Shown: piece after piece, positions 1 to 64,000 of the stretch
How the letters are laid out: every line of letters starts with the position of its first letter
Position numbering within the stretch: position 1 is the stretch's first letter
DNA from: Candidatus Bathyarchaeota archaeon
GTDB lineage: Archaea > Thermoproteota > Bathyarchaeia > Bathyarchaeales > Bathycorpusculaceae
Assembly: GCA_963827165.1 (NCBI GenBank)
Contig: CAWGZR010000009.1
Span: 263,156-327,155, forward strand
Length of the DNA: 64,000 bases
Direction: 5' to 3'
The notes under the pieces: generated by a model
What the model was told of the DNA's origin: nothing
The model's input: the letters and a program-made list of their open reading frames with translations, nothing else
Databases searched by the model: none
Position numbers and translations under genes: made by a program

Positions 1-616
1 TAAAAGCCAATGCCAACGCCGTGTAGGACAAACCGATTTGGCGGTTAAGAACCTCGTAGACACCAACAAGCCCGAACACCACAAATATAGCTGCTGAAAC
101 CCACTTAAGAATTCTTTCGGGAATATGCTTACCAAGGACAACGCCAAGTGCAATCCCCACGCCGTCTGCAACGAGCATACCCAAAACAGCGCCGAACAGA
201 ACTGCGATGGCGCTTTGGTATTCGGCCGCTAGGCTGATTGTAGTAAGTTGTGTTTTGTCTCCGAACTCCGCGATGAAAAAGGCTGCGGCTACCGTTCCCA
301 CGACTCCAAAACGGCTCGATTTGGTGTTTTCTTCTTTCGGTCTTTCAGGTTTCAGAGTCCACAGGCCAAACCCGATGAAGCTAAGAGACGCCGCAAGAGA
401 AATCACGTCGAGGGGAACGAAAGCGGTTATGACTTGGCCAATTGCTACCATGATTGCGAAATTCGCCACGGTCGCGACAAAGATTCCCAGAAGCACTTTG
501 TACGGGTTATGTTTCGCAGCGAGAGACATAGCTATAAACTGGGTTTTGTCGCCCATCTCTGCCACAACAATGAGGGCGAATGAGGCTGTGAAAGCGGCAA
601 CGCTAAAGAGCAACAC
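1..616 (-). CDS. TMEM165/GDT1 (UPF0016) family membrane protein, 3' end runs off the window
   Basis: Not in the ORF track. Manual minus-strand translation from GTG at 616 gives VLLFSVAAFTASFALIVVAEMGDKTQFIAM and a second copy AEFGDKTQLTTISLA, the two E-x-G-D-K-T signatures of the family. Confidence 0.9.
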   Translation of the reverse strand, partial: MLLFSVAAFTASFALIVVAEMGDKTQFIAMSLAAKHNPYKVLLGIFVATVANFAIMVAIGQVITAFVPLDVISLAASLSFIGFGLWTLKPERPKEENTKSSRFGVVGTVAAAFFIAEFGDKTQLTTISLAAEYQSAIAVLFGAVLGMLVADGVGIALGVVLGKHIPERILKWVSAAIFVVFGLVGVYEVLNRQIGLSYTALALAF

Positions 617-686
617 GGTATTTCAACCTGGTTCAACAGGTTAATTTTTTCTCGCCTGTTTATTTACCTTCTATAACCCTGCGACG

Positions 687-1691
687 TTACAGTGGGGGTT
701 TAGCGATGTTTTGGCTATTAAGTGTCTTCATCCAAAGCTTGAATTCCTCGCCCGGAGGTGCATCTTGGAAAAGCTGCTTACGCCTCGACTCCAAAAACAG
801 ATTTTCTTCGCCTGCGTACTCCGCCGCCGTTAAGATGCTGTGTCCCGCTGTTGATGCCGCCTCAAAAACCCCTTTCAGCTTGCCCATCCAAGCTTCATCC
901 CGAAGGACATGGTGTTCAATGATAGTGACGGGAACCGTTGCAACAATCTGTTCGAGATTCCGAAGAGCGTGCGCTATCTGGGACTTTTCAACTCGCGCGC
1001 CTTCCAGATACAGCGGTGGTCCACCTAGCATAATCAAAGTGGGTTCAACCTCCAAAACTGCATTAAGCGTCGCCTCTGCCATAGGTCCCTGAACGTCGGG
1101 AGCGAACATGAACCTTTGATCCGCGTATTCAACGACCGTCATTATAACCCAACCCAGTATCGAGTTCTCTGAGCCGTGAGCAACGGGTTCGGAGAAGTGA
1201 AGCTGTGTTTTGCCGTAAGTAAAGGTTTTGCCGTCAACTGCCGCAAGGGTTTTAGCGTATTTGCCACCTGTCTGCTGGAACATCCAAGCGCGTTGACGTT
1301 GGCTTGGGTTAATTTGCATCCGCGGGTTCTTCGCTAGCAAAGTTTTGCCCAGATAGATTTGCCTTGCAGTCTGGTTTGCCTCGGTCCAGTTGACTAGCCA
1401 ATCCTCAAACGAGGGCGTGTAATGGTCAAAATGATAATGGCTTATCGTCACTACTTGGGCGCGCTCGGCTGCTTTTGCGATTTTTTTGCGCGATTTGATT
1501 ATAGCTTGGAACTCGGCGGGATGCGGCGGCAAACCAAAGCGCCAGGGGCAAAGTGAAACCCCAGCATCCAAGAGCACCACGACATCAGGCGTTTCCACAA
1601 GCGTACACATCGACCGAACCCCGAAACTCTCTGCCGCCAACGGAGAAACCTGAATACAGCTCAAAGGACTGCTGGCTTTCTGGTTAGTCAA
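687..1691 (-). CDS. UPF0282 family metallo-beta-lactamase-fold hydrolase
   Basis: AAESFGVRSM N-terminus, SHYHFDHY metal motif, D-V-Q-G-P and HHVLRD motifs typical of archaeal UPF0282 proteins. Confidence 0.8.
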   Translation of the reverse strand: MTNQKASSPLSCIQVSPLAAESFGVRSMCTLVETPDVVVLLDAGVSLCPWRFGLPPHPAEFQAIIKSRKKIAKAAERAQVVTISHYHFDHYTPSFEDWLVNWTEANQTARQIYLGKTLLAKNPRMQINPSQRQRAWMFQQTGGKYAKTLAAVDGKTFTYGKTQLHFSEPVAHGSENSILGWVIMTVVEYADQRFMFAPDVQGPMAEATLNAVLEVEPTLIMLGGPPLYLEGARVEKSQIAHALRNLEQIVATVPVTIIEHHVLRDEAWMGKLKGVFEAASTAGHSILTAAEYAGEENLFLESRRKQLFQDAPPGEEFKLWMKTLNSQNIAKPPL

Positions 1692-1865
1692 ATGGGGTCA
1701 CGTCGGAAATTTTGCTATTTGCCTATTGGCCGCGGCGTACTAAATGGTTTACGCTCTGGGCTCACCACGCTTTTTCGTGGGGATTTTGTCAACAAAATGT
1801 AGCTATCTGAACCGAGCGAAAGACCTGCCCCCTCGTGCCGATAACTGCTGAATCAAATAACAATT

Positions 1866-3155
1866 CTATGCACCGATTTTTTTAGCCAGTTCTCCGATGG
1901 GAACGATTGTTTGTTCTCTCTTTGCTAGGTTCCTAAGCATTACCGCGCCCCCCTTGAGTTCACGTTCACCTACGATGACCGCGTAATCCACTTTGCGTTT
2001 GTCAGCATCTTCCAAAGCTTTCGCCATCTTGCGACCCATAACCTCAAACTCAACTATCACGCCCGCCTGCCTCAGCTGCTGAGCAATTTTCAGCGCCTCA
2101 ACCTTAAGGACATCGTTGACTGCGAGCACAAGAATCCGTTTTTCCTCTTCGGTTCCCACTTTTGCGTTTTGCGTTTGAAGCGCTAAAGCGATGCGGTCAA
2201 TTCCGTGGGCGCAGCCCACTGCGGGGGTCGGTTGGCCGCCGAACAATTCAATAAGCTTGTCGTATCTGCCGCCTCCGCCTAACGCAATATCCAATTCAGG
2301 AATGTAAATTTCGAAAATCATCCCTGTGTAATACTCAAGCCCCCGTGCAAAAGCGGGTTCCACAAATTTGACGGGGCATCCGCTCTCAACAACAAGTTTG
2401 AGAATGTCGCATAGGTTTTCCGCGGCAACTTCCGCCATCTCATAACCCGCTACATATGCCTTGACTTTCTCTATAGTTTTGAAGCAATCGTCAGTTTTCA
2501 GCTGCAATAATCCTTCAAGCAGGTCTCGGCATTTTTCCGTCGGCGCCAGTTTGAAGGCTTCGTCATACTCCTTCTTGTCCATGAGCTGCAAAATCGTGTT
2601 CTGGGTTTTTTCTTCAACACCCTCTTGGCTGAGAATCCCACGTACAACGCCGATGTGTCCGATTTTGAAGGCGTAGCCGCGCAGACCCAGAGACTTCATG
2701 AATGTGTCGGTTAGTAGGACGATTTCGGCATCGGCTTCAGGTCGGCTTGAACCCATCAACTCGAAGTTTGACTGATAAAACTCTCGGTAGCGTCCTTTTT
2801 GGGGTTCGTCGTAGCGGTAGACGCTGCCCGCAGAAAACATCCTTAGCGGCTTTGGCTCGTTCTTGAGAGCCGTTGTGGCTAGCCGCGCAATTGATGCGGT
2901 AAATTCTGGGCGTAGCGCCACTTGGCGCTCACCCAAATCCTTAAAGATGAACATGCGCTGGCGAATTTCCTCGCCCGACTTGGCGCTTAACAGCTCAAAA
3001 GACTCAACAACTGGGGTAACCACTTCTTTGTAACCGTAAAGCCGGGCTGTTTCCCGTGCTTTACCGATAATCCTTATAAAGGCTTGGGCATCTTCGCCGA
3101 GCAAATCGCGCATTCCGCGAACAGTTTGAAAAGAAGGCATGAGGTTTTTCTCCAT
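1866..3155 (-). CDS. hisS: Histidine--tRNA ligase
   Basis: RGMRD, LRPEFT, YRYDEPQKGRYREFYQ (motif 2), RGLEYYTG, GGGRYD and a C-terminal anticodon-binding domain. Confidence 0.97.
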   Translation of the reverse strand: MEKNLMPSFQTVRGMRDLLGEDAQAFIRIIGKARETARLYGYKEVVTPVVESFELLSAKSGEEIRQRMFIFKDLGERQVALRPEFTASIARLATTALKNEPKPLRMFSAGSVYRYDEPQKGRYREFYQSNFELMGSSRPEADAEIVLLTDTFMKSLGLRGYAFKIGHIGVVRGILSQEGVEEKTQNTILQLMDKKEYDEAFKLAPTEKCRDLLEGLLQLKTDDCFKTIEKVKAYVAGYEMAEVAAENLCDILKLVVESGCPVKFVEPAFARGLEYYTGMIFEIYIPELDIALGGGGRYDKLIELFGGQPTPAVGCAHGIDRIALALQTQNAKVGTEEEKRILVLAVNDVLKVEALKIAQQLRQAGVIVEFEVMGRKMAKALEDADKRKVDYAVIVGERELKGGAVMLRNLAKREQTIVPIGELAKKIGA

Positions 3156-3902
3156 TGCTTAAAAGGACACAATTATTCTTTTAAACTCTCTGATGGGGCT
3201 TGAAAGCTACAGTTCCACCGACTTATCAATGCACTATCCGTCTTACTGATAGAAAAAACTACGCTGCATTCAGTTTCGGCAAAAGAAACAAGCGCCAAAT
3301 CAAAGATCACAAAAAATAGGGAAAAGTGTGTTTGGCGGGTCAAAGCACCTTTTGGACCAGACGCGCGCAAGGTTCTCATTTTGGGCTAAGTAGCCTCCGT
3401 GTCCTGCCAATGTTGACCCAGCCAATTGTTTTCCGTTGGGGGTATTTTTCCCGTTTTAATTGTACCTGAATCTTTCAATAAAGGGCTTTTTGATGGTTTT
3501 TTTGTACTTCGAAGTTCAAGAAAATTAATCGCACAAAAAAACAATGGCAATTAGAAGAGAAAAGCCAACTTGCCACAATAATTTCACATTTTTATGGGAT
3601 GCAGTTGCAAAAAACAGGCCATAATATTCATTTTTGCTCCGTGCATGTGTCGATTTTCATGTGTATTCTTGAGTTTTCACGACGCCGTTATCGAATGTTG
3701 GTCGAACCGCGGGTTCTCGAAAGAAAATCGAGCCAACTCATTTTAGCTTGTGTCCTTATACTTTTATGCTCATACGCCTAGCAAAGCTAAAAAATCACCA
3801 AGAAGTACTTGGGAACAAGTTATATATGGAATAGCGGAGTTACTTTTTTAGAGCTTGTTCTATGCGTTAGCCCACCGAGAGATGTGGAGGTTAAAAAAAA
3901 TT

Positions 3903-4376
3903 ATGAGCAAATCGGTTGTACCTAAACTAAAGATAAGTGAGATATCTCAGATCGGAATCGTTGTCAGGGATTTGCGGAAGGCAGTGGATAACTATTGGAT
4001 GACCTTTGGAATTGGCCCTTGGCAGGTAGTCAAAATGGAACCGCCGATTCTCAGGGAAGTGACTCTGCGGGGGAAACCCGTTGGGACATCAATGCTGGCG
4101 GCAGTTGCACAAAGTGGTAACATTCAACTGGAACTTATTCAGCCCCTCGATGGTCCGAGCATCTGGAAGGAGTTCCTGGAAGGAAGGGGTGAGGGTCTCC
4201 ATCACGTTCAGCCGCTTGTTCAAGACCCTAAAGTTGTTCTCGCCGCACTCAGGGAAATGGGAGTTAACGTACTCATGAGTGGCAAGATCGGTGACAACGT
4301 ATTCCACTACATGGATACTGAGCCACTTCTGGGAATAATTTGCGAGGTTATCGATACCGGCTCGCAAAAGTTGTAA
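3903..4376 (+). CDS. VOC/glyoxalase family protein (methylmalonyl-CoA epimerase-like)
   Basis: QIGIVVRDL, ELIQP and GEGLHHV motifs. ATG at 3903 is preferred over the TTG at 3855. Confidence 0.8.
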   Translation: MSKSVVPKLKISEISQIGIVVRDLRKAVDNYWMTFGIGPWQVVKMEPPILREVTLRGKPVGTSMLAAVAQSGNIQLELIQPLDGPSIWKEFLEGRGEGLHHVQPLVQDPKVVLAALREMGVNVLMSGKIGDNVFHYMDTEPLLGIICEVIDTGSQKL

Positions 4377-4812
4377 TCGAGCCCAATCATGCGAATAAAC
4401 CACTGACCAAATACACAAGAGAATTACTCCCTAAGCAATCAGCAGCTGGTGCAAGCAAGTAATTCTCTCTGGCTAATTTGATCTAGGAAAATTTGCCAAG
4501 TACTAAACGAAAAAATTTTGGGACGCCGGTCGTCGTTACTTTCTTTTTAGATCAAGTAGTCTTCGAATTGCAATATTCCTTGAATTATGAGATAAGCGCC
4601 AACGAGGAATGACAAAAACTGTGGAAGCGTCCCCACAAAAATCCCGAAGAGAATATTGATCAAAGCATGCACAGGCTTTGAAACGTCAACGCCATTCTCT
4701 CTAGAGCTTTTTCAATTCCCTCAATCATGCATTAAACCTCTGCAGTTATCGGAGGCGCTGATTTGCAAAAAAAAAAATTAAGAAAAAAAAGAAAAAACGG
4801 GTTCTTTTTGTT

Positions 4813-5226
4813 TTAACCAACGATCTGCGTTATATCTTTGATTATTGTTTTTTCTACCTCTCGAGTCCAAAGCATTTCGGGCACGTCAACAGCTAGAAAC
4901 AGCCAAGTTAGGAGAATGGTTTCGACTGCTACAACGCTTAAGTTTTGAATTAACTTGCCTATGCCGACATGGATTGTGAAATCGTTAGGTTGTCCCGCTA
5001 TTAAGATTGTAAATGCCCTATTCGCGTCGATTATGCCTCTCAAAACTCCGGCTTTTTGCGCTTGAATGATGATACCCAAGGGAGCAGTGGTTGACTGCGT
5101 TTTATAGCCTTCAGCGATTAATTTTTGAATAATCTGTTGCGATAGCTGGTTCAATTCCTTGTTTTTTCCTTGAAAGCGAATAACTTTTTCAGAGTAGTGG
5201 TCAGGTTTAATTTTTGTTTCTTGCAT
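4813..5226 (-). CDS. Hypothetical protein
   Basis: 137-aa ATG ORF with a GAGG RBS-like sequence upstream and a T-rich tract downstream on the minus strand. Confidence 0.65.
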   Translation of the reverse strand: MQETKIKPDHYSEKVIRFQGKNKELNQLSQQIIQKLIAEGYKTQSTTAPLGIIIQAQKAGVLRGIIDANRAFTILIAGQPNDFTIHVGIGKLIQNLSVVAVETILLTWLFLAVDVPEMLWTREVEKTIIKDITQIVG

Positions 5227-5434
5227 TTTAGTGGTTCCTCAATCGAACACTCTTAAAATCATTTATAACGGTATGTTGTCGTTGCTCGACCATCACAAAC
5301 AGATGATCTGATTGACCTGTGATAACACTTCCTTTATCTTAATGCCGAAGTTAGTCCATGCCTTGGCCCATTTAACCCTTGAACTCATTTTATAGACGTC
5401 AATTCAAACTCAAAAGTAGCTGAGACGCGGCAGC

Positions 5435-6244
5435 TTATAGTTTGCGAGCTTCCACTTCTAGGCGGATCATGCCGACATGAACCAGACCTGACTCATCAGC
5501 GGGATGCGCTTTCAGGTAGCGGTCAACGATTTCTTGGACGAATTTTGCCCTGAGTTCGATTGGAAGCCTGTCGGTGAATGGCAGCCACGTTGTTCGTACC
5601 CACCCAGCTAAGCCTTCAGCACCGTTATGTTTCATATCTCGGGGAAAAAGCTCAACCCGTTCGGCTACTAAACCAGCCTCTTGTAAGAGAACTCGGTATT
5701 CTTCTGGGTCGAAGAAGCCATAGGGAAACGGCATTTGGCTGAAAAACGCGTGCCACGGCTCCAAATCAGCCAATTCGCTAAGGATGCACAGTACATCTTT
5801 AGCGTTACCTTTGCCAGCCATCTGAAAAAGCAGCCTACCGCCTGGTTTTAGGCTTCTTTGAACGCCATCCAAAACGGCTTTTTGGTCGACTATCCAGTGC
5901 AATGCGGCATTAGAGAATGCTATATCAAATTGTGATCGAAAAGTGAGCGTTCTCGCATCCAACATTTGAAAAGACAGGTTGGGATAATTTTTCGGGGGGA
6001 AGAAACTTTGCGCAAGGGTTATCATTTTTTCTGAGCTGTCAACTCCCACCACCCAGCCTCCGGGTAGGCACCGTGCGAGCTCTGCGGTGATTTTTCCGTC
6101 GCCGCAGCCGATGTCCAACATTGCTTCGTTTCCGTTGAGTTCTAGTTTGGGGATAAGTTCTTTAGCCCATTGGAACTGGTTTTGGCTGTTTATAGCGTAA
6201 TCTTGAGCGTTCCAGTTGTAAGGCTGAGTTGTGATATCTTGCAT
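5435..6244 (-). CDS. Class I SAM-dependent methyltransferase (trans-aconitate methyltransferase-like)
   Basis: LDIGCGDG motif I, FSNAALHW and LKPGG. Confidence 0.88.
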   Translation of the reverse strand: MQDITTQPYNWNAQDYAINSQNQFQWAKELIPKLELNGNEAMLDIGCGDGKITAELARCLPGGWVVGVDSSEKMITLAQSFFPPKNYPNLSFQMLDARTLTFRSQFDIAFSNAALHWIVDQKAVLDGVQRSLKPGGRLLFQMAGKGNAKDVLCILSELADLEPWHAFFSQMPFPYGFFDPEEYRVLLQEAGLVAERVELFPRDMKHNGAEGLAGWVRTTWLPFTDRLPIELRAKFVQEIVDRYLKAHPADESGLVHVGMIRLEVEARKL

Positions 6245-6247
6245 CTC

Positions 6248-6799
6248 CTATTTGAATGCCATTTGCGAGAGGGAATAATAAACGATTTCTCCTCGGCGGT
6301 TCATCACGGCCAGCACCATCTCTTTCTTTTGGCTTTGAACCTGGCGCAAAGCATCAGCCATCTGGTCTATGCCCAATGGTTTTCCCTCTTGGATGCTCAA
6401 AACCAAATAAGGCGCTGTATCCTTGCCATACCCGCCGCGCTCGTAAACCCGAAAGTCAATGCCACCGCCGAAACCTTCTCGCGCAACGTAGCCTCGGCTT
6501 CTCAGGTCGCGGTAGACCATGTAGCTAACCCAAGCGTTCTCGTTTACGACTTCGTAGCAACGGAGAAGACCCTGGAAATCCACCGCTTTAGCTTTGCTAT
6601 CTTTGACTTCAAGCATATCCTTATCCGCAAGATAGAGCGCTTCAAAGAAGGTAAGTGTGAAAATTTTCTCCGCCAGCGTGCCGTATCCGCGGGAGTTTAG
6701 TGCGTCGATGCTGCTTTGTTCTGCTACCACTACGCCTTTTTCCGCGAGGGTGCCGTTTGTTCGAAATTCTGGCGGCGAGGGTTTTTTGTTCTCGGTCAT
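6248..6799 (-). CDS. endA: tRNA-intron (splicing) endonuclease subunit, probably structural rather than catalytic
   Basis: L-x-x-x-EALYL and VYRDLRSRGY...DFRVYERG. The expected catalytic His position reads Thr (KDTAPYLV). Confidence 0.85.
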   Translation of the reverse strand: MTENKKPSPPEFRTNGTLAEKGVVVAEQSSIDALNSRGYGTLAEKIFTLTFFEALYLADKDMLEVKDSKAKAVDFQGLLRCYEVVNENAWVSYMVYRDLRSRGYVAREGFGGGIDFRVYERGGYGKDTAPYLVLSIQEGKPLGIDQMADALRQVQSQKKEMVLAVMNRRGEIVYYSLSQMAFK

Positions 6800-6899
6800 A
6801 GGTTAGATCACCGTAGCAGGCTTCATTTTGGGGTTGTCGGCTCTTTAACGTTATGCTTGGCGAAAACCTATTTTACTCCAATTCTAAGAAACTGATAAA

Positions 6900-8228
6900 T
6901 TGGTTTATGCTGTAACTGGATGTTTAGGTGTCAGTTTGGTTTCTGAAAAAGGCGGGCGTATTCTTGGGTGTCAAATTGCTACGTCAAATTCCGTGAAAAT
7001 GCATAAGCTGCGAAGGTTCATGGCGTCGCTTTCAATTGAAGAAGGAAGAGGGGCCGAGTTTGTTTCGGTCTACGTGCCTCAGGAATCATCTGTAGATAAC
7101 ATAGTGGCAAACCTGAAGTGTGAGTTGGATTCCGTCGAAATAAAATATGAAGATGCAAGAGACGTTATGAATCGCCTTCAAGAAGCCCTCAAAAACGTGA
7201 TCCAGCGTTTAAAAATGCTGAAGGAAATCCCGGAGAACGGATATGCACTTTTTGCTGGAACATTCTCAGCGAACGATTTAGAGGTCGAAATGTTGAACGT
7301 CGAAGAGCTTGTACCGCCGGAACCGATAGTTGCCTATCTTTGCCGGGTCGACAATCATTTCCACTTGGAGCCGCTGAGAGAAATGCTGAGAAGCCAAAAA
7401 GTTGTGGGAATCTTAACCGTGGATTCCAAGGAAGCCAGCTTCGGATTACTCAGCGGTGAACGCTTCGATTTTATCGAGAATATCACGTCAGGGATTCATG
7501 GGAAGTCTGGGAAGGGGGGCTCAAGTCAAAGGCGCTATGAACGTGAACGCGATATGGCAGTCACATATTTTTTCCATCGGATCGCGGAGCATGCAACGAA
7601 GGATTTTTTGGAAATCCATAAGGTTACGGCGTTGGCGGTGGGAGGACCTGGTCCGACAAAACAGGATTTCTTGAAGGGCGATTTCCTGAATTACGAGCTC
7701 AAGAATAGGCTTGTAAGCGTGGTTGACACGCAATCAACTAGTCAAGAGGGGGTGCGAGAAGTGCTTGAGAAATCGGCTGATGCGTTGAAGAACATGTGTG
7801 CGCCTGAGGAAAAGATGATGATGCAGCGGTTTCTGGGAGAATTAGGCAAGGAACATGGGTTGGCTACTTACGGGTTAGATTCAGTTTTGACTGCTCTCAA
7901 TAGGAGCGAGGTCGAAGTTGCGTTGGTGACAGATTGCACGGACATGACTGAAATCGTGGCGGTTTGTAAAAGATGCGGATATTTGCGAGCAAAGATTGTG
8001 CCTAAGGCGCATAAGCAGCTCACTATTCAGGAAATGGCGTCGCATCCATGCGAGAAATGCCGCGGCGTTGAATATATCGTGGAAGAGAAAGATATTGTTG
8101 ATGTACTGGAGGATTTGGCTTCGCAAACAAACGCGGCGGTTGAAGTGATTTCTACCGAGTCGGAGGAAAAAGCAAGGCTCGCTGCTCTAGGCGGATTTGG
8201 TGCTATCCTAAGATACAATCCCAGATAA
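6900..8228 (+). CDS. Peptide chain release factor aRF1 paralog with altered motifs
   Basis: Three-domain aRF1 layout (SVYVP, PPEPI..Y...DNHFHLEPL, GGPGPTK, Zn ribbon, GGFGAILRY). GGQ is replaced by GGSSQ and NIKS is absent. True start is uncertain (6900-6999). Confidence 0.85.
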   Translation: MVYAVTGCLGVSLVSEKGGRILGCQIATSNSVKMHKLRRFMASLSIEEGRGAEFVSVYVPQESSVDNIVANLKCELDSVEIKYEDARDVMNRLQEALKNVIQRLKMLKEIPENGYALFAGTFSANDLEVEMLNVEELVPPEPIVAYLCRVDNHFHLEPLREMLRSQKVVGILTVDSKEASFGLLSGERFDFIENITSGIHGKSGKGGSSQRRYERERDMAVTYFFHRIAEHATKDFLEIHKVTALAVGGPGPTKQDFLKGDFLNYELKNRLVSVVDTQSTSQEGVREVLEKSADALKNMCAPEEKMMMQRFLGELGKEHGLATYGLDSVLTALNRSEVEVALVTDCTDMTEIVAVCKRCGYLRAKIVPKAHKQLTIQEMASHPCEKCRGVEYIVEEKDIVDVLEDLASQTNAAVEVISTESEEKARLAALGGFGAILRYNPR

Positions 8229-8259
8229 AAGGAAGCGATCGCGGAAACCTCTTTCCAGA

Positions 8260-9288
8260 TTATTCCACTGGTGCGGTTTTCGTAAATTCGCCGTAGTCTT
8301 TGGGGTAGTAAACTTGGGTTTCGCAGATTATGGCTGACACGTATTTGAGTGGAGTAATGTCGAAAGCGGGGTTCATTACTTTGGCGCCGTCAGGTGCGAT
8401 TTGTACTGAGCCGACGTGGGTGACTTCTTCTGGTTTGCGCTCTTCAATCACCACATCCTCCGACGTGTGTGCCAGATCGAAAGTGGATTTAGGTGCCGCA
8501 ACATAAAACGGAATACCATGCTCATGCGCCAGCACCGCGACTGAGTAAGTTCCAATTTTGTTTACGACGCCATCTTGCACGATGCGGTCAGAACCTACGA
8601 TAACCTTGTCAACGAGTCCTCTGCTCATGACGTAACCCGCCATGTTATCCGTTATCAAAGTAACAGGTATCCCATCACGCATAAGCTCATAAGCCGTAAG
8701 CCGCGCACCTTGAAGAAGCGGTCGGGTTTCATCGGCGATAACCTCGATTTTTTTGCCTTCTTCCCAAGCCGCGCGGATAACACCCAATGCCGTGCCGTAT
8801 TCGACAGTAGCCAATTCGCCGGCGTTGCAATGGGTCAAAATCGTGTCCATATCTTCTATGAGTACGGAGCCATTTTTGCCGATGGCACGGTTCTGAGATG
8901 CGTCTTCATCAGCAATACTCTGCGCGTCCAAAATCACCGCCTGCTTTATGGCTTCAACACCGCCCTTAGTGCTTCGTGCTTTACCCAGAACTCGGTCTAC
9001 CCCCCAGAAAAGATTCACCGCGGTTGGACGCTGCCGCTTGATTGTGGCGCCAGCATCCTCAAGTTCAGAAAGAAGTCTTTCTCTGACTGTGGCATTCGAA
9101 TGGTAAGCTGCTAACGCAACGGCGAAACCTGCCGCAGCACCCAGCAGAGGGGCACCCCTGACGCGCAGGTTTTTTATGGCTTCGGCCATTTGCTCAACCG
9201 TCTTAATTTCCAAGATAACTTCTTTAAGGGGAAGTTTGGTTTGGTCGGGGGTGATTACTGTCCCGTTTAGCCATTGAATCATACGCAT
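8260..9288 (-). CDS. mtnA: S-methyl-5-thioribose-1-phosphate isomerase
   Basis: VRGAP, RPTAVNL, LTHCNAG, ETRPLLQGARLT, NKIGTY and NPAFDITP. Confidence 0.92.
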   Translation of the reverse strand: MRMIQWLNGTVITPDQTKLPLKEVILEIKTVEQMAEAIKNLRVRGAPLLGAAAGFAVALAAYHSNATVRERLLSELEDAGATIKRQRPTAVNLFWGVDRVLGKARSTKGGVEAIKQAVILDAQSIADEDASQNRAIGKNGSVLIEDMDTILTHCNAGELATVEYGTALGVIRAAWEEGKKIEVIADETRPLLQGARLTAYELMRDGIPVTLITDNMAGYVMSRGLVDKVIVGSDRIVQDGVVNKIGTYSVAVLAHEHGIPFYVAAPKSTFDLAHTSEDVVIEERKPEEVTHVGSVQIAPDGAKVMNPAFDITPLKYVSAIICETQVYYPKDYGEFTKTAPVE

Positions 9289-9338
9289 ATTTTGTGCCTC
9301 AACATAACTGTGTTACTCGTTAGTTGGATGCGCCTTGG

Positions 9339-9743
9339 TTAAAGATTTTCTGTTTTAAGAATGGATCGTTGGACTAAATCGTAGAGGTTTCCATACAGAT
9401 CCTCGAAAACGACTTCCATACCCCAAGCCTGTTCGGTGGGTTCACCGTAGAACTTGACGCCTCTGGCTTTCATCGCTGTGTAATCCCGCTTGCAATCGTC
9501 AGTTTCCAAAGTCATAAAAACATGATCTCCCGCCTGCCTGCCCAGCGCCTTCCGCTTACCCTCAGTATCGGCGAAAACAAAAGTCAATTCAAGGTCAGGC
9601 TGATCTCTGGGAGAAATCGTAACCCAGCGCATGTCACCCCAAAATTTCGTGTCTTGCCGTTTCACAAAACCCAGCTTCTCAACGTAAAAATCTGCGGCTT
9701 CATCAAAATCCTTAACTAACAATGTTAAGTGACCAATTTTCAT
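9339..9743 (-). CDS. VOC/glyoxalase family protein
   Basis: HLTLLVKD..EAADFY..KLGF and WG..VVFEDLYGN. Confidence 0.85.
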   Translation of the reverse strand: MKIGHLTLLVKDFDEAADFYVEKLGFVKRQDTKFWGDMRWVTISPRDQPDLELTFVFADTEGKRKALGRQAGDHVFMTLETDDCKRDYTAMKARGVKFYGEPTEQAWGMEVVFEDLYGNLYDLVQRSILKTENL

Positions 9744-9781
9744 AGATTCATCCGCCTAAAAAGAAGGTTTAGATGCGCTAA

Positions 9782-10543
9782 CTAAGCGGAGTTGTCATAT
9801 GGAGATTTTAGGTGGGTAACGACTTCGACGGGTGACTCTTCGCCGGATTTTAGCCTTTTCTTCCATTCTTCGCCAACTGCAATCAGCGAAAAGATGCCTG
9901 AAACCTCAGCTTTCGACTTCTTCACAAGCGTGACGAGAGCCTCTTGGGTTTCCCCGCTTTTAATCATGTCGTCCACGATTAGGACGCTGTCGCGTTTCTT
10001 TATGGCTTCTTTAGGGATGTAAAGGGTAACGGTTACCCCTGAGTCTTTTCCGAGGATGTATGTTTCGTCGATGAAGGCTTTTACACCGACTTCTTTGTTC
10101 CGTTTCGCAACGATAAGGTTCACACCGAGAGCGTTGGCAACCATGGTGGCCAAGGGTATGCCGTCGACTGCGGCGGTTAAAACTTTAGTTACCCGTTTGC
10201 CGGCGAAGTTTGCGAGGGCGTGATTGGCGGCTTGCTGCAGTATGTTGTAGTCGCCCACGATTTCTGTGTTGTCGAAGTAGCCTGCGTCGTCGAATTTTAT
10301 TCTGCTGCGCAATTCAGCTTCCAAGCCGACCATTTTGTTTAGAACACGCCAGAGTTGTTTGGCACGTGTGGTGTTGGGTAACACGTGACCTTTGGCGTAG
10401 CGACTTAGAACGGTTACGGGTAAGTCAGTTTTTGAGGCTAATTCACGGTATGTGATGTTTCGTTTGTATTTTGCCGTGCGAAGCAGTTCAATCGTCATTA
10501 ACCGTAGTTTCAAATCTTCTGCATGTGTGCTCAAACCGATCAT
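9782..10543 (-). CDS. HTH-phosphoribosyltransferase fusion (archaeal PurR/Apt-like regulator)
   Basis: N-terminal HTH (TYRELA..TDLPVTVLSRY..GHVLP) plus PRPP-binding loop VLIVDDMIKSGET. Confidence 0.85.
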   Translation of the reverse strand: MIGLSTHAEDLKLRLMTIELLRTAKYKRNITYRELASKTDLPVTVLSRYAKGHVLPNTTRAKQLWRVLNKMVGLEAELRSRIKFDDAGYFDNTEIVGDYNILQQAANHALANFAGKRVTKVLTAAVDGIPLATMVANALGVNLIVAKRNKEVGVKAFIDETYILGKDSGVTVTLYIPKEAIKKRDSVLIVDDMIKSGETQEALVTLVKKSKAEVSGIFSLIAVGEEWKKRLKSGEESPVEVVTHLKSPYDNSA

Positions 10544-10748
10544 ATCCCATTTTTACATTTATCAGTTAAATAATCGACTTAAAGTTATATTCGCAGTGAT
10601 TGAATTTATGGGTTTCTGTCTAAAATGAGGACCACCCGAATCCAGTCACAGAAAAGTGCAGAAAGACTTTAGAAGTCATATTTCGCGTCTTCAACATTAG
10701 ACTTTTTAGAGACCGCGCCAAGTGCTATACCAAAGGGGGAAAAACTAA

Positions 10749-11300
10749 CTGCAGAGGCTCAGCAGATTATTCATAACCGCACTTTTCGGCTCAATCATCT
10801 TCATCATCAACGCTTTTCTACCTCCTCCGATAAACTACATAATGATCGTCGTCCAAGCTGTCGTCCTCGCGATAAGCGGGTTATTCATCAAAAACTTGGG
10901 CGCAACCTATGTCGGCGCAGTGGGCGGACTCTTAACGGCGCTTGGCAGCCCGGCGTTGGGTCCTTTCACATTTCTGTTCTCGTTTCTCTTTGGAGCGTTA
11001 ACCGACGGTTCACTCTGGGTCTTTCGAATCAACGCGTCATCTGAAGGCGTAAACCGCAACAGGCTCATTATTGCCATGGCAGTTGCGACCATGTTAATCG
11101 GGTTAGTCAGCTATTCCGCGTTCGCTATATTTCCACAGTTCGTTCCACTGGCAAGAGAGTTTTCAAGCGTCGGTTTATTCATCCAAAGAAGTACAATGCT
11201 AGATATGCTTGTCCTCTTGATGGGTCCAGCCACAGGAGTAGTTGCAGGTTACGCCGCGGCTTACCTTTGGAACAAATATTTGCGCCACATCCGCGTCTAA
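10749..11300 (+). CDS. Multi-TM membrane protein, ECF S-component-like; probable CTG start
   Basis: The ORF-track start is 10842, but the frame extends to CTG at 10749 (right after an in-frame TAA, with AAGGGGGA upstream), adding a hydrophobic segment LFITALFGSIIFIINAFL. Confidence 0.65.
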   Translation: MQRLSRLFITALFGSIIFIINAFLPPPINYIMIVVQAVVLAISGLFIKNLGATYVGAVGGLLTALGSPALGPFTFLFSFLFGALTDGSLWVFRINASSEGVNRNRLIIAMAVATMLIGLVSYSAFAIFPQFVPLAREFSSVGLFIQRSTMLDMLVLLMGPATGVVAGYAAAYLWNKYLRHIRV

Positions 11301-11593
11301 AAGCCTTGTTCCCTGATTTCTTCATCAACCAACTTTGCAATCATCAAATTGGAGACAAACACGCATTTAACGCCCAGAATCTCGGCCAACTCCGCTGGTT
11401 TTTGATCCTCCGTTACCAAAAGTAGTTTGTATTTGGCCGCGAATTCTACGATTTCCCGGTCGTTAGCACCCTTTAACCCTGAATCTTGAGCAGTCTGCAC
11501 TTCGTAGCCTAAGGCTTCAAAATATTCCTTCAAGCCTGCGTACATCTCATCCAGCAGTAACTTCATACACAACCCCATGTCTGTCTTCACCAC
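11297..11593 (-). CDS. PIN-domain protein (DUF5615/Mut7-C-like)
   Basis: MKLLLDEM...GANDREIV..A...LLVTEDQ pattern. True start is probably the MKLLL ATG. Confidence 0.8.
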   Translation of the reverse strand: MVKTDMGLCMKLLLDEMYAGLKEYFEALGYEVQTAQDSGLKGANDREIVEFAAKYKLLLVTEDQKPAELAEILGVKCVFVSNLMIAKLVDEEIREQGF

Positions 11594-11694
11594 AAATTAT
11601 TTAGCCTTTACTAGCTCACCGTCTCTTCTTATGCGCCGACGGACACGCAATAATTTTAAGCGACAATCTTTCTAGCATTTCAATCAAGTTCACA

Positions 11695-13074
11695 TTGATG
11701 GTGATAGATTTGGTTAAGCTGTTTGGAAGTTCAGGCGTTCGAGGTTTGACGAATGTTGATTTAACGCCCCTGTTAGCTTGCAAAGTCGCGTCAGCGGTAA
11801 GCACCTATGCCAAAGCAAAAAAAACTGTGGTAGCCTGCGACACGCGAACTTCAGGAGGCATGCTTCAAGACGGTCTTGTTTCGGGTTTACTTTCAAGTGG
11901 CGCAGACGTCTATTTAGCAGGCGTCGTTCCCACTCCAGCTTTAGCTTACGTTACCCGAACATTGGGCGCAGACGCTGGATTCATGCTCACCGCTTCCCAC
12001 AACCCACCGCAATACAACGGGATTAAGGTCTTTCGAGGCGACAGTTTATCATATACAGACGCTGACCAAGACGCTGTCGAAAACAACGTAGCCAAAGGTA
12101 CCTACGCCTTGGCAGATTGGCGCAGCATAGGCAAAACCACCCCGCTTAACGCAAGCAAACTCTACATGGAAATGGTATTGAAAGCAGTCAAGCTAAAACG
12201 GAAATGGCGAGTCATCGTTGATCCAGGATGCGGCGCAACCTTCCAAGTTGCTCCTACGCTGCTCAAAGAAATGGGATGCAAAATCACCGCCCTCAATGCT
12301 CAACCAGATGGTTACTTCCCAGCCAGAAAATCCGAACCAACCTCCGAATCCCTCAAGGATTTGGCTTCCGTCGTGAAAACGCTTGGCGCTGAGATTGGAG
12401 TAGCTTTCGATGGCGATGGTGATCGGGTGGCTTTCGTAGATGAGAAGGGGACGTTCGTGAATTTTGACCGATCTTTGGCGGCGTTTGCCGCTTACACGCT
12501 TAAGGGGGTGGGGGGCGGAATTGTGGTAACGAATGTGGAAGCTTCGATGTGCGTGGAAACGATGGTGGAGAAGCAAGGGGGCAAAGTCATCCGCACCAAA
12601 GTCGGGGACATTTACGTTTCCGAAGCAATCGAGCGTTCACGCGCGGTTTTCGGCGGAGAACCCTGTGGCGCATGGGTTCACCCCAAATTTCATTTTTGCC
12701 CCGACGGTCCACTTTCAGCTGCGCTAATGCTGGGGGCTTTAGAAGATCAAGATAAGACCCTAAGCGAATTCGTCGGCTCAGTGCCTGAGTACATAACGCG
12801 GCGGGAAAACGTTTTAGTCAAGAATGATCAAAAATCCAAAGTCATAACAAAACTGAAATCACCATTGAAAACTGCGTTTCCAGACTACACTGATTTCTCG
12901 ATGGTTGACGGCGTTCGATTAGCGCTCAAGAACGGGTGGCTTCTCGTACGGGCTTCGGGTACAGAGCCGTTTATTCGATTAACGGTTGAAGGAGAATCCT
13001 TAATCGTGGCAAACGATATAACCCAAAAGGCTAGTGCATTAATACTCAAGCAAATTGAGGCTGAAGAAAAATGA
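11695..13074 (+). CDS. glmM: Phosphoglucosamine mutase
   Basis: LFGSSGVRG, TASHNP, DGDGDR, GGEP and RASGTEP; coupled to glmU. Confidence 0.9.
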   Translation: MMVIDLVKLFGSSGVRGLTNVDLTPLLACKVASAVSTYAKAKKTVVACDTRTSGGMLQDGLVSGLLSSGADVYLAGVVPTPALAYVTRTLGADAGFMLTASHNPPQYNGIKVFRGDSLSYTDADQDAVENNVAKGTYALADWRSIGKTTPLNASKLYMEMVLKAVKLKRKWRVIVDPGCGATFQVAPTLLKEMGCKITALNAQPDGYFPARKSEPTSESLKDLASVVKTLGAEIGVAFDGDGDRVAFVDEKGTFVNFDRSLAAFAAYTLKGVGGGIVVTNVEASMCVETMVEKQGGKVIRTKVGDIYVSEAIERSRAVFGGEPCGAWVHPKFHFCPDGPLSAALMLGALEDQDKTLSEFVGSVPEYITRRENVLVKNDQKSKVITKLKSPLKTAFPDYTDFSMVDGVRLALKNGWLLVRASGTEPFIRLTVEGESLIVANDITQKASALILKQIEAEEK

Positions 13075-14357
13075 AAGCGGTATTGTTAGCGGCTGGCGAA
13101 GGGATAAGGCTCCTACCCATAACCGCCACCCGACCTAAGCACCTCATCCAAGTGGGCGGCAAACCGATTTTGCAGTTCACATTGGAGGCTGTGAAAAACG
13201 CGGGAATAACCGAGGTAACTATCATTACGCATTATATGGGAGACGCTATCCGAGATTACTTTAAAGACGGCGAAAAACTCGGCTTAGATATCAGCTATGT
13301 TGAGCAAAAAGAAATCTTGGGAACGGGAAATGCTGCGGCAGTCGCTGAGCCCTACGTGGACGGAAACTTTGTTCTAATTTATGGAGACCTTCTATTTGGG
13401 GCAGACGTGGTAAAAGACACGTTGGGGCTGTTTGAGATGGGCAAAACTGATGCAGTCGTCGGAGTAATTCCAGTTGACAATCCTGAAAACTACGGAATCA
13501 TTGAATTGGATCAGAAGAAAAGGGTCAAGCGAATAGTTGAGAAGCCGACCGCTGGAACTGCTCCTTCAAACCTCGCTAACGCAGGAGTTTACGTGTTTTC
13601 CCCTTGCATCTTTGATAAGATACGTCAAACTAAAGCTTCCCCTCGGGGGGAATGGGAACTAACTGACGCTTTAACCCTTCTCGCAGATGAAGGCAAAACC
13701 GTTCTCGCTGCGGAACTTCTGAAAAATGACTGGTTTGACGTGGGCAGGCCATGGGATTTGCTTGATGCTAACAACTGGGCCCTCAAACTCATGGACCACA
13801 AAATCTTAGGAACCATTGAGCAGGGAGCCCATCTTATTGGGCAAATCACGGTTGCAGAGTCAGCCCGCATACGCTCGGGCGCCTATATAGAGGGACCATG
13901 CTTCATCGACGAAGAATGCGATGTTGGACCAAACTGCTACATCCGGCCAGGTACAAGCCTAGGCAAAAAAGTCCGCGTTGGAAACGCCTGTGAAATCAAA
14001 AACAGCATCATCATGGCAAACACTCATGTCGGACATCTCTCATACATCGGGGACACAATCATAGGTGAACACTGCAACTTCGGCGCGGGCACCATAACCG
14101 CCAATTACCGCTTTGACGGTGGCTCAATAAAGATGATGGTCAAAGATCGACTTGTCAACACGGGGAGGCGAAAACTCGGGGCAGTTTTCGGCGACAACGT
14201 GAAAACAGGGATTAAATCGCTTTTTATGCCGGGCGTAAAGGTCGGTGCAAACAGCTGGGTAGGACCCAACTTTATGGTTGAAAAAGATTTAGCTGCTGAT
14301 GTAATAGCATTTCAAAAGCAGAACTTCAATATACGAGAAAAGAAAACTCGATCTTGA
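13071..14357 (+). CDS. glmU: Bifunctional sugar-1-phosphate nucleotidylyltransferase/acetyltransferase (archaeal GlmU)
   Basis: LAAGEGIRL.P.T..RPK, EKP, RGEWELTD, hexapeptide repeats and HLSYIGD; ATGA overlap with glmM. Confidence 0.9.
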   Translation: MKAVLLAAGEGIRLLPITATRPKHLIQVGGKPILQFTLEAVKNAGITEVTIITHYMGDAIRDYFKDGEKLGLDISYVEQKEILGTGNAAAVAEPYVDGNFVLIYGDLLFGADVVKDTLGLFEMGKTDAVVGVIPVDNPENYGIIELDQKKRVKRIVEKPTAGTAPSNLANAGVYVFSPCIFDKIRQTKASPRGEWELTDALTLLADEGKTVLAAELLKNDWFDVGRPWDLLDANNWALKLMDHKILGTIEQGAHLIGQITVAESARIRSGAYIEGPCFIDEECDVGPNCYIRPGTSLGKKVRVGNACEIKNSIIMANTHVGHLSYIGDTIIGEHCNFGAGTITANYRFDGGSIKMMVKDRLVNTGRRKLGAVFGDNVKTGIKSLFMPGVKVGANSWVGPNFMVEKDLAADVIAFQKQNFNIREKKTRS

Positions 14358-14680
14358 GGATAGATGAAATATACTAAGATTTGAGTACGAATGCGTGAGT
14401 CCCAGTGCCAATAGTCCTTTCAACCTATTTTGATTTTGTTCATGTTAAAGACTTTTTTTTCGCATGTGCAAACTTTCTTATCTAATGGAGAAGAAATAAT
14501 TTGATAGAAAAAAAGCATCACAAATGGTTAAATTAAATCCAATTATTTTCCTTTTACACAAAATATAATATGATTCAGATTGTGCTTGTTGCCGCCGCAG
14601 TCAAGTCAAAATGTTTAAGAACAAAGTCTCCGTAAGAGAGGATAGGTAATGAACGTTGAACTTTTTAAGGAGACAAAACT

Positions 14681-15208
14681 TTGTCAAAAATTAATCCCGG
14701 CTCTAATTTTAACGAAGATAATGATATTAAGACGGCGCGACCTGGCGGGATGCAAGATATTGATATAAAGGAACCTAAAATTGACAGCGAAGGCAAACTT
14801 CATTGCACAATCTGCGATAAAGTATTCAATTCGAGACAAGATTACGTCAGCCACGCTTTATCCAAGCATCAACAGCAGACCAGCAAGACAGTTCATGCCC
14901 AAAAGTTTTTAGCAACAGTCTCATACGACCACGGTTTTCATTTCTATACGTCTATTGGGATATACACAGGGGAAACAGCAGTTAATTTAACAACATTTGC
15001 CAAAGAACTTGGAGTGGTGCCTATAGAGTGTGTTGATTTCCATTTCAAAAGGGCTGACTTTCAGAAGTGGATAACTGATACAATTGGAGATAATGAATTA
15101 GCAACAGCCATCGGAGAGGTTGAGATGGAGCTTGCAGGTGAACCATTGAGACTAATGCTTCTCAGCATCGTTATCGCAAGAGTAAAAGAACTTGAAAATC
15201 AAAGCTAA
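14681..15208 (+). CDS. C2H2 zinc finger + DUF5752-like domain protein
   Basis: CTICDKVF...YVSHALSKH finger, then GFHFY..IG.YTGETA..L..F...FHFKRADFQKWI.DTIGD. Confidence 0.75.
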   Translation: MSKINPGSNFNEDNDIKTARPGGMQDIDIKEPKIDSEGKLHCTICDKVFNSRQDYVSHALSKHQQQTSKTVHAQKFLATVSYDHGFHFYTSIGIYTGETAVNLTTFAKELGVVPIECVDFHFKRADFQKWITDTIGDNELATAIGEVEMELAGEPLRLMLLSIVIARVKELENQS

Positions 15209-15420
15209 CTGCAAAGAGCCATGGCGCGGCAATCAAGAAAAAGAAATAACGACGTTTGAAAAAGCCTCGGACGAATAAACCTGTTTTCTTTAGTGGCCAC
15301 TAACTCCTTTCGTTGTTGACCATTTCAAGTCATTAGCAGGTAAGCGGAGATTAGTCGAGATTTGTGAAATACATAAAAACTATTGATGACTATTAGTCAT
15401 TTTATTCACTTATTTTTTTT

Positions 15421-15536
15421 TTTTTTTGTTTTTTGACTTTTTGGTACGTTTTAATATGTTTTGCGAGACCAGTTGCAACCGATTCAAGCCCCAAACCAAA
15501 AAAGCAACCCAAAATACAAAGAACAAATCAGCTGGA
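15421..15536 (-). repeat. Dispersed leader + 10-bp array element, copy A
   Basis: The reverse complement of 15471-15524 matches 20163-20216 at 51/54 nt. It is followed on the minus strand by tcgcaaaaca/tattaaaacg/taccaaaaag/tcaaaaaaca. Confidence 0.9.
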
Positions 15537-15664
15537 TCTTCCAAAAAAATTGAGTATGATTCTCCCTTTAAAAAAATAGTCACCAATCGCTTTCTCGTGT
15601 GTTGAGTATATTAAAGATAAATATACTGGTAGTGCAATTTCGTATCCGTAAGGAGAAAATAAAG

Positions 15665-16087
15665 TTGTCTGTAGCACAAAGGAAGTATTTCAATGAAGTC
15701 GCATTACTTGCGGATAAAACAGTTTCTGTAGTTACTAATGACGGAAAAACATTCATCGGCACAGTCATCGGCATAAATCAGGACAATATGAGTCTCGTGT
15801 TGGCTGACGCGAGGGATGAGGCTGGAAAAACGCTTCACCGGCTTTTCCTGAATGGAAGCGTGGTTAATCAAATTGCAAGCGCGGAAAAACCCTTCGACCT
15901 CAAAGCCTTAGCTACAAGACTTGAAAAAGTCTTCCCAACTATGGTAAAGTTGTATGATGATAAGGGTTTCATCTGGGTCATGGATAAGGTGAAACTGACG
16001 GAAAAAGGCGTTGTTGAAGGTTCAGGTCCAGCCGCTGACCGAGTGCAGAAGGTTTACGACCTGTTCATGAGTGAAGTCAAACCCTAA
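15665..16087 (+). CDS. Lsm/SmAP3-type RNA-binding protein
   Basis: Sm fold (V.V.TNDGKTFIG...GIN...MSLVLADA) plus a SmAP3 C-terminal domain (V.EKGVVEGSGPAADRV). TTG at 15665 has an AAGGAG RBS. Confidence 0.88.
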   Translation: MSVAQRKYFNEVALLADKTVSVVTNDGKTFIGTVIGINQDNMSLVLADARDEAGKTLHRLFLNGSVVNQIASAEKPFDLKALATRLEKVFPTMVKLYDDKGFIWVMDKVKLTEKGVVEGSGPAADRVQKVYDLFMSEVKP

Positions 16088-16836
16088 ATAAACCAGCGCA
16101 GCTGCTCCTCTTCTTTCTTCTTTTCTTCTGTAATGCTTCGGATAATACCAAATGATTCTAAGATCTTTTTGATTTCGCCGCCGGTTTCATCCAGCCGGGA
16201 CAAATCGACGTCTATATTCAAGTATTTCCCAAGAGTGGTTAACGCGTAGCGTGCAGCGTTTATGTCTGGATCCATGCCGGGTGTGTCAACAAGTAGCGAG
16301 AATCCTTTCATATCCCTGATCCTCGCTAGTCCAACGGATAGCCCCGCGATGCCGAAAACGTGGCCGACCATTATTTTTGTTCCCAGATTGAGCGCTTCCT
16401 GCATCGTGTCTAAGTCTGTGGCGGTGCTGTATATTCCGGGTACTGGTTGAGTCTCATCTTTTTTGAAGCCGCCGATTGAAATTACGAAGCGGCAGCCAAA
16501 TTCTTGGGCTAAATCTAGCACTTTGCCGACGAGTTCATATTGCCCAATGGTCGTAAGCGCCTGCGTGTTACCGTACCAGATGATTAAGTCGCGTTCGCCC
16601 TCTCCCCGTTTGGCATAGTATAGTTCATTTGTGGGTGAGAGAGCTCTGCCGTCTCCAGTTGTCACGGCGAAATCTTGGAAGGATGAAGAAAATATTTGGA
16701 CGAATCGTTTAGCTTTAAGTTCTTTTATGAGGTGTAAAGCCGCTATGTTTGCGACGAATCCTATGCCGGGAAGTCCTTCGATAAGGATTGGGTCGTTTAG
16801 TTTTGGTTTTTCGTTGATGTCGATGGAGCAGACCAT
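16084..16836 (-). CDS. PAC2 family proteasome assembly chaperone
   Basis: LIEGLPGIGFVANIA, ISIGG and GIAGL; PD..AAR motif. Confidence 0.88.
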   Translation of the reverse strand: MVCSIDINEKPKLNDPILIEGLPGIGFVANIAALHLIKELKAKRFVQIFSSSFQDFAVTTGDGRALSPTNELYYAKRGEGERDLIIWYGNTQALTTIGQYELVGKVLDLAQEFGCRFVISIGGFKKDETQPVPGIYSTATDLDTMQEALNLGTKIMVGHVFGIAGLSVGLARIRDMKGFSLLVDTPGMDPDINAARYALTTLGKYLNIDVDLSRLDETGGEIKKILESFGIIRSITEEKKKEEEQLRWFI

Positions 16837-17071
16837 GGTTTACATCTCTTTTGTCAAGTATAGACAAGCTATTCGATATAAGGATGCTGACATTTCAGTT
16901 TAGGCGACATAGCGTTACCATGTTCATGGAAAAACATATTGAGTTCGCTCTCGACCTTGCCCAAAGTTTCATCTTCCCATGAGAAATCAACAGGTTTCCA
17001 TATGTGACATGACACGCCAAGGGTAAGAAAGGCATATAAGAGTTAAGAATGAAACGATAAAGAGACCAATC

Positions 17072-18334
17072 ATGGGTTCTCAGAAAACATCCCTAATCCG
17101 CATTGTTCTCCTAATGTTGTTAGTGTTTGCAGCTGTTTTTCCTGTTTTAACCGCTAAATCTGAGGCGCAGACGAACCAGAATTACTGGGTCACCGTGAAA
17201 CCGACAGGCGACTCCCAAATGTACACTTCGGTCGATAGGAACTGGACGTTGTCATTTGAGGCTGTTTGGAGTTACGGCAGCAATTCAGGTCAACCCATAA
17301 GCGATGCGGTGGTCTCAATAGAAGTTTTCGGGGCTTCAGAGGGGGCATTGGGCACTCTTGATTTGAATACGACTTCGGGATACTTTGTTTTCAATTATTC
17401 TTCATCAACGGCGGACAAAATAACTTTCACACCTACCCAACTGAAAACTCAGGACGGGGCAAAGTGGACGTCCGCCCTCGTAACAAATGACGGAGTGCAA
17501 GCTTACGGTTTACAATCAACGCCTGTTACGGTTTGGTGGGATACCTTCCAAGTGTCCTTGTTGAGCCAAGACACTGACAGCTCGAGCGCAGTTGCATTAT
17601 CAGTAAACATTACTTATCAACTGCTTCCGCAAGAAGGCTTAACCTTGCCTGCGGAGGACACGTACTCGAACCAAACGTTCCTGCCTAAAACCGTCATCGG
17701 CGCCAACGTAACCATTAACGGAGTTAACGCCCAAGAAACCGGATCAACAAGCGTTTACTCAGCGAAAACTTCCACAGTTTTCCCTACAGCGTACGTGCTA
17801 GTGAAGGTTTCGCAAAGCGGATGGACAACAACCAACACGGCTCTCAGTTTTGGGCAAAAAGCCAATGGAGTCTTTTGGAGTTACGCGGAAATAATCGCGC
17901 TGATTGCTGTTGCTGCCACATTGCTGCTGTATGTTATGTTGGCAAGAAAGCCTAGTCGATCTGCTTCAAGGGGAGCTATATTCTTGTTGATAGGCAGTGC
18001 CTTGTTGCTGGCTACCTCCGTGGTCAGCCTTTACTGGGGCGCGGTTGCGGTGGAGGCTTCGCTTCATGGGTTTAACTGGCTTATCTTGGCGGTCACGAGT
18101 CTTTGCGCCTTCGCTGTAGGTGCGTTGGGCGGAGTGATGTCTCTTAGGCGGAAGAACGAGGCGTTGGTTATTTTCGCAGTCTGTGTTCCGCTTATCGTTA
18201 ATCTTAGCATGGTGAGTTATGCGTTGGGTGCTTACTCTTTAGCGGTTCCGTGGATGTTCATTTTCGCGTCAACGATTACTTCGATAGCGAGTGGGTTGTT
18301 AATTGCTCATTTTGATGACCAATTCACCAAATAA
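17072..18334 (+). CDS. Hypothetical secreted/membrane protein
   Basis: Signal peptide, S/T-rich beta ectodomain and about 5 C-terminal TM helices. Confidence 0.75.
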   Translation: MGSQKTSLIRIVLLMLLVFAAVFPVLTAKSEAQTNQNYWVTVKPTGDSQMYTSVDRNWTLSFEAVWSYGSNSGQPISDAVVSIEVFGASEGALGTLDLNTTSGYFVFNYSSSTADKITFTPTQLKTQDGAKWTSALVTNDGVQAYGLQSTPVTVWWDTFQVSLLSQDTDSSSAVALSVNITYQLLPQEGLTLPAEDTYSNQTFLPKTVIGANVTINGVNAQETGSTSVYSAKTSTVFPTAYVLVKVSQSGWTTTNTALSFGQKANGVFWSYAEIIALIAVAATLLLYVMLARKPSRSASRGAIFLLIGSALLLATSVVSLYWGAVAVEASLHGFNWLILAVTSLCAFAVGALGGVMSLRRKNEALVIFAVCVPLIVNLSMVSYALGAYSLAVPWMFIFASTITSIASGLLIAHFDDQFTK

Positions 18335-18451
18335 CCCAACGACTCATAACATACCGAGTTGCCCTTTTTTCTGTCAAGCCAGCTGTGCCGGGTTTGAAGA
18401 CACCTAGTGTTTTTTTATAGGTGAGGCGTGATTCTTGTTTAGGTTTAAAAG

Positions 18452-20077
18452 TTGAGTTTCGAAATAAAACACAAAGACCTGCTGGGAAGAATAGGGAAGC
18501 TAAAGACGAAAACCGCAACGGTGGAGACTCCGCTTCTTTACCCTGTGATTAACCCAAGCATCCAGCTTGTCACACCTAAGAAACTCAAGGAAACCTTCGG
18601 GTTTGAAGCAGTTATAACTAACTCATACATTCTGCGGAAACGTTACGGCGATGTAGTTGTTGACCAAGGCTTGCACAAGTTTCTGGACTATGATGGTGCA
18701 GTAATGACCGATTCGGGAGCCTACCAGATTCTTGTATACGGCGAAGTTGAAGTCAATCAGAAACAAATCGTTGCTTACCAAGAAGGCATCGGCAGCGACA
18801 TAGCCACTATGCTGGATATACCGACAGGCTGGAAAATAACCAAGGAGCAAGCACAAGGTACTGTAGATGAAACATTGCAGAGAGCGAAGGACTTTTTCAA
18901 AGCCAAGACTCGCGACGACATTTTATGGGTTGGGCCAGTACAGGGCGGAAGGCATCTAGATTTAGTCGCGAAGTCAGCCAGTGAAATGGCCAAGCTTCCC
19001 TTCCAGATCCACGCGTTAGGAAGCCCCACAGAAGTAATGGAAAGCTACCGCTACGATGTCTTAGCAGACATGATCTTAACCGCGAAAAAAGGGTTACCCC
19101 TTGACCGCCCGCTGCATCTGTTCGGCGCTGGGCACCCAGCCATGTTCTCGTTGGCCGTGGCACTTGGATGTGACCTCTTCGATTCAGCAGCCTATGCTCT
19201 TTATGCCCGCGAGGATAGGTACATGACTGAAAACGGGACTAAACGCGTGGCTGAACTGGATTATTTCCCGTGCTGTTGCCCCCGATGTGCAGTGGAGACA
19301 CCCAAAAGCCTGATAAAGAAACCGAAAGAGGAACGTGAGGTTTTCTTAGCTGAACACAACCTCTATGTCTGTGCGGCTGAGATCAGGCGGATAAAGCAAG
19401 CCATCCGCGAAGGCAGGTTATGGGAACACACCGAAATGCGGGTCCACGGACACCCTGCTCTTCTGTCCGCCCTCAAAAAACTTCGCAGCCACGCTGACCT
19501 TCTGGAAACGTACAGTCCCACAGTGAAAAGCAGCGGATTCTTCTATTTCGACTCCGTCGGACTTGTGCGCCCCGAAATCACACATTACCGCAAACACTTA
19601 ACCGAACGCTATGACCCGCCCAAAGACGCCAAAGTCCTCTTTCTCGTACCCCAAACCAGAAACAAGCCGTTCCACAAGGCGCCTGAGTTCAAGAAAGTCA
19701 GGCAGCTTTTCAGAGTTCTTGGGGAAGATTTGACGCGGCAAATTCACGTTTGCGTTTACTCTGCCCCATTCGGCGTTGTTCCTCTGGAACTTGACGAGGT
19801 TTACCCGCTAAGTCAGCATGAAACAGCTTTGCCGCTTGACTTAGAAACCGTGACTTACGTGGCAGCCCAGGCAGTGGAATACGTCAAACGATCGAGCTAT
19901 GAAAGTGTCGTTTTGCTCAACGACCCTAAACTATGGCAGGACACCGTCAAAACCGCAGTCAATTTCGCTTGCGGCAACAAAGGTATACCATTTGAATCAG
20001 TTGAGGCAAACGCATCGGTCCCCAAAGAGGTTTTAAACCGATTAAGCAGTATTCTTCGAAAACAGTTAAGCGAATAA
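18452..20077 (+). CDS. tgtA: Archaeosine tRNA-guanine(15) transglycosylase
   Basis: MTDSGAYQ, LDIPTG, GPVQGG, HLFGAGHP, DLFDSAAY, Zn site CCCPRC...HNL; no PUA domain. Confidence 0.95.
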   Translation: MSFEIKHKDLLGRIGKLKTKTATVETPLLYPVINPSIQLVTPKKLKETFGFEAVITNSYILRKRYGDVVVDQGLHKFLDYDGAVMTDSGAYQILVYGEVEVNQKQIVAYQEGIGSDIATMLDIPTGWKITKEQAQGTVDETLQRAKDFFKAKTRDDILWVGPVQGGRHLDLVAKSASEMAKLPFQIHALGSPTEVMESYRYDVLADMILTAKKGLPLDRPLHLFGAGHPAMFSLAVALGCDLFDSAAYALYAREDRYMTENGTKRVAELDYFPCCCPRCAVETPKSLIKKPKEEREVFLAEHNLYVCAAEIRRIKQAIREGRLWEHTEMRVHGHPALLSALKKLRSHADLLETYSPTVKSSGFFYFDSVGLVRPEITHYRKHLTERYDPPKDAKVLFLVPQTRNKPFHKAPEFKKVRQLFRVLGEDLTRQIHVCVYSAPFGVVPLELDEVYPLSQHETALPLDLETVTYVAAQAVEYVKRSSYESVVLLNDPKLWQDTVKTAVNFACGNKGIPFESVEANASVPKEVLNRLSSILRKQLSE

Positions 20078-20151
20078 CCTTGGTTTAAGGTGGCTGAAAC
20101 CGAAGTCATCCTCTTTTTTTGTCGATCTTCCTTTCTCACATATTTTTGTAG

Positions 20152-20280
20152 TCCAGCGAATCGTTCTTTGTATTTTGGGTTGTTTTCTTGGTTTGGAGCT
20201 TGAATCGGTTGCAACTATTCGCCCAAAACATCTCAAAACATCTCGGAACATCCCAAAACATCTCAAAAAGTCAAAAAAGA
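20152..20280 (+). repeat. Dispersed leader + 10-bp array element, copy B
   Basis: Leader 20152-20216, then gcccaaaaca/tctcaaaaca/tctcggaaca/tcccaaaaca/tctcaaaaag/tcaaaaaaga. Confidence 0.9.
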
Positions 20281-20340
20281 CAACAAAATGAAACCGCAGA
20301 TTTGTGAGCGGTGGGTCCACATTTTTTGGGAGGAGAAATT

Positions 20341-20490
20341 TTTTGTTTGCGTTTTGAGTTGCTTTCTTGAAATAGAGTTTGGATTGGCTGCAACAGTTCT
20401 CTAAAAACATCTAAAAAGCTCTAGAAACATCTAGAAAAATCTATTTTCATCTAAAAACATCTAGAAACATCTAGAAACATCTGAAAAAGG
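20341..20490 (+). repeat. Dispersed leader + 10-bp array element, copy C
   Basis: Leader is colinear with copy B (39/53 by manual count), then nine 10-mers with consensus CTARAAACAT at 20401-20490. Confidence 0.88.
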
Positions 20491-20675
20491 CATTCTGCTC
20501 CTTTGGCAAGTAGATTACTGCGAAGTCTTCGCCGTTTCAATTGAGCCTTGACAAAGTACAATTGTATTTTTTGTAGCTCGCTTCGTGCAGTCTTGAGTTT
20601 TAAACTAATCTTTTTTAGCTTGCTCAACCTATTGAATCAGAACCGCAACCTTTAGCCCCAAAAGGAGATGTAAAC

Positions 20676-21275
20676 ATAGAATCTATCTACGCAGACTTAC
20701 ACATCCACACCATCTACTCCAGCGATTCTCTTCTACAACCTAAAACCCTTGTAGACATGCTCTCCGCGCACAGCTTCATCAAGGCTGCAGCAGTAACCGA
20801 CCATGACAGCGTGAGAGGCGTCAAGCTTACGATTGAGTTGGCAAAGGCTTACCCAGACATCCTAATAATTCCAGGAGTTGAAATCAGCACTGATCGCGGC
20901 GACGTTCTAGTTTTGGGAACGGAGGAGCTGCCGCCTAAACCCTGGAGCCCAGAATGCGTGGTTGATTATGCGAAGGGGGTGGGTGCGATTACGGTTGTGG
21001 CGCATCCTTTCCGCGAATACGGCATGGGTGATGTGGCGAGAAACTACAAGTTTGACGCTATTGAGGTTCTTAACGGGAACTCGTCAGCGAAGGCGAACAG
21101 TGAGGCTAAAGCGTTTGCGAAAAGCTTGGGTTTGCCGGGTACGGCGGGCAGCGACGCCCATCAAGTGTCAGAGCTTTTCAGCGTGAACGCAAAAATTGAT
21201 TGTGCACTAAATGTTGAATCTGTTTTGAAGGCACTCGAGAAGGGTTCCGTTTCGGCTCAAATAACAAAGGGATAA
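20676..21275 (+). CDS. PHP-domain phosphoesterase; probable ATA start
   Basis: The family's first motif DLHIHTIYSSD lies in frame upstream of the first ATG (20757). Also TDHD, PGVEIST, AHPFR and GSDAH. AAGGAG RBS sits before ATA at 20676. Confidence 0.88.
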   Translation: MESIYADLHIHTIYSSDSLLQPKTLVDMLSAHSFIKAAAVTDHDSVRGVKLTIELAKAYPDILIIPGVEISTDRGDVLVLGTEELPPKPWSPECVVDYAKGVGAITVVAHPFREYGMGDVARNYKFDAIEVLNGNSSAKANSEAKAFAKSLGLPGTAGSDAHQVSELFSVNAKIDCALNVESVLKALEKGSVSAQITKG

Positions 21276-21376
21276 ATGCCTTTGAGCATTTTTTTAGCTG
21301 GATTTTTTGAGGTTTAAAAGGAAACCTTATTCTGGGGGCAAGACTATTTGCACGATTTATTGGCGATTGAAAACAT

Positions 21377-22282
21377 ATGGGTAATAGCATGACTGAGCCG
21401 CAGCCGCTTAAAGAGCCGTCTAAGGGGCAGCCCAAGGAGCAGGATCGCTTCAAATTTGAAGTTGTTTACCTGATTCCGATACTAGCAAGCATAATATTCG
21501 GCCTAGCCTGCGCAAGCCTTCTTAAAACTCAGGCCCCAGCAACCATACCCGTTACCCCTCTTCCCCAAAACACTGCTTCGGGCTCCTTCGGCAACGCGTT
21601 TTACTTCGTCATTTTGGTGGCGGTCGCGGCAACGATATTTTATCTGTTGCTCAAACGTAGAAGCCGAAGAATCATCAAAGGCTTAATCGTTGTCGCCATG
21701 ACGACCGCGTCCCTCCTGCTATCTCTCGTCTACCTAGCTGCAGTCTTCTCTTATCTGCCAAGCAGCTATGGGATCTTATGGATTCCGCTATCCATAGCCA
21801 TCACGGCAGCGTTTGACTACGCCGTTTTCCGCCTAGGCAGCATCGCTCGAAACGTCGCAGTCATCGGCATCGGCGGCGCACTTGGGATGTTCTTCGGTTT
21901 TGAAATCCAGCTATGGACAGCGGTGCTGATCCTAGTTTTCCTCGCGGTTTATGATATTTTCGCGGTTTATCGGGGTCCAGTCGGCAAAATTGCTCAGTCA
22001 GCCGGCGGGCTCGAGGACTTGCAGGGTTTAAGCTACGACTTCCGCGACATCCAAATGGGGCTGGGCGATTTGGTTTTCTACTCGATGCTGGTTGGAACCA
22101 TGTTCTTCAGCTTCTCAAGCATATTGCCCTGCCTCGTTTCGTTAGTGGGCATAATAGCAGGCTCAATCGTCACGTTCTTCATTCTTGAACATAAAGGAAT
22201 CTTTCCAGGTCTACCCTTCCCAATCATGCTCGGTTTAGCGGGCGGCTTAATTATGGGGCTCGTGATTCTGCCACTTCTTTAG
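21377..22282 (+). CDS. Presenilin-like GxGD intramembrane aspartyl protease
   Basis: Multi-TM protein with YD (AVYDIFAV), GLGD and PGLP (PAL-equivalent) motifs. Confidence 0.9.
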   Translation: MGNSMTEPQPLKEPSKGQPKEQDRFKFEVVYLIPILASIIFGLACASLLKTQAPATIPVTPLPQNTASGSFGNAFYFVILVAVAATIFYLLLKRRSRRIIKGLIVVAMTTASLLLSLVYLAAVFSYLPSSYGILWIPLSIAITAAFDYAVFRLGSIARNVAVIGIGGALGMFFGFEIQLWTAVLILVFLAVYDIFAVYRGPVGKIAQSAGGLEDLQGLSYDFRDIQMGLGDLVFYSMLVGTMFFSFSSILPCLVSLVGIIAGSIVTFFILEHKGIFPGLPFPIMLGLAGGLIMGLVILPLL

Positions 22283-22320
22283 GGGATTCTCGATCACATG
22301 CTTTTCGCTTTGGCAGTTTT

Positions 22321-22480
22321 TTTGTTGTTTGTTTCTTGGGTTGCTTTCTTGGTTTAGGGCTTGAAATGTCTGCAGGTTGCGTCAATTAACGTCAACTAAA
22401 GTCAACTGTCGTCTGCAAAAGTCAACCATAGTCAATAGAAGTCTACTAAAGTCAACTAACGTCAACAAAAGTCAACAAGC
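22321..22480 (+). repeat. Dispersed leader + 10-bp array element, copy D
   Basis: Leader is 39/50 identical to copy B, then ten 10-mers with consensus GTCAACWAAA at 22381-22480. Confidence 0.88.
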
Positions 22481-23139
22481 GACCCCGTCACTCAACGTAC
22501 GGTTCAAATATTGTAACGAAAATAAGCATCGAAGAAAAGCTGATTATTGTCCGCGTCTTTTGCCTCATGCATCTCGTTGCGCTCTGGTGTCTTTTGGTTT
22601 GGAAATTGAGGCATTTTCAGGTTGGGTCCCTAATAGTCAATAATTAGTCAAAAACGGCAAGAGGAAGCTCAATTAAGGTTAGTTAGCGTGCTTCCGTGTT
22701 TTTCTAGCGGGAATCTTTGCCGGTTTTGAAGTGAACTACCAATTCATAAAATCTAATTAGTCAAAACTTCAAAATGACAATCATGTGCAATTTGCTAAAT
22801 TACCAAACTCAAGATTTGGAAGAAAATGCTCAGCAAAGAAAAAACAAAATCAAAAAAACCGATGCCGAAACACTAGAAATAATCGTTCCTGCCGCAATCT
22901 CGTTGTGCTGCAAATAAATCAAATGCTTCATTCAAAACCCGTAAACAAGCAGGCAATGTTGACACAGAAAAACTTCAAGCCCCTCGAACTCCTGTAAAAT
23001 CCCAAAATCGAAGAAAAAGGGCCGACTCACATAGCGATCAATCTGTCGAAGGAAAACGAGTCGGCAAAGATCAATTAGTGATGGTGGATGGTAAAAAATA
23101 AAATAGCATTGCCCGATCAAAACGCAAAGTCGGCGCAAA

Positions 23140-24345
23140 GTGCTTAGAGATGGGGGAATCAAAAGGACATACTCGCTATCCAATAGCAGATGCAATGAAA
23201 ATTACAAACCAATCACCAGCCAAGCCAGTTTTGGGAGACGACGGTGTCTATCTGCAATTTTTGCCATATTTGTTGTGGTTACTGCAAGCTTCTGCGCTCT
23301 GCATGAGATGCCGCGAGAGACTTACGCTCAGCCGCCTGTATCGCCGCAAATCCAATTCCCTCCGGCAGCATCCATTCAGCTGAGCGTCCCCTTCTGTGAC
23401 CAAGACAAATCCGTAAACAGTCATTATAATTTGGCGGGTATATGCTGGGATACATCGGCAGAAATGATTCTTAATTACTGGCACAACCAGGGATATTTAG
23501 CATCTGTTCCATCGCAAACTGAAATATATTCAGACACAATGTCAAACAGCTCAGACGGCAACCTAAACAACGCCTTAGCATCTTTAGGCTTCTACTCTGC
23601 AGGGTTCTACCCAATGCAGACGTTTTATGCAAGCTACAGCAATTATCAGCAAACAAACAACGCGAACAACGCAAGCCAAATGATATACACTGCACAGGTC
23701 GCTTTGTCGTTGGGTGTGCCCCTTGAAGCCTCCGTGGAAACCCAGCCTTACCCGCAAGCAAATTCGAGCACCGGCGGAATCCTTTGCGATTCCAGAGGAC
23801 AAGACCACGCAATAGTCATAACAGGCTACAATCAAACAGGCTTTATATTCAACTCTGCAACAAACGAGCAATCCAATCCCCAATTTGTAAGTGACAACAG
23901 TCTGAATACCTATGTGCAAGATGGACGAGTGGTCAACGGTTATCGGCTCTATTGCCAATACTCAGAGTTCATAAACGCCTTCAGCAACGAATCATGGAGC
24001 TTCACAGCCATATTCCCCTTAAATTATGCGCCAGTAATGCGGCAGCAAATCGTACACCTCGTCGATGAAAACAATCAGCCAATATCAGGAATGTTGGTGT
24101 CGTCGCCATTGAGCACAGCGAGAACCGACTCAGACGGGTATGCCACACTAACAATTACATATTTGGGGACACCCATAACGCTCGGTTATAACATGCAAAC
24201 TAACGCATACGATAACTTCTGCGGACATTATTACGACACTCGACAGGTCGGCCATTGCTCCAGCGGAGACTACGGCATTTACATGCTTTACCCGACAACG
24301 GCAAATTGGCAAGCGACGACAAACAGAAAGATACAATACACTTAG
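23140..24345 (+). CDS. Secreted C39-like (papain-fold) cysteine peptidase
   Basis: VPFCDQ, CWDTSAEMILNYW (catalytic Cys) and DHAIVITGY (His); N-terminal TM segment; C-terminal prealbumin-like DENNQPISG..TDSDGYA. Start uncertain. Confidence 0.7.
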   Translation: MLRDGGIKRTYSLSNSRCNENYKPITSQASFGRRRCLSAIFAIFVVVTASFCALHEMPRETYAQPPVSPQIQFPPAASIQLSVPFCDQDKSVNSHYNLAGICWDTSAEMILNYWHNQGYLASVPSQTEIYSDTMSNSSDGNLNNALASLGFYSAGFYPMQTFYASYSNYQQTNNANNASQMIYTAQVALSLGVPLEASVETQPYPQANSSTGGILCDSRGQDHAIVITGYNQTGFIFNSATNEQSNPQFVSDNSLNTYVQDGRVVNGYRLYCQYSEFINAFSNESWSFTAIFPLNYAPVMRQQIVHLVDENNQPISGMLVSSPLSTARTDSDGYATLTITYLGTPITLGYNMQTNAYDNFCGHYYDTRQVGHCSSGDYGIYMLYPTTANWQATTNRKIQYT

Positions 24346-24457
24346 CCGACCCGTGACGTGCTTTCAGGCGAAAGGTTTTTGAAAAAACTTCGGTAAGGGA
24401 AAGCGAATGCTTTTTGCTTTTGGTGAAAGATTAAAAAGGTTAAGATGACTCTGGCTT

Positions 24458-25321
24458 ATGGAGTGCGGTGTCTCAAAATTGGATAAGTCGATAGTGGCAA
24501 TTGTTAAGGGGGAACGGGGGCATGAACCCGTTTGGAAAGCCTTAGAATTAATTGATTACAAATCAGCCCTGGCTGGTTACAAGCGGGCTCTGATAAAAGT
24601 CAACTTCATAAATACCCAAACATGGGACAGCGGAGCAACAACCGATCCAATCGTTGTTGAAGCCATAATCCTGAGGCTCAAAGAACTGGGCGTTGAACCC
24701 ATAGTTGTTGAGTCAGACGCCACAATGACCAACGCTGACGAAGCTTACGAAGCCACAGGCATGAAGGAAATGGTTGAACGAAACGGCGTCAAATTCATCA
24801 ATTTGCGTAATGAGAAAGACAAAGTCAAAATCCCCGTTCCCGACTGCGAAACCCTCAAAACCATCACAGTTCCCCGCATCGTCACCGAATCCGCCATAAT
24901 AAGCGCTGCAAAAATGAAGACACACATGGCAACCAAAGTCACTTTGGGCATGAAAAACATGTTCGGATTACTTCCGGACAAATACAAGGCGAAATTCCAC
25001 ATGAACGGCATCAGCAAAGTCGTAGTGGACATCAACGCAGTCATAAAACCCCAGCTGACAGTGATCGACGGGTTCGTCGCGATGGAAGGCAGAGGACCAA
25101 CCTACGGAGACCCGGTCAAAATGGATTTGATAATTGCAGGAAAAGACGTTGTTGCCACCGACGCGACGGGCGCTAGAGTCATGGGATTGGACCCACATAA
25201 AATCAGCCACATCCGAACCGCCGCCGAAAAAGGCTTAGGTAACATCGACAACATAGAAATCCTCGGTTCAAAACTCGAGGACGTACAACGCACATTCAAA
25301 CCAGCCAAAATGGTGGGATAG
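24458..25321 (+). CDS. DUF362 family protein
   Basis: IKVN, TTDP, KMKTH...VTLGMKN.FG, IDG..AMEGRGP and D.VATD. Confidence 0.88.
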   Translation: MECGVSKLDKSIVAIVKGERGHEPVWKALELIDYKSALAGYKRALIKVNFINTQTWDSGATTDPIVVEAIILRLKELGVEPIVVESDATMTNADEAYEATGMKEMVERNGVKFINLRNEKDKVKIPVPDCETLKTITVPRIVTESAIISAAKMKTHMATKVTLGMKNMFGLLPDKYKAKFHMNGISKVVVDINAVIKPQLTVIDGFVAMEGRGPTYGDPVKMDLIIAGKDVVATDATGARVMGLDPHKISHIRTAAEKGLGNIDNIEILGSKLEDVQRTFKPAKMVG

Positions 25322-25500
25322 CCACTAATGAGCAACAATTCTATCAAGTTGCATAGAAGGCAACAGCTAGAAGAATAACAAAGATCAGTTGCAAGTCATT
25401 AGTTGAAGCGAATTCAATCAGCATCCACTATGATAGTCAAAGCAAAATATCGTGTAAAGAGCTCGGGGAGATAGTACAAAACTCAAGAATTCCGTCTATA

Positions 25501-26127
25501 TTAGAGTCCGGGTATGTTCGTGTTTACCAAAGTTATGTTCATGTTGTAGGATTGTCCATCAACTGGTGGAGAGGTCATAACCATTTCGATTGGCCATTGA
25601 ACGGTGTTATCAACGTAGTATGCTGCGCTGATGCCTTGACTATTGTATTCGTAGACAGTGCAGCTTCTCGTTCCAATGTTTGGAAGGGTTATTTGCGTAG
25701 TATAAGTGCTGTTCAGAATTAATCCCGTTGGTTGGAAAGTCATGTTTTCTCTGTTTACCCACGTTGTGGTCGTGTTCTCTGTGTTGCCAAATGGAGTTGA
25801 AAGGTTAAAGGTAGTCATAACCTGAATGTGAGTTGCATTGAGGCTAATGATTTCCATGGTTGCGTTGAAGTTAACTGACATTGATAGTATAGTGTCTTGA
25901 CCCTGGTATGTCGCGTAGGTCCCTATTGCAATCCATGCTTGCGAAGCATGGTTACTAGCTTGATTGCTATTTCCGCTGATATTGGGCAATTGATTGTTTG
26001 TCAATAATCCACTGGCGAAAATTACTGCAAGTACTGAAGCAGCAATTAGGATCGCTACAATTATCACGGCCATTTTTTTTCTGCTTTGAGTAATAATTTT
26101 TGGGGCTTGTTGATTGTTTTCTAACAT
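25501..26127 (-). CDS. Hypothetical membrane-anchored secreted protein
   Basis: N-terminal TM helix followed by an N/T-rich beta domain. Confidence 0.7.
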   Translation of the reverse strand: MLENNQQAPKIITQSRKKMAVIIVAILIAASVLAVIFASGLLTNNQLPNISGNSNQASNHASQAWIAIGTYATYQGQDTILSMSVNFNATMEIISLNATHIQVMTTFNLSTPFGNTENTTTTWVNRENMTFQPTGLILNSTYTTQITLPNIGTRSCTVYEYNSQGISAAYYVDNTVQWPIEMVMTSPPVDGQSYNMNITLVNTNIPGL

Positions 26128-26297
26128 TCGCCAGGATCACTCTCATATTAAATATTAATAAACAATATATGGTTTATGGTGCAAAAATCAAATTAAAGCG
26201 CAGGTTGAGTTGTTCAGAAGCCGGTTTATGCCTACGAAAAGCAGTTTTTACGTCCCTGATCTTGCTTCTTTTATCTTTTGAAAACAGGGAGTGCTAC

Positions 26298-27713
26298 TCA
26301 GTTAGCTTTTTCAGCACGGTTTTCTTTTCCGCGAGTTACCGAAAGCAGTGCGGCTATTACAAGGATTGCTATGGAAGCGTAGAGTGCGGCTTGTATCCCT
26401 GCGATGAAGGACGCGCTTAGACCGCCCGAGAGTTTTACGGTGCTGATGAACACTTGGAAAGCCAATGTTCGGGGAATTGAGGCTGAGGCGACTGTTATCG
26501 CCACCACAAAACTTCCAAGTATTCCGACATTCTGAAGAGTTCTCAGCAATCCGGAGATGCTGCCGTAGTTGCCTTGACGTGCTTTCGCCATGACGGCGGA
26601 GTTGTTGGCTGGGAAAAACATGGCCGTGCCGAAACCTGAGACGGCGGATGCCAGTAAAATGATGTAGAAGGATGAATTTTGGCCTATGGCAGTGTAGATC
26701 AGGGTGGCCACGGAAAGGAAGATTATGCCGACTGTAGCTATTGTTCTGGCGCCTATTTTGTCTGAGTGTCTACCCATTACAGGGCTGAACAAGGCTCCGA
26801 CCACGTAGCCAGGAATAAGCAGAAGCGATGCGTTTAGAGGTGATAAGCCGCGCACGCCCTGCAGATACATAATTATCAGGAAAACAACCGATATGTATCC
26901 GACGCTGACGAAGAATGTGGCCAGGCAGGAGTTTCTTAAAACCTTATCTTTGAAGGCTTGGAAGTCAACCATTGGGGTTTCCAAGCGTCCCTCGTAAGTT
27001 ATGAAAATGGGGAGTATAGCAGCGCCTATCAGCAATGAAGATGCGTTTACGATAGCAATTCCTTGTGAAGCTAAGGTTGTTGCGCCGTAGGAGATGAGCA
27101 GAAGGCTTGCTGCCAAGAGCACCATGCCGCCTATATCCAGTTTCGCTTTAACTCTTGGAGCTTGTTTTAGATATTTGAAGCCGAGGATAAGGGCGACCGC
27201 GCCTATCGGGAGGTTAATGAAGAAGATGAATTGCCACCCAATGAAAGTAGTGACTAAGCCACCTAACACGATTCCCATCATTGAGCCTATTGTCCAGCCC
27301 AAGGAGCTGAACCCATAGGCTTTGCCGCGTGAGTTCGGCGGGAAAGTATCTGCGATAATGGCGCCGCTGTTAGACTGCATTAACGCACCTCCCAAAGCCT
27401 GCACCACACGGGAGCCAATCAAAAAGTAAATGTCTGGTGAGAACCCGCAGAGGGCAGAGCCGACGGTGAAGACAGCGAAGCCCGCATTGAACATAGTTGT
27501 TCGACCGTAGATGTCACCTATTCTGCCAAGTTGGGTCGTGGTAACCGCAATTACAAGAAGGTAGGTTAAGATTATCCAGATGGTCGTGATGAAATCGGAG
27601 TGCAAGCCATCAGTTATAGCGGGGAAAGCCAGGAGCACGATGGTGCTGTCTAAGGCACCCATCAATGTCCCCAGGACAACGATAACCAGTATGATGCTTT
27701 GACTCTTCACCAT
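26298..27713 (-). CDS. MFS transporter, DHA2 (14-TM) family
   Basis: LDSTIV..AFP.I, GRIGDIYGR motif A, G..LGG and WQFIFFINLPIG. Confidence 0.92.
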   Translation of the reverse strand: MVKSQSIILVIVVLGTLMGALDSTIVLLAFPAITDGLHSDFITTIWIILTYLLVIAVTTTQLGRIGDIYGRTTMFNAGFAVFTVGSALCGFSPDIYFLIGSRVVQALGGALMQSNSGAIIADTFPPNSRGKAYGFSSLGWTIGSMMGIVLGGLVTTFIGWQFIFFINLPIGAVALILGFKYLKQAPRVKAKLDIGGMVLLAASLLLISYGATTLASQGIAIVNASSLLIGAAILPIFITYEGRLETPMVDFQAFKDKVLRNSCLATFFVSVGYISVVFLIIMYLQGVRGLSPLNASLLLIPGYVVGALFSPVMGRHSDKIGARTIATVGIIFLSVATLIYTAIGQNSSFYIILLASAVSGFGTAMFFPANNSAVMAKARQGNYGSISGLLRTLQNVGILGSFVVAITVASASIPRTLAFQVFISTVKLSGGLSASFIAGIQAALYASIAILVIAALLSVTRGKENRAEKAN

Positions 27714-27834
27714 ACTTCTAACACTGAAAAAAACTGATTCTTATGCTTTTACCCGTATCTGACCAGCTTTTGAAGCCGCCCAACATGTTTTTCAGGAAGA
27801 GTGAAAAACACTAAACAGAGATGTCGGATGCGGC

Positions 27835-28425
27835 GTGGTTGACACATTTTATCTTCATTTAGAGTTCGCGGGCAAAAAAGGCGGATGGTCAATTAACTTA
27901 CCCTTTCTTTGTTCCCGATGCGGCGTCTGCTGCACCCTGGAGGATTTTTTAACTGCAGGAGAAATCACTGCAGAACCCGGAGGGCACACCGAGGTTCGAA
28001 CCAAAATGAAAGCACTCTTCGATGAGCTGGGTAAAATGTGGGAAGCGAACGAAGCAAAATATGACGAATACACCCGACTCACCCCGTGCCCATTCTTGAT
28101 AGACAAATCCTGCTCAATCTACGAAATCCGCCCGGGTGGCTGCCGACTCTTCCCGAAAACAGCCTTCGGCATGCTAACCCAAGACTGCCCAGCCCTTAAT
28201 AGATTCAGAAAACAGCGAGCTTCCCTTAGAAAAGGCAAAAAATACAAAGAAAATTACCATTTTACTAGAAAAACTGCAGATTCAACGAAATGGGAAGAAC
28301 CCATCACTCCTGCCGCTTTTACCCAAAAACAGTTTCTAGGCTGTGTCGCCATTTTGCGCCGTGTGGGCTTAACAGATGGAGAATTAAAGCTCTTTAGCGA
28401 GTTCAACAAATCTCAAAAGGAATAA
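27835..28425 (+). CDS. YkgJ-family (CxxCxxCC) cysteine-cluster protein
   Basis: CSRCGVCC ... CPFL...CSIYEIRP..CRLFP. Confidence 0.85.
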   Translation: MVDTFYLHLEFAGKKGGWSINLPFLCSRCGVCCTLEDFLTAGEITAEPGGHTEVRTKMKALFDELGKMWEANEAKYDEYTRLTPCPFLIDKSCSIYEIRPGGCRLFPKTAFGMLTQDCPALNRFRKQRASLRKGKKYKENYHFTRKTADSTKWEEPITPAAFTQKQFLGCVAILRRVGLTDGELKLFSEFNKSQKE

Positions 28426-28432
28426 TATGGAA

Positions 28433-28684
28433 CTATTGGGTTGGCTCAGTTATTATTTGGGCGTCTGCGCAGCCGCTTTCTAAGTGAGTTATTTTTATTT
28501 TCAGGTGTTCGTTGAGTTTTGCGTTGGCGATGAAAATCAAGTAACCCTTGATGTTGGCAATGCCTTCGCCGTTTGGACTCATCTGCTCCACCTGAACCTC
28601 GTACTCATCTCCGATTTCAAATGGGTAACCGAAGCCTCTGCCACGGTTTTTTGCGTTTCTGGGAGCTCGTTTTTTTGGGCTAAT
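28433..28684 (-). CDS. Stand-alone TRAM-domain RNA-binding protein; probable ATT start
   Basis: Missing from the ORF track. Manual translation: ISPKKRAPRNAKNRGRGFGYPFEIGDEYEVQVEQMSPNGEGIANIKGYLIFIANAKLNEHLKIKITHLESGCADAQIITEPTQ*. GAGGATGA RBS-like sequence upstream; in-frame TAA two codons before the ATT. Confidence 0.85.
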   Translation of the reverse strand: MSPKKRAPRNAKNRGRGFGYPFEIGDEYEVQVEQMSPNGEGIANIKGYLIFIANAKLNEHLKIKITHLESGCADAQIITEPTQ

Positions 28685-28848
28685 AAGTTATCATCCTCGA
28701 ATTCAACAATCGGCTGTTTAAAAGCCAATCATTATTCTTAAGGTTTCCTCTAAAGGGTATCGCTGAGGTTACATATTCCTTATCAAATTTCAAGCCTACA
28801 ATTAATTATATTAAAAAAAAATGGACAGAGTTGCTAAACCATTACTGG

Positions 28849-29673
28849 CTACGGTTTGAACGCTGAAACGCTTATACTTACAATGGAGCTTGAGGCTTCA
28901 TCGACTTGTTTAGCAGTTAATCCCAGGCGGCCAATAGTATTTTTAGTTTCAGGTTCGCTGATTATAGAGCCTAGCGGGTAAGTTTTTTCCTGCATGACCG
29001 TTATCCCTTGAAACCCGGCATTCCGAATTAACTCGAGATATTTGTCCTTTAATTCTGCCCCCGCAATGCATCCTGCATAGGCCTCAACGTTTTCCTGAAT
29101 GGCTTCAGTCAGCATCTTGAGAAGGACAATGTCGGAAACCATCAAACGCCCCTTTGGTGAAAGAACTCTTAGGGCTTCTTCGAAAACCCGTTTCTTGTTC
29201 GGCACCAGGTTGATGACACAATTTGAAATTATAACATCAATCGAGTTGTCTGCGACGGGTAAATTCTCGATTTCGCCCAGCCGAAACTCAACGTTTTTGT
29301 ACTTACCTTTCGCAGCGTTCGAACGGGCTTTATCAAGCATTTCAGGCGTCATATCCACTCCAATAACATGCCCAGTCTCGCCAACCTTTTTCGCCGCCAA
29401 AAAAGCGTCAAAGCCAGCGCCTGAACCCAAATCTAAGACTCTCTGGCCCTCTTTCAAAGAGGCCAAAGCCGTGGGGTTGCCACAGCCCAAACCTAGGTTG
29501 GCCCCTTCTGGAACCGCATTCATTTCTTCTTGGCTGTAACCTACAAGTTTGCTTACTTGTTTGTCTGTTGGTGCAGAGCAGCAACTTACACTCGACGCAC
29601 AACATGAACCACTTGACTTTGCTACCTTAGCATATCGTTTTCTTACTATCTTCTTAACCTTTTCTTCCTTCAT
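28849..29673 (-). CDS. arsM: Arsenite methyltransferase
   Basis: N-terminal SCC..SCC, LGLGCGNP, LDLGSGAGFD, VIISNCVINL and GCIAGA. Confidence 0.93.
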   Translation of the reverse strand: MKEEKVKKIVRKRYAKVAKSSGSCCASSVSCCSAPTDKQVSKLVGYSQEEMNAVPEGANLGLGCGNPTALASLKEGQRVLDLGSGAGFDAFLAAKKVGETGHVIGVDMTPEMLDKARSNAAKGKYKNVEFRLGEIENLPVADNSIDVIISNCVINLVPNKKRVFEEALRVLSPKGRLMVSDIVLLKMLTEAIQENVEAYAGCIAGAELKDKYLELIRNAGFQGITVMQEKTYPLGSIISEPETKNTIGRLGLTAKQVDEASSSIVSISVSAFKP

Positions 29674-29675
29674 GC

Positions 29676-29933
29676 CTAGTTCTCCTTCTTAGTTACACCT
29701 TTAAGCAGGGGACTCAATGTTTTTGTTATTGCTCCAGCAAGTCTTTCCGCTTTGATCATCATAATGCAGCATACTTCACCCTCTTTCTCACAAGCAACTA
29801 CCGCAATTTTGTCGTTTGGCTTGAAGTTTGCTTTTTCCCGTAAGTCTTTTGGGAGAACAATTTGACCTTTGACGTCAATTGTTACGATTGAATCGATTCT
29901 GCACGAGTCTCCTTCACAACTTGCCATTTTCAA
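29676..29933 (-). CDS. AbrB/MazE-type DNA-binding protein, Cys-rich (HgcC-like)
   Basis: TIDVKGQIVLPKDLREK looped-hinge motif, N-terminal C..C and EVCC; directly upstream of arsM on the same strand. Confidence 0.8.
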   Translation of the reverse strand: MKMASCEGDSCRIDSIVTIDVKGQIVLPKDLREKANFKPNDKIAVVACEKEGEVCCIMMIKAERLAGAITKTLSPLLKGVTKKEN

Positions 29934-29971
29934 TCTCCATTTAGTCTATGTGGTTGCCTAAACTCTTAAGC

Positions 29972-29998
29972 TTTTCTGAAAATTCTGATAATTCTGAC
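29972..29998. promoter_or_regulatory. Three 9-bp-period direct repeats (core TTCTGA) in the divergent ars promoter region
   Basis: ttttctgaa/aattctgat/aattctgac between the AbrB-arsM and acr3-arsC units. Confidence 0.45.
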
Positions 29999-30097
29999 GA
30001 TATAATTTTAGTGATTTATAGAATAAAATGAGAAAAATCCTACCAATCGGCTTAAATATTTGCCACCATAGTCTGATTGTCATTAAGTGGAGTCTTT

Positions 30098-31186
30098 ATG
30101 GAGAAGAAACCTAGCTCTCACCTGTCAGGGTTAAGCAAGTTTCTCACAGTATGGATATTCTTAGCAATGGCATTTGGAGTCGCAATAGGCTACATATACC
30201 CAAAGGTTTCCAGTGCCATTGGTTCACTAAGCATAGGTACAACCTCAATTCCCATCGCTGTAGGCTTAATTTTAATGATGTATCCGCCTCTTGCAAGGGT
30301 ACGCTACGAAGATCTTAAGAAAGTGGTAACTGCAAAAGGCTCAAAAACTATGCTAACTGAGTCACTTACTCTGAATTGGGTAATTGGGCCTTTGCTGATG
30401 TTTGTTTTGGCGTGGGTGTTTCTGGGAGCTTATCCTGACTTGAGAAATGGTATAATACTCATCGGCATAGCTCGATGCATAGCAATGGTTATTGTGTGGA
30501 ATAACCTGGCGGAAGGCGACAACGAATGGACAGCCATTCTAGTAGCAATCAACTCTATTTTCCAGATCGTGATGTACTCAGTTCTCGCTTACTTTTACAT
30601 AACCATAGCCAGCGGCTGGATTTCAGGCTCGGGACAAATCGTAAACATTTCATTAATCCAAGTCGCGCAATCAGTCGCGATTTATTTAGGCATACCTTTC
30701 TTTGCCGGAATCATAACGCGATACTATTTCTTAAGAACCAAAAGAAAAGAATGGTATGAACACAAACTAATGCATAGACTAAGCCACATATCCTTAATCG
30801 CACTATTATTCACAATAGTTGTGATGTTTTCGCTTAAAGGTCAATACATCATAAGCTTGCCTTTAGATGTGGTCAGAGTCGCCATACCATTGTTGGTATA
30901 CTTTGTTGTAATGTTTTCTGTCGCTTTTGCAGTTGGATACTATTCAAAGCTTGGCTACAAAAGAACAACATCACTCTCCTTTACGGCGGCCAGCAACAAC
31001 TTTGAATTGGCTATAGCTGTTGCTGTTGCCGTGTTCGGTTTAGCATCGCAAGAAGCATTTGCAGCAGTAATAGGGCCCTTGATCGAAGTGCCGGTTATGA
31101 TAAGCTTAGTTAACGTTGCATTCTGGTTAAGAAAGAAATATTACAAAGACGAAGACTCCATTAACAAGAAGCTTAAGGTGTGTTAA
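30098..31186 (+). CDS. acr3: Acr3 arsenite efflux transporter
   Basis: GLILMMYPPLA, NWVIGPLLMF, GIARCIAMV, SNNFELAIAVA and GPLIEVPV. Confidence 0.95.
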   Translation: MEKKPSSHLSGLSKFLTVWIFLAMAFGVAIGYIYPKVSSAIGSLSIGTTSIPIAVGLILMMYPPLARVRYEDLKKVVTAKGSKTMLTESLTLNWVIGPLLMFVLAWVFLGAYPDLRNGIILIGIARCIAMVIVWNNLAEGDNEWTAILVAINSIFQIVMYSVLAYFYITIASGWISGSGQIVNISLIQVAQSVAIYLGIPFFAGIITRYYFLRTKRKEWYEHKLMHRLSHISLIALLFTIVVMFSLKGQYIISLPLDVVRVAIPLLVYFVVMFSVAFAVGYYSKLGYKRTTSLSFTAASNNFELAIAVAVAVFGLASQEAFAAVIGPLIEVPVMISLVNVAFWLRKKYYKDEDSINKKLKVC

Positions 31187-31187
31187 C

Positions 31188-31628
31188 TTGACTAAAACGA
31201 AAGTAATCTTTTTATGTACACATAACTCAGCGAGAAGTCAGATGGCAGAAGCCTTTCTTAAAAAATATGGCGGAGACTACTTTGACGCATACAGCGGTGG
31301 GTTTGATCCTAAACCTTTGAATCCCTACACCATCAAAGTGATGGAGGAAATCGGGTACGACCTATCTAAACAGCAACCTAAGGACCTTTGGCAATTAGAA
31401 AAGAAAGAACACTTCGGAATCATAATTACCGTCTGCAAAAGAGGCGAAGAAGAAGACTGCCCAACCATAGCAGGTCCTTCAACAAGATTGTACTGGAACA
31501 TTGAAGATCCAGCTGTTTTTGAAGGCACAGAAGAACAAAAACTCGACAAATTCAGATCAGTTAGAAATCAGATAGAAACACTAGTTAAGGGCTTCCTTAA
31601 AGATAGGAATGTACCTATAGCTGAGTAG
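31188..31628 (+). CDS. arsC: Arsenate reductase, LMW-PTP family
   Basis: CTHNSARSQMAE P-loop, TVC...CP, W.IEDP and FR.VR. Confidence 0.9.
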   Translation: MTKTKVIFLCTHNSARSQMAEAFLKKYGGDYFDAYSGGFDPKPLNPYTIKVMEEIGYDLSKQQPKDLWQLEKKEHFGIIITVCKRGEEEDCPTIAGPSTRLYWNIEDPAVFEGTEEQKLDKFRSVRNQIETLVKGFLKDRNVPIAE

Positions 31629-31639
31629 AAGTGATTCTA

Positions 31640-32134
31640 ATGACTAAGACAAAAATTCTCTTCTTATGCACACACAACTCAGCTAGGTCTCAAATGGCCG
31701 AGGGATTACTGAGACACTTTTACGGTGACAAATATGAGGTGTTTAGTGCTGGAACAAATCCCACAAGTGTACACCCATTAGCAATCAAAGCGTTGGCTGA
31801 GATTGGAATAGATATTTCAAAACAGTACTCCAAGAATATTGATGAATTTGGCGATGTTGACATTGACTTAGCGGTGACAGTTTGTCGAAGCAGCGCCAAG
31901 ACAAATTGTGTACTCTGTTCTTCACCGATGGTTATGGGTCGACCAGAATTGGTGAACGCAAAGCTACATAAAACAAAGCATTATCAGCTTCACGGTTTTA
32001 TTGACCCGTCCGACGCAGAAGGTACCGAAGAAGAGAGACTATCGGCCTTCCGTTCTGTAAGAGACCAAATTAAAGAATGGATTATTCAACAGTTTGCAGA
32101 GTTAGACATCGAGAATTTAAAAAGCGATATTTAA
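31640..32134 (+). CDS. arsC: Arsenate reductase, LMW-PTP family (second copy)
   Basis: CTHNSARSQMAE, TVC...CVLC, F.DPS and FRSVRD. Confidence 0.88.
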   Translation: MTKTKILFLCTHNSARSQMAEGLLRHFYGDKYEVFSAGTNPTSVHPLAIKALAEIGIDISKQYSKNIDEFGDVDIDLAVTVCRSSAKTNCVLCSSPMVMGRPELVNAKLHKTKHYQLHGFIDPSDAEGTEEERLSAFRSVRDQIKEWIIQQFAELDIENLKSDI

Positions 32135-32386
32135 TTAGGAGTTTTGGGCTGCAAAAATCTTCCCGATCGAAAACAAAAAGTAGCCGCCAGAACTTTTCGT
32201 TTCTTTGCGGTCCCAAAACTCGCCGAATCACCGAAATCTCAGCATCTATTGCCGTTTGGCTGGAAAGGTTTATTTTGTTGCAACCTTTATTGTTGGGAAC
32301 TTGCTGGCGGATAGTCATTATCCGTTGGGATGTGGTCCCTTGTGGACTGAACCGTAAGCATAAACTACATGAAGGAAAAATAGAAA

Positions 32387-32980
32387 ATGGCATACAAATA
32401 CATCGCTCAGGAATGGGCGGACCGCGAAGACTCCTTTGTTGAAGAACTCAACAGGCAACGCATGGTGCAATGGCGCAAACAGCCAGTAACCCTACGCATC
32501 GAGCACCCGACAAGGCTTGACAAAGCACGAAAACTAGGCTACAAAGCCAAGCAAGGCTTCGTTGTAGCACGTACAAGAGTGCGAAGAGGCGGACTGCGAA
32601 AGTTGCGTCCACGCTCAGGTAGACGACCCAAACGTATGGGTGTCGCCAAATTCAAAGCAGGCAAAAGCATCAGGCTCATAGCTGAAGAACGCACGGCCAA
32701 AAAGTTTCCCAACTTAGAAGTTTTAAATAGTTACTGGGTTGGACAAGATGGAAAACACAAGTGGTTCGAAGTAATCATGCTTGACCCGAGTAGTCCAGTC
32801 ATAAAAGCCGACAAAGACGTCAACTGGATAACGCAAAAGCAGCATGATGGCCGAGTTTTCAGAAGCTTAACAAGCGCAGGCAAAAGCGTCAGAGGCTTAA
32901 GGCATCGCGGCGCAGGCGCAGAGAAAGCACGACCAAGCCACCAGAGAGGAGCAAGGCACAAAGACGTGCAAAGGTGGTAA
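32387..32980 (+). CDS. rpl15e: 50S ribosomal protein L15e
   Basis: [33 protein letters not shown] and [10 protein letters not shown]. Confidence 0.97.
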
Positions 32981-32984
32981 AACG

Positions 32985-33254
32985 ATGCATCACATAAAAG
33001 CAGTCATATCCAAACCGAACGGCAAAAAAAGTACTAGCAGAGGATTCAGCTTAACCGAGCTGAAAACCGCATGCTTGACCAAACAAGACGCCAAAAAAAT
33101 CGGCATACCACTAGACCTCAAACGCAAATCATCACACGACGAAAACGTTCAAACCCTAAAAGCACACGCAACAAAAGCAAAAGCCGAAGCGAAACCCAAA
33201 GAACCCAAACCTGAAGCTGCCGTAGAGAAGCCAAAGAAAAAAGCTAAAAGCTAG
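32985..33254 (+). CDS. rpl13e: 50S ribosomal protein L13e-like
   Basis: RGFSL.EL....L....AKKIGIPLD.KRKS.H.ENV..LK. Confidence 0.85.
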   Translation: MHHIKAVISKPNGKKSTSRGFSLTELKTACLTKQDAKKIGIPLDLKRKSSHDENVQTLKAHATKAKAEAKPKEPKPEAAVEKPKKKAKS

Positions 33255-33280
33255 AAGACTAAAACAACAATCGGTGTCCA

Positions 33281-33727
33281 ATGTCTTCTAAACCGCCAAT
33301 AGCCTATATGGATATTCGAGTATTTGCCCACGCGACGGAGGACCCTCAGAAAGTCCAATGCGCCATCAAGAACCTGATGCCAGACGAGCTGGCTCAAATC
33401 ATCCTTTTTGAAACAACCAATTTAACGGGGCACCATGGAAACTCCATCACCCTTTTCACCACAAAATTAGAAGATAAGAAGCTACTTCCGAAGATGCTTG
33501 AAAAAATCGGTACCGGCTTAAGCTCTCTCGACAAGGAACAATTATGCACTAACCTCAAACTGCATTTGGAAAAGGGCAACCTGTACCTGCGGTTCGACAA
33601 GCAATCTGCGTTTATGGGAGCATTCAAGTTTACTCAGAACGACCCAATCCATGTTAAAATTCACTTCAAAAACAAAACTTCCGAACAAATAGCGGAGTTA
33701 TGCAAGTCCTCAGGGTTGCTGCCATGA
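33281..33727 (+). CDS. DUF54 RNA-binding protein (exosome superoperon)
   Basis: HATED..KV, GHHGN.I and LYLRFDKQ.A. Confidence 0.88.
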   Translation: MSSKPPIAYMDIRVFAHATEDPQKVQCAIKNLMPDELAQIILFETTNLTGHHGNSITLFTTKLEDKKLLPKMLEKIGTGLSSLDKEQLCTNLKLHLEKGNLYLRFDKQSAFMGAFKFTQNDPIHVKIHFKNKTSEQIAELCKSSGLLP

Positions 33728-34455
33728 CCCGCCCCTTTGCCGATCTGCATCTACGCATCAACATAAAAGATCCGCATGGAACGCAACGGATAATCAGCAA
33801 AGCCACACGTCTCGGGTATAACCAAATAGCCTTCGCGCTAACCTCAAATCCTAGCGTGGACGAACTGGCGAAACTTAAGGTATTGTGCCGCGAAGCAGGG
33901 CTTGATTTTGTTTCCCGCACCGATTTTTATCCACACTCTGAAAATGATTTGACACGTTTTCTGCGAAGGTTCAGGCGTCAATTCGAAGTCATCTGTATCT
34001 CATGCGACAACAAAGAAGTCGCCAGACAAGCAGCCAAGGACAGGCGCGTTGACCTACTAAACTTTGCCAGCCTCGACTATCATAAACGTTTTTTTGACCG
34101 CGCTGAAGCCGAGTTGGCAAGCGGAAGCTTAGCCGCCCTGGAAATTGATGTTAAGCCCCTTCTGGTTTTGGAGGGTCCGCCTCGGGTTCGGCTGCTTATG
34201 AGTCTGCGACGGGAAGTCGCGGTTGCCAAGGAATTCCATATTCCAATAATTGTTTCCAGCGGCGTATCTGAGGCGAGACTTATGAGGATGCCAAAAGACA
34301 TGGCTAGCTTGGCATTTCTCTTCGGGTTAGATGAAGCATCAGCCCTGGATGCTGTTTCAACCAATCCAGCTGCGATCGTGAAGCGCAACCGTGAGAAGCT
34401 CAGCAGCCGTTTTGTTGCCCCAGGCATAACGATTGTTAAGGAGGGTAAGGTTTGA
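33724..34455 (+). CDS. rnp3: RNase P protein subunit Rpp30
   Basis: PHP-like barrel, AAKDRRVDLL, ALEI, SSG....MR.P.D; gene context. Confidence 0.88.
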   Translation: MTRPFADLHLRINIKDPHGTQRIISKATRLGYNQIAFALTSNPSVDELAKLKVLCREAGLDFVSRTDFYPHSENDLTRFLRRFRRQFEVICISCDNKEVARQAAKDRRVDLLNFASLDYHKRFFDRAEAELASGSLAALEIDVKPLLVLEGPPRVRLLMSLRREVAVAKEFHIPIIVSSGVSEARLMRMPKDMASLAFLFGLDEASALDAVSTNPAAIVKRNREKLSSRFVAPGITIVKEGKV

Positions 34456-34766
34456 AACGGGTTAAACGGCGCTACTTAGCCTTACAACTGGAATGCGAAG
34501 TGTTGCCGTCTGAACGCGAATTCATCGATGAGGTCTGGGCATCTATAACACGGCTTTACGGTGAAGTTGGGGCAAGCCAAACAGGTTTGGCTCTTATTGA
34601 CTTCGACGTTGAGCGGGGTGTAGCGGTGATTCGTGTTTCACTTGCGTCTCTGAATATGGCTAGGGCGGCGGTTGCTTCGATTACTAGTCTTGTTAGGAAG
34701 GAAGGGTCTGTGCAAGTTTTGTCGGTTTCAGGCACCATCAAAGCGCTTTTTTCGAGTGCAAAATAG
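34452..34766 (+). CDS. rnp2: RNase P protein subunit Pop5/Rpp14
   Basis: KRRYL, LYGEVG and VSGTIKAL. Confidence 0.9.
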   Translation: MKRVKRRYLALQLECEVLPSEREFIDEVWASITRLYGEVGASQTGLALIDFDVERGVAVIRVSLASLNMARAAVASITSLVRKEGSVQVLSVSGTIKALFSSAK

Positions 34767-34954
34767 TTTTTTTCTTTGTTTTTGTGTAAAGTTTTGATTT
34801 ACTTAAGACAAGGCAACTTGATTATATGTATCGTATTTCCATGAACAAATGTGCGATATAGGTGCAGAAATATTTATCAATAGCATGCAAACATATTTTT
34901 ATCGTTACACAACTCTTGTGGGAGAAGCGTAAACATTACAAAGTAGTGAAAAAC

Positions 34955-36177
34955 ATGGACTTACAAGACTATTATTTCAAAATGCCCCTAAAAACGGAGC
35001 CCATAATAGATGACACCACGCTCCGAGATGGAATCCAAATGCCTGGCTTAGCAGCGGGACCAAAAGATTCCGCAAAAATCGCTCAGTTCCTCGCCGACAT
35101 AGGCGTCGAACGTATCGAAGTCTTCCACTACCAGGAACCCGACAAAAAAGCAGCCAAACTCATCCAAGACCTAAACCTGGACCTACGAGTCGCCGGCTGG
35201 TGCAGAGCACTAAAAGAAGACATCGACAGCGCAGTGGCATGTGGATTCAAAGAAGTAGGCATCTCCCACCCCGTTTCAGACATCCATTTCAGAGCCAAAT
35301 GGCCTGAAAAAACCAGAGAACAAATCTTAGCCAACATTGTGACCGTTGTTGAGTACGCGGCTAAAACCTGTGGGCTACGCACTTTCGTTCACGGCGAAGA
35401 CAGCACACGAGCAGACTGGGAATTCGAGAAGAAATTGATCAACGCTGTCGCCGATGCAGGAGCCGAATGTTACAGAATATGCGATACAGTTGGCATAGGA
35501 CTTTCAGATCTCACGGCGCCCCTGCCGAACGGTATTCCGGCAAAAGTAATTGCAATCAAGAAGGAAACCAGAATGGGCGCCATAGAAATCCACGCGCACG
35601 ACGATTTCGGAAACGCCGTTGAAAACACTATGGCTGCAGTCAAAGCGGCTTCAGGTGTATGGGACAAAGTGTATGTCAGCACGACATATTTGGGCATAGG
35701 CGAGCGAGCAGGGAACGCTGAAACCGAAAAAGTTCTCCTTAATTATATTTGCACCACGGCGTCAGGAAATTTGAGGGCAAAACCCAGAAACTTAAAGCAA
35801 CGGCTGACTTCATTGGTAAAGCAACAGGATATGTGGTTCCGCCAAACAAAGCAATTGTAGGAGACTATGGGTTCGCTCATGAATCAGGCATTCACACCCA
35901 CGGCGTTCTCAATGACCCTTGGACTTACGAGCCCTACCCGCCTGAACTTGTTGGCAATAAACGACGCCTAACTATTGGAAAACAGTCAGGAAAAGGTATA
36001 ATCAAACACAAAATAACCGAACTTGCAGGAAACGAACCCGACGACCAGACAGTAGCCACCGTAGTTGAACGCGTTAAAGACATCTACGCCAACGGAAGAC
36101 GCGCATCGCTGAAAGAAGAAGAATTCAAGAAAGTCCTCCGCATTCTAAAAATCCTACCAGAAAACAACGGCCATTAG
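34955..36177 (+). CDS. DRE-TIM synthase (homocitrate/Re-citrate synthase-like) with a single-base frameshift near 35743
   Basis: DTTLRDG.Q, HAHDDFG and GIGERAGNA, then continues in another frame with HESGIH and IGKQSG. Adding one T to aattatatttg restores NLYLHHG. Confidence 0.85.
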
Positions 36178-36249
36178 ATAATGCCGTTTTCTTTTGATTT
36201 TTCTTTACAATTAAAAATTTTTTAAAGTTGGCAAAATAAAGGAAAAGGT

Positions 36250-37215
36250 TTAGGCTGGCTCGCATTTTTGCGTTAGCCGTTGCCAGTTTTCATCGGTCAG
36301 TTTTTGCATTTCGTCGAGAAGGTTTTGGTTTTGTGGTGTGAAGAGGTGTCTGAATCTGCCTTGTCCCGCAAGGTAGTCTTTGACGGGCTTTTTCTTTTGC
36401 GGTGCGAGTTGAATCAGTTTGCTGGGTGTTGAGAGTTGTCTTTTGCCGTTTACTGCTTCCCAAACTGGGAATACGCAGGTTTCAACAGAGAGTTTTGAGT
36501 ACTCCATTGTTTTAGCTGGTTCGGTGCGCCAGCCTCTCGGGCACGGTGCGAACACATGTAGGAATGCTGGTCCTTCAACTTCGAGTCCTTTGCGAACTTT
36601 GGTCAGCATGTCTTTCCAGTAGTAAGTTGTTGCTGTGGCTACATATGGCATGTCATGTGCAAGCATGATTTCGGTTATTGGTTTTTTCTTTTCGATTTTG
36701 CCTGGGATTACTTTGCCAGCTGGGGTGGTTGTTGTTGCTGCCCCCGGCGGTGTGCTGCTGCTTCGCTGGATCCCTGTGTTCATGTAGCCTTCGTTGTCAT
36801 AGAGGATAAAGAGAAAGTCGTGCCCACGTTCAACAGCACCTGAAAGAGCTTGCAACCCGATGTCGTATGTTCCGCCGTCACCCGCAATAGCAATAATGTC
36901 TATGTGTTCATCTTTGATTTTGCCTTTCTTGCGCATTATCTTGAGTGCCGCATCGATACCTGAAGCATTCGCCGCGGCGTTTTCGAAAGCCGTGTGCAGC
37001 CAAGGCAGCGCCCAAGATGTGTAGGGGTAGATTGAACCAACGATTTCCATGCATCCAGTTGCTTGAGTCACAATTGTGGGTCCTCGCGTCGCCTTCATAA
37101 TCAGACGCAGAGTTGATGCTGGTCCACAACCTGCGCACGCTCGGTGCCCAGAAAGGAACAGGTCTGGTTTAGTTGCAATATCTTTCGCGGTGAATTTCCA
37201 TTCTTGGGCAGTCAT
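36250..37215 (-). CDS. porB: Pyruvate/2-oxoacid:ferredoxin oxidoreductase beta subunit
   Basis: GHRACAGCG, TGCME, GDGG...DIG...DNEGYMNTG.QRS and CPRGW; its own GGAGG RBS before ATG 37215. Confidence 0.92.
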   Translation of the reverse strand: MTAQEWKFTAKDIATKPDLFLSGHRACAGCGPASTLRLIMKATRGPTIVTQATGCMEIVGSIYPYTSWALPWLHTAFENAAANASGIDAALKIMRKKGKIKDEHIDIIAIAGDGGTYDIGLQALSGAVERGHDFLFILYDNEGYMNTGIQRSSSTPPGAATTTTPAGKVIPGKIEKKKPITEIMLAHDMPYVATATTYYWKDMLTKVRKGLEVEGPAFLHVFAPCPRGWRTEPAKTMEYSKLSVETCVFPVWEAVNGKRQLSTPSKLIQLAPQKKKPVKDYLAGQGRFRHLFTPQNQNLLDEMQKLTDENWQRLTQKCEPA

Positions 37216-37229
37216 TTTTTTTCCTCCAA

Positions 37230-38463
37230 TTACTCCCTCAATCCCAGGAAAATGCACGGTGGTTTCCACGGTTCCTGTCTTGTTAATCTGCAGTAGGTCA
37301 TCGTAAATTTTTCGGAGTTCACGGGGGGTTGCGTCTCGTCCGCCTAACCCGAAAATATAGTTAACTATGGTTGGATGCTCTTGGGCATCATAGAGTGCGT
37401 TTCGAACTTCGTTGAATACTGCGCCGCCGAAGCCTCCGAAACTCATGGCTTTATCCATAACAGCCACTGTTTTGACGTTTTTAAGGGTGCTTCGAAGTTG
37501 TTCGACTGGGAACGGCCTGAAAGTGCGCAGACGAAGGACACCAGCTTTGATACCTTCTTGCCGCATTTGATCAACTATGAATTTGAGTGTTCCCGCTGTT
37601 GACCCGACCACGACAATCGCGACTTCGGCGTCGTCAAGCTTGTACTTATCCACGAGCCCATCGCCGTAGCTTCGGCCTGTCAACTTGGCGTATTCAGAAT
37701 TAACTTCCTGTATCCTCTTCAGCGCATTCCTCATGCCTTCTTCCTGCTGACGCTTAAACTCGAAATAATAGTTCTGCAAAGCATTAGGTCCCATCGTCAT
37801 CGGATTTTCTGGATCAAGTTTATAGGGCACAGTTTTACCCTCATGAGTAAGCACCATGGGCAATTGGCGTTCTCCAACGAACTGGTCCACTGCGTCGTCT
37901 TCGAGGATAGTCACATTTTCTAGCGTATGACTAATCGTAAAGCCATCTAAACCCACAATCACCGGCAACGAAACCCCGATGTCTTCTGCAATCTTGAATG
38001 CTTGAATTATAGTGTCGTAGGCTTCCTGAGCGTTTTCTACGTAAATGTGAATCCATCCGCTATCGCGTTCAGCCATGCTATCTGATTGGTCCCCGTGAAT
38101 GTTAAGCGGCGCGGATAAGGCGCGGTTAGCAACCGCCATTACAACTGGCGCCCGAAAACCTGAAGTGACGAAAAGCATTTCATGCATCAAAGCCAAACCT
38201 GCTGAAGCGCTAGCCGTGAATGTTCTTGCGCCCGTTGCTGCGGCGGCGAGGCACGCGGTCATGGCGCTGTGTTCCGACTCAGTACAGACAAATTCGGTTT
38301 GGACTTCGCCGTTTGCCACGTACTCGCTGAATTTTTCAACTATTATTGTTTGGGGCGTAATGGGGTAGGCGGCGACAACGTCAACGTCGCATTGTTTGGC
38401 TGCTAAGGCGATTGCTTCGTCGCCGTTCAACGGGATAGTTTCCTGTTTGGGGTGTTCCTTCAT
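37230..38463 (-). CDS. porA: Pyruvate/2-oxoacid:ferredoxin oxidoreductase alpha subunit
   Basis: AYPITPQT, ESEHSA, NRALSAP, FRPFP and GLGGRD. Removing one base in the A4 run at 37249-37252 gives the C-terminus HFLGLRE* (TAA 37230-37232). Confidence 0.9.
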
Positions 38464-38771
38464 TTTCCTTTTCCCTCTTGTTCTGTTTGTGGTAACTTCA
38501 TCGTTATTGCTTTAGTGGGGCATTCGTTGGCACATATTCCGCAGCCTTTGCAGAAGCTCATGTCAAACCAAATGTCGCCTTTTTCTGGAGCCCATTTGAT
38601 TGCTCCTTCTGGGCAAAACATGACGCATGTTAAGCATTTGGTACATTTTTCTAAGTCCCTTACTGGATAGTAAGTTTTCCAGTCGCCCGTGAAAAAGCCG
38701 AGGCTTGATTTCGAGCATATGCCGGCGATTGAGACTTCTCGCCAGCTTTTCTCTTTCTCTTTGCTGCTCAT
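38460..38771 (-). CDS. porD: 2-oxoacid:ferredoxin oxidoreductase delta subunit (2x[4Fe-4S])
   Basis: TGDWK, CTKCLTC...CP and CKGCGICANECP. Confidence 0.92.
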   Translation of the reverse strand: MSSKEKEKSWREVSIAGICSKSSLGFFTGDWKTYYPVRDLEKCTKCLTCVMFCPEGAIKWAPEKGDIWFDMSFCKGCGICANECPTKAITMKLPQTEQEGKGK

Positions 38772-39322
38772 TCGCTTTTTGCCCCCTTGTAAGCTTCGTT
38801 AACTACTGCAAAGTTTTTCTCTGCCAAATCTGCCCTGAAACGACCCTTCAACGTCTTCGCAATGCCGTCCATTGTGACGATTTCGGTTGCTTTGGCAACG
38901 CAGCCGAGAAGCGCCGTGTTGGTTATCGGCGCACCTAGGATTCGCAGGGCAATTTCGGTGGCTGGCACTGTCCAAACTTTGCCATGAGCGACTTTTAGTT
39001 TTTCTTTCAGGACGCCAGGTTCCTCGGCGGAGTTGATGATTAGCACGTCGTCATCGCTGTTTAAGCCGGCTGTCACTGGAACTGACTTTAGCAGGGTGTT
39101 ATCTAATACGACAACAACGTCTGGCTCATAAATTGCGCAGTGTAGCCTTATCGGTTCTAAACTTATTCGTGTGAAGGCCGTGACTGGGGCACCCATTCGT
39201 TCAGGCCCAAATTCAGGGAACGACTGAATGTATTTACCTTCGTCAAGTGCTGTTCTCGCCAAGAGTTCACTGGCTGTCCATGCTCCTTGACCGCCCCGTC
39301 CATGCCATCTAAACTCCATCAT
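38768..39322 (-). CDS. porC: 2-oxoacid:ferredoxin oxidoreductase gamma subunit
   Basis: HGRGGQG, FGPERMGAPV and NT.LLG. Confidence 0.93.
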   Translation of the reverse strand: MMEFRWHGRGGQGAWTASELLARTALDEGKYIQSFPEFGPERMGAPVTAFTRISLEPIRLHCAIYEPDVVVVLDNTLLKSVPVTAGLNSDDDVLIINSAEEPGVLKEKLKVAHGKVWTVPATEIALRILGAPITNTALLGCVAKATEIVTMDGIAKTLKGRFRADLAEKNFAVVNEAYKGAKSE

Positions 39323-39914
39323 AGTTTTCAGATAATCCTCTCCCCATTATTGGTTCTATAATGTGACTCTATAAAATAAATAAATACCTTCATATAGATT
39401 TTCCTAGATAAAAGGGTTAAAACCCGTGTTTTATGTAAAAAATCGGTTTTTATAAGTTGACAAAGGTACTCTATTGAGTGCATTTAGTAACCGTATTATG
39501 GACCACAAACAGGTTTTTTATTCCGAGTCTCAGAATTTCACTCTTTTCAGAAAATCGGCTGTTTTGCCTTATGATTTTGGTTGGAAATAGTTGTGAGCGC
39601 TATGAAAATAGATGTGCAAAATGACAAAAATCGCAAATCACCGGTGGACACAGAGAGACGGATGGGGGTCCTCCCTTGCAAAAAATTTGAGGATCTAGAT
39701 CAAAAATACAAAGAGTTGTTAAAGAATAACCCTTAGAATGTGAAACGGTTTCACGGTTTTGAAAAATGATTTAGTTCGATTGCCTGTTTCGGTTTCCTGT
39801 TTTTTAGGCGATAAGCAATACTTGCATAAGGAGTTAGCAATAAAGTTATATCCTCGCATTTTGCTCTACAATTAGCACCTTTAGGGATTTCAAGTCAAGG
39901 ATGGTGAAGGGGCA

Positions 39915-41375
39915 ATGGCAGATGTGATTTTAACTGCTGACAGAACTTTGATGAGCAATTATCATAACAATGAATTCTTGGGTTTCGGTACTTGTGCCCC
40001 TCCGAATTTCATACCCGAATGGCTTTATAGCTATCTGTTCTTCCCACCCTTAAAATCAACCAAGGGACACCCGAAAGCTGCTCCATACGGACTAAGAAAA
40101 ACCGAAGCCCAACTTCTCAAAGAAGGCTTCAATGTGGAAACCGTAAGTCCAAATAGCCTCGGCAACCACCTGAAAGACGCGAAGGTTCTTGGAATCCACA
40201 CTATGGATCCGTTTGGGTTAGGTCCAGCTTCCTCAACTCTCGCAGCCCTTTTCAAGAAGGAACCGTACCTGGCAAAGCACTTTCAAGCTTTGATGAAAAG
40301 CCCTGCGATCCAGAAAGCAAAGCAAAACGGCTGCAAAGTAATCGTCGGCGGACCCGGCGCATGGCAATTCCACTACCGTGAAAAAGCCACCAAAGACTTA
40401 GGCATCGACTGCATATTCGAAGGAGAAGGAGAAAACGCAGTTGGAAAAATTTTTAGGGCGGCAATCGAAGGGCAGGAAATTCCGAGGCATTACGAAGCTG
40501 GAGTCGAAGAAACGCCAACGCTCGAAGAAATTCCTGACATTGTTTCGCCTTCGGTTAACGGTTTAGTTGAGATTGGAAGGGGCTGCTGCCGGGGATGCCA
40601 GTTCTGCAACGTCACGCTCAGACCACTACGGTGGTACCCCATTGAAAAGATAAATCGCGAAATGAACGTTAACATGGACGCAGGAAACCACGGGGTCTGC
40701 CTTCACTCGGAAGACGTCATGCTTTACGGCTCCAAAAACACCACGCCTAACCCCGAGAAACTTGTGGAGCTCCATGAATTAGTAACGAAGCGGTGCAACG
40801 ACCTTAGCTGGAGCCACTGTTCGCTGGCAGCTGTTGCGTCAAATCCTAAACTGGTCTCAAAGCTCTCGGAACTTATCTTGCAAAACCAGAAGTGGTGGGG
40901 CGCAGAAATAGGCATAGAAACCGGGTCCCCTGAAATAGCCAAGAAAATCATGCCTGCAAAAGCTCACCCTTTCAGCGCTGACAACTGGCACGACGTTGTA
41001 GTTCAAGGAATGGGAGTTGCACATGATAACATGCTCGTTCCCGCATGCACAATAATCGTAGGGTTGCCTGATGAACAGGAATCAGACATCCTAAAAACAA
41101 TGGATTTGGTCGACGACCTCAAAGACATGCGCAGCCTCATCGTACCCCTATTCTTTGTGCCTCTAGGGCATTTAACAAGCGAGGACTGGTTTACAAGAAC
41201 CAAGCTAAACGAGTTACATAAGAAGCTGCTGATTCAATGTGCAGAACGTGACTTCCGATGGGTCGACTCACTAATTGATTTGTCATTTTCGGGTAAATGG
41301 TACCAGCATATAACGAAAGAATTCTACAAAGGCTTCTCGGCAATTGCGAAACGCAAAGTGCGCCAAATCGAATAA
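39915..41375 (+). CDS. B12-binding-type radical SAM protein
   Basis: APYGLRK, IVGGPGAWQ, EGEGE, RGCCRGCQFC (CX3CX2C) and GIETGS. Confidence 0.88.
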   Translation: MADVILTADRTLMSNYHNNEFLGFGTCAPPNFIPEWLYSYLFFPPLKSTKGHPKAAPYGLRKTEAQLLKEGFNVETVSPNSLGNHLKDAKVLGIHTMDPFGLGPASSTLAALFKKEPYLAKHFQALMKSPAIQKAKQNGCKVIVGGPGAWQFHYREKATKDLGIDCIFEGEGENAVGKIFRAAIEGQEIPRHYEAGVEETPTLEEIPDIVSPSVNGLVEIGRGCCRGCQFCNVTLRPLRWYPIEKINREMNVNMDAGNHGVCLHSEDVMLYGSKNTTPNPEKLVELHELVTKRCNDLSWSHCSLAAVASNPKLVSKLSELILQNQKWWGAEIGIETGSPEIAKKIMPAKAHPFSADNWHDVVVQGMGVAHDNMLVPACTIIVGLPDEQESDILKTMDLVDDLKDMRSLIVPLFFVPLGHLTSEDWFTRTKLNELHKKLLIQCAERDFRWVDSLIDLSFSGKWYQHITKEFYKGFSAIAKRKVRQIE

Positions 41376-41396
41376 AACCCTCCCCCGAAAATAATT

Positions 41397-43238
41397 TTAG
41401 ATAAAGCGTTTTCGCGCATTATTCGTTGCTGTGTGAGGAACGATGCTTTTTAATTCGGCATCTGACGGCTCTTCAGTCTTATAATGAAGCAATGGGTCTT
41501 TCTTAGACATCAACGCTTCAATGTCTTGCTGAATCTTGGGTTGAATAGGCAAAGTCACCATAAACGTTGTACCCTTGTCAATAACACTTTCAAAATCTAT
41601 TTTGCCGCCATGAGAATCAACTATACGTTTGCAAATCGCTAAACTCAACCCCATCCCTTGCGCTTTTGTAGTTAGAAGAGGTGAAAAAATTTTGGGCAGC
41701 AGCTCCTTTGGGATGCCTATTCCAGTGTCACTGAATTTAATTTCCGCGCTCGAGTTCATTTTGCGACTCGTTATTTCGAGTTTTCCACCATTTGGGATGG
41801 CTTCCAGAGCGTTCTTAACAATTAATTTGAAAACACGTTGAACCTTTTCTGCGTCGGCAAAAATCTTTGGCTCCTCGCAAGTGTGGTCAACAATTTCGAT
41901 GTTCTTGGGGACTGGGAGGGCTGAAAGGGCGCCAGTTAAGAGGGATTTGACGCTGCATTGCTCAGTTTCCAAGCAAATATCGCTTGAATACTCGATCAGG
42001 TCGGTTATTATTTTATCTGAGCGGCTTATGTCGTTGTCAATAATTTCCAGCATTTTTTTCTTATTTTCGGCACTGCATGAATCGCCTTTACGCTTCAAAA
42101 AATAGACGGCGTTTTTTATGCTAGCCAAGGGATTGCGTAAGTCATGCCCAATTTGCCTGGCTAGTTCACCTATAGCGGACAACCGCTCGGACTTTTGAAG
42201 TTTGACATTTTGACTTTCTATTTCCTGAAGCAACCCATTGATCGACAAAGTCAACCAGGTTATCTCATCGTTGCCTGAAACAGATAGTTGTTGAAAGTCG
42301 TTTTTCCCATTCTTCAACTTGATCACCGAATCAGTCAGCTTTCCAAGCCGTTTGAGCACGGAATATTCCATAATCAAAACCACCGTGACACTGAACACCG
42401 CACCGGCAACCACAAGGGCTTCAGTAATGAAGCCTACCGTGCTTAGCCCCTGGTCGTAAACAGTTCGTGGCATCTTTGCACCAATAACGAATATCGGTTG
42501 CCCGTGAATGTCATCTATCACGTCGTAACCCATGATAAACTGTTGATTAAGCGGTTTAATGTAGGGCGGAACGGTTCCTGCCTTATTCGAATTCGCTTTT
42601 TCCCAGCTTCCAAAAAGCTCCATAGACATCGGGAACTTCATAACAGAAGATAACGCCAAAATTTCAGCAGAATCATAATACCGCGCAAAAATCAAAACTC
42701 CTCTCGCCGGACCAGCGCCGTCAGAATTAAGTATTGGTCTTGAAGCAAAAAACAATGGTTGACCCGAAGACAAAACAAACCCGCTTGATTGGCTATCCAC
42801 GTTGGTTAAATTCCAAATCAAATTATCGGAACAAAACACGTTGATTACATCTTGAGGAACTGGCATCGGTTTCAGAGTGTTTAAGTTCAATCCTATGCCG
42901 TTGTTAAAACTTCCATTTTGATCTAGGAAAATGACAAAGTTTACAGTTTCACTAGCAAGTGACTCAGCGGTTAGATAAGTATCGTTGTATAGGACATTTT
43001 GGTTTTTGACGAAGTCGTATGTGCTGTTTAACTGGGACCAGCCCGCCAACTTGTTGTCGAGGTCAAGGTAGCAGTTTGCCACGGCAACTTGCATTCGGGC
43101 AATTGTTTGGTTGACCTCGGATTGCTCGATCTGCAAGAAATTTGTTTGGATTACAGCGTTTGAAACGAAGTCGAGAATCAGGATTAGGCAAATAGTGGTG
43201 ACTAACAGTGCAATTATTGTTTTTGTCTTTATTTTCAT
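41397..43238 (-). CDS. CHASE4-HAMP sensor histidine kinase
   Basis: Two TM helices around a CHASE4-like domain, HAMP (GNDEI..L), H-box GHDLRNPL and N/G1/F/G2 boxes. Confidence 0.9.
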   Translation of the reverse strand: MKIKTKTIIALLVTTICLILILDFVSNAVIQTNFLQIEQSEVNQTIARMQVAVANCYLDLDNKLAGWSQLNSTYDFVKNQNVLYNDTYLTAESLASETVNFVIFLDQNGSFNNGIGLNLNTLKPMPVPQDVINVFCSDNLIWNLTNVDSQSSGFVLSSGQPLFFASRPILNSDGAGPARGVLIFARYYDSAEILALSSVMKFPMSMELFGSWEKANSNKAGTVPPYIKPLNQQFIMGYDVIDDIHGQPIFVIGAKMPRTVYDQGLSTVGFITEALVVAGAVFSVTVVLIMEYSVLKRLGKLTDSVIKLKNGKNDFQQLSVSGNDEITWLTLSINGLLQEIESQNVKLQKSERLSAIGELARQIGHDLRNPLASIKNAVYFLKRKGDSCSAENKKKMLEIIDNDISRSDKIITDLIEYSSDICLETEQCSVKSLLTGALSALPVPKNIEIVDHTCEEPKIFADAEKVQRVFKLIVKNALEAIPNGGKLEITSRKMNSSAEIKFSDTGIGIPKELLPKIFSPLLTTKAQGMGLSLAICKRIVDSHGGKIDFESVIDKGTTFMVTLPIQPKIQQDIEALMSKKDPLLHYKTEEPSDAELKSIVPHTATNNARKRFI

Positions 43239-43418
43239 TGGTGAACCGCCGAGGTATGGTGTAGTTTTTGATCGGCGTAGTAGCTTAATGTTAATTGATA
43301 TTAACCGGTTGCGTTTTAGTGAACAAAATTTTGGTTCTGTATTTGTGCACCCTATAGTTTATGAGGAAAAAGGTTATATGCAGTATTCAGTATTAAGTGA
43401 GACGACAGCTGAATCAAA

Positions 43419-44537
43419 ATGAAAACAAAATACATAATCACCATCACAATTGTCGCAATAATTGTAGTAATAGCTAGTGTAATCGCAGGTGGATACCTCA
43501 GCACAGGCATACTGCAGCAAAACACGAACCCCGTAACGCTCAACGCAGCAGGAGCCACATTCCCCCAGCCACTGCTTACCGCAATGATCACAAAATATAC
43601 CTCAACAGTTAACTCAAAAGTAGAAATCAACTACGACGGTGTAGGCAGCGGACAAGGAATAGCTGATTTGGAAAGCAAAACAGTAGATTTTGCTGCGTCA
43701 GATGCCCCATTAAGCTCCTCAGACGCTGAAAAAGCCCCAGATACACTCCACATACCGGAAACCATAGGAGCAGTCACAATTGCCTACAACCTGCCAGGAG
43801 TCCCGACAGGTTTACATCTCACAGGCAAAGTCATCTCCGACATCTTCCAAGGCAAAATAAACACGTGGAACGACCCAGCAATCCAAAGCATAAACACAAA
43901 CATCACCCTCCCAGCCAAACCAATACAAGTCGTACACCGCTCCGACAGTTCCGGAACAACCTTCATCTTCACTGGATACTTAAGCGCATCAAGCAACGAT
44001 TGGAAAAACGCGGTCGGACAAGGCAAAACTGTAGCTTGGCCTCTTGGAATTGGAGCACAAGGCAACCCCGGCGTTGCATCAGTCGTCCAAGGAACACAGT
44101 TCATGATTGGATACGTCGAACTTGCCTATGCACTGCAAAACAGCATGACAGTCGCGGCGGTTCAAAATCCAACCGGCAACTGGATTACCCCAAGTCTCAG
44201 CTCGATTCAAGATGCCGTGCAATCAGTAGCATCAAGCGGTTTGCCAGCAGGCGACCAAAGCTGGGCGAACGTCAACCTCCTCAATGCTAACGAACCACAA
44301 GCCTACCCGATAGTGAGTTTTACCTATTTGCTAGTTTACAAAGAGCTAAATGTTGTACCAGGAGAAACTCAGGCCAAAGCAACAGCAGCTGTCCAGTTTC
44401 TATGGTGGGTGGTACATGATGGCCAAGGAATTGCACCAAACTTAGAGTATGTAACGCTCCCACAAAACGTGGTGCAAATAGATGAAAAAACAATCCAATC
44501 CATAACATTCAACGGACAACATCTGCCTACAAGCTAA
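43419..44537 (+). CDS. pstS: Phosphate ABC transporter substrate-binding protein
   Basis: GATFPQP, GSGQG, DFAASDAP, HRSDSSGTT, IGYVE and YPIVSFTY. Confidence 0.95.
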   Translation: MKTKYIITITIVAIIVVIASVIAGGYLSTGILQQNTNPVTLNAAGATFPQPLLTAMITKYTSTVNSKVEINYDGVGSGQGIADLESKTVDFAASDAPLSSSDAEKAPDTLHIPETIGAVTIAYNLPGVPTGLHLTGKVISDIFQGKINTWNDPAIQSINTNITLPAKPIQVVHRSDSSGTTFIFTGYLSASSNDWKNAVGQGKTVAWPLGIGAQGNPGVASVVQGTQFMIGYVELAYALQNSMTVAAVQNPTGNWITPSLSSIQDAVQSVASSGLPAGDQSWANVNLLNANEPQAYPIVSFTYLLVYKELNVVPGETQAKATAAVQFLWWVVHDGQGIAPNLEYVTLPQNVVQIDEKTIQSITFNGQHLPTS

Positions 44538-44607
44538 ACAAAAACCAAACCACTTTATCAAATTCTCTTAAGATTTTTCCAACAGCCTTTTTCGGAGATA
44601 CGGCTAG

Positions 44608-44617
44608 GCTTAAATAG
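44608..44617 (+). promoter_or_regulatory. TATA box of the tRNA-Asn gene
   Basis: GCTTAAATAG about 40 bp upstream of the mature tRNA 5' end. Confidence 0.55.
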
Positions 44618-44657
44618 TATATTGGAACTGAAAAGTTGCAGAAGGGCTTTATGATGT

Positions 44658-44734
44658 GCCGTCGTGGCTCAGCCCGGTAGAGCGGCTGGCTGTTAACCAG
44701 TCGGTCAAAGGTCCGAATCCTTTCGACGGCGCCA
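44658..44734 (+). tRNA. tRNA-Asn (GTT), CCA encoded, no intron
   Basis: Acceptor GCCGTCG/CGACGGC, D-arm GCTC..GAGC, anticodon arm CTGG-CTGTTAA-CCAG, T-arm AAAGG-TCCGAAT-CCTTT, ends GCCA. Confidence 0.95.
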
Positions 44735-44813
44735 CTTCCCAGTTACAAGATATACCAGTTTTTTTCTTTTATCTACTTCTAACAATCCTCAAAACGCCCA
44801 AGTTTTCCGTTGT

Positions 44814-44936
44814 ATGGACTGCTTTTTTTGGTGTGGTCGATGCGCGGAACCAAACTCGAACCGTAAAAGTTCAATTAATGTGATAGCTTCAAGCAGCGCT
44901 TGCTCTAAGTTCCAGCCAAGAGGAGGCAGCCTTTAA
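44814..44936 (+). CDS. Small Cys-rich viral ORF, possibly 5'-truncated
   Basis: (FRC)MDCFFWCGRCAEPNSNRKSSINVIASSSACSKFQPRGGSL*; TAATG overlap with the next ORF. Confidence 0.5.
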   Translation: MDCFFWCGRCAEPNSNRKSSINVIASSSACSKFQPRGGSL

Positions 44937-45199
44937 TGGGCTACGTCGCTGACTCGTTTAAGCCTCCGTGTCTTCTGGGACACTATCCTTGCATGAGTAG
45001 TCCTTCATCAGAAGACTGCGCTTTAATTGATACTTGCTCTAAGGATTTGTTTTTCTGCAAATTCGCGAAGCTTGCATATCCTGATGGAACTGACATTTCT
45101 TGCAAGGTCTACAGTTTTAATAATCGAAATTGCACGCATGGCAGCGGATCCTGCTCTAGGCGAGCAGTTCTCGAGCATCGATGTTTTGGAGGACTCTAA
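44936..45199 (+). CDS. Small Cys-rich viral protein
   Basis: 87 aa with 9 Cys; GAGGAGG upstream; coupled to neighbours. Confidence 0.55.
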   Translation: MGYVADSFKPPCLLGHYPCMSSPSSEDCALIDTCSKDLFFCKFAKLAYPDGTDISCKVYSFNNRNCTHGSGSCSRRAVLEHRCFGGL

Positions 45200-45201
45200 T
45201 T

Positions 45202-46168
45202 TTGTCTGAAGCATCTGATAACACCGCCAACACTTCTAGCAACACCTGTTTAAACAGTTTAGCGGATAAATGCCGAGGTATTGAGGCGAGAGCTTATCAC
45301 ATTATTGATGCTTCTGAAGTTGAGTTAAAACCCTGTGAAATTGTCCGAATCATTCATAGCGGCAAGAAGCCCAAGGACATAACGCCTGGGCAATATACCA
45401 CTGTCCGTGTAGTTTGCGCAAAGTTGCTTCAAAAAGGTCTAGTGGTTCAGGCCTTATCCGGGAGCATACTGTAACAAAATCACCTACGGGGTGCGGTTTG
45501 TTCCGCTTTGCGTGCACAACATAAGCTTGCGGTCTTTTGTCTGTCAAGATGTCAAGAGCTGGGAGAAGGATGAGTTTGTGGGAGGCGTCAAGATTCATGT
45601 TTGTTTTGGTTCTGAGAGGCGCAAGATTAGCGGTTATATCGCTTGCGATGTAGGAGGGATGAGTCATGATGCCTGTATGTTGGCTATACATCGTTGGTTT
45701 GACATTGCTGAAGGACATTTGGGTTTTGGCTTAGTTGATTTGGAGTTGTTGACTTTTGAGTTCAACAAGGACTATCATGGTGTCAGGATTGATGGGGTTC
45801 AGTGCATCACTAAAACTGATTTACTGGGGATTATTGACAGGACATACCAAAAGGAAGAGGATGTTATTCGTCGAGAGCGGAAATTCACTAAGTCTATGAG
45901 TGTTAATAAGTTTGAACAAGAGATCCGCAAGGGCACTTTTGAAATTGAGAAGTCTCAGGAACGCTATGAGCTGCAGCAAGAAGTCAAACGCAATTCTGAA
46001 GCGTTAAAGTTTACCAATAGTCGGCTGCTGCAGATGGAAAAGATGCAGGAAGCAACTTTTACGGTTCTTGTGAAAATTAATGAGGCTTTAACTAAGCTTG
46101 GCGATGTTGAGGGCGATCCTGGGCGGTTGGTTGATGGCCAGAAAAAGCAAGGGGAGTATGCCAGATGA
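45202..46168 (+). CDS. Viral wHTH-containing protein, possibly a replication initiator, split by a frameshift near 45450
   Basis: ORFs 45181-45474 and 45491-46168 join into one frame (…LVVQPYPGAYCNKITYGVRFVPL…) if one G of caggcct is removed. GGAGG precedes TTG 45202. Confidence 0.6.
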
Positions 46169-46320
46169 CGCTTCAGATTTTGGTTGATTGCCCTTGCCGT
46201 CATTGTCCGTGGAAGCTTCGGAGTAAATGTGACCGTTACGCGAGAGTTTGCATGGAGTTGCGTAGTTGCAGTAACTGCGACCAACATATTGAGCTATGCG
46301 TCAAGGAGGCTTTTGGTTGA
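46165..46320 (+). CDS. Small Cys-rich (Zn-finger-like) viral protein
   Basis: MTLQILVDCPCRHCPWKLRSKCDRYARVCMELRSCSNCDQHIELCVKEAFG*; ATGA overlap upstream and TTGA overlap downstream. Confidence 0.6.
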   Translation: MTLQILVDCPCRHCPWKLRSKCDRYARVCMELRSCSNCDQHIELCVKEAFG

Positions 46321-46664
46321 GTTATAAAGAGCGGATGCACCCAAAAGTTAGTGCTGCCGAAATGGAGGTTTTCAAGGCGTTAAGTGCCGAGGGCTTAACT
46401 GGCGGGTTGCTTACTCAGGAGCGAATCATTCTCAAGTCTACTGTTCCTGATTTTTGCTGGCCGCTTAAGTGCAAAGTTGTTTTTTTGGATGGCAGGCAAG
46501 TTCACTCAACAGATAGAGCGGAGAGTCGAGATAAAGAAATCGATAATTTGCTGGAGCTGCAAGGTTGGGATGTTTTGCGGATTGTTTATGATCCGCCGTT
46601 GACTGCAAAGGCTTTGGAAGTTGTGATGGCTCAGGTTAAAGATTTTCTCGGGGAGGCTTCTTAG
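46317..46664 (+). CDS. Vsr/DUF559-like PD-(D/E)XK endonuclease
   Basis: S.AE, PDF, VVFLDG..VH and RD...D..L...GWDVLRI. Confidence 0.8.
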   Translation: MSYKERMHPKVSAAEMEVFKALSAEGLTGGLLTQERIILKSTVPDFCWPLKCKVVFLDGRQVHSTDRAESRDKEIDNLLELQGWDVLRIVYDPPLTAKALEVVMAQVKDFLGEAS

Positions 46665-46724
46665 AATGTCTCTTCATACTGCTTTAATGGCAGTTAAAAC
46701 CTGTTCAAAAGCTATTTCAGCACT

Positions 46725-47645
46725 ATGCCTCAGGCATGGGAAAAGTCCATGCTTTTCAGAAGCCACAGGTATCGTCAGTCGCTGAAAAAGTGGCTGCATG
46801 TTTCTTCCTACAGCCCAAAGAAGGGTTATTTCATTGCAATATTTGATGATGTTACTGAACGCAAGAAAGGTGAAGAAGCATTACTGGAGAGTGAGTTAAA
46901 ATACAAGAATCTTGCCACACATCTCGAAGAGGTCGTTGAGGAACGCACTAGACAACTAAAAGATTCTGAACGTTTAGCCGCCATCGGTGCAACGGCAGGC
47001 ATGGTTGGGCATGACATTCGCAATCCATTGCAGGCTATTACGGGCGATTTGTATTTAGTTAAGACTGAATTGGAAGAGCTTCCCGATCACCAACAAAAGA
47101 AAAATGCTATGGAAAGTTTGGATGAAATTCAAAATAACATTGATTACATAAACAAGATAGTTGCTGATCTGCAAGATTATGCCAGACCGCTTAATCCACG
47201 TGCCCAAGAAGCCAATATAAAATCAATATTTAATGAAACCGTGAAAAAGAACGGCATACCCAAAAACATCGAAGTGACTACTGAAGTGGAAGACAAAGCC
47301 GAAAGAATAATGGCGGACCCAGATTATCTCAAGCGTATTGTCTCTAATTTAACCCTAAATGCAGTGCAAGCCATGCCTAACGGCGGAAAATTAACTATTC
47401 GAGCATTTGCCGACAAGAAAACTAATGATGTTTTGATAACGGTAAAAGACACGGGGGTTGGAATCCCTGAGGACGTAAAGCCAAAGCTGTTTACGCCTAT
47501 GATGACTACCAAATCTAAAGGTCAAGGGTTCGGTTTAGCAGTGGTTAAACGCATGGCTGAAGGTTTAGGAGGAACAGTCACTTTTGAAAGTACCGAAGGA
47601 AAAGGTACTACTTTCATAGTACGGTTGCCCCCCCCCAAGAGCTAA
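46725..47645 (+). CDS. PAS-histidine kinase, N-terminally truncated
   Basis: Only the C-terminal half of a PAS domain (KWLHVSSYSPKKGYFIAIFDDVTERKK), then GHDIRNPL and HATPase boxes. Confidence 0.85.
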   Translation: MPQAWEKSMLFRSHRYRQSLKKWLHVSSYSPKKGYFIAIFDDVTERKKGEEALLESELKYKNLATHLEEVVEERTRQLKDSERLAAIGATAGMVGHDIRNPLQAITGDLYLVKTELEELPDHQQKKNAMESLDEIQNNIDYINKIVADLQDYARPLNPRAQEANIKSIFNETVKKNGIPKNIEVTTEVEDKAERIMADPDYLKRIVSNLTLNAVQAMPNGGKLTIRAFADKKTNDVLITVKDTGVGIPEDVKPKLFTPMMTTKSKGQGFGLAVVKRMAEGLGGTVTFESTEGKGTTFIVRLPPPKS

Positions 47646-47850
47646 ACGGTAAATGGACCTACAAGTTGTGATAATTTTATGGATTTTGGAAAAAGAATTC
47701 GGGAAACGAGGCGTGGAACAATTCAGAAAAAGGTTGATTCTATGACTTATCACTGCAACAATATTTTATTTTGAGACTACTGATTTGGGAATACTTATAT
47801 TTCTTGACTGTGAGAAATAAAATAAAATCTTTTGGGAACGCGGTGCTTGT

Positions 47851-50800
47851 TTGCCTACAAACAAAGAAACCAGTAATAAGCAAACGATTGCCAAACGCAA
47901 ACAAGTTAAAGAAAAAAGCGAGCTAAGCTCTCAGACTTTAATTGGTATTTTGGGCAGCATTCAAGAAGCTCTTTATGTGCTTGATCATGACTGGAACATC
48001 GTTTATATTAATAATATTGCGGCGGGCAAAGCCGGCTTGCCTAAAAATTTATTGGGTAAGAATTTTTGGGAAGTTTATCCAAAACTTCTTGGAACAATAA
48101 TTGAAGAAAATTATCGTTCTGCTATGAAAAACAGAGAAATTAAACGCTTTGAGAGTCGCGGGCATTATAGCGACCCATTGTATGAAATTTCTGTCTTTCC
48201 CTCAGCCGAAGGAATTACTGTCTTAGGTACAAATATTACTAAGCGAAAGGAAATAGAAGACGCACTAAGAGCTACTGAGCAACAGTTAAAGATTATAACA
48301 GAAAACTCTCAAGACGGAATCAACCTACTTGAATTAAAAACCGGGAAATATATTTTTATGAATCCTGCGCAGGTAGCACTAACTGGTTTTACAGCCGATG
48401 AAATAAACAACATCTCAGCTGAGGAAGCATATCAACGTACGCATCCAGAGGACAGACAACTTACGATTGCTCAGCAAAAGAAGGTCGCTGCAGGCGATGA
48501 TACTTCTGAACCGGTAGAGTATCGCTGGAAGGTTAAATCAGGAGAATATCGATGGTTCAGCGACAGCCGAAAGCTTGTCCGTGATGAAAAAGGCAAGGCA
48601 GTAGCAATGGTCGGTATAAGCCGCGACATTACTGAGCGCAAGAAAGCCGAAGAAGCTCTAAAACAAAGTGAAGAGCAAGCCCGCCAACGCGCTGAAGAAC
48701 TGCAGAAGCTTATGGATATGATTCCAGCTGCCATCTGGGTATCGAATGATCCAGAATGCAAGGTTATAGTTGGAAATCAAACTGCAAACCGTTTCTATGA
48801 AGCGGCTGGAGGAGAAAACGTTTCAGCAGGACCGGCGAGCGGAGGACAGAAAGATACAACAAGGCGATTTTTCAAAGATGGAAAAGAACTCCCGCCTGAA
48901 GAGCTCCCAATGCAAGAGGCAGCTTCTAAGAAGAAAGAAATCAAGAACTCTGAGCTGGAGGTTTTGGCGCCTAGCGGAAGAAAAATGACAATATTAGGCA
49001 GCGCTAAGCCGCTTCTAACTAATGAAGGAAAGGTACGGGGTTGTCTTGCAGCGTTTATCGATATCACTGAACGCAAGAATACCGAAGATACGCTGAAGAC
49101 AACATTAAACCGCTTTTACAGAAGCCTTGCGAATATGCATGGGGCTATTTTGCTTGTTTCTGATGAGAGTCGAGTTGAGTTTGCCAACCAATCATTTTGC
49201 GACTATTTCAGTTTAAAGGAATCACCTTCAGACTTAATAGGACTCACCGCCGGTGTAATCATTGAAAAAATCAAGAAAGGTTACGTGTATCCTGACCAAG
49301 AAGACACTCGAATCAAGGAAATAGTTACTGCAGGGAAAACCGTGACCGGCGAAGAAGTTGCAATGAAGGGCAACCGCACTTGTCTGCGAGATTTTATTCC
49401 TCTACCAACGGCTGGAAAAGCGTTCAGTCGATTATGGCATCATATGGATATAACGGATCGCAAGAGAGCCGAAGACACAATAAAGGAAAGTGAGCAGCGC
49501 TGGGCAACTACTCTATCAAGCATCGGTGACGCAGTTATCGCTACTGATACAAAAGGGAAAATAGTATTCATGAATAATCAGGCTGAGTCGTTAACCGGTT
49601 GGAAACTAGAGGAGGCCTCGCAGAAACCAACTAAAACAGTTTTTAACATTATCAATGAGCGTACTCGTTTAGAGGTTGAAAGCCCAATTGAACGAGCGCT
49701 AAGAGAGGGCATAGTTGTTGGCTTAGCAAATCATACTGTCTTGATTCGAAAAGATGGCAAGGAGATCCCGGTTGACGATAGCGGAGCACCCATAAAAGAT
49801 GGAAACGGCAAAACTACTGGCGTTGTACTTGTGTTCCGAGATATCACACAGCGAAGGCAAGCTGACCAAGACCGCGAAAGGCTCTCAGCTATTGTTGAAT
49901 CCACTGACGATGCTATCATCGGAAAGACTCTTGATGGAACTATTACCTCTTGGAACAAAGCTGCAGCGAAACTGTATGGATATACAGCAAGTGAAGTGAT
50001 TGGTAGGCCTATTTCTGTTGTTATTCCAACGGATCACATGAATGAGTTTAAGCAGATTCTCGATAGGCTTCACAACGGTGAGCGGATTGAACACCGCGAC
50101 ACAATACGGCTTCACAAAGATGGTACTCGCTTAGATGTTGATGTTACGGTTGCCCCGATCAAGAACAGATACGGAGAGATTGTTGGTGCATCAACAATCG
50201 CTCGTGACATTACTGAACGCAAGAAGGTAGAGGAAGCACTTAAAGAAAATGAGCAGCTCTACCACACTGTGTTTGATAATAGTCAAGATGGATTCCAATT
50301 GATTGAGTTAATATATGACAAAAACGGAAAGCCAATTGACCACAAGTTCTTGAAAGTTAACCACGCCTATGAATCAATAATTGGAGTAAAAGCAGACGAC
50401 ATTCTGGATAAGACTGCAAAATATATTTCTCCAAACCAAGAGTTCCATTGGCTTGAGGTTCCTGATAGAGTTGCCAAAACTGGAATATCAGAGCATGTTG
50501 AGCTATATAACAAGGACATTGGCAAGTGGCTAGACTGTTTCTACTTCCGCTATTCCAAAAATGTTGTTGGGACACTTTTCAGGGATATCACAGGGCGCAA
50601 AAAATTGGAGAAACAACTTCAAGATTCAGAACGTTTAGCCGCTATCGGTGCCACGGCAGGTATGGTTGGACATGATATTCGAAATCCACTGCAGGCTATA
50701 ACAAGCGACGTATTCTTGGCTAAGTCGGAATTAGCTTGCTTTCCAGAGAGTGAAGAGAAAAAGAATGCTTTGGAGAGCATGTGTGAAATTGAGAAAAATA

Positions 50801-51324
50801 TAGATTACATTAACAAAATTGTGCAGGACCTTCAGGACTACGCTAGACCTCTTAACCCAAAGATTGAAGAAAGCGACTTGAAATCCATTGCCGAGGCATT
50901 CATTACAAAAAACGGTTTGCCAAAAAATATTAGGGTTGAATTAAAAATAGCGGATCAAGCTAGATGGATTAGAGCTGACTCATACTACCTGAACCGAATC
51001 TTGTTTAATTTAGTTACTAACGCTGTTCAGGCAATGCCCAACGGAGGCACTTTAACAATAAGTGCGCATAAAGAAGCGAACGACACTATCTTGGCGGTAA
51101 AAGATACGGGCGTTGGAATTCCGTGTGAAGTTCAGGATAAAATGTTTACGCTCATGTTTACAACAAAGTCTAAAGGACAAGGCTTCGGTTTGCCGGTTGT
51201 TAAGAGGATGACAGAATCGCTGGGAGGCACAGTTACATTTGAGAGCCAAGAGGGAAAAGGAACAACCTTCACTGTACGTTTGCCCCCCCCCCAAGAACTA
51301 AACGGTAAATTGGTATACAAGTGA
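47851..51324 (+). CDS. Multi-PAS sensor histidine kinase
   Basis: About 7 PAS/PAC repeats ending DITERKK-like, H-box GHDIRNPL, NAVQAM, DTGVGI and GQGFGL. Confidence 0.93.
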   Translation: MPTNKETSNKQTIAKRKQVKEKSELSSQTLIGILGSIQEALYVLDHDWNIVYINNIAAGKAGLPKNLLGKNFWEVYPKLLGTIIEENYRSAMKNREIKRFESRGHYSDPLYEISVFPSAEGITVLGTNITKRKEIEDALRATEQQLKIITENSQDGINLLELKTGKYIFMNPAQVALTGFTADEINNISAEEAYQRTHPEDRQLTIAQQKKVAAGDDTSEPVEYRWKVKSGEYRWFSDSRKLVRDEKGKAVAMVGISRDITERKKAEEALKQSEEQARQRAEELQKLMDMIPAAIWVSNDPECKVIVGNQTANRFYEAAGGENVSAGPASGGQKDTTRRFFKDGKELPPEELPMQEAASKKKEIKNSELEVLAPSGRKMTILGSAKPLLTNEGKVRGCLAAFIDITERKNTEDTLKTTLNRFYRSLANMHGAILLVSDESRVEFANQSFCDYFSLKESPSDLIGLTAGVIIEKIKKGYVYPDQEDTRIKEIVTAGKTVTGEEVAMKGNRTCLRDFIPLPTAGKAFSRLWHHMDITDRKRAEDTIKESEQRWATTLSSIGDAVIATDTKGKIVFMNNQAESLTGWKLEEASQKPTKTVFNIINERTRLEVESPIERALREGIVVGLANHTVLIRKDGKEIPVDDSGAPIKDGNGKTTGVVLVFRDITQRRQADQDRERLSAIVESTDDAIIGKTLDGTITSWNKAAAKLYGYTASEVIGRPISVVIPTDHMNEFKQILDRLHNGERIEHRDTIRLHKDGTRLDVDVTVAPIKNRYGEIVGASTIARDITERKKVEEALKENEQLYHTVFDNSQDGFQLIELIYDKNGKPIDHKFLKVNHAYESIIGVKADDILDKTAKYISPNQEFHWLEVPDRVAKTGISEHVELYNKDIGKWLDCFYFRYSKNVVGTLFRDITGRKKLEKQLQDSERLAAIGATAGMVGHDIRNPLQAITSDVFLAKSELACFPESEEKKNALESMCEIEKNIDYINKIVQDLQDYARPLNPKIEESDLKSIAEAFITKNGLPKNIRVELKIADQARWIRADSYYLNRILFNLVTNAVQAMPNGGTLTISAHKEANDTILAVKDTGVGIPCEVQDKMFTLMFTTKSKGQGFGLPVVKRMTESLGGTVTFESQEGKGTTFTVRLPPPQELNGKLVYK

Positions 51325-51428
51325 GCATAGATAGTTTTTTAAGAAAGAGACTATATCTTCTGCGCTGAATTTGGCAGGGGAGCACTTGCTCTAGGCTATT
51401 CTGAGTTCGCCCCCTTCATCCAAAAGTT

Positions 51429-51716
51429 GTGGTGAGCGGCTTTCTAGGCATGACGCATAAACGAGGAAACAGACGTTCGTCCAAATCCTATGCGATTCGC
51501 GAACAGCTGCATGATGCACATAGGTTTGTTAGCGGTGAAGCTTTTCGTGACAGACTAATCAGTGAAACTGTCTGCTTAACTACCATTGATGCGGTTGTGC
51601 GGCACTTAGCAGAAACATTTGAGCAAGCCGCCGCCGAAGCCGTGCCTGAAGTAGAGCCAGGTCTAGTTCTTAGCAACACTGTTGGCGACGGCGCATTCCA
51701 ATCGTTAGAAGCATAA
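51429..51716 (+). CDS. Hypothetical viral protein
   Basis: ORF leads into the AAGGAGG RBS of the next gene; start more likely ATG ~51449. Confidence 0.5.
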   Translation: MVSGFLGMTHKRGNRRSSKSYAIREQLHDAHRFVSGEAFRDRLISETVCLTTIDAVVRHLAETFEQAAAEAVPEVEPGLVLSNTVGDGAFQSLEA

Positions 51717-51729
51717 GGAGGCATAATAG

Positions 51730-52005
51730 ACGGAGACAAATGAAGAGGAAATCGAGCAACCAGAGATTTGTCCGGACGCTAACAAAAACCCCGTTTGCCC
51801 TTACATCACTGCCATACACACAAACACGGCTCAAGTAAACAGAATAGAAAATGCGCTAGTGGGAGAAGACTTGCAGTCGGGCCTTGTGGCTAAAGTTCAA
51901 CAGCTTGAAGTAACCCAAAAAATCCTCATAGCGTTAGGAAGCACGAGTCTGGTTGGCTTGGTTAGTCTTGTCATTATCTTGTTTGAGAGGTTGGTGATCC
52001 GGTAG
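51730..52005 (+). CDS. Coiled-coil + C-terminal TM protein (XhlA/holin-like); start codon damaged or non-canonical
   Basis: Missing from the ORF track: TETNEEEIEQPEICPD…RIENALVGEDLQSGLVAKVQQLE…LVGLVSLVIILFERLVIR*. AAGGAGG RBS is followed by ATAG-ACG; the stop overlaps the ParB GTG. Confidence 0.65.
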   Translation, partial: TETNEEEIEQPEICPDANKNPVCPYITAIHTNTAQVNRIENALVGEDLQSGLVAKVQQLEVTQKILIALGSTSLVGLVSLVIILFERLVIR

Positions 52006-52538
52006 TGTCAATTGTTATTCCAGCCGCTGAAACGGTAAAGCTCAGCGAAGTTAAGACGGATGGGCAGAACCCAAATAAAATGAGCAGAGAGCAGCTCGAA
52101 CGGCTCAAGAGTTCTATCAAGAAATGGGGCTTCATCGTTCCCATCATTACCAACAAGGACCTCTTGATAGCGGATGGAGAACAGCGTTATACAGCTGCTA
52201 AAGCCTTGGGTATGGCTGAAGTTTCAGTTATTCGCTTGCCCGTTGAAGACGTCGACCGCAGGTTACTTAGACAGGTTCTCAACAAGCTCAGAGGCGAACA
52301 CCAAAAAGACTTAGACCAAGCCGAATTTGATCGCATAATCCAAGCGGGAAGAGAAGATGATCTCAAGTATCTGCTTATGCTTTCCGATGAAAAACTGAAA
52401 AACTCAAATGAAGAGAAAGGCATCAGCTTGGCTGCCTCTTTTGAAGTTATTATAGAATGTGATGATGAGACAATCCAAGAAGCCGTTTATAACAAACTAA
52501 TCGGTGAAGGATACAAATGCCGAGTTTTGACTTTGTAA
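52005..52538 (+). CDS. ParB/Sulfiredoxin N-terminal domain protein
   Basis: NPNKM….LKSSIKKWGFIVPII….IADGEQRY.AAK.LG. Confidence 0.88.
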   Translation: MSIVIPAAETVKLSEVKTDGQNPNKMSREQLERLKSSIKKWGFIVPIITNKDLLIADGEQRYTAAKALGMAEVSVIRLPVEDVDRRLLRQVLNKLRGEHQKDLDQAEFDRIIQAGREDDLKYLLMLSDEKLKNSNEEKGISLAASFEVIIECDDETIQEAVYNKLIGEGYKCRVLTL

Positions 52539-53200
52539 AAACGTGGAATAAGCCAAGCAGTTTCCGCGCTCAGTCCGTCATAGGAAGCTTCACTCTTGTT
52601 GATTGCAAGATGGAAAAACACTTCACAGGAACGATCCCAATAGATGATGGCGCTTGGCAGATAGGCGTAATTGTTGGCCGCAGTGGCACAGGAAAAACAA
52701 GCATCGCAAAAACACTCTTTCCCGAGAGCTATATCAAAGGTTTTGCTTACACGCATGAATCCATACTTGACGATTTTCCAGAGGGACAACAAGTTAATGA
52801 GATAACAAAGAACCTCTGCAGTGTGGGCTTTGCTTCTCCGCCCGACTGGCTCAAAAGCTATGACGCTTTAAGCCAAGGTGAAAAGATGCGTGTGGACATC
52901 TCAAGAGCTCTTAGCTTAGAGCAGCCAACCATCGTATTTGACGAATTTACAAGCGTTGTAGATAGAGAAATTGCCAAAGTCAGCGCCTACGCAATAAGCA
53001 AAGCCGTTCGAAGAACAAACAAGAAATTCATAGCCGTAACATGCCACTATGACGTTATCAATTGGCTGGATCCCGATTGGGTTTTCTGCACAGACACAAT
53101 GGAGTTTAGCCGAAAAAAAGAAGCAGGCCGCCCGTTGAGCTCCAAGTTTATCGGTGCGGCTCTTCCCTGTGGCAAATGTTTCGGCAATATCACTATCTAA
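52517..53200 (+). CDS. ABC-type ATPase (viral, GNAT-associated)
   Basis: GRSGTGKTS Walker A, LSQGEKMR signature, FDEFTSVVDR Walker B and VTCHYD H-loop. Confidence 0.9.
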   Translation: MPSFDFVKTWNKPSSFRAQSVIGSFTLVDCKMEKHFTGTIPIDDGAWQIGVIVGRSGTGKTSIAKTLFPESYIKGFAYTHESILDDFPEGQQVNEITKNLCSVGFASPPDWLKSYDALSQGEKMRVDISRALSLEQPTIVFDEFTSVVDREIAKVSAYAISKAVRRTNKKFIAVTCHYDVINWLDPDWVFCTDTMEFSRKKEAGRPLSSKFIGAALPCGKCFGNITI

Positions 53201-53613
53201 ACAGCAAACTCGGCGCCGGAGTCAGATGCTACGCAGCAATCTATAATCAAAATCCCATTGCCTTTATCGCTGTAGCGCACGTCCGCATGAAAGCAAATTA
53301 TTATCGGGTTAGCCGCCTTGTAGTCTTGCCTGATTACCAGGGCATCGGTATAGGGAAGCGTTTATTGAATTTTGTTGCTGAGCGTTATACGTCTCAACTG
53401 CCGGAGATTCCTTTCTATATAGTTACGAGTAATCCTCAGCTCATCCGAAGTAACTTGTATGGTTGGCGTGTGAAGCGTGTTGGCCATGGCTCTAGTGGCA
53501 GAAATGATAGCAGGATAAATCGGGAGCTTGTGAAGTCAAATTCCAAGCGACGTCTAAGCGTATCCTTACAGTATATTCCTCAGAAACACTATGGAGGCGC
53601 CACTTTTGCGTAA
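53119..53613 (+). CDS. GNAT (Mom-like) acyltransferase, reached in the -1 frame from the ATPase
   Basis: RSRPPVELQVYRC…WQMFRQYHYL…SRLVVLPDYQGIGIG…TSNP. The linker-like segment is in frame upstream of the internal ATG at 53176. Confidence 0.85.
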   Translation, partial: RSRPPVELQVYRCGSSLWQMFRQYHYLNSKLGAGVRCYAAIYNQNPIAFIAVAHVRMKANYYRVSRLVVLPDYQGIGIGKRLLNFVAERYTSQLPEIPFYIVTSNPQLIRSNLYGWRVKRVGHGSSGRNDSRINRELVKSNSKRRLSVSLQYIPQKHYGGATFA

Positions 53614-53791
53614 TTCTGCAAAAGATAGAGTAGGTTTGTCACTGCCCAATAGTTTGCGCGGCAAACATTGCCGTGGTCTTGGTTGTAGGCGAAAAATCTC
53701 TAGGACAAACAAAAGTGGTTACTGCCGAAGTTGTTTTGGCCGTTTTGTGCTTCATGCTAAAGGAACCAAAGCACATTTAAAGTCCCCTTAA
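53591..53791 (+). CDS. Small Zn-finger viral protein
   Basis: CRGLGC…NKSGYCRSC. Confidence 0.5.
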   Translation: MEAPLLRNSAKDRVGLSLPNSLRGKHCRGLGCRRKISRTNKSGYCRSCFGRFVLHAKGTKAHLKSP

Positions 53792-53839
53792 AGTCAAACA
53801 GTTAACTTTTTTTGTTTTGAGTTTGGGAACAACTTGTTT

Positions 53840-56053
53840 TTAACGCTTACGTTTCTTGAAGTAGACCAGAAAACCAGCACCTATTACAACGGCTGCCGAT
53901 GTTCCTGAAGCAACAGCTACAGTTGCAGTCTGGAAAGGTTCTGGCTTCGCTATTGTAAAGTTGATAGTTTGTGAAGCACAAATGTCTCCAAACGTGTCAT
54001 TAGCGAAGACTGTTAAAGTATGCAGACCGATTGTCATGTTGGTTAGGGTAGTATTGCCCGTTAAGGTTACGTTTTGTTCTCCATCAAGACTATAACCTAT
54101 CCAGTTGGCCTCTTTATTTATCGAGAATGCTAAGGAAACATTACCTTCAGGATATGTCTGGTTTAGCGGCGACAAAACCGATATTTTTGGTGGAGTGACC
54201 TCCTGCTCATAATTCAGTAGAAAAGATGCGGTGAACGGCTCCATGAGCGGATACCGATCCTTGTTCTGTGAATCTATTACATACGGGATATTGCCTATGC
54301 CAGTACTGTCTATTTCGGCAGCCTTAGGATAGCTTGTCAGGTAGTTGCTCCAATAGTTGCCGCCACCAGGGTAACCATCATCCCAAATATTACCCGTGGA
54401 TTGCGAATTGAAACTAGCCTCATAAGCCTGTGCTACATTGTCGACAAAGTTGTTATGGTAAACGGTATTGTTCGAAGCGCCCCAGAACATGAGTCCGCAG
54501 CCTCCACCAATGGCTGTATCTGAGCTTTTTTCTATGTTATTTCCAACAATCAGGTTATTCGTTGTTTCAAGAAAAGACATACCATCATAGTTGTTTGTTA
54601 AGGTGTTTCCTGTTATGATGTTTGAATTTCCGCCTTCAACATCGATTCCAGCGGTTGGTTCATCAAGAGAAAGAATTCCATTTCCTGTTCCTGTTATTGT
54701 ATTATTGGTAATTGTGGCGTTTGCCATGAAAATTAATTGAATGCCAAAGTAGCTACCTGTAACAGTGAAGTTCTCGACAGTTATATTTGAAGCGAACGAT
54801 AAGTCAGCTGTTGGTGGGTTACTGTTACTTCCCCAGTTGCCTATCGAAAGAATGCCATTGACGGTGAACCCGTTTCCGTTAAATAATATGTTACTTTTTT
54901 CTACTGTAATGCTCCCATCAACGTCGCTTGCCAAAATGTAGGTGTCGCCACTTTTTTGAATTGGAGCTGAAGGCGGACTTACTGTGCCGTCTGCGTTGAT
55001 GGTGATGTCGCCCAAATAATGAAATTCTGTTAATGAAATGGAATCAGATATGACCGATACTGTGCCCGAGCTATAATTGGTTACAAAAAGTTCGCCTTTG
55101 GAAGAGTCATAAGTTATGTCCATAGGTCCATCACCCACGCTTACGGTTGCAATTACGGTGTTGTTGTCATCCGATATAACTGAGACAGTATTGTAACCAT
55201 TGTTGGTCACGAATACTTCCCCGCTTTTGGAGTCATAGGCAACTCCTTTGAGACCCAAACTGGTTGCGCCAGTCACGCTTGCAACCACAGTATTAGTTTT
55301 ATCTGAAATAACTGAGACAATATTGGATGCAGAGCTGGCTACGAAAACCTCGCCTTTACCGGAATCAAAAGCTAAGCCCCAAGGTTCATGCACTACAGGT
55401 ATTGTAGCTACAACAGTATTGGTGTTGTCCGAGATAACTGAGACTGTGTCAGAGTCATCATTTGTCACGTATATTTGACCTCTTGCTGGATCATAGGCTA
55501 TTCCCGAAGGCTCACTTCCCACGTTAACGGTCGCAACCACCGAGTTAGTATCGTCCGATATAACCGAAACTGAATCATTGACGCTATTGGATACAAAAAC
55601 TTCTCCTTTGCCAGAATCATAAGCAACTCCTATGGGCTTATCTCCAACTGTCACGTATGCAATTACAGTATTAGTGGCATCTGAGATGACTGAAACATTG
55701 TTATTTCCCCAGATTGTTGCGAATATTTCATTCTTGCCTGAATCATATCCCATATCGTTGGCAGGTGTGTCGGTCACAGTTGCAATCACTGCGTTTCTGC
55801 TATCTGAGACGACTGAAATGCCGTTGACTTGGTCGGACACATATATTTCGCCTTTGCCCGAATCATACACCAGAGTATTAAGCTGATGGCCCCCTATCGG
55901 TATAGTGTTTATTGCGACCCCGGCGAAGACTAAGTTGGTCACTGATGTCGCAAGTATGAGTGCCAGAAGAATTGAGACAGCCCCCGTTCTCTTAACGCTC
56001 TTAACAAAATTATTTGCAAGCGTTGAGTTGCACCTTTTGCTCATTCTCATCAA
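53840..56053 (-). CDS. Surface protein: YVTN beta-propeller + NosD/CASH beta-helix + Ig-like domain + C-terminal TM anchor
   Basis: About 7 repeats YDSGKGEVFV.N..S..VSVISD.TN.VVATV, ITINADG, YHNNF, WDDGYPGGGNYWS, DRYPLM, LSPLNQTY and TM ending KKRKR. Confidence 0.9.
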   Translation of the reverse strand: MMRMSKRCNSTLANNFVKSVKRTGAVSILLALILATSVTNLVFAGVAINTIPIGGHQLNTLVYDSGKGEIYVSDQVNGISVVSDSRNAVIATVTDTPANDMGYDSGKNEIFATIWGNNNVSVISDATNTVIAYVTVGDKPIGVAYDSGKGEVFVSNSVNDSVSVISDDTNSVVATVNVGSEPSGIAYDPARGQIYVTNDDSDTVSVISDNTNTVVATIPVVHEPWGLAFDSGKGEVFVASSASNIVSVISDKTNTVVASVTGATSLGLKGVAYDSKSGEVFVTNNGYNTVSVISDDNNTVIATVSVGDGPMDITYDSSKGELFVTNYSSGTVSVISDSISLTEFHYLGDITINADGTVSPPSAPIQKSGDTYILASDVDGSITVEKSNILFNGNGFTVNGILSIGNWGSNSNPPTADLSFASNITVENFTVTGSYFGIQLIFMANATITNNTITGTGNGILSLDEPTAGIDVEGGNSNIITGNTLTNNYDGMSFLETTNNLIVGNNIEKSSDTAIGGGCGLMFWGASNNTVYHNNFVDNVAQAYEASFNSQSTGNIWDDGYPGGGNYWSNYLTSYPKAAEIDSTGIGNIPYVIDSQNKDRYPLMEPFTASFLLNYEQEVTPPKISVLSPLNQTYPEGNVSLAFSINKEANWIGYSLDGEQNVTLTGNTTLTNMTIGLHTLTVFANDTFGDICASQTINFTIAKPEPFQTATVAVASGTSAAVVIGAGFLVYFKKRKR

Positions 56054-56098
56054 ACATTAGCTTAGAAATGGTTCTCGATAAAAGGTTTTTTGTCATGC

Positions 56099-56144
56099 TT
56101 CCTGGACTAATAGCATATTTTTAAGTTCAGATTTCTTGACTAAG
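56099..56144 (-). promoter_or_regulatory. Paired CTTAGTCAAGAAA-type motifs upstream of the BRE/TATA of the YVTN/NosD gene
   Basis: TTTCTTGACTAAG at 56132-56144 is identical to 62542-62554; a degenerate copy lies at 56099-56110. Confidence 0.55.
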
Positions 56145-56296
56145 CCGAGTTCGTGCATTTAGTTAACTGCTTCTTTGAAGTCAAGTGCTTAAATAGCGCT
56201 TGCTTCCTATTGTTGATTTAATCTCTCGCAAGTTAGTGGGTTTGGCTTTCGAACTAACACCCTGTCTGCCTTTAGCCAAGGGCAAAACAAAAAGAT

Positions 56297-56614
56297 TTGG
56301 AGTGTATCATTATACCGAATCGAAAATCTCCCAGAGGAGTCGCTAGAAACTTCATTCGGTACACTGCTAAGTTTGACCGTATGAAAAAAGAATCAATTAA
56401 TACTGTAACTGATGGCGAGGTTTTAGCTGAGCTGGGCAGAGCTTTTCCGGATGATCCGCCTACTTCAGCGGTTTTTCCTGAAGGCTTTATTGACATTATT
56501 GGCTTAGTTTTAGAGGATACACGCGGAGAAGGCGCCATAGATCCTCATGTTAAGCCCGCGCAAGAAACAATTGAAGACTTTATGAAATCTCAGAGGGAAG
56601 GTTCACTACAGTAA
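56297..56614 (+). CDS. Hypothetical viral protein
   Basis: TAATG overlap with the next gene; start uncertain. Confidence 0.55.
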   Translation: MECIIIPNRKSPRGVARNFIRYTAKFDRMKKESINTVTDGEVLAELGRAFPDDPPTSAVFPEGFIDIIGLVLEDTRGEGAIDPHVKPAQETIEDFMKSQREGSLQ

Positions 56615-56850
56615 TGCCAACAATTCAAGAACGTCTCGCAACCATTGAGACCAAGCAGGACTACATCATCAAACAACTTGACACTATCGTTACCAATCAT
56701 TTGCCTCACATTTACAAGCGCCTCGAGCAATTGGAAAACTGCAAAGCTATTGATGGGAGCTGGATCCGCTTTGCAAAGCCAGTGGCGATTTCACTTATTA
56801 GTTCAGCTCTAAGCGTAGGCTTGACGTATTATTTTCTCAAAATCTGTTAA
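56614..56850 (+). CDS. XhlA/holin-like small membrane protein
   Basis: ERLATIETK coiled coil, NHLPHI..RLE.LE and a C-terminal TM helix. Confidence 0.65.
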   Translation: MPTIQERLATIETKQDYIIKQLDTIVTNHLPHIYKRLEQLENCKAIDGSWIRFAKPVAISLISSALSVGLTYYFLKIC

Positions 56851-56876
56851 TCAAAATATCGTGGTGATGCCGAAGT

Positions 56877-57032
56877 ATGGATTTTAAAAAGGAAAAAGCA
56901 TGGCTGGAGATTCTATGCGAAATCGCTGAGTTACCTATGGGGCTGCAGGAGATTGTCTTCGTGGATATTGTTGAGTCTGCGAAGAACCGGATTGCTACAA
57001 TTAAGCGAATTATGGATGCGAATGAAAATTGA
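56877..57032 (+). CDS. Small hypothetical protein
   Basis: MDFKKEKAWLEILCEIAELPMGLQEIVFVDIVESAKNRIATIKRIMDANEN*; GGTGA RBS; TTGA overlap with the next gene. Confidence 0.6.
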   Translation: MDFKKEKAWLEILCEIAELPMGLQEIVFVDIVESAKNRIATIKRIMDANEN

Positions 57033-57394
57033 GGCGTTCTCAAGCAGAGTTGATTTATACCGTTTTCGAAGTGCTACATAGTCAGCCCCTAAAAATTACA
57101 CACATCATGTACAAAGTTAATATCAACTGCCTGATTTTGCGCAATATCCTGAATATTTTGATGCAGACGGATTTGGTTGAAGTGAAGATTACAAGCAAGC
57201 CGCCTAAAGGCAAACGTTTGACGTCTGCTGCAAATACCCGATATAGTGAAATGTACGGGTTAACTGAAAAAGGCGAAAAGTTTTACCTTGAAGCTCGCTC
57301 AGCTACAAGAGCAATTAACGAGTTAATTGAAGCATCTGAGAAGCAACGCTACATCTTTGATGCACAAAAAATGAAAGCTAACACAATTGGTTGA
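57029..57394 (+). CDS. Winged-helix transcriptional regulator (COG3432-like)
   Basis: RRS..E.I…LKITHIMYKVNIN…L..L and Y.LTEKG. Confidence 0.8.
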   Translation: MRRSQAELIYTVFEVLHSQPLKITHIMYKVNINCLILRNILNILMQTDLVEVKITSKPPKGKRLTSAANTRYSEMYGLTEKGEKFYLEARSATRAINELIEASEKQRYIFDAQKMKANTIG

Positions 57395-58056
57395 AGTGTC
57401 AATTTATGTCAACTCCCCCGGAAGATGTTGAAGGCCAGCGTATAGCAGCGTTGGAAGAGGCTCTTGGAATAACCTCAGAAATGCCTCAACAAGTCTGCGC
57501 AGCGGGTAAACAGCCAAAGGAACCGATGGTGAGAATGACCTTGCCGCTTTTTCATCGACGCAAAACAATGCTTATAGCCTATCATAGCGGTCACCTAAAT
57601 CCTTTAGCTCTTAGGCAGATGGCTATTGAATTTGAATGCACTGAAGCTGCTTTGCTTGATGATTTAGAAGACCGTGCGAATTGGGAGCAGTTTATCTGGG
57701 CAAATCAAGAGGCTCATGAGGATGGTAAGGCGTTGCTTAATCAGTTGCAGTTGGCTAGGGAAGAAGCCCTTTTTTTGATGAAAACCTGTAAGTCTGCTAA
57801 TGCTCGGGTCGGCGCGATTGGCAAGTTCATTGACTCTATTAAAGCTGAGATTGAGGTTGGGCAAAGTTTAGGTTTGTTGCCTAAGCAAATATCGCCAGCG
57901 GTTGTTGTGCAGCAGAATAACGTTACCCAGGTAACTGCTAAGACTGAGACTAAAATAACGATTGATATGACCAAGATGTCTGAAGATGATAGAAAAGCCC
58001 TCCTACGCGCTGAAGAGGCTCTCTCAAGAGCAGAGACAGCAGCTGGCCCGCAGTAA
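57391..58056 (+). CDS. Putative terminase small subunit
   Basis: Helical protein with an HTH-like segment directly upstream of and overlapping TerL; C-terminal IDMTKMSEDD motif. Call rests mainly on position. Confidence 0.55.
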   Translation: MKCQFMSTPPEDVEGQRIAALEEALGITSEMPQQVCAAGKQPKEPMVRMTLPLFHRRKTMLIAYHSGHLNPLALRQMAIEFECTEAALLDDLEDRANWEQFIWANQEAHEDGKALLNQLQLAREEALFLMKTCKSANARVGAIGKFIDSIKAEIEVGQSLGLLPKQISPAVVVQQNNVTQVTAKTETKITIDMTKMSEDDRKALLRAEEALSRAETAAGPQ

Positions 58057-59476
58057 TCTGCAGTATTACGCACGTTATCTCGGGTACATTGACACTGCTT
58101 GGTTTCAAGACGAATGGTATGAACTGCTTCAACCCGAAAATGACCAGAAGCATTTTAGCCCTTTGCCCTGGCATAACAGAGCGTTAAAACAGTTTCACCT
58201 TGAAGCACCACGCAAACACGCAAAAAGCGAATGCGTCTCCATAAACTATCCCTCCTGGCTAATTGGGAACTTTCCCGAAATTAGAATCGGGATCGTCAGC
58301 AAAACAGCCCCTTTAGCCGAGCAAACTGTTGCGGCCATACGCAACCGGATTGAGAACGACCAGCACTACATCAACGTTTTCGGCGACCTGAAGCCTAAAA
58401 CCCCGCAGAAATGGACCGATAGCGAATTTTACGTTAACCGCAAAACCATCAGCAAGTTCCCAACGCTATACGGCTGCGGTCTAGGCGGCTCCTTAACCGG
58501 ACGTGGCTTTGACCTAATCATTGCCGACGACATCATAGATGAAGAAAACGTTAACACGCCCAATCAGCTCGAGAAAGTCAACCGATGGTTCTTCAAAGTC
58601 CTGCTGACAACTCTGTTTTCCCATGGCGCCACTTTAGTGATCGGGACTCGGTGGCATTACGCAGATCTTTATAATGACTTAATTCAGTCAGTGGTGAAAG
58701 GCGGCAAAGGTTGGCCGTTTAAAGTCTATAAAGCCATCCAAAACTATGAGGGCGTCGAGAAAGGCGAAGTGCCTCAGGTGCTCTGGCCGCAAGTGTGGTC
58801 TTACGAGCGTTTGATGCAGAAAAAAGCCGATATCGGCACAGTCTATTTCAATTCACAATATCAGAATGACCCGACAGGCATGATGGGTGACTTGCTTAAG
58901 TCGGAGTGGCTGCATCCCTGGAATGAAACAGATAACAACTTTGTGCCCTCGGCTCACTTGCCAAAATATGCTGGTGTGGACCCAGCTCTCGGCGAAGGCG
59001 ACTTATTTGCAGTTAGCACCGCGAGCTTTGACCGGGTTCTTAACCGGATGTATCTCTATGATGTTTACGCTAAGCTTTTGCCGTATCCGGCTGCAGTGCA
59101 ATTGTTGCTGCAGCTTCACGGGATCCATAACTATGCTAAGATCTATGTGGAGTCAAATGCTTTCCAAAAAGTAATCATGTATATGCCCCAGCTGCAAGGA
59201 CTCCCGATCGTGCCTACAGTAACCAGCAAAGGTAAAGAAGAACGCCTGATCCCGCTAAGCAGCCACTTTGAATCTAGACGTGCAACCCTTAACCCCGCCT
59301 GGCCTTACACTCAAAGCGAGTTCTATCAAGAGTGGGTCCAGTTCCCAAGGAGTGCACATGACGACGCACTGGACTGCGTGGAAGTTATGGCTCGAAACCT
59401 TCTCGGCGTCACCGCGATGCCGCAAGGAAAAGGCGTAGCTGTAGTTAAGAAAAAACAACCAATCGAGGATGATTAA
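57986..59476 (+). CDS. terL: Terminase large subunit
   Basis: Walker A APRKHAKS, G..LTGRGFDLIIADD (Walker B), VIGTRWH, SQYQNDP, nuclease GVDPA, VESNAFQ and FP.SAHDDALD. Confidence 0.95.
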   Translation: MIEKPSYALKRLSQEQRQQLARSNLQYYARYLGYIDTAWFQDEWYELLQPENDQKHFSPLPWHNRALKQFHLEAPRKHAKSECVSINYPSWLIGNFPEIRIGIVSKTAPLAEQTVAAIRNRIENDQHYINVFGDLKPKTPQKWTDSEFYVNRKTISKFPTLYGCGLGGSLTGRGFDLIIADDIIDEENVNTPNQLEKVNRWFFKVLLTTLFSHGATLVIGTRWHYADLYNDLIQSVVKGGKGWPFKVYKAIQNYEGVEKGEVPQVLWPQVWSYERLMQKKADIGTVYFNSQYQNDPTGMMGDLLKSEWLHPWNETDNNFVPSAHLPKYAGVDPALGEGDLFAVSTASFDRVLNRMYLYDVYAKLLPYPAAVQLLLQLHGIHNYAKIYVESNAFQKVIMYMPQLQGLPIVPTVTSKGKEERLIPLSSHFESRRATLNPAWPYTQSEFYQEWVQFPRSAHDDALDCVEVMARNLLGVTAMPQGKGVAVVKKKQPIEDD

Positions 59477-59478
59477 AA

Positions 59479-59679
59479 ATGGTCGATGAAATTTTGGTTT
59501 CTGCAAGTGCAAAAGACGAGATTGTCAAAGTTCTCAGTATGGAACACGCATCACGTATGCGTAGCTTACATATTCGCATTAACGGGGTAGAACAATTCAA
59601 GAATGTGATAATTGATGAAATAGAAGTTTCTATCACGCTTGAAGCCTCTAAGAAATCTGAACCTGAAAAGAAACAGTGA
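59479..59679 (+). CDS. Small hypothetical viral protein
   Basis: Tightly packed between TerL and portal; GAGGATGA RBS. Confidence 0.55.
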   Translation: MVDEILVSASAKDEIVKVLSMEHASRMRSLHIRINGVEQFKNVIIDEIEVSITLEASKKSEPEKKQ

Positions 59680-59689
59680 GAGGTTTTAG

Positions 59690-61157
59690 ATGGTTCTGCT
59701 GAGAAAAGATCTTTCGTTAACGATACCTAACCCGCTACGCAACGTGCCAAATGCCGTAGCAGTTTCTCAGCGTGAAACAGAGGTTCCCGTTGCTTGGCGT
59801 GGCGACTGGAACTTAATGGAGTACGTCAACAACTACAACTTGAAAGCCTCCGGAATCGGCTTTGTTAGCAGCCCATATACTCAGCCTTTGGGATCGCATT
59901 TGGGGAGTAACACCCGTTGAGGATCTGCCGAAGTTTAAGGCGTTATATAGCTTTGTTCCGCGTATCCAAGCTTCAATAGATGTTAAAGTTAACCTAGAGA
60001 TTAGCAACGGGTTCACTTTGGAAGGCGGAGCAAATACTTTCCGCGATTTCTTGGAAGAATGGATTGAAAGCCATGATATGCTTGACACAATGCGATCAGA
60101 AGAGAAGGACGCGCAGGTTTTCGGCAGCAGCTACACTGAGCCGGTTATGGATGAAGACTCAGCCAAAGTTGAGTGGCTTAAAACTCTTGATCCAGAGTAT
60201 ATGCGGATTCGCCAAGATTGCTACAAAAACATATTCGGCTATGCCCAACTTAACTCATACCCGCCCGCAATTTTTTACCCTGAAGAAATTTATCGAACCC
60301 TCAATAATGTTTCCAGCTGGTTTTTTGAGAACGCTTACGGAACTTCTTCTCTGCGTTCAATATTGCATATTCAAGCTTTGATCGATGACTTCCAAGCTGA
60401 TATGGCTAAGATCATGAAGGTTTACACTAAGCCGATGTTGATTGCGAAATGTGGTGGGAACGGTGCGCCGGGAATGCCTGAGCCATGGAGCGATCCACAA
60501 CTAGATGTTATGTCAAATACTCTGGCTATGCGTGATCAAGGTACGGATCTGACTGTAAGAGGCGATGTCGAGGTCACGCCAATGTCTTCTTTAACCAAGG
60601 ATCTGAAGGCAGAGTGGTGGATTGAATACTTGGAGCGGCAACGTGACAGCCAACTTGGTGTGCCTAAGATCTTTTTGGGAGAAACAGAAGGAAGCAACAG
60701 GGCTACTGCTGATGTTGTAATGCAGGAGTTTATAACTAGGCTGCGTATGCGTCAGAAACACCGCAGTGGCGTCTATGAACTGCAGCTATTTCCTTTGATC
60801 TTACGTGGCGACTTCCCAGAAGCCTTGATCATACCGGATAAGATCCCTAAGATAAAATGGAAGCCGATTTGGGAACCGCCAACAGATGTCAAGATGAGCC
60901 GCGTGATCGACCTGTACAATAACATGTTGATGGGCGATAAAGAAGCACGTGGCGAACTGGGCCTTCCGGAAAAGATCGATGGAGTCTTGAAAGCTCAGCC
61001 GACAGTTAACGCAGCTCAGCCAGTACCGGAGACACTGCCTGAAACAAGGCAATTTCAGACACCTGGGCAACCGCGGAAGGCTTTAGGTAAGGGTGTTCCT
61101 GCGCAGCTTGTAAGGGATGGGGCGGGGGCTTCGTATCTTGTGCGAGCTCTGTCTTGA
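59690..61157 (+). CDS. Portal protein, split by a frameshift near 59880
   Basis: Position after TerL; A.VFG..Y.E, L..LDP..MRI, YGTS.L and LGVPKIFLG…SNRATA…EAR.ELGLP. ORF 59690 (GAGAGG RBS) joins the 59862 frame as …SSPYTSLWDRIWG… after a one-base removal. Confidence 0.85.
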
Positions 61158-62476
61158 CTCCACGACAACATAACCGCAAAGAAAATAGATACCGCAACTA
61201 TCAATGTCAAAATAGCCAACATCGGAGAAAACTCTGGAACCGTTGGCGATGTTGAAGATATAGGCGGAGAGGGTTGAGGGACCTCAATTGCACCAAAGGC
61301 GTAAACCTTACCGTCGAAATCGGTATCTGAAGATGCGCCTATATAGACCACGCCGTTTGCAATAGCAGGAGAAGACACCACAGCGGAATTTTTGCCAGGA
61401 ACCGCGAAGCTCCATATGAAAGCACCCGTTGAAGCGTTCAATGCATACATATAGCCGTCTATTGAGCCACCATAGACAACTCCGTCTGCAACGGCAGGGG
61501 AAGAACTTCTGTCTATACTGTTGCTCCACAAGTATGCACCCGTTGTTGCGTTCAAAGCGTAAAAATTGTCTTCATATGAGCCAAAATAGACAACCCCGTT
61601 CGCCACTGCAGGAGTAGAAGTAATCGTAGAACTACTGGGGGAGCCAGTGGGATAGCTCCATGTTTTTGTCCCCGTGGAAGCGTTGAGTGAGTAAATGTTG
61701 CCGTCCTCTGAATTAACATAGACTAAGCCATTTGCAACTGTGGGGGAAGAAGATCCGTAGTTCCCTGTTGTATAGTTCCATATATTGGTGCCTTTGGCAG
61801 CGTTCAAAGCGTACAAATGGCCCTCTCCTGAGATTGCATAGACAAAACCATTAGCAACGGCGGGAGAAGAATCCGCGTAACTGCCGATTGTGCAGTTCCA
61901 TGCTTTTGTTCCTTTGGCAGCATTCAAAGCGTAAACGTTGCCATCGGTACAGGTTACGTATACTAAACCGTTTGCAACGACTGGAGAAGAAAACCAAGAA
62001 TCGCCGATTTTGTAACTCCATATTTTTGTGCCCGTTGCAGCGTTCAATGCGTACAAATTGTCGTCTTCCGCACTGACATAAACTACACCATTAGCAACAG
62101 CAGGAGAAGACGCAACAGCTTGCCCGTTGGTGTTGTAGCTCCATAAGTCTTCACCCGTCGCTGCATTCACAGCGTACATGTTGCCATTATCAGAGCCCAC
62201 GTAGACTACACCGTCTAAAACGGCAGGGGAAGATGAGACCGAGTAATAAGCTGCAAAAGTCCAAAGGGTGAGGGTTTTGTTTGTAAGTGGCCCTGTTGAA
62301 GTAGAATAACCTGTATGTGTCAGGTCATGATGGAACATGGGCCACCAGTCTACGGCTGACTGCTGAGCATTAACCTTTGACCCATATATTGAAAACATCG
62401 ATAAACACAGAATAGCAACAAATACAATTACCAATGTTTTCTTCAAGTTGCCTTTCATTCCTAATTGCAAAAGCAT
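61055..62476 (-). CDS. Secreted PQQ-like (BamB-type) beta-propeller with PEF-CTERM-like sorting signal; reads through antisense into the portal
   Basis: WPMFHHD..HTG, about 8 repeats SSPAVANGVVYV…LYALNAATG…W, and VPEF + TM. The stop is only reached 103 bp inside the portal ORF. Confidence 0.9.
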   Translation of the reverse strand: MLLQLGMKGNLKKTLVIVFVAILCLSMFSIYGSKVNAQQSAVDWWPMFHHDLTHTGYSTSTGPLTNKTLTLWTFAAYYSVSSSPAVLDGVVYVGSDNGNMYAVNAATGEDLWSYNTNGQAVASSPAVANGVVYVSAEDDNLYALNAATGTKIWSYKIGDSWFSSPVVANGLVYVTCTDGNVYALNAAKGTKAWNCTIGSYADSSPAVANGFVYAISGEGHLYALNAAKGTNIWNYTTGNYGSSSPTVANGLVYVNSEDGNIYSLNASTGTKTWSYPTGSPSSSTITSTPAVANGVVYFGSYEDNFYALNATTGAYLWSNSIDRSSSPAVADGVVYGGSIDGYMYALNASTGAFIWSFAVPGKNSAVVSSPAIANGVVYIGASSDTDFDGKVYAFGAIEVPQPSPPISSTSPTVPEFSPMLAILTLIVAVSIFFAVMLSWSQDRARTRYEAPAPSLTSCAGTPLPKAFRGCPGV

Positions 62477-62541
62477 GGAGTAAAACTATCCTCACAGATT
62501 ACTCTTTGAAACGGTTTACGCTAAAAGGCTTTCCGTAAAAG

Positions 62542-62578
62542 TTTCTTGACTAAGTTTAGTCCAAATTTCTTGACCAAG
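62542..62578 (-). promoter_or_regulatory. Paired CTTAGTCAAGAAA-type motifs upstream of the BRE/TATA of the PQQ-propeller gene
   Basis: TTTCTTGACTAAG at 62542-62554 and TTTCTTGACCAAG at 62566-62578. Confidence 0.55.
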
Positions 62579-62597
62579 CATGGAGGGTGGAAAAGAG

Positions 62598-62885
62598 ATG
62601 TATCGAGAGGCGGCTAACGCGATTCATGCTGTAAGAGCTGTACAAGCTGCGGTTGTTAACCCTAACGTGAAATCTTCTACTTGGTGCTTTCACAATTCGC
62701 AAAGTCCTAACACGTGCGTTAAATGCGAAGGTTACGACGGCGACGAATACGAGCTTGAAGACCCAGATGATCTGCGAAGTATCTTTCCCTATGGGGAATT
62801 TGTTGCTGATGATACATTCGCCTGCAATGTACATCCAAATTGCGGCTGTTTCTGCGTAAAAACCTCAGACAAATTAAACACTTAA
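62598..62885 (+). CDS. Minimal head morphogenesis protein (Mu gpF/SPP1 gp7 C-terminal motif)
   Basis: W…TCVKC..YDG…HPNCGC between portal and protease; GGAGG RBS before ATG 62598. Confidence 0.7.
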   Translation: MYREAANAIHAVRAVQAAVVNPNVKSSTWCFHNSQSPNTCVKCEGYDGDEYELEDPDDLRSIFPYGEFVADDTFACNVHPNCGCFCVKTSDKLNT

Positions 62886-62894
62886 CCGGAGAAT

Positions 62895-63989
62895 ATGCGT
62901 TTGGAATTAAATTACGACGTCGACGTTAAAGCCAGCCTAGACGATCTCAGGAAAACAGGCGGTATCGAGGGGCAAGCTATAGACTCTTCTGTTAACAAAA
63001 ACCGTTGGCAGGTTCCAGAGGAGGATCTAGATTATTTTTGCTCTTCCCTTCAAAAAGCTGATCTGCGAATTAATCACGGCACTTCCACTGAGACCGTGAA
63101 AGGAGTAGTTACTAAGGCTAAGCGTGTCGGTGATCAGGTTTTCTTTGAAGCTGAGGTCTCTGGGGACCCTGTGCTTTTGACGCAGATTGAAAAGAAATAT
63201 TTGCGTATGGTTAGCCCCAAAGTAGTCTCAGATAACATCGTCTGCAGCTTATGCAGCGGCAAAACCAGAGACGCTGATATGACGATGATTCACCTTTGCG
63301 CAGGTGCTTGGGAGATTGTGCATCAGCCCCGCTGTGTAGAACTTAGTATTGTTGCGGATGGCGCTTATGAAAATAACAATTTTCGGTTTAAAGGGTTTGC
63401 AGCTGCCATGGATGAATCTCAGCGCCAAGGGCTAATTGCCTCTATCTGTGAGTGCATGGATAAGTCGCATTGCCCTTGTGGCCTAAAAGATTTGAAAGCA
63501 AAGTTACAGCCTGACTTACACGGGCTTAACATAAAAAAAGAAGGTAAAATTATGAGTGCAAGTGAAAACAAACCACCAATCACTCCGCCAGCAATGCCAG
63601 CTCCAGGGTCAAACCCGAAAGCCGGCACAGAATTGACGTATCAACAGCTAGAAGATGAATTAACAAAGAATACAGCGCAGATCATGGATGCCTGCAAAGC
63701 CGCAATTGCCGCTTCCGAAAAAAATCTGGAAGCAAAGCTAGAAACAACAGTGAAAGCTGCAGTTGAAGCCGCAGTTCCGAAGCCTCGCCCAAACGGGAAA
63801 GGCCAGTCAGGACCCGGAATCGGTGCAGGCGCAGGGACCCCTGGAATCGATGACGCACAACGCCTAAACAACATGTTTGCACGCAAGGGCAGTTTGAAGA
63901 AAGCTGGGCTCGAATTAGCTGCTGCCGCGAAACGGATGGACAGCTTAACCGCGGATATAACGCATACGGATCCTGAGGAGGCAGAGTAA
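62895..63989 (+). CDS. Prohead protease/scaffold protein
   Basis: IEG.AI….N.N.W, NH, G.V..A, VS, CSLC and ELSIV..GAY.N protease core, followed by a low-complexity coiled-coil scaffold-like tail. The next gene starts at 63991. Confidence 0.8.
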   Translation: MRLELNYDVDVKASLDDLRKTGGIEGQAIDSSVNKNRWQVPEEDLDYFCSSLQKADLRINHGTSTETVKGVVTKAKRVGDQVFFEAEVSGDPVLLTQIEKKYLRMVSPKVVSDNIVCSLCSGKTRDADMTMIHLCAGAWEIVHQPRCVELSIVADGAYENNNFRFKGFAAAMDESQRQGLIASICECMDKSHCPCGLKDLKAKLQPDLHGLNIKKEGKIMSASENKPPITPPAMPAPGSNPKAGTELTYQQLEDELTKNTAQIMDACKAAIAASEKNLEAKLETTVKAAVEAAVPKPRPNGKGQSGPGIGAGAGTPGIDDAQRLNNMFARKGSLKKAGLELAAAAKRMDSLTADITHTDPEEAE

Positions 63990-64000
63990 GATGAGTTCTT

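Follow-up and report, generated by a model that had tools for sequence, protein, structure and literature searches.

A dispersed leader with a phased array of four-base boxes in a Bathyarchaeota genome: probable gene-less members of a module family linked to a tandem-AbrB protein

The locus

The window analysed here is a stretch of 64,000 nucleotides from a Candidatus Bathyarchaeota archaeon (assembly GCA_963827165.1, contig CAWGZR010000009.1, positions 263,156 to 327,155, forward strand); its genes include some that can be read, by their sequences, as tgtA, PHP, presenilin-like and Lsm genes. Going by the names of homologs, too, the organism belongs among the Bathyarchaeia. Four copies of a leader, each followed by a box array of 10-base period, lie between its genes (Table 1). 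A first-pass annotation made from the sequence alone had noted these four leaders, and a profile finds each of them in place (E 5.6e-15 to 7.5e-12). Its figure of 51 identical bases in 54 for leaders A and B is right if the first base is excluded (51 of 55 with it), and so are its nine units for array C and ten for array D; array A has three good units and then an A-run where about four units had been claimed, and array B has five instead of six. A degenerate fifth copy had been suspected near 22585-22655: a half-leader with two decayed units does lie there, but its leader half (22592-22628) scores weakly, at E 0.074 with a broad leader model and E 4 with the model of this genome, and going by the letters a genuine decayed copy is plausible but weak.

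Table 1. Leaders, box arrays and the associated tail in the window
Feature	Position	Strand	Remarks
Leader A	15471..15531	-	profile match, E 5.6e-15
Box array A	15425..15470	-	CATA/CGTA/AGTC boxes; 3 good units, then an A-run
Leader B	20156..20216	+	profile match, E 1.1e-13
Box array B	20217..20272	+	5 units, CATC boxes, final box AGTC
Type-specific tail between module B and leader C	20273..20334	+	common to other loci of the same type
Leader C, second module of a two-module stack	20335..20395	+	profile match, E 2e-14
Box array C	20396..20491	+	9 units, TARAAA-CATC type
Leader D	22317..22377	+	profile match, E 7.5e-12; 35 bases past the stop of the upstream gene
Box array D	22378..22483	+	10 units, AGTC/CGTC boxes
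Decayed module E (weak)	22592..22649	+	half-leader (3' half), followed by two units of TAGTC type

The copies in the window are gene-less. The tail of module B is 83% identical over 199 bases to sequence at C5:115k of the same genome, and 79-83% identical to C14:27k and C5:337k. Arrays A and D are of the same types as arrays that elsewhere in this genome (G000) precede a gene for a tandem-AbrB protein, at C10:65.8k and C7:3043, respectively.

A genome-wide family

The genome-wide profile search that the first-pass annotation proposed yields 99 leaders at E<0.1, of which 91 reach E<1e-3, none in the reversed genome, and a widespread association with arrays; the number is a minimum, a decayed module at C10:116.8k having escaped the profile. 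The leaders occupy 66 loci, 43 of them single, 15 double, 7 triple and one with five leaders, and the leaders stacked within a locus are never of mixed strand. As had been said of the window copies, the loci are intergenic, all 66 of them.

Every array starts in one register, six bases past the leader, and its unit consists of six variable bases and a 4-base box, most commonly AGTC or CGTC, with CATC, TCTC, AAGC, TGAC, CGTA and ATAC/AGAC as variants. Four or more in-register units follow 75 of the 99 leaders, compared with 3.9% of shuffled downstream sequence, which bears out the claim of a 10-bp array in phase behind the leader. The further claim, that the unit differs from copy to copy and is homogenised within each, needs amending: about a dozen array types recur in the genome, near-identical arrays stand at distant loci, and just the last three or four bases of the unit are well homogenised (identity within arrays rises from 0.51-0.60 at unit positions 1-3 to 0.79-0.88 at positions 8-10). 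AGTC is often retained in the end units.

The unit of transfer is larger than the array. Arrays together with their tails are common to distant loci at 93-96% identity; when modules are aligned on their own leaders, the shared sequence starts near the left edge of the leader (-43 to +18) and ends raggedly on the right, in one shared copy 10 codons into a gene. Chimeric stacked loci change partner inside the next leader. Because types recur with their tails at distant loci, the arrays are carried about as units of DNA rather than made anew at every locus.

The arrays are not of the CRISPR kind, as had been stated: identical repeats with unique spacers are absent from them. A structured RNA with a repetitive tail, which had been offered as one option, fails: in 40 copies of this genome, folded on either strand with RNA as well as DNA parameters, leader and array do no better than shuffled sequence (mean z -0.28 to +0.51), and an Rfam scan matches none of the elements, its one sub-threshold match lying inside a gene.

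The linked protein

All seven paralogs of a 92-aa tandem-AbrB protein in the genome (5 intact, 2 broken) are encoded 69-190 bases behind a leader, after the array and on the same strand. The protein has 261 homologs at E<=0.001. No Pfam family scores above its cut-off, MraZ (PF02381) reaching E 0.13 at best (12.7 bits, where 23 are required). Structure prediction (pLDDT 91.5) gives what is predicted to be a single-chain duplicated AbrB, or swapped-hairpin, fold; in a Foldseek search with this model, PHS018 comes first (E 2.7e-5, TM 0.75), and an MraZ-promoter complex next (E 6.3e-3).

The association extends to relatives. Among 64 gene loci from GTDB genomes, 37 match a leader model trained on this genome alone; a broader model matches at 125 of 128 gene loci, a figure that is partly circular, 42 of those loci having been used in training. 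Ten or more matches to the leader core are found in 36 of 120 genomes of the genus, all 36 of which encode the tandem-AbrB protein, and in none of the 47 that do not, with the caveat that kin are not independent. A class-wide draw finds the protein in 10 of 151 genomes, and, judged by eye, the leader of most distant members contains a TATA sequence and comes with a few boxes in phase. A TATA-like hexamer is sparse in the expected slot, being present in 45 of 125 gene-bearing leaders and in only 5 of the 99 leaders of this genome; a promoter role is therefore uncertain and most orphan copies are probably silent. Several array types, B and C among them, are without a matching gene in this assembly, which is 94.5% complete.

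Residues and boxes

Do different variants of the protein go with different boxes? There are 84 protein-array pairs with at least four boxes, and among 920 associations between protein columns and bases the five strongest all fall within the two hairpin tips (shuffles that ignore kinship). Dropping three register-shifted rows leaves 81 pairs. In these, the box has C10 in 50 of the 64 cases where residue 18 is basic and in 0 of the 17 where it is not; G8 in 77 of the 78 where model column 62 is arginine and in 0 of the 3 where it is another residue; A7 in 24 of the 25 with Glu14; and T7 in 9 of the 10 with Arg or Lys14. Such a pattern would be generated by a pseudo-twofold protein that reads a G-N-C core from both strands. 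A kinship-controlled test is underpowered, providing just 1-4 independent pairs (p 0.25-1; 7 of 78 tree branches are well supported), so co-inheritance, rather than recognition, may be the source of the covariation. The first-pass annotation had mentioned a protein track on one face of the helix as a minor option; it has become the leading one, favoured by the MraZ-like 4+6 geometry, the linked tandem-AbrB gene and the residue-base covariation.

Orthologous sites in relatives

For comparison, 90 loci were fetched from three close relatives, which are not independent of one another (30 of 42, 30 of 45 and 30 of 33 matches). Of the 76 that could be placed, 23 coincide with a locus of this genome, compared with about 5% expected (66 of 1400 intergenic gaps); 21 of these 23 have the same orientation, and only 2 of the 21 the same box type. 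Most of the sites of one relative, G073, are empty here. At site A, the leader core of G109 and G121 (L356, L424) is the same and points the same way as here but belongs to another module family. No element stands at the B/C site in L117, L118, L123 and L126; L120 has the flank and leader of site B but a TCTC array from the last bases of the leader onward. Site D is filled in G013 (with another unit), in G073 and L120 (with the same box type) and in G121 (with another family), is occupied on the opposite strand in L118, and stands empty in both G001 and G002. Two other module families surround the core in G109 and G121: the first has units of about 11 bases, and the second ends in an 18-base palindrome. 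The motifs of these families, absent from this genome, turn up in 10 and in 2 of 120 genomes. The repeat family may turn over wholesale around a conserved core. Often the core stays and its flanks change, a pattern that speaks for exchange at the leader; fresh insertion also occurs, as the reversed site D of L118 and the sites of G073 that are empty here indicate.

Helicase and cassette islands

In another branch of the genus, 8 of 30 loci of a PrimPol-D5 helicase gene have a leader whose start lies at most about 45 bases from the stop codon of the gene; the helicase combines D5_N and DUF5906 domains with a Prim-Pol-like N-terminus, and its gene carries an inverted-repeat cluster of its own near the 3' end. 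Several other helicase loci continue into a zinc-ribbon ORF, which can be read as a candidate integrase by its likeness to the PF00589 genes of this genome. Around this gene there are also islands in which 3' fragments of the helicase gene are repeated, each followed by a leader: within six island stretches all 26 leaders are co-oriented, and between them lie gene fragments, two-gene units and toxin-antitoxin genes. This arrangement of direct repeats is confined to the relatives and does not occur in the present genome. Among 46 ORFs picked from the 93 in the islands there are 12 PIN proteins, and the rest include ParE, HepT, nucleotidyltransferase and antitoxin families; no PF00589 match is among these 46. 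One cassette is common to two genomes, where its neighbours differ. Island proteins searched by sequence against PHROGs and the PDB gave nothing informative. (A technical note: what had been suspected to be tRNA fragments in the islands are decayed gene starts.)

This genome has no helicase fragments, and its one helicase homolog (43% identical) has no leader behind it. Toxin genes are not enriched near its leaders: 5 of 30 PIN genes lie within 5 kb, compared with 19% at random. In view of both absences, the helicase link may be one episode in the history of the module. Members of the family in other families and orders stand between ordinary host genes, with no helicase gene recognised, by eye, in 1.5-kb flanks.

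How the module may work and spread

The window copies are probably gene-less members of a family of modules, their boxes a likely binding track for the tandem-AbrB protein and the modules themselves likely to be exchanged and stacked at the leader. The parts of this proposal are not equally secure. That the boxes are bound by the tandem-AbrB protein is very probable. The 92-residue protein is predicted to sit on them at one molecule per helical turn, with two pseudo-symmetric hairpin tips (Arg18 and Arg61, together with residues 14 and 16) contacting the G-N-C core from both strands, and each protein variant would be likely to read its own box. The complete unit would comprise leader, array and gene; like that of MraZ, it is likely to be a promoter whose operator serves autorepression, the promoter role being favoured on balance, with little to spare. 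Were the specificity of the protein to change, a new box could spread through the array by slippage or unequal exchange, end units keeping the old box while the array is converted. Recombination at the leader would swap and stack modules, and DNA exchange centred on the leader is a reasonably probable means of spread. Most orphan copies are probably passengers and probably silent.

What might do the exchanging? No recombinase tracks the element in this genome, where tyrosine recombinases are not linked to leaders, and no recombinase family recurs in the 64 gene loci. One leader has an integrase gene 0.6 kb away, but this belongs to a separate element on the far side of a tRNA gene. Viral contigs yield one match to the gene, at a contig edge, and none with a second alignment.

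Copying could be driven by a replicon instead: the leader would be the unwinding region and the boxes the iterons of a PrimPol-D5 helicase replicon, for which the tandem-AbrB protein would serve as origin adaptor, and one-way re-replication from the leader would throw off fragments fixed at the left and ragged at the right, which reinsert; box types would then be incompatibility groups. The nearness of leader and helicase stop at those 8 of 30 loci, the domain make-up of the helicase and its repeated 3' fragments in front of island leaders all suit this account; but the helicase has its own inverted repeats, fragments and leader-linked homolog are missing from this genome, members in other families and orders sit amid host genes, and viral contigs contain 0 matches to the leader pattern, so that it must be rated improbable. 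Might the orphan arrays be landing pads kept by the host, serving as chromatin, insulator or decoy sites for the paralogs or for histones? Most of them hold a strict 10-base phase without indels, sites persist between species, and adjacent modules of a stack never share a type (0 of 33, with 2.8 expected, P about 0.05, types having been assigned by hand). Against this, orientation to the flanking genes is random (18/17/16/15 over the 66 loci), many copies are truncated or decayed, occupancy and module family vary among close relatives, and many complete genomes of the genus do without the family altogether; we consider host maintenance hardly probable.

It is distinctly improbable that the element is a neutral MITE-like repeat with an internal minisatellite, its gene a passenger and its arrays drifting by slippage only. 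Intergenic dispersal, subfamilies and the older box in end units are what such a repeat would have, and one of nine empty/filled pairs (L369) has an imperfect 11-base direct repeat, most of the others being too diverged; but conservation within the unit is uneven, tip residues covary with bases, and direct repeats flank the loci in no clear excess over controls (10 of 66 compared with 18 of 200). As the first-pass annotation had also held, this is no obvious MITE: neither terminal inverted repeats nor a defined second end was found, right ends being ragged and without a common motif behind 75 genes. That annotation had preferred a leader that marks a site of local repeat synthesis, an enzyme adding templated units there. 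A fixed register, a strict period and new types at orthologous sites are what this would produce; yet types recur with their tails at distant loci, arrays moving whole, even with gene fragments, variation is concentrated in the spacer bases, the element has no fold signal, and no reverse transcriptase is linked to it (the sole one in the genome is about 21 kb from any leader, and none recurs in the 64 gene loci). Local synthesis is disfavoured, and very improbable.

A bolder extension of leader-centred exchange is unlikely, if less so than those alternatives: the leader may be the crossover platform of an integrase-free cassette system, which in one branch strings toxin-antitoxin pairs behind a PrimPol-helicase gene and here sets in place and exchanges a library of operator arrays that differ in specificity. 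A protein family that diversifies fast would read these arrays by a simple residue-to-base code, and the library may be a decoy bank against incoming elements of each specificity.

Relation to known systems

No description of this element was found in the literature as covered by listings and abstracts (subscription papers and supplements being outside that scope). The nearest likeness is MraZ, whose boxes at the bacterial dcw promoter, 4 bases each and spaced by 6, lie immediately before the gene that encodes it and are read by basic hairpin residues (PMC12957436, in part). A single-chain double AbrB fold, predicted here, box geometry and placement, and hairpin tips, which here are the site of covariation, are held in common with that account of MraZ (same source, in part). 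The differences are several: the present protein has 92 aa and approaches the Pfam MraZ family no closer than E 0.13; no dcw or cell-division cluster was found beside its gene, whose neighbours vary; a genome may have up to 16 tandem-AbrB matches with differing boxes, and an array up to about 12 boxes; and the family, with its about 90 gene-less copies, is sporadic and mobile. PHS018 of Pyrococcus horikoshii (PDB 2GLW) has the same length and fold (TM 0.75, 22% identity); it is uncharacterised, and in the portion of PMC4333400 that was consulted its DNA binding is only predicted and no box array is reported.

The module's manner of dispersal invites other comparisons. Putative mobile promoters, Correia elements and REPINs are likewise non-coding, intergenic, multi-copy, promoter-like, modular and detached from an original gene (PMC3575422, in part). 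In contrast to these, and to BOX repeats, the present family has no inverted repeats or hairpin, is linked to a cognate protein family whose code changes, and shows no bias toward places upstream of co-oriented genes. Dispersed repeats of the BOX type offer the same likeness as the other three. The module, then, works like MraZ and its operator without being a member of that family, and its spread resembles that of a mobile promoter, except that neither defined ends nor a linked enzyme were found.

The islands of some relatives resemble integrons and CALINs in that units of one or two genes, many of them toxin-antitoxin pairs, are set apart by direct-repeat sites (bioRxiv 10.1101/2022.02.06.479319, in part). 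They differ from that partial account in that no IntI was recognised near the arrays, the linked enzyme being a primase-helicase, and in that leader and array, unlike attC, form no hairpin (40 copies of this genome folded). In one subgroup, leader and AbrB gene stand behind the helicase, where other members carry the zinc-ribbon ORF (the candidate integrase), an arrangement that separates the subgroup from pRN1/pTN2-like replicons and is absent from this genome. Archaeal replicons of that type, with their PrimPol-superfamily-3 helicases, use the same kind of replication protein as lies upstream of the leader in this subgroup. Retron- and DRT-like systems, in which repeats are templated by a reverse transcriptase, have a linked reverse transcriptase and a structured template RNA; the element has neither a linked reverse transcriptase nor a fold signal.

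With more than 80 naturally occurring protein-site pairs for one 92-residue DNA-binding fold, the family makes a recognition code for AbrB-type proteins directly testable; such a code could yield small orthogonal repressors. It also assigns a likely site to the uncharacterised fold of PHS018. The toxin-antitoxin cassettes that leaders separate in relatives, with no integrase recognised, would represent a hitherto unknown route of gene stacking in archaea.

Related sequences in other genomes

The leader core is common to two further dispersed families (L337-L486, in G109, G121, G071, G088, G123 and other relatives), the first built of GCGACTT-type units of about 11 bases each and the second marked by a C-rich repeat upstream together with an 18-base palindrome; a cognate gene was sought beside 49 copies of the former and 13 of the latter, and none was found. 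In G215, a genome of another order, a distant tandem-AbrB homolog (L317) has six 10-base units upstream of it that are nearly perfect but carry another core; no recognisable leader precedes this gene.

Leaders also lie between toxin-antitoxin pairs downstream of the PrimPol-D5 helicase gene (L218-L229, in G110, G115, G118, G125 and G010), and these islands contain repeated 3' fragments of that helicase gene. At locus L081, a 1.54-kb unit is tandemly repeated.

Surroundings of the modules and elements elsewhere in the genome

The gene junction that houses modules B and C carries unrelated insertions of 0.1-2.1 kb, all without the leader, at four relatives' loci (L122, L124, L126, L127). The 401-aa ORF gave no match in a PHROG search and is missing from the corresponding place in G013, G001, G002, L117 and L118.

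Features of the window and of the genome studied (G000)
Feature	Location	Remarks
Gene junction	window 20078-20680	site of modules B and C
401-aa ORF	window 23140-24345	between module E (decayed copy) and next conserved gene
Split reverse transcriptase	C3:147878-148800	transposase remnants on either side
tRNA-adjoining element	C10:90263-95100	primase/helicase-like and tyrosine-recombinase-like ORFs
tRNA-adjoining element	C10:392-397k	primase/helicase-like and tyrosine-recombinase-like ORFs
tRNA-adjoining element	C5:314.7-319k	primase/helicase-like and tyrosine-recombinase-like ORFs; frameshifted

The split reverse transcriptase we take, by its motifs, to be group II intron-like. Several clusters of small ORFs that are almost identical to one another, some of them neighboured by what are presumably terminase- and capsid-like genes, occur on contigs C5, C9, C10, C11, C12 and C13 and suggest that the genome holds a number of related proviral remnants. 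Three elements adjoin tRNA genes (see table). Genome-wide, 6 of the 36 tRNA genes lie less than 1 kb from a leader, vs 4% of random positions, a comparison uncontrolled for intergenic bias.

Follow-up and report, generated by a model that had tools for sequence, protein, structure and literature searches.

The question raised by this locus is what occupies the DNA between a tRNA-Asn gene and the end of an archaeal contig. The window, that is the whole stretch analysed, comprises 64,000 nucleotides (GCA_963827165.1, CAWGZR010000009.1:263156-327155) of a Bathyarchaeia genome from peat soil, and the initial annotation, made from the sequence alone, had read its part from 44,658 onwards as a head-tail provirus in a probable Bathyarchaeia host. 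An integrated head-tailed virus of the HK97-fold type adjoining tRNA-Asn was borne out, as the tRNA and the genes for the large terminase subunit (TerL), the portal and the protease are real (Table 1); so was the host, relatives of TerL with 97-71% identity being found in Candidatus Bathyarchaeota archaeon records. In our judgement the region from 44.7 to 64.0 kb is very probably the left ~19 kb of a temperate, HK97-fold, Caudoviricetes-type archaeal virus integrated at tRNA-Asn and truncated by the contig end. The window ends where contig C9 ends; thus, the provirus breaks off shortly past the protease gene, and the downstream checks drew on other contigs and on related loci.

Table 1. Features of the tRNA-Asn locus and of the adjoining element (window coordinates).
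Feature	Coordinates	Strand	Evidence or remark
tRNA-Asn(GTT), intact	44658..44734	+	ARAGORN; Rfam RF00005, 66.4 bits; left attachment site
Junction and conserved non-coding leader	44737..44935	+	Alignment of C9, C3 and C5 copies
87-aa Cys-rich protein	44936..45199	+	First gene of conserved left arm; no family
~321-aa protein, one gene	45202..46168	+	Large uncharacterised family
DUF559 (Vsr-like endonuclease fold)	46296..46664	+	PF04480, E 4.4e-6; first insertion gene
Histidine kinase (HisKA + HATPase_c), host-like	46725..47645	+	Pfam; within insertion
1157-aa multi-PAS histidine kinase, host-like	47851..51324	+	Pfam; within insertion
Two small conserved genes (ORF 51429-51716; frame 51757-52002)	51340..52002	+	Ahead of ParB gene in sister copies
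ParB_N-domain protein	52005..52538	+	PF02195, E 5.3e-8; phrog_620, E 1.3e-20
ABC-type ATPase (52517-53200) and GNAT acetyltransferase (53176-53613), overlapping frames	52517..53613	+	Pfam ABC_tran, Acetyltransf
66-aa ORF	53591..53791	+	Conserved in C3 copy, 78% aa identity
737-aa NosD/beta-helix + beta-propeller protein	53840..56053	-	Antisense; variable cargo slot
Two small conserved ORFs, 105 and 78 aa	56297..56850	+	
Winged-helix DNA-binding protein, 121 aa	57029..57394	+	PF14947, E 6.3e-11
Candidate small terminase (TerS), 221 aa	57391..58056	+	Assigned by position (overlaps TerL start) and HTH-like features only
TerL, 496 aa, intact	57986..59476	+	phrog_38, E 5.9e-91, residues 14-479
66-aa conserved ORF	59479..59679	+	Between TerL and portal
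Portal gene	59690..61157	+	phrog_9232, E 3.5e-17 (on ORF 59862-61157)
473-aa PQQ-repeat beta-propeller protein	61055..62476	-	Antisense cargo inserted between portal and next head gene
101-aa conserved head-module ORF	62580..62885	+	No family
Capsid maturation (prohead) protease	62895..63989	+	Predicted assemblin / T4 gp21-type fold, residues ~20-170

In this genome the element occurs in at least five related copies, at different tRNA genes; the one studied here lies on C9, and two others are referred to by their contigs, C3 and C5. The tRNA-Asn gene is the only one of its kind in the genome, and the left boundary of the element abuts its 3' end. A 19-nt core (44718-44736) comprises the 3' strand of the T-stem, the acceptor strand, CCA and one further base. 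As judged by flank comparison with metagenome contigs, the first ~11 nt of the junction are similar to the native tRNA flank and are followed by element-type sequence; from ~44800 onwards the sister copies are clearly homologous (blastn homology starts at 44800/44808). The leader ends in a GAGGAGG box ahead of the ATG at 44936. The first ORF had been thought to begin in mid-gene, but ORF 44656-44883, which overlaps the tRNA, matched no PHROG family, and the DNA there is the conserved non-coding leader.

A viral contig misjoined to host DNA after the tRNA, through faulty assembly or binning, would also give such a boundary. The element does lie at a contig end and the assembly contains single-letter errors, but the stretch is covered by contigs of four sequencing runs, with run X1 depth in 30 of 30 bins, and no joint was reported at the boundary. 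Furthermore, the C5 copy lies deep inside a 970-kb contig, and tRNA-Asn carries related elements in an independent MAG as well as in two metagenome contigs (L095, L096), where the leader of this element type directly follows the tRNA. The loci at which this site is occupied are L011, L095 and L096. An artefact of this kind is hardly credible.

In all three copies compared (C9, C3, C5) the left arm begins 10-80 nt after a tRNA 3'-end sequence, and its genes keep their order in C3 and C5. The 87-aa protein, for which no match was found in Pfam or PHROG, has homologues in C3 (84% aa identity), C5 (78%), L016, L025 and L026. The gene for the ~321-aa protein is assembled as two ORFs (45181-45474 and 45491-46168); 199 homologues were found, most of them 300-370 aa long among the 120 matches listed, and the best homologue among the matches listed (321 aa, 97% identical) aligns with 45202-45465 in one frame and with 45449-46165 in another. 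Pfam, PHROG, PADLOC and Atlas gave no hit for this protein. Left-arm genes are present in three of 74 related loci, two of these being IMG/VR viral contigs that begin with them. The arm (44.8-46.2 kb), far from being deleted as had been suspected, is a conserved part of the element.

The next conserved part is centred on the ParB_N-domain protein, which recurs at nine additional places in the genome. The two small genes ahead of it were found by tblastn with the 134-aa and 109-aa proteins of the C5 copy. The ATPase and GNAT frames jointly match one phage family of unknown function (phrog_11143, E 6.8e-57 and 8.9e-24), and their two-frame layout is identical in L011. It is only from 56180 onwards that the C3 copy is nearly identical, and modules are shuffled between relatives, as would be expected if the region consisted of two tandem elements, one a small island next to the tRNA (44.8-56 kb) and the other a provirus unrelated to it, from ~56 kb. 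Tandem arrays do exist in this genome: the C3 copy has a 16-nt tRNA-like core twice, in tandem (att-like cores at 289004 and 298809), and at the C5 copy 17 nt of the tRNA-Pro(TGG) end are repeated, with tRNA-Pro itself 5.6 kb away. However, the window contains no second copy of the tRNA-Asn core, and in the C3 copy, L016, L025 and L026 a single collinear stretch holds the left arm, the ParB module and the genes for packaging and head. These observations make a division into two elements very unlikely, and the region is treated below as a single provirus.

A ~5-kb insertion at 46.3-51.3 kb is confined to this copy. Its host-like genes encode DUF559 and two histidine kinases, and homologues of them were found in none of the 74 related loci; the shorter kinase has paralogues on C3, C12, C13 and C4. 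Two cargo genes are antisense. At the position of the 737-aa gene the C3 copy has four unrelated genes (zinc-ribbon, transglutaminase-like), and NosD/beta-propeller paralogues of the 737-aa protein are frequent within and beside sister elements. The PQQ gene is present in L011, whereas in L014, L016 and L027 the match to 60970-61157 continues into the match to 62607. That the host-like kinase block and the two antisense cargo genes interrupt the element is a point against our preferred reading. It can be asked whether the locus is a dead, immobile remnant, a piece of mere chromosomal cargo that lost its integrase and tail genes and was overwritten by host genes. The insertion speaks for this, as does the fact that the portal gene, the 321-aa gene and a gene at 51.4 kb are split as assembled.

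The splits in part disappear when the contigs of individual runs are compared. A single surplus letter at ~59882 breaks the portal gene into ORFs 59690-59920 and 59862-61157, and in alignments the gene corresponds to a single 505-aa ORF in C3 and L011. Short-read contigs of run X1 (at 51447 also X3) are one letter shorter at four places, including the breaks at 51447 and 59882; the sole X1 contig at ~59882 is without the extra letter, the omission of which leaves the portal frame open for 488 aa. Of the contigs without the letter, the two listed match without other differences. The break in the 321-aa gene (~45450-45465) is outside the coverage of this check. Against a dead remnant also stands the dN/dS of TerL, which is 0.07 relative to the C3 copy and likewise relative to L011. 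For the candidate TerS, which had no Pfam or PHROG match, dN/dS is 0.085; its nearest Atlas clusters are viral, with HTH leads, and it is conserved in 11 of 74 loci.

The order TerL, portal, protease was as annotated, but the packaging genes start at 57.4 kb, 12.6 kb after the tRNA, and not ~80 bp from it. The gpF-like gene assigned to this series was not recovered, since no Mu F / SPP1 gp7-like gene was found after the portal with Pfam or PHROG, and the interval between portal and protease consists of the PQQ gene and the 101-aa ORF. The latter, considered for a gpF-like identity, had no match in either collection; 17 of 74 loci have a homologue, as has the C5 copy (46%). The other candidate, the 364-aa protein, is a protease by its predicted fold. 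Its model (pLDDT ~90 for residues 20-170; C-terminal part long, helical and of low confidence) matched herpesvirus assemblins and T4 gp21 in Foldseek with probability 1.0 (2pbk_A, E 4.1e-5; 5jbl_A, E 5.4e-4, TM 0.58, rmsd 3.8 A over 151 columns). None of its 70 homologues has a Pfam domain, and H61 and S107 are invariant.

What lies beyond the contig end was approached through the relatives. After the protease homologue, the sequence of five of five related loci examined (L011, L014, L016, L025, L029) passes into a stretch that matches C13:1-1340 or further at 79-95% identity, with a gap of ~170 nt in L025. No shared k-mers link the ends of C9 and C13, and we infer the join from these relatives, without overlapping sequence; C13 could instead continue the C3 copy. 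The major capsid gene that was to be looked for downstream was found on C13, to which this copy would be linked by that join. The model of C13:382-1275 has the HK97 fold (pTM 0.67; Foldseek 2ft1_G, HK97 Head II, E 6.3e-11, TM 0.70), with 364 PDB matches at E<=0.001. Of the 87 homologues, 86 carry PF25209 Phage_capsid_4, for which the protein itself scores below threshold (20.9 vs 27 bits). As placed by the relatives, the gene would lie ~0.5 kb past the window end. C13:2537-2896 is HK97-gp10-like, and C13 also has head-tail connector homologues. The order in the C5 copy is TerL, portal, 106 aa, protease homologue, scaffold (phrog_673), capsid, neck (phrog_5) and tape measure. Most likely, scaffold, HK97-fold capsid and head-tail connector genes follow on C13. 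Homology of C13 to the C5 copy stops within a tRNA-like core at 6412-6426, and tail homologues are absent after C13:6419, so this copy may lack the tail module. Replacement of the tail module at an att-like junction would fit a dead remnant.

The same applies to the integrase. As had been remarked at the outset, no integrase is adjacent: none was found at 44.7-64 kb, where the Pfam scans of 20 ORFs were negative, and the only C9 member of the 12 genome-wide PF00589 matches is at 145 kb in contig coordinates, outside the window. The right end of this copy is unassembled, beyond contig C9. A search for the tRNA 3' repeat was negative in the window and gave one other exact copy of the 19-nt core in the genome, on the separate contig C12 (160654-160672, minus strand; blastn-short E 0.001), without proven link to the element. 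It is surrounded by genes for a 346-aa orphan, a PQQ/Ig surface protein and a TrmB regulator, with no PF00589 match beside it. Neither integrase nor matching right end is tied to this copy, which counts against our preferred reading. In the one relative where the integrase could be placed, the related MAG G001, an element at the same tRNA-Asn is flanked by the same 19 nt. The repeat lies on another contig, where a tyrosine integrase gene of 476 aa (PF00589, E 1.2e-4, not reaching the curated cut-off) ends 46 bp away from it, at the end opposite the left arm. By analogy, we infer that integrase and attR of the present copy are at its far right end. The element is 91.4% identical over 7.1 kb to that in L011, from another species, whereas the flanking radical-SAM gene is only 73.8% identical, as would not be expected of an immobile remnant. 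Taking these points together, we consider a dead remnant rather unlikely.

The distribution among relatives is patchy: TerL occurs in two of 36 other same-genus species genomes and in none of 24 genomes from other families of the order. Vertical inheritance at a fixed locus, as in a non-viral particle system domesticated and kept by the host (gene-transfer-agent or encapsulin type), is not what was found, the copies being located at different tRNA sites with tRNA att scars. Such a system would account for several copies per genome, most without adjacent integrase, and encapsulins, which have the HK97 fold too, are among the capsid fold matches. Nevertheless, the gene set includes TerL, portal and protease and, as seen in the C5 copy, scaffold, neck and tape measure, and 60 contigs of a viral collection (IMG/VR) carry relatives, so that domestication seems extremely unlikely. 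The suggested CRISPR check gave nothing, as none of the 17 spacers in the genome's one array matches the element, which is one more point against the provirus reading.

According to the provirus reading, the virus would integrate at the 3' end of the host's single tRNA-Asn gene and would belong to a mosaic family whose copies use different tRNA targets. The presumed order is tRNA/attL, left arm, insertion, ParB_N/ATPase/GNAT, antisense cargo, small DNA-binding proteins, putative TerS, TerL, portal, antisense PQQ cargo, 101-aa ORF and prohead protease, then scaffold, capsid and connectors on C13. A bolder proposal, which we regard as speculative and probably too far-reaching, is that one peat Bathyarchaeia genome hosts a swarm of at least five recombining head-tailed proviruses with a shared ParB/ATPase/GNAT module, tandem arrays at several tRNA genes and host genes as packaged cargo. 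The cargo would be two-component sensor kinases, and secreted beta-propeller/beta-helix proteins in antisense slots within the head module. If this were true, these viruses would be one of the main routes by which genes move and surfaces vary in this abundant, uncultured soil lineage.

The lineage had been supposed to be undescribed. In agreement with this, no close relative was found in 50,697 deposited phage records, where the identity of TerL does not exceed 30% and nothing matches the capsid protein; it is qualified by the IMG/VR relatives and by head-tailed Bathyarchaeia viruses and tRNA-flanked proviruses already in print. The closest TerL proteins among deposited phage genomes, those of Bacillus and Weizmannia siphophages (Youna2, BSP19 and others), align over 95% of the length but are only 29-30% identical, and these phages have a host of another domain of life. 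The capsid model resembles HK97 gp5 in its Head II form, and the protease model resembles T4 gp21 and herpesvirus assemblin, with invariant His and Ser, although sequence identity to HK97 gp5 and prohead protease gp4, T4 gp21 and assemblin is just 10-16%; unlike gp21 and assemblin, the protease has no Pfam family, and it has a Cys cluster as well as a long helical tail. The main texts searched do not mention the relatives' accessions PLTA01000035, PLSP01000013 and OY970340 or an IMG sample number. Head-tailed Bathyarchaeia viruses have been published as 'Fuxiviridae' and 'Kunpengviridae' (Duan et al. 2024, PMC10848311), and Kunpengvirus has an integrase and was inferred to be temperate. As described there, they have the same host class and the Caudoviricetes hallmark genes for HK97-like capsid, portal, TerL and tail; compared by description only, they differ in that a ParB/ATPase/GNAT module is not mentioned, and 'ParB', 'peat' and 'bog' do not occur in the main text of that paper. 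According to the text of PMC11705971, 38 proviruses of head-tailed archaeal viruses are complete and delimited by tRNA, integrase and direct repeats, 8 of them in Bathyarchaeia; they are objects of the same kind as the present element and were recognised by capsid gene, tRNA and direct repeats, whereas this copy is incomplete in the assembly, with no integrase at hand. Closest of all are the IMG/VR contigs L025, L026 and L029, with TerL 94-96% identical and the same gene order from left arm to capsid, but without kinase insertion or host flank and with a small NosD-like gene in place of the PQQ gene. As a virus lineage the element is real and fairly new, but its kind has been described before.

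The gene order of the element, derived from Pfam and PHROG scans of the ORFs, is listed in the table together with related features on other contigs of the genome. By both ARAGORN and Rfam the window contains a single tRNA, tRNA-Asn(GTT), and no second tRNA-Asn was found in the 14-contig genome. To the right of this tRNA nearly all long ORFs are carried by the + strand, and GC skew is positive from ~45 kb onward. The core interpretation of the initial annotation, a head-tailed provirus at tRNA-Asn, is supported by the terminase (TerL), portal and protease genes and by the evidence for the left boundary. The packaging module is real, with TerL and portal matched by profiles, but it begins 12.6 kb from the tRNA and not 80 bp after it as had been stated, and no gpF-like gene was found in the window element.

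Features of the element and of related loci (positions without prefix refer to the window; C3 to C13, other contigs of the genome; L025, an IMG/VR viral contig)
Feature	Position	Remark
tRNA-Asn(GTT)	44658-44734	ARAGORN and Rfam
87-aa Cys-rich ORF	44936-45199	
Two ORFs without family	45181-45474 and 45491-46168	
DUF559	46296-46664	
Histidine kinase	46725-47645	
Multi-PAS histidine kinase, 1157 aa	47851-51324	
Small ORF	51429-51716	
ParB_N protein	52005-52538	
ABC-type ATPase	52517-53200	jointly with GNAT, phrog_11143 (unknown function)
GNAT	53176-53613	jointly with ATPase, phrog_11143
NosD/beta-propeller protein, 737 aa	53840-56053	antisense (-)
Winged-helix protein	57029-57394	small ORFs also in this stretch
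221-aa ORF (TerS candidate)		overlaps TerL start
TerL	57986-59476	phrog_38, E 5.9e-91
Portal	59862-61157	phrog_9232, E 3.5e-17
PQQ beta-propeller protein	61055-62476	antisense (-)
101-aa ORF		between PQQ gene and 364-aa ORF
364-aa ORF (predicted protease)	62895-63989	
Capsid protein, 298 aa	C13:382-1275	HK97 fold by model; PF25209 in homologues
HK97-gp10-like	C13:2537-2896	
Sister element	C3:298.9-310.5 kb	reaches end of C3
Sister element	C5:9-40 kb	
Sister element	C13:38-41 kb	
Sister element	C11:188-191 kb	at end of C11
ParB/ATPase/GNAT triads	52005-53613; C3:301.4-303.0 kb; C5:28.5-30.1 kb; C5:330.1-331.6 kb; C10:404.5-406.0 kb; C11:189.2-190.7 kb; C12:75.9-77.5 kb; C13:38.3-39.9 kb; C4:25.2-26.3 kb	
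Antisense cargo, examples	53840-56053(-); 61055-62476(-); C13:4377-5747; L025:12297-12845	

DNA homology between the window and the copies on C3 and C5 starts at 44800-44808, and a weaker motif common to the C9 (window), C3 and C5 copies is present from ~12 nt after the CCA of the tRNA. On C3 and C5 the block of left-arm genes is preceded, at equal distance, by sequence resembling a tRNA 3' end. On C5 the preceding sequence exactly repeats 17 nt from the end of tRNA-Pro(TGG), a gene lying 5.6 kb off on the same strand; the corresponding sequence on C3 is a 16-nt core, CAGCGGCCCCACCAA, in two copies 9.8 kb apart with left-arm genes after each. Judged by this repeat structure, C3 is a tandem array of elements. 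Rfam searches of five sister loci detected no tRNA at the left end of either the C3 or the C5 copy, and ARAGORN with introns called none at C3:288-290 kb, C12:160-161.5 kb or C13:6-7 kb. The att cores in these places are fragments and not genes.

The same left arm stands at the head of the IMG/VR viral contigs L025 and L026 and is present in the MAG locus L016, in all three collinear with the ParB module and the head genes. Since C3, C5, L025, L026 and L016 all keep it, the arm belongs to the regular make-up of the element, and there is no sign of the deletion suspected in the initial annotation. The two ORFs without family that follow the Cys-rich gene are one gene: the top homologue (321 aa, 97% identical) covers both of them in two frames, and this left-arm family has 199 homologues, mostly of 300-370 aa among the 120 listed. 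The protein Atlas yielded no usable match for 45491-46168. The segment between tRNA-Pro(TGG) and its 17-nt repeat (C5:39932-45596) carries a PIN/UPF0175 toxin-antitoxin pair, an 887-aa PQQ/Ig surface protein and a Fic gene; no integrase was found in these 5.6 kb.

As assembled, the portal gene is split by one extra letter near 59882 relative to the C3 copy and to L011, a related locus in genome G001 where one ORF of 505 aa encodes the portal. Over 44001-64000 the window was aligned with Logan contigs from four metagenome runs, one of which (X1) contained 74% of the sampled words. X1 contigs were one letter short at 45206, 47628, 51447 (as were contigs of a second run, X3) and 59882, and two of these contigs (records 2 and 4) showed no other difference from the window. 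With the letter at 59882, covered by one contig only and that possibly from a close strain, omitted, the portal frame is open for 488 aa. Based on the X1 contigs and the open portal frame, the frameshifts at these places are probably assembly errors and not decay. With probable indel errors in the assembly, frameshifts elsewhere in the genome cannot safely be called pseudogenes without reads. The window letters at 51447 and 59882 each split a conserved ORF, and a further break near 45450-45465, outside the four places, splits the 321-aa gene.

The protease was identified correctly in the initial annotation. None of the 70 homologues of the 364-aa protein carries a Pfam domain, and its alignment, used as a profile against PDB sequences, gave chance-level matches only. 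In the AlphaFold model (mean pLDDT 60.9) residues 20-170 are confident (block pLDDT 79-94) and the rest is poor. Foldseek against the PDB returned 14 matches at E<=0.001, those listed being herpesvirus assemblin proteases or T4 gp21; the T4 gp21 capsid-assembly protease (5jbl_A) is aligned with the model over 151 columns at TM 0.58 and an rmsd of 3.8 A. His61 and Ser107 are invariant in an alignment of 21 of the 70 homologues. By its predicted fold the protein is a prohead protease.

Contig C9 is 327155 bases long and ends where the window ends, which is why the capsid gene and the right attachment site are not in the window. The last 300 bp of C9 shared no 21-41-mers with other contigs, and no such overlap was detected among contig ends. 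After the protease homologue, all five related loci examined (L011, L014, L016, L025 and L029) continue into DNA 79-95% identical to the initial 1.3-2.5 kb of C13, the gap in L025 being ~170 nt. From these loci we infer that C13 is the continuation of the C9 copy, and it is through these relatives that the capsid gene present on C13, whose absence downstream would have spoken against a provirus, would be physically linked to that copy. PF05065 (Phage_capsid) had no match in the genome and thus misses the capsid gene of this lineage. PF25209 (Phage_capsid_4) is precomputed on 86 of the 87 homologues of the C13 protein, and the protein itself scored 20.9 bits, below the threshold of 27. Its model (pTM 0.67) matched HK97 Head II (2ft1_G) with E 6.3e-11 and TM 0.70 in Foldseek; the 364 matches at E<=0.001 include many phage capsids, encapsulins and the archaeal virus HFTV1. 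The capsid profile produced one weak match among PDB sequences (6wkk_A, E 0.018).

Homology of C13 to the tail region of the C5 copy ends within a 15-nt tRNA-like core (C13:6412-6426). It looks as if the tail module had been replaced through recombination at a pseudo-att site, and if C13 belongs to the window copy, the tail may be absent from that copy. The 15-nt core is the att core of the C3 elements, and the homology broken there is that of a connector or tail gene.

Sister elements were sought in the genome with the phrog_38 and phrog_2 profiles and by tblastn with the window proteins. The C3 copy is 91% identical in DNA across window 56180-60617. The C5 copy, embedded in a 970-kb contig, displays the full morphogenetic order: TerL, portal, a 106-aa ORF, protease homologue, scaffold (phrog_673), a 299-aa capsid protein, neck (phrog_5), tape measure and a 1312-aa protein. 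The idea that contig C3 breaks off because its copy and the C9 copy were collapsed was rejected, the last 800 bp being only 81-88% identical. The triad of ParB_N, ABC-type ATPase and GNAT genes occurs 8-9 times in the 3.1-Mb genome, in five cases upstream of a terminase gene; at four further places no terminase was detected. PADLOC assigned no defence system to the triad or to the left-arm genes. In L016 (G020:C8:254-257 kb) TerL appears broken into four pieces, its C-terminal third being present twice, on either side of a ~0.8-kb insert, and in L025 and L029 a ~0.9-kb insert separates TerL from the portal gene.

No homologue of the DUF559 gene or of either kinase gene (46296-51324) occurs in the 74 related loci (L011-L084). 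All three are also missing from the C3 copy, where the distance from the left arm to the ParB gene is ~1 kb; the kinases have paralogues elsewhere in the genome, and another kinase gene lies immediately upstream of tRNA-Asn. The 46.3-51.3 kb segment is read as host-like DNA inserted in the window copy only. Around the start of the first kinase gene, ~90 nt (window 46666-46762) recur with 80-89% identity on C5, C11 and C12, where they precede unrelated genes. By the same kind of comparison the PQQ gene, also present in L011, is a second insertion: in L014, L016 and L027 the sequence passes directly from where the portal region ends to the equivalent of 62607, without that gene. NosD-like genes occupy other slots in other copies. 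Antisense secreted-looking beta-propeller/beta-helix genes (NosD-like, PQQ-like) were seen in slots that differ by virus copy, even between head genes, and they behave like exchangeable cargo ('morons').

No integrase adjoins the tRNA, as initially noted: PF00589 has 12 matches in the genome and none within the window element. The tRNA-Asn 3' end (19 nt, 44718-44736) has one other exact copy, at C12:160654-160672(-) (E 0.001), 6.4 kb from the end of C12. No integrase lies beside this C12 copy; its neighbours are a 346-aa orphan gene, a PQQ/Ig surface protein and a TrmB regulator. The C12 copy could be attR, an older scar or a chance occurrence. Synteny is not decisive here because the neighbourhood of tRNA-Asn has been rearranged from genome to genome: the sequences flanking this tRNA in the related genomes G001-G004, and the host side of the G001 attR, map to scattered places in the genome and not to C12. 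The 346-aa protein (P0001) has no Pfam match, no homologue in 84 loci and no paralogue in the genome; kinship to the 321-aa left-arm family was rejected (BLASTP E 0.01, family HMM 7.5 bits). The C12 segment at the core copy encodes a PQQ/Ig protein of 874 aa, similar to the 887-aa one of C5.

In the related MAG G001 an element is located directly after that genome's own tRNA-Asn, and the radical-SAM gene found 3.3 kb before the window tRNA is conserved in the G001 flank (73.8% identical). Compared with the window, the left arm of the G001 element is different and the TerS-to-protease block is 91.4% identical. Exactly one second core copy exists in G001, on another contig, 46 bp past the stop codon of a gene whose 476-aa product is a tyrosine recombinase (PF00589, E 1.2e-4, below cut-off), and the repeat common to attL and this second copy is the same 19 nt as in the window. 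With an integrase beside the second core copy of G001, the likely architecture, by analogy, would be tRNA/attL, left arm, head genes, tail genes, integrase and attR. The leader of this element type follows tRNA-Asn directly in the metagenome contigs L095 and L096; other metagenome contigs have after the tRNA an apparently native flank that they share, or show junctions of the attR type (L098, L100). This variety of junctions indicates that the tRNA-Asn site is repeatedly used by elements. The contigs (not reads) of the four runs contained neither a joint at the tRNA/element boundary nor a circular junction, which is uninformative either way.

TerL has a dN/dS of 0.07 in the comparison with the C3 copy as well as in that with L011, and the TerS candidate has one of 0.085; between the genome and G001 the element is 91% identical and the flanking host gene 74%. 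This TerL type was found in 2 of 36 other species genomes of the same genus and in none of 24 genomes from the order's other families, many of these genomes being incomplete, and relatives are encoded on 60 IMG/VR contigs. Taken together, the low dN/dS, the identity gap between element and flank, the patchy distribution and the IMG/VR relatives are consistent with a temperate virus that spreads horizontally and speak against a domesticated locus. The sole CRISPR array found in the genome (C4:272138-273642, 18 repeats of 37 nt, 1.5 kb from the contig end) did not yield the spacer matches that had been proposed as a check: none of its 17 spacers matches the genome's elements or L001-L084 over at least 22 nt.

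Bathyarchaeia are abundant in anoxic soils and sediments, few of their viruses have been described, and a firm virus-host link is uncommon for archaeal viruses known from metagenomes alone. Such a link is gained here for peat Bathyarchaeia. Except for a single fragment assigned to an Acidobacteriaceae bin, the nine closest TerL records (45-97% identical) bear the title Candidatus Bathyarchaeota or Bathyarchaeia archaeon, and the flanking host genes match Bathyarchaeota/Bathyarchaeia records at 74-80%. The window locus, its sister copies and the 60 IMG/VR relatives make up a well-conserved head-tailed lineage without a close deposited relative, and several recombining copies can coexist in one genome, with different tRNA genes as their sites. 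Annotation anchors for three families missed by profile libraries are provided by the protease, the capsid protein and the 321-aa left-arm protein. The multi-copy tandem mosaic family, the unexplained ParB/ATPase/GNAT module and the antisense cargo in the head module are the notable features of the locus, which leaves the present view of archaeal tailed viruses unchanged.

Compared with 50,697 deposited phage records, TerL is at best 30% identical (Weizmannia phage), and nothing in that collection matches the capsid protein. To this extent the lineage is undescribed, as initially proposed, but head-tailed viruses and proviruses of this kind have been published for Bathyarchaeia: the 'Fuxiviridae', the 'Kunpengviridae' and proviruses bounded by tRNA, integrase and direct repeats (PMC10848311, PMC11705971). 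In addition, 770 archaeal proviruses are reported in PMC13573593. The accessions of three relatives and one IMG sample number were absent from the main texts searched, and the supplementary tables may list them. By these comparisons the element possibly represents a new family within an already described kind of virus.

Follow-up and report, generated by a model that had tools for sequence, protein, structure and literature searches.

The dnaX gene of Escherichia coli (tau/gamma) undergoes a −1 frameshift at A_AAA_AAG, with a hairpin downstream of the site and a Shine-Dalgarno-like element upstream, and dnaX of Thermus carries an A9 run at which transcriptional slippage occurs. The transposase OrfAB of the IS3 family (e.g. 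that of IS911) and the G/GT tail chaperone of phage lambda are −1 frameshifts as well, each giving a long fusion beside a short product. For archaea, the available portion of a 2021 review (PMC8211752) names a single cellular −1 frameshift that has been tested, that of fucA1, which encodes the alpha-L-fucosidase of Saccharolobus solfataricus, besides a few cases in archaeal viruses, and states that it is unknown whether other archaeal genes use −1 frameshifting. On the protein side, the closest system is "GNAT coupled with an ABC ATPase", for which the accessible part of PMC7824862, citing its authors' earlier work, predicts acylation of a DNA base; the term "frameshift" was not found in that part. 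The gene described here, which belongs to a soil archaeon known without cultivation, breaks into two reading frames at seven consecutive A residues (A7), downstream of which an RNA hairpin is predicted; to −1 frameshifting, a known kind of recoding, it adds an A7-plus-hairpin design and evidence of selection on both frames.

All features lie on the forward strand of the window, i.e. the whole stretch of DNA that was analysed (64,000 nt). A ParB-like gene of 177 aa (52005–52538; Pfam ParB_N, E 5.3e-8) overlaps with its 3' end the start of the frame-0 ORF (52517–53200), which encodes an ABC-type ATPase of 227 aa, the short product (Pfam ABC_tran, E 5.2e-8; phrog_11143 positions 13–201, E 6.8e-57). 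Residues 1–201 of this product correspond to the ATPase and residues 202–227 to a 26-aa tail read in frame 0. The slippery heptamer A_AAA_AAA (53113–53119) is in X_XXY_YYZ phase, the ATPase frame reading CGA AAA AAA GAA, and the two Lys residues that it encodes, K200 and K201, are invariant in 29 aligned homologues. It is followed by a 7-nt spacer (53120–53126), the sequence of which varies among relatives (alignments A2 and A3), and by the predicted stimulatory hairpin (53127–53160), in which, according to RNAfold, eight GC-rich pairs with one bulged U form the outer stem, six pairs a weak inner stem and three nucleotides the loop. The frame-0 stop TAA (53198–53200) comes 26 codons after the second AAA of the heptamer. 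Read in the −1 frame after a slip, the sequence from 53119 to 53613 encodes a linker and a GNAT acetyltransferase domain (Pfam Acetyltransf_1, E 5.5e-9; phrog_11143 positions 197–351, E 5.6e-32); the −1 frame is open over 53110–53613, begins PKKRSRPPVELQVYRCGSSLWQMFRQYHYL and runs on into the GNAT. A TAG stop of the −1 frame lies one codon 5' of the heptamer (53107–53109), so that a shift into the GNAT frame is confined to 53110–53197; across the loci, the −1 frame mostly becomes open 3 nt 5' of the A-run. The heptamer, its phase and the spacer, which a preliminary description of this DNA had pointed out, were confirmed in the sequence, and ORF translation bears out the position of the GNAT in the −1 frame and of the frame-0 stop 26 codons further on. 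A GGAG motif at 53101–53104, 8 nt 5' of the heptamer, is speculatively a Shine-Dalgarno-like stimulator; its first G is invariant and the other three positions are at least 90% conserved in alignment A2, a conservation that is not independent evidence because the motif also codes for a conserved Met-Glu. An A7 run alone is ordinary, the 64,000-nt window containing 57 matches against 64 expected; what goes beyond chance is the whole layout conserved across relatives.

This layout resembles that of dnaX in its homopolymeric slip site of Lys codons, in the hairpin predicted a few nucleotides downstream and in a single ATPase gene that would give rise to two proteins at a defined ratio, but the shifted product is the short one in dnaX and the long one here, and the GGAG motif of the window is a candidate stimulator only. 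Moreover, the short-run-plus-hairpin and long-run designs that distinguish dnaX of different species are both present within the ATPase-GNAT family. With IS3-family OrfAB and lambda G/GT the locus shares a site of the type A_AAA_AAG or A_AAA_AAA with a structure (here a predicted one) downstream, an upstream ORF that ends soon after the site, a shifted product that is the longer, two-domain protein, and the multi-copy or mobile nature of the element. The proteins are unrelated, however, and the present case differs by its archaeal host, by the fusion of an ATPase to a GNAT enzyme and by a frame-0 tail under selection. The likeness to fucA1, as far as the available portion of the review goes (PMC8211752), extends to the archaeal host, an A-AAA-AAT heptamer with a putative stem-loop, a −1 overlap of the ORFs and a joined product that is the functional full-length enzyme; whereas fucA1 is split in two strains only, its close relatives being full length, the ATPase-GNAT split is found in about 120 loci and is known from sequence (same portion of PMC8211752 for fucA1).

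The two halves of the gene behave as parts of one protein family. A single profile, phrog_11143 (357 positions), covers both, and the N-terminal ABC-type ATPase and the C-terminal GNAT form one polypeptide only by way of a −1 shift. In a search of 1.84 billion cluster representatives, relatives at about 40–55% identity were mostly continuous fusions of 352–388 aa. When the ATPase is used as query against such long relatives, the alignment stops at residues 190–208; the reading of the window in frame 0 and then in frame −1, on the other hand, aligns with 24 continuous proteins (352–372 aa) without a break at the junction, the linker motifs R-P...W..F..YHYL being aligned as well, with identities of up to 107/199 residues in the ATPase part and 53/135 in the GNAT part. 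The JGI label for the fusion family represented by phrog_11143 is "ABC-type ATPase with predicted acetyltransferase domain", and we take the label of the ATPase-GNAT family to be COG2401.

Conservation of the split was assessed in 87 genome loci, namely the best 80 of 148 relatives in species-representative genomes, which come from Bathyarchaeia and a few other metagenome-assembled genomes (MAGs), and seven other places in the source genome. None of these 87 is in frame, and 86 have the −1 relation at an in-phase A-run of 7–9, the sole exception, L019, having A8 where its nearest relatives have A9. The most common class is A7 with the hairpin motif (71 loci), followed by A9 without hairpin (10 loci) and A8 with hairpin (three loci); A9 with hairpin, A8 without hairpin (L019) and A7 with an altered hairpin (L065) occur once each, the class of one own-genome copy, L087, having been read by eye. 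At the protein level, the best 120 matches (70–93% identity), from many metagenomes and Bathyarchaeia MAGs, measure 196–282 aa and none reaches the length of a fusion. The 80 loci from IMG/VR viral contigs are more mixed: 36 are in −1 (ten with A7, one with A8 and 25 with A9), one is in +1 and 43 are in frame. Of the latter, 41 are distant and devoid of a long homopolymer, and two (L126 and L127) carry A10 at the junction; among viral-contig loci above 59% identity, the only one in frame is L126 (74% identity). Taken over genomes and viral contigs, the split is retained in about 120 loci, down to approximately 47% identity. The distance from the run to the frame-0 stop is the same in all relatives examined, 81 nt, or 82 nt where an A9 run ends one base into a codon (e.g. 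L005–L008), and the frame-0 product has a common end, ...I[TI]I before the stop, in 29 of 29 aligned homologues. Damaged copies exist, the −1 ORF being cut short in 8 of the 80 genome loci that represent the best of the 148. Three of the loci (L041, L072 and L080) were binned into MAGs that bear the names Anaerolineaceae or Phycisphaerales; their contigs are short (3–18 kb), and they may be mis-binned archaeal or viral contigs or may reflect a wider host range.

We consider that the locus most probably encodes a programmed −1 ribosomal frameshift giving both a short ATPase and an ATPase-GNAT fusion. The interpretation had been put forward in the preliminary description and is supported here: neither of the two contrary outcomes named there was found, the run being A7 without gaps in the assembled contigs described below and none of the 87 genome loci (best 80 of 148 and seven own) being an in-frame fusion. 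The gene of an ABC-type ATPase joined to a GNAT would, in this proposal, be interrupted on purpose. Ribosomes that read straight through would make the 227-aa ATPase with its 26-aa frame-0 tail, whereas some would slip back by one base at 53113–53119, both Lys-tRNAs re-pairing with AAA, probably because the GC-rich hairpin, 7 nt further on, makes them pause. The slipped ribosomes would continue in the −1 frame and produce a 366-aa ATPase-GNAT fusion, presumably the ancestral full-length form of the family. As only a fraction of the ribosomes would slip, at a presumed efficiency, a fixed ratio of short ATPase to fusion would result, and both products would presumably be used.

The slip site itself is strictly conserved: across 83 distinct A7-hairpin loci, with related loci treated as independent although they are not, none of the 21 possible single-base changes of the heptamer was seen. 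In the hairpin, residues 53127–53134 pair with 53152–53160 around the bulged U and form the outer stem, the six pairs of the inner stem including G-U pairs. RNAfold returned the fold described in the preliminary account for the region 53105–53175, with −28 kcal/mol compared with −18.5 ± 3.1 for shuffled sequences (z −3.1, and −2.9 in a repeat; 1 of 200 shuffles was as good); three other members of the hairpin clade did not fold better than shuffled versions of themselves (z −1.4, −1.1 and +0.1). The pairs of the outer stem are kept in 67–76 of 76 distinct A7-clade sequences, pair 22–40 of alignment A3 being broken in 9 of the 76, and three C-to-U changes in one arm retain a G-U pair. In the count introduced above, the hairpin arms had undergone only 2 of 51 possible changes, whereas elsewhere in the overlap 68 of 192 had occurred (p 1.4e-6), and at four-fold codons that are conserved, the third base has 0.02 bits within the arms (n=5) compared with 1.69 bits outside the overlap (n=83). 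No covariation was detected in the 76 A7-clade sequences (score 0.089 versus 0.084 for shuffles, 46 of 500 shuffles reaching it, and no compensatory change), and RNAalifold found no consensus structure over all 80 junction sequences. The case for the hairpin is thus made by its position, its folding energy and the conservation of its arms, part of which could be accounted for by dual coding since both frames are selected in the overlap.

Two signal types can be distinguished within the family, A7 (rarely A8) with a nearly invariant hairpin, as in the window, and A9 without hairpin. The association is close: the hairpin is present in 82 of 85 A7/A8 loci and in 1 of 34 A9/A10 loci, and none was detectable in the seven A9 loci that were folded (z −0.7 to +2.0). 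This pattern fits the idea that a short run needs a stimulator and a long run slips unaided, and a stimulatory role of the predicted hairpin is plausible. Since the A9 clade is split without a hairpin, however, the hairpin is not required for recoding in the family in general. The preliminary description had proposed to look for the −1 overlap, the slippery site and a covarying hairpin in homologous viral ATPase/GNAT pairs; the −1 relation at an A-run is kept in 36 of 80 viral-contig loci, and the support for the hairpin is qualified by the lack of covariation and by the A9 subgroup, which does without one.

The main rival of a ribosomal slip is programmed transcriptional slippage, in which the archaeal RNA polymerase would add one A, so that an A8 mRNA would code for the in-frame fusion and the ribosome would read normally. 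It is a serious rival above all for the A9 relatives, though for the window we regard it as improbable. Every recoding site is a homopolymer, A9 without hairpin is widespread in the family (10 genome and 25 viral loci), and in L126 and L127 the in-frame state with A10 at the junction makes the length of the run the sole difference between split and fused forms. The run of the window, however, has only seven A residues and is always accompanied by a predicted structure 7 nt downstream, at a position suited to act on the ribosome, whereas an RNA structure downstream would still be untranscribed while the polymerase sits on the run. The run-crossing contigs from RNA libraries likewise show no inserted base, with the reservation that they report the majority form only. 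The A7 run is crossed gap-free by contigs from DNA (runs X1 and X2) and from RNA libraries (X12 and X19), and no insertion or deletion at 53113–53119 is listed in the contigs of these four public runs, which give the majority form and not a minor share of A8 in DNA or RNA, the RNA libraries moreover possibly containing DNA. The contigs that span the run with 0 gaps comprise a DNA contig of 440 nt (X2) and RNA-library contigs of relatives of 358 nt (X12, record 10) and 249 nt (X19, record 13), the latter weakly suggesting that the bulk transcript keeps A7. The X1 contigs stop at 53122 and 53132, which we take as assembly breaks in a repeated family. The data separate the two mechanisms in part; slippage of the ribosome is favoured because the Lys-tRNAs can re-pair perfectly, because the structure is placed for the ribosome and not for the polymerase, and because the majority form of the RNA is A7.

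Selection on the overlap bears on a second alternative, according to which two separate proteins are made, the ATPase ending at 53200 and the GNAT starting either at the ATG at 53176 or by termination coupling at 53200, with no fusion. Overlapping gene pairs are common and gene callers do annotate two genes; besides the ATG of the window, an ATG is found within the first 45 codons of the −1 frame in 58 of 65 intact A7-clade loci. Of the seven intact loci lacking it in this interval, however, five are also without GTG or TTG, and the position of the window Met is V, L, T or I in several loci, so that the GNAT frame has no conserved start codon. The substitution counts in the A7 clade, which again treat related loci as independent, also speak against this alternative. 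In the single-coding flanks 197 of 200 possible free synonymous changes were seen in at least two sequences. Non-synonymous changes reached 26–42% of those possible versus 98–99% for synonymous ones. In the part of the overlap that lies outside the stem arms, changes altering frame 0 while leaving the −1 protein as it is numbered only 18 of 35 (p 1e-13 against the 197/200), and those that are silent in frame 0 and alter −1 numbered 20 of 38 (p about 1e-13). The latter kind is depleted already in the spacer, loop and inner stem (10/14 versus 197/200, p 4e-4) and, among the 21 distinct loci of the A9 clade, which lack the hairpin, over the interval from the run to the conserved Trp (15/34 versus 158/191, p 6e-6), where the depletion of frame-0 changes is weaker (21/33, p 0.018). 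As changes altering the −1 frame are depleted from the run onward, protein-level selection acts on this frame from the slip site onward and thus also ahead of the candidate internal starts, where the frame aligns, too, with the linkers of the in-frame fusions. Independent production of the two proteins would in addition leave the invariance of the in-phase heptamer unexplained; it agrees poorly with the data and we consider it unlikely.

The frame-0 tail seems to matter in its own right. The −1 Leu codon that overlaps the frame-0 stop is only CTA (44 loci) or CTG (14 loci), which keeps TAA or TGA, and no locus examined has lost the stop, which suggests selection for the length of the short product. 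An AlphaFold2 model of the short form, computed with the 29-sequence alignment, has a mean pLDDT of 66, and the tail (residues 201–227) scores below 50, giving no hint for or against a folded tail.

Phase variation at the DNA level, by which replication would add or remove an A and switch cells or virus genomes between split and fused alleles, is in our opinion very unlikely. Homopolymers are mutable, L126 (74% identity) is in frame with A10, and L019 has A8 against the A9 of its nearest relatives, but none of the 87 genome loci is in frame, a single viral locus above 59% identity is, and the contigs of the four runs contain no indel at the run; under such switching, moreover, no selection on the frame-0 tail or its stop would be expected, whereas both show it. 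A10 in L126 and L127 is one A more than the A9 of their neighbours, and these two loci may represent natural fused alleles or assembly slips. Finally, although the assembly is a MAG and roughly one in ten family copies is damaged at some other place, a miscalled A8 (the caveat raised in the preliminary description) or a pseudogene frameshift is refuted, since assemblies made independently in many studies show the same split, as do divergent paralogues within a single genome, the run is gap-free in DNA and RNA-library contigs, and both ORFs stay open under purifying selection, with non-synonymous change depleted.

A quick tree was built from the ATPase part and rooted at the midpoint for drawing only. 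The split forms cluster together (SH-aLRT 95) and are separate from the main in-frame clade, with which three long-branch sequences group, L127 (in frame, A10), L128 (+1, T9) and L141 (split, A9). Within this midpoint-rooted tree the A9 forms branch first, and the A7-hairpin state requires at least five changes, which suggests repeated switching or recombination at the joint. Both signal types coexist within the source genome (G000, 3.1 Mb), which has eight cassette places with ATPase identities of 51–100%; the seven other copies (L082–L088; contigs C13, C5, C12, C11, C3 and C10) are 51–92% identical and three of them are in pieces. One of these copies, L087 on contig C3, is a mosaic paralogue: compared with the window over 53164–53818, its GNAT is 79% and the small downstream ORF 78% identical, and its ATPase only 51%. 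The DNA similarity of L087 begins at 53164, just past the hairpin, which suggests recombination at the frameshift joint.

In 91 of 92 loci, tblastn places a ParB-like gene directly before the ATPase, and the ParB-like and ABC-ATPase/GNAT pair belongs to the predicted DNA-acylation family. The window gene shares with the phage system of PMC7824862 the domain order, the match of both halves to phrog_11143, a ParB-like partner upstream and relatives on viral contigs. The function is predicted only, and the cassette of the window differs in standing alone among cellular genes, no formyltransferase gene having been seen beside it. The window cassette measures approximately 2.3 kb and its neighbours are genes for histidine kinases and a NosD-like surface protein, so that nothing in the window marks it as a provirus; neither a formyltransferase-like third gene nor an adjacent terminase was seen beside it. 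The viral context mentioned in the preliminary description thus applies to the relatives of the cassette that occur on IMG/VR contigs, but not to the neighbourhood in the window. Searches with NCBIfam and PADLOC returned generic ABC, GNAT and ParB matches and one partial mad3 match, far below the family cut-offs where these exist. The ORF next to the cassette genes (53591–53791, forward strand) overlaps the end of the GNAT and encodes a 66-aa Cys-rich protein that looks like a zinc ribbon by eye; it has no Pfam or PHROG match and follows the GNAT in only 7 of 92 loci. On the other side, a region of about 680 bp 5' of the ParB-like gene (51327–52004) contains no long ORF and is 73–81% identical at the DNA level to L001, L005, L085 and L086; the similarity starts directly after the end of the histidine-kinase gene (51324), and the region may hold a promoter or a small gene or RNA, or may mark where the mobile unit begins on the left.

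If both products are made, mixed ABC dimers with one or no GNAT are a possibility in a ParB-linked system predicted to acylate DNA. A broader and distinctly more tentative reading, which we would put forward as a possible but doubtful whole, is that of a dual-coding switch, in which the overlap of 26 codons would combine two selected peptides with an RNA stimulator. The family would exchange the A7-plus-hairpin and A9-alone signals (by five or more switches on the ATPase tree, or through recombination at the joint), and the short ATPase with its own tail would act as a regulatory subunit that sets the number of GNAT domains per ABC dimer of the predicted DNA-acylating enzyme, in archaeal viruses and their hosts.

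In a literature search that covered neither supplements nor subscription journals, so that absence from print is unproven, no paper on an ATPase-GNAT frameshift was found. Gene callers annotate the ATPase and the GNAT as two genes throughout the lineage, and as annotation in this way splits the enzyme lineage-wide, any study of the predicted DNA-acylation system has to allow for two proteins being made. The family offers, in uncultured Bathyarchaeia and viruses, a natural series of variants (A7 with hairpin, A8, A9 without hairpin, and A10 in frame) that is well suited to testing slippage by archaeal ribosomes or polymerases. A different slip design at the same domain joint is seen in L128, a viral-contig locus of 49% identity in which the GNAT is in the +1 frame at a T9 run.
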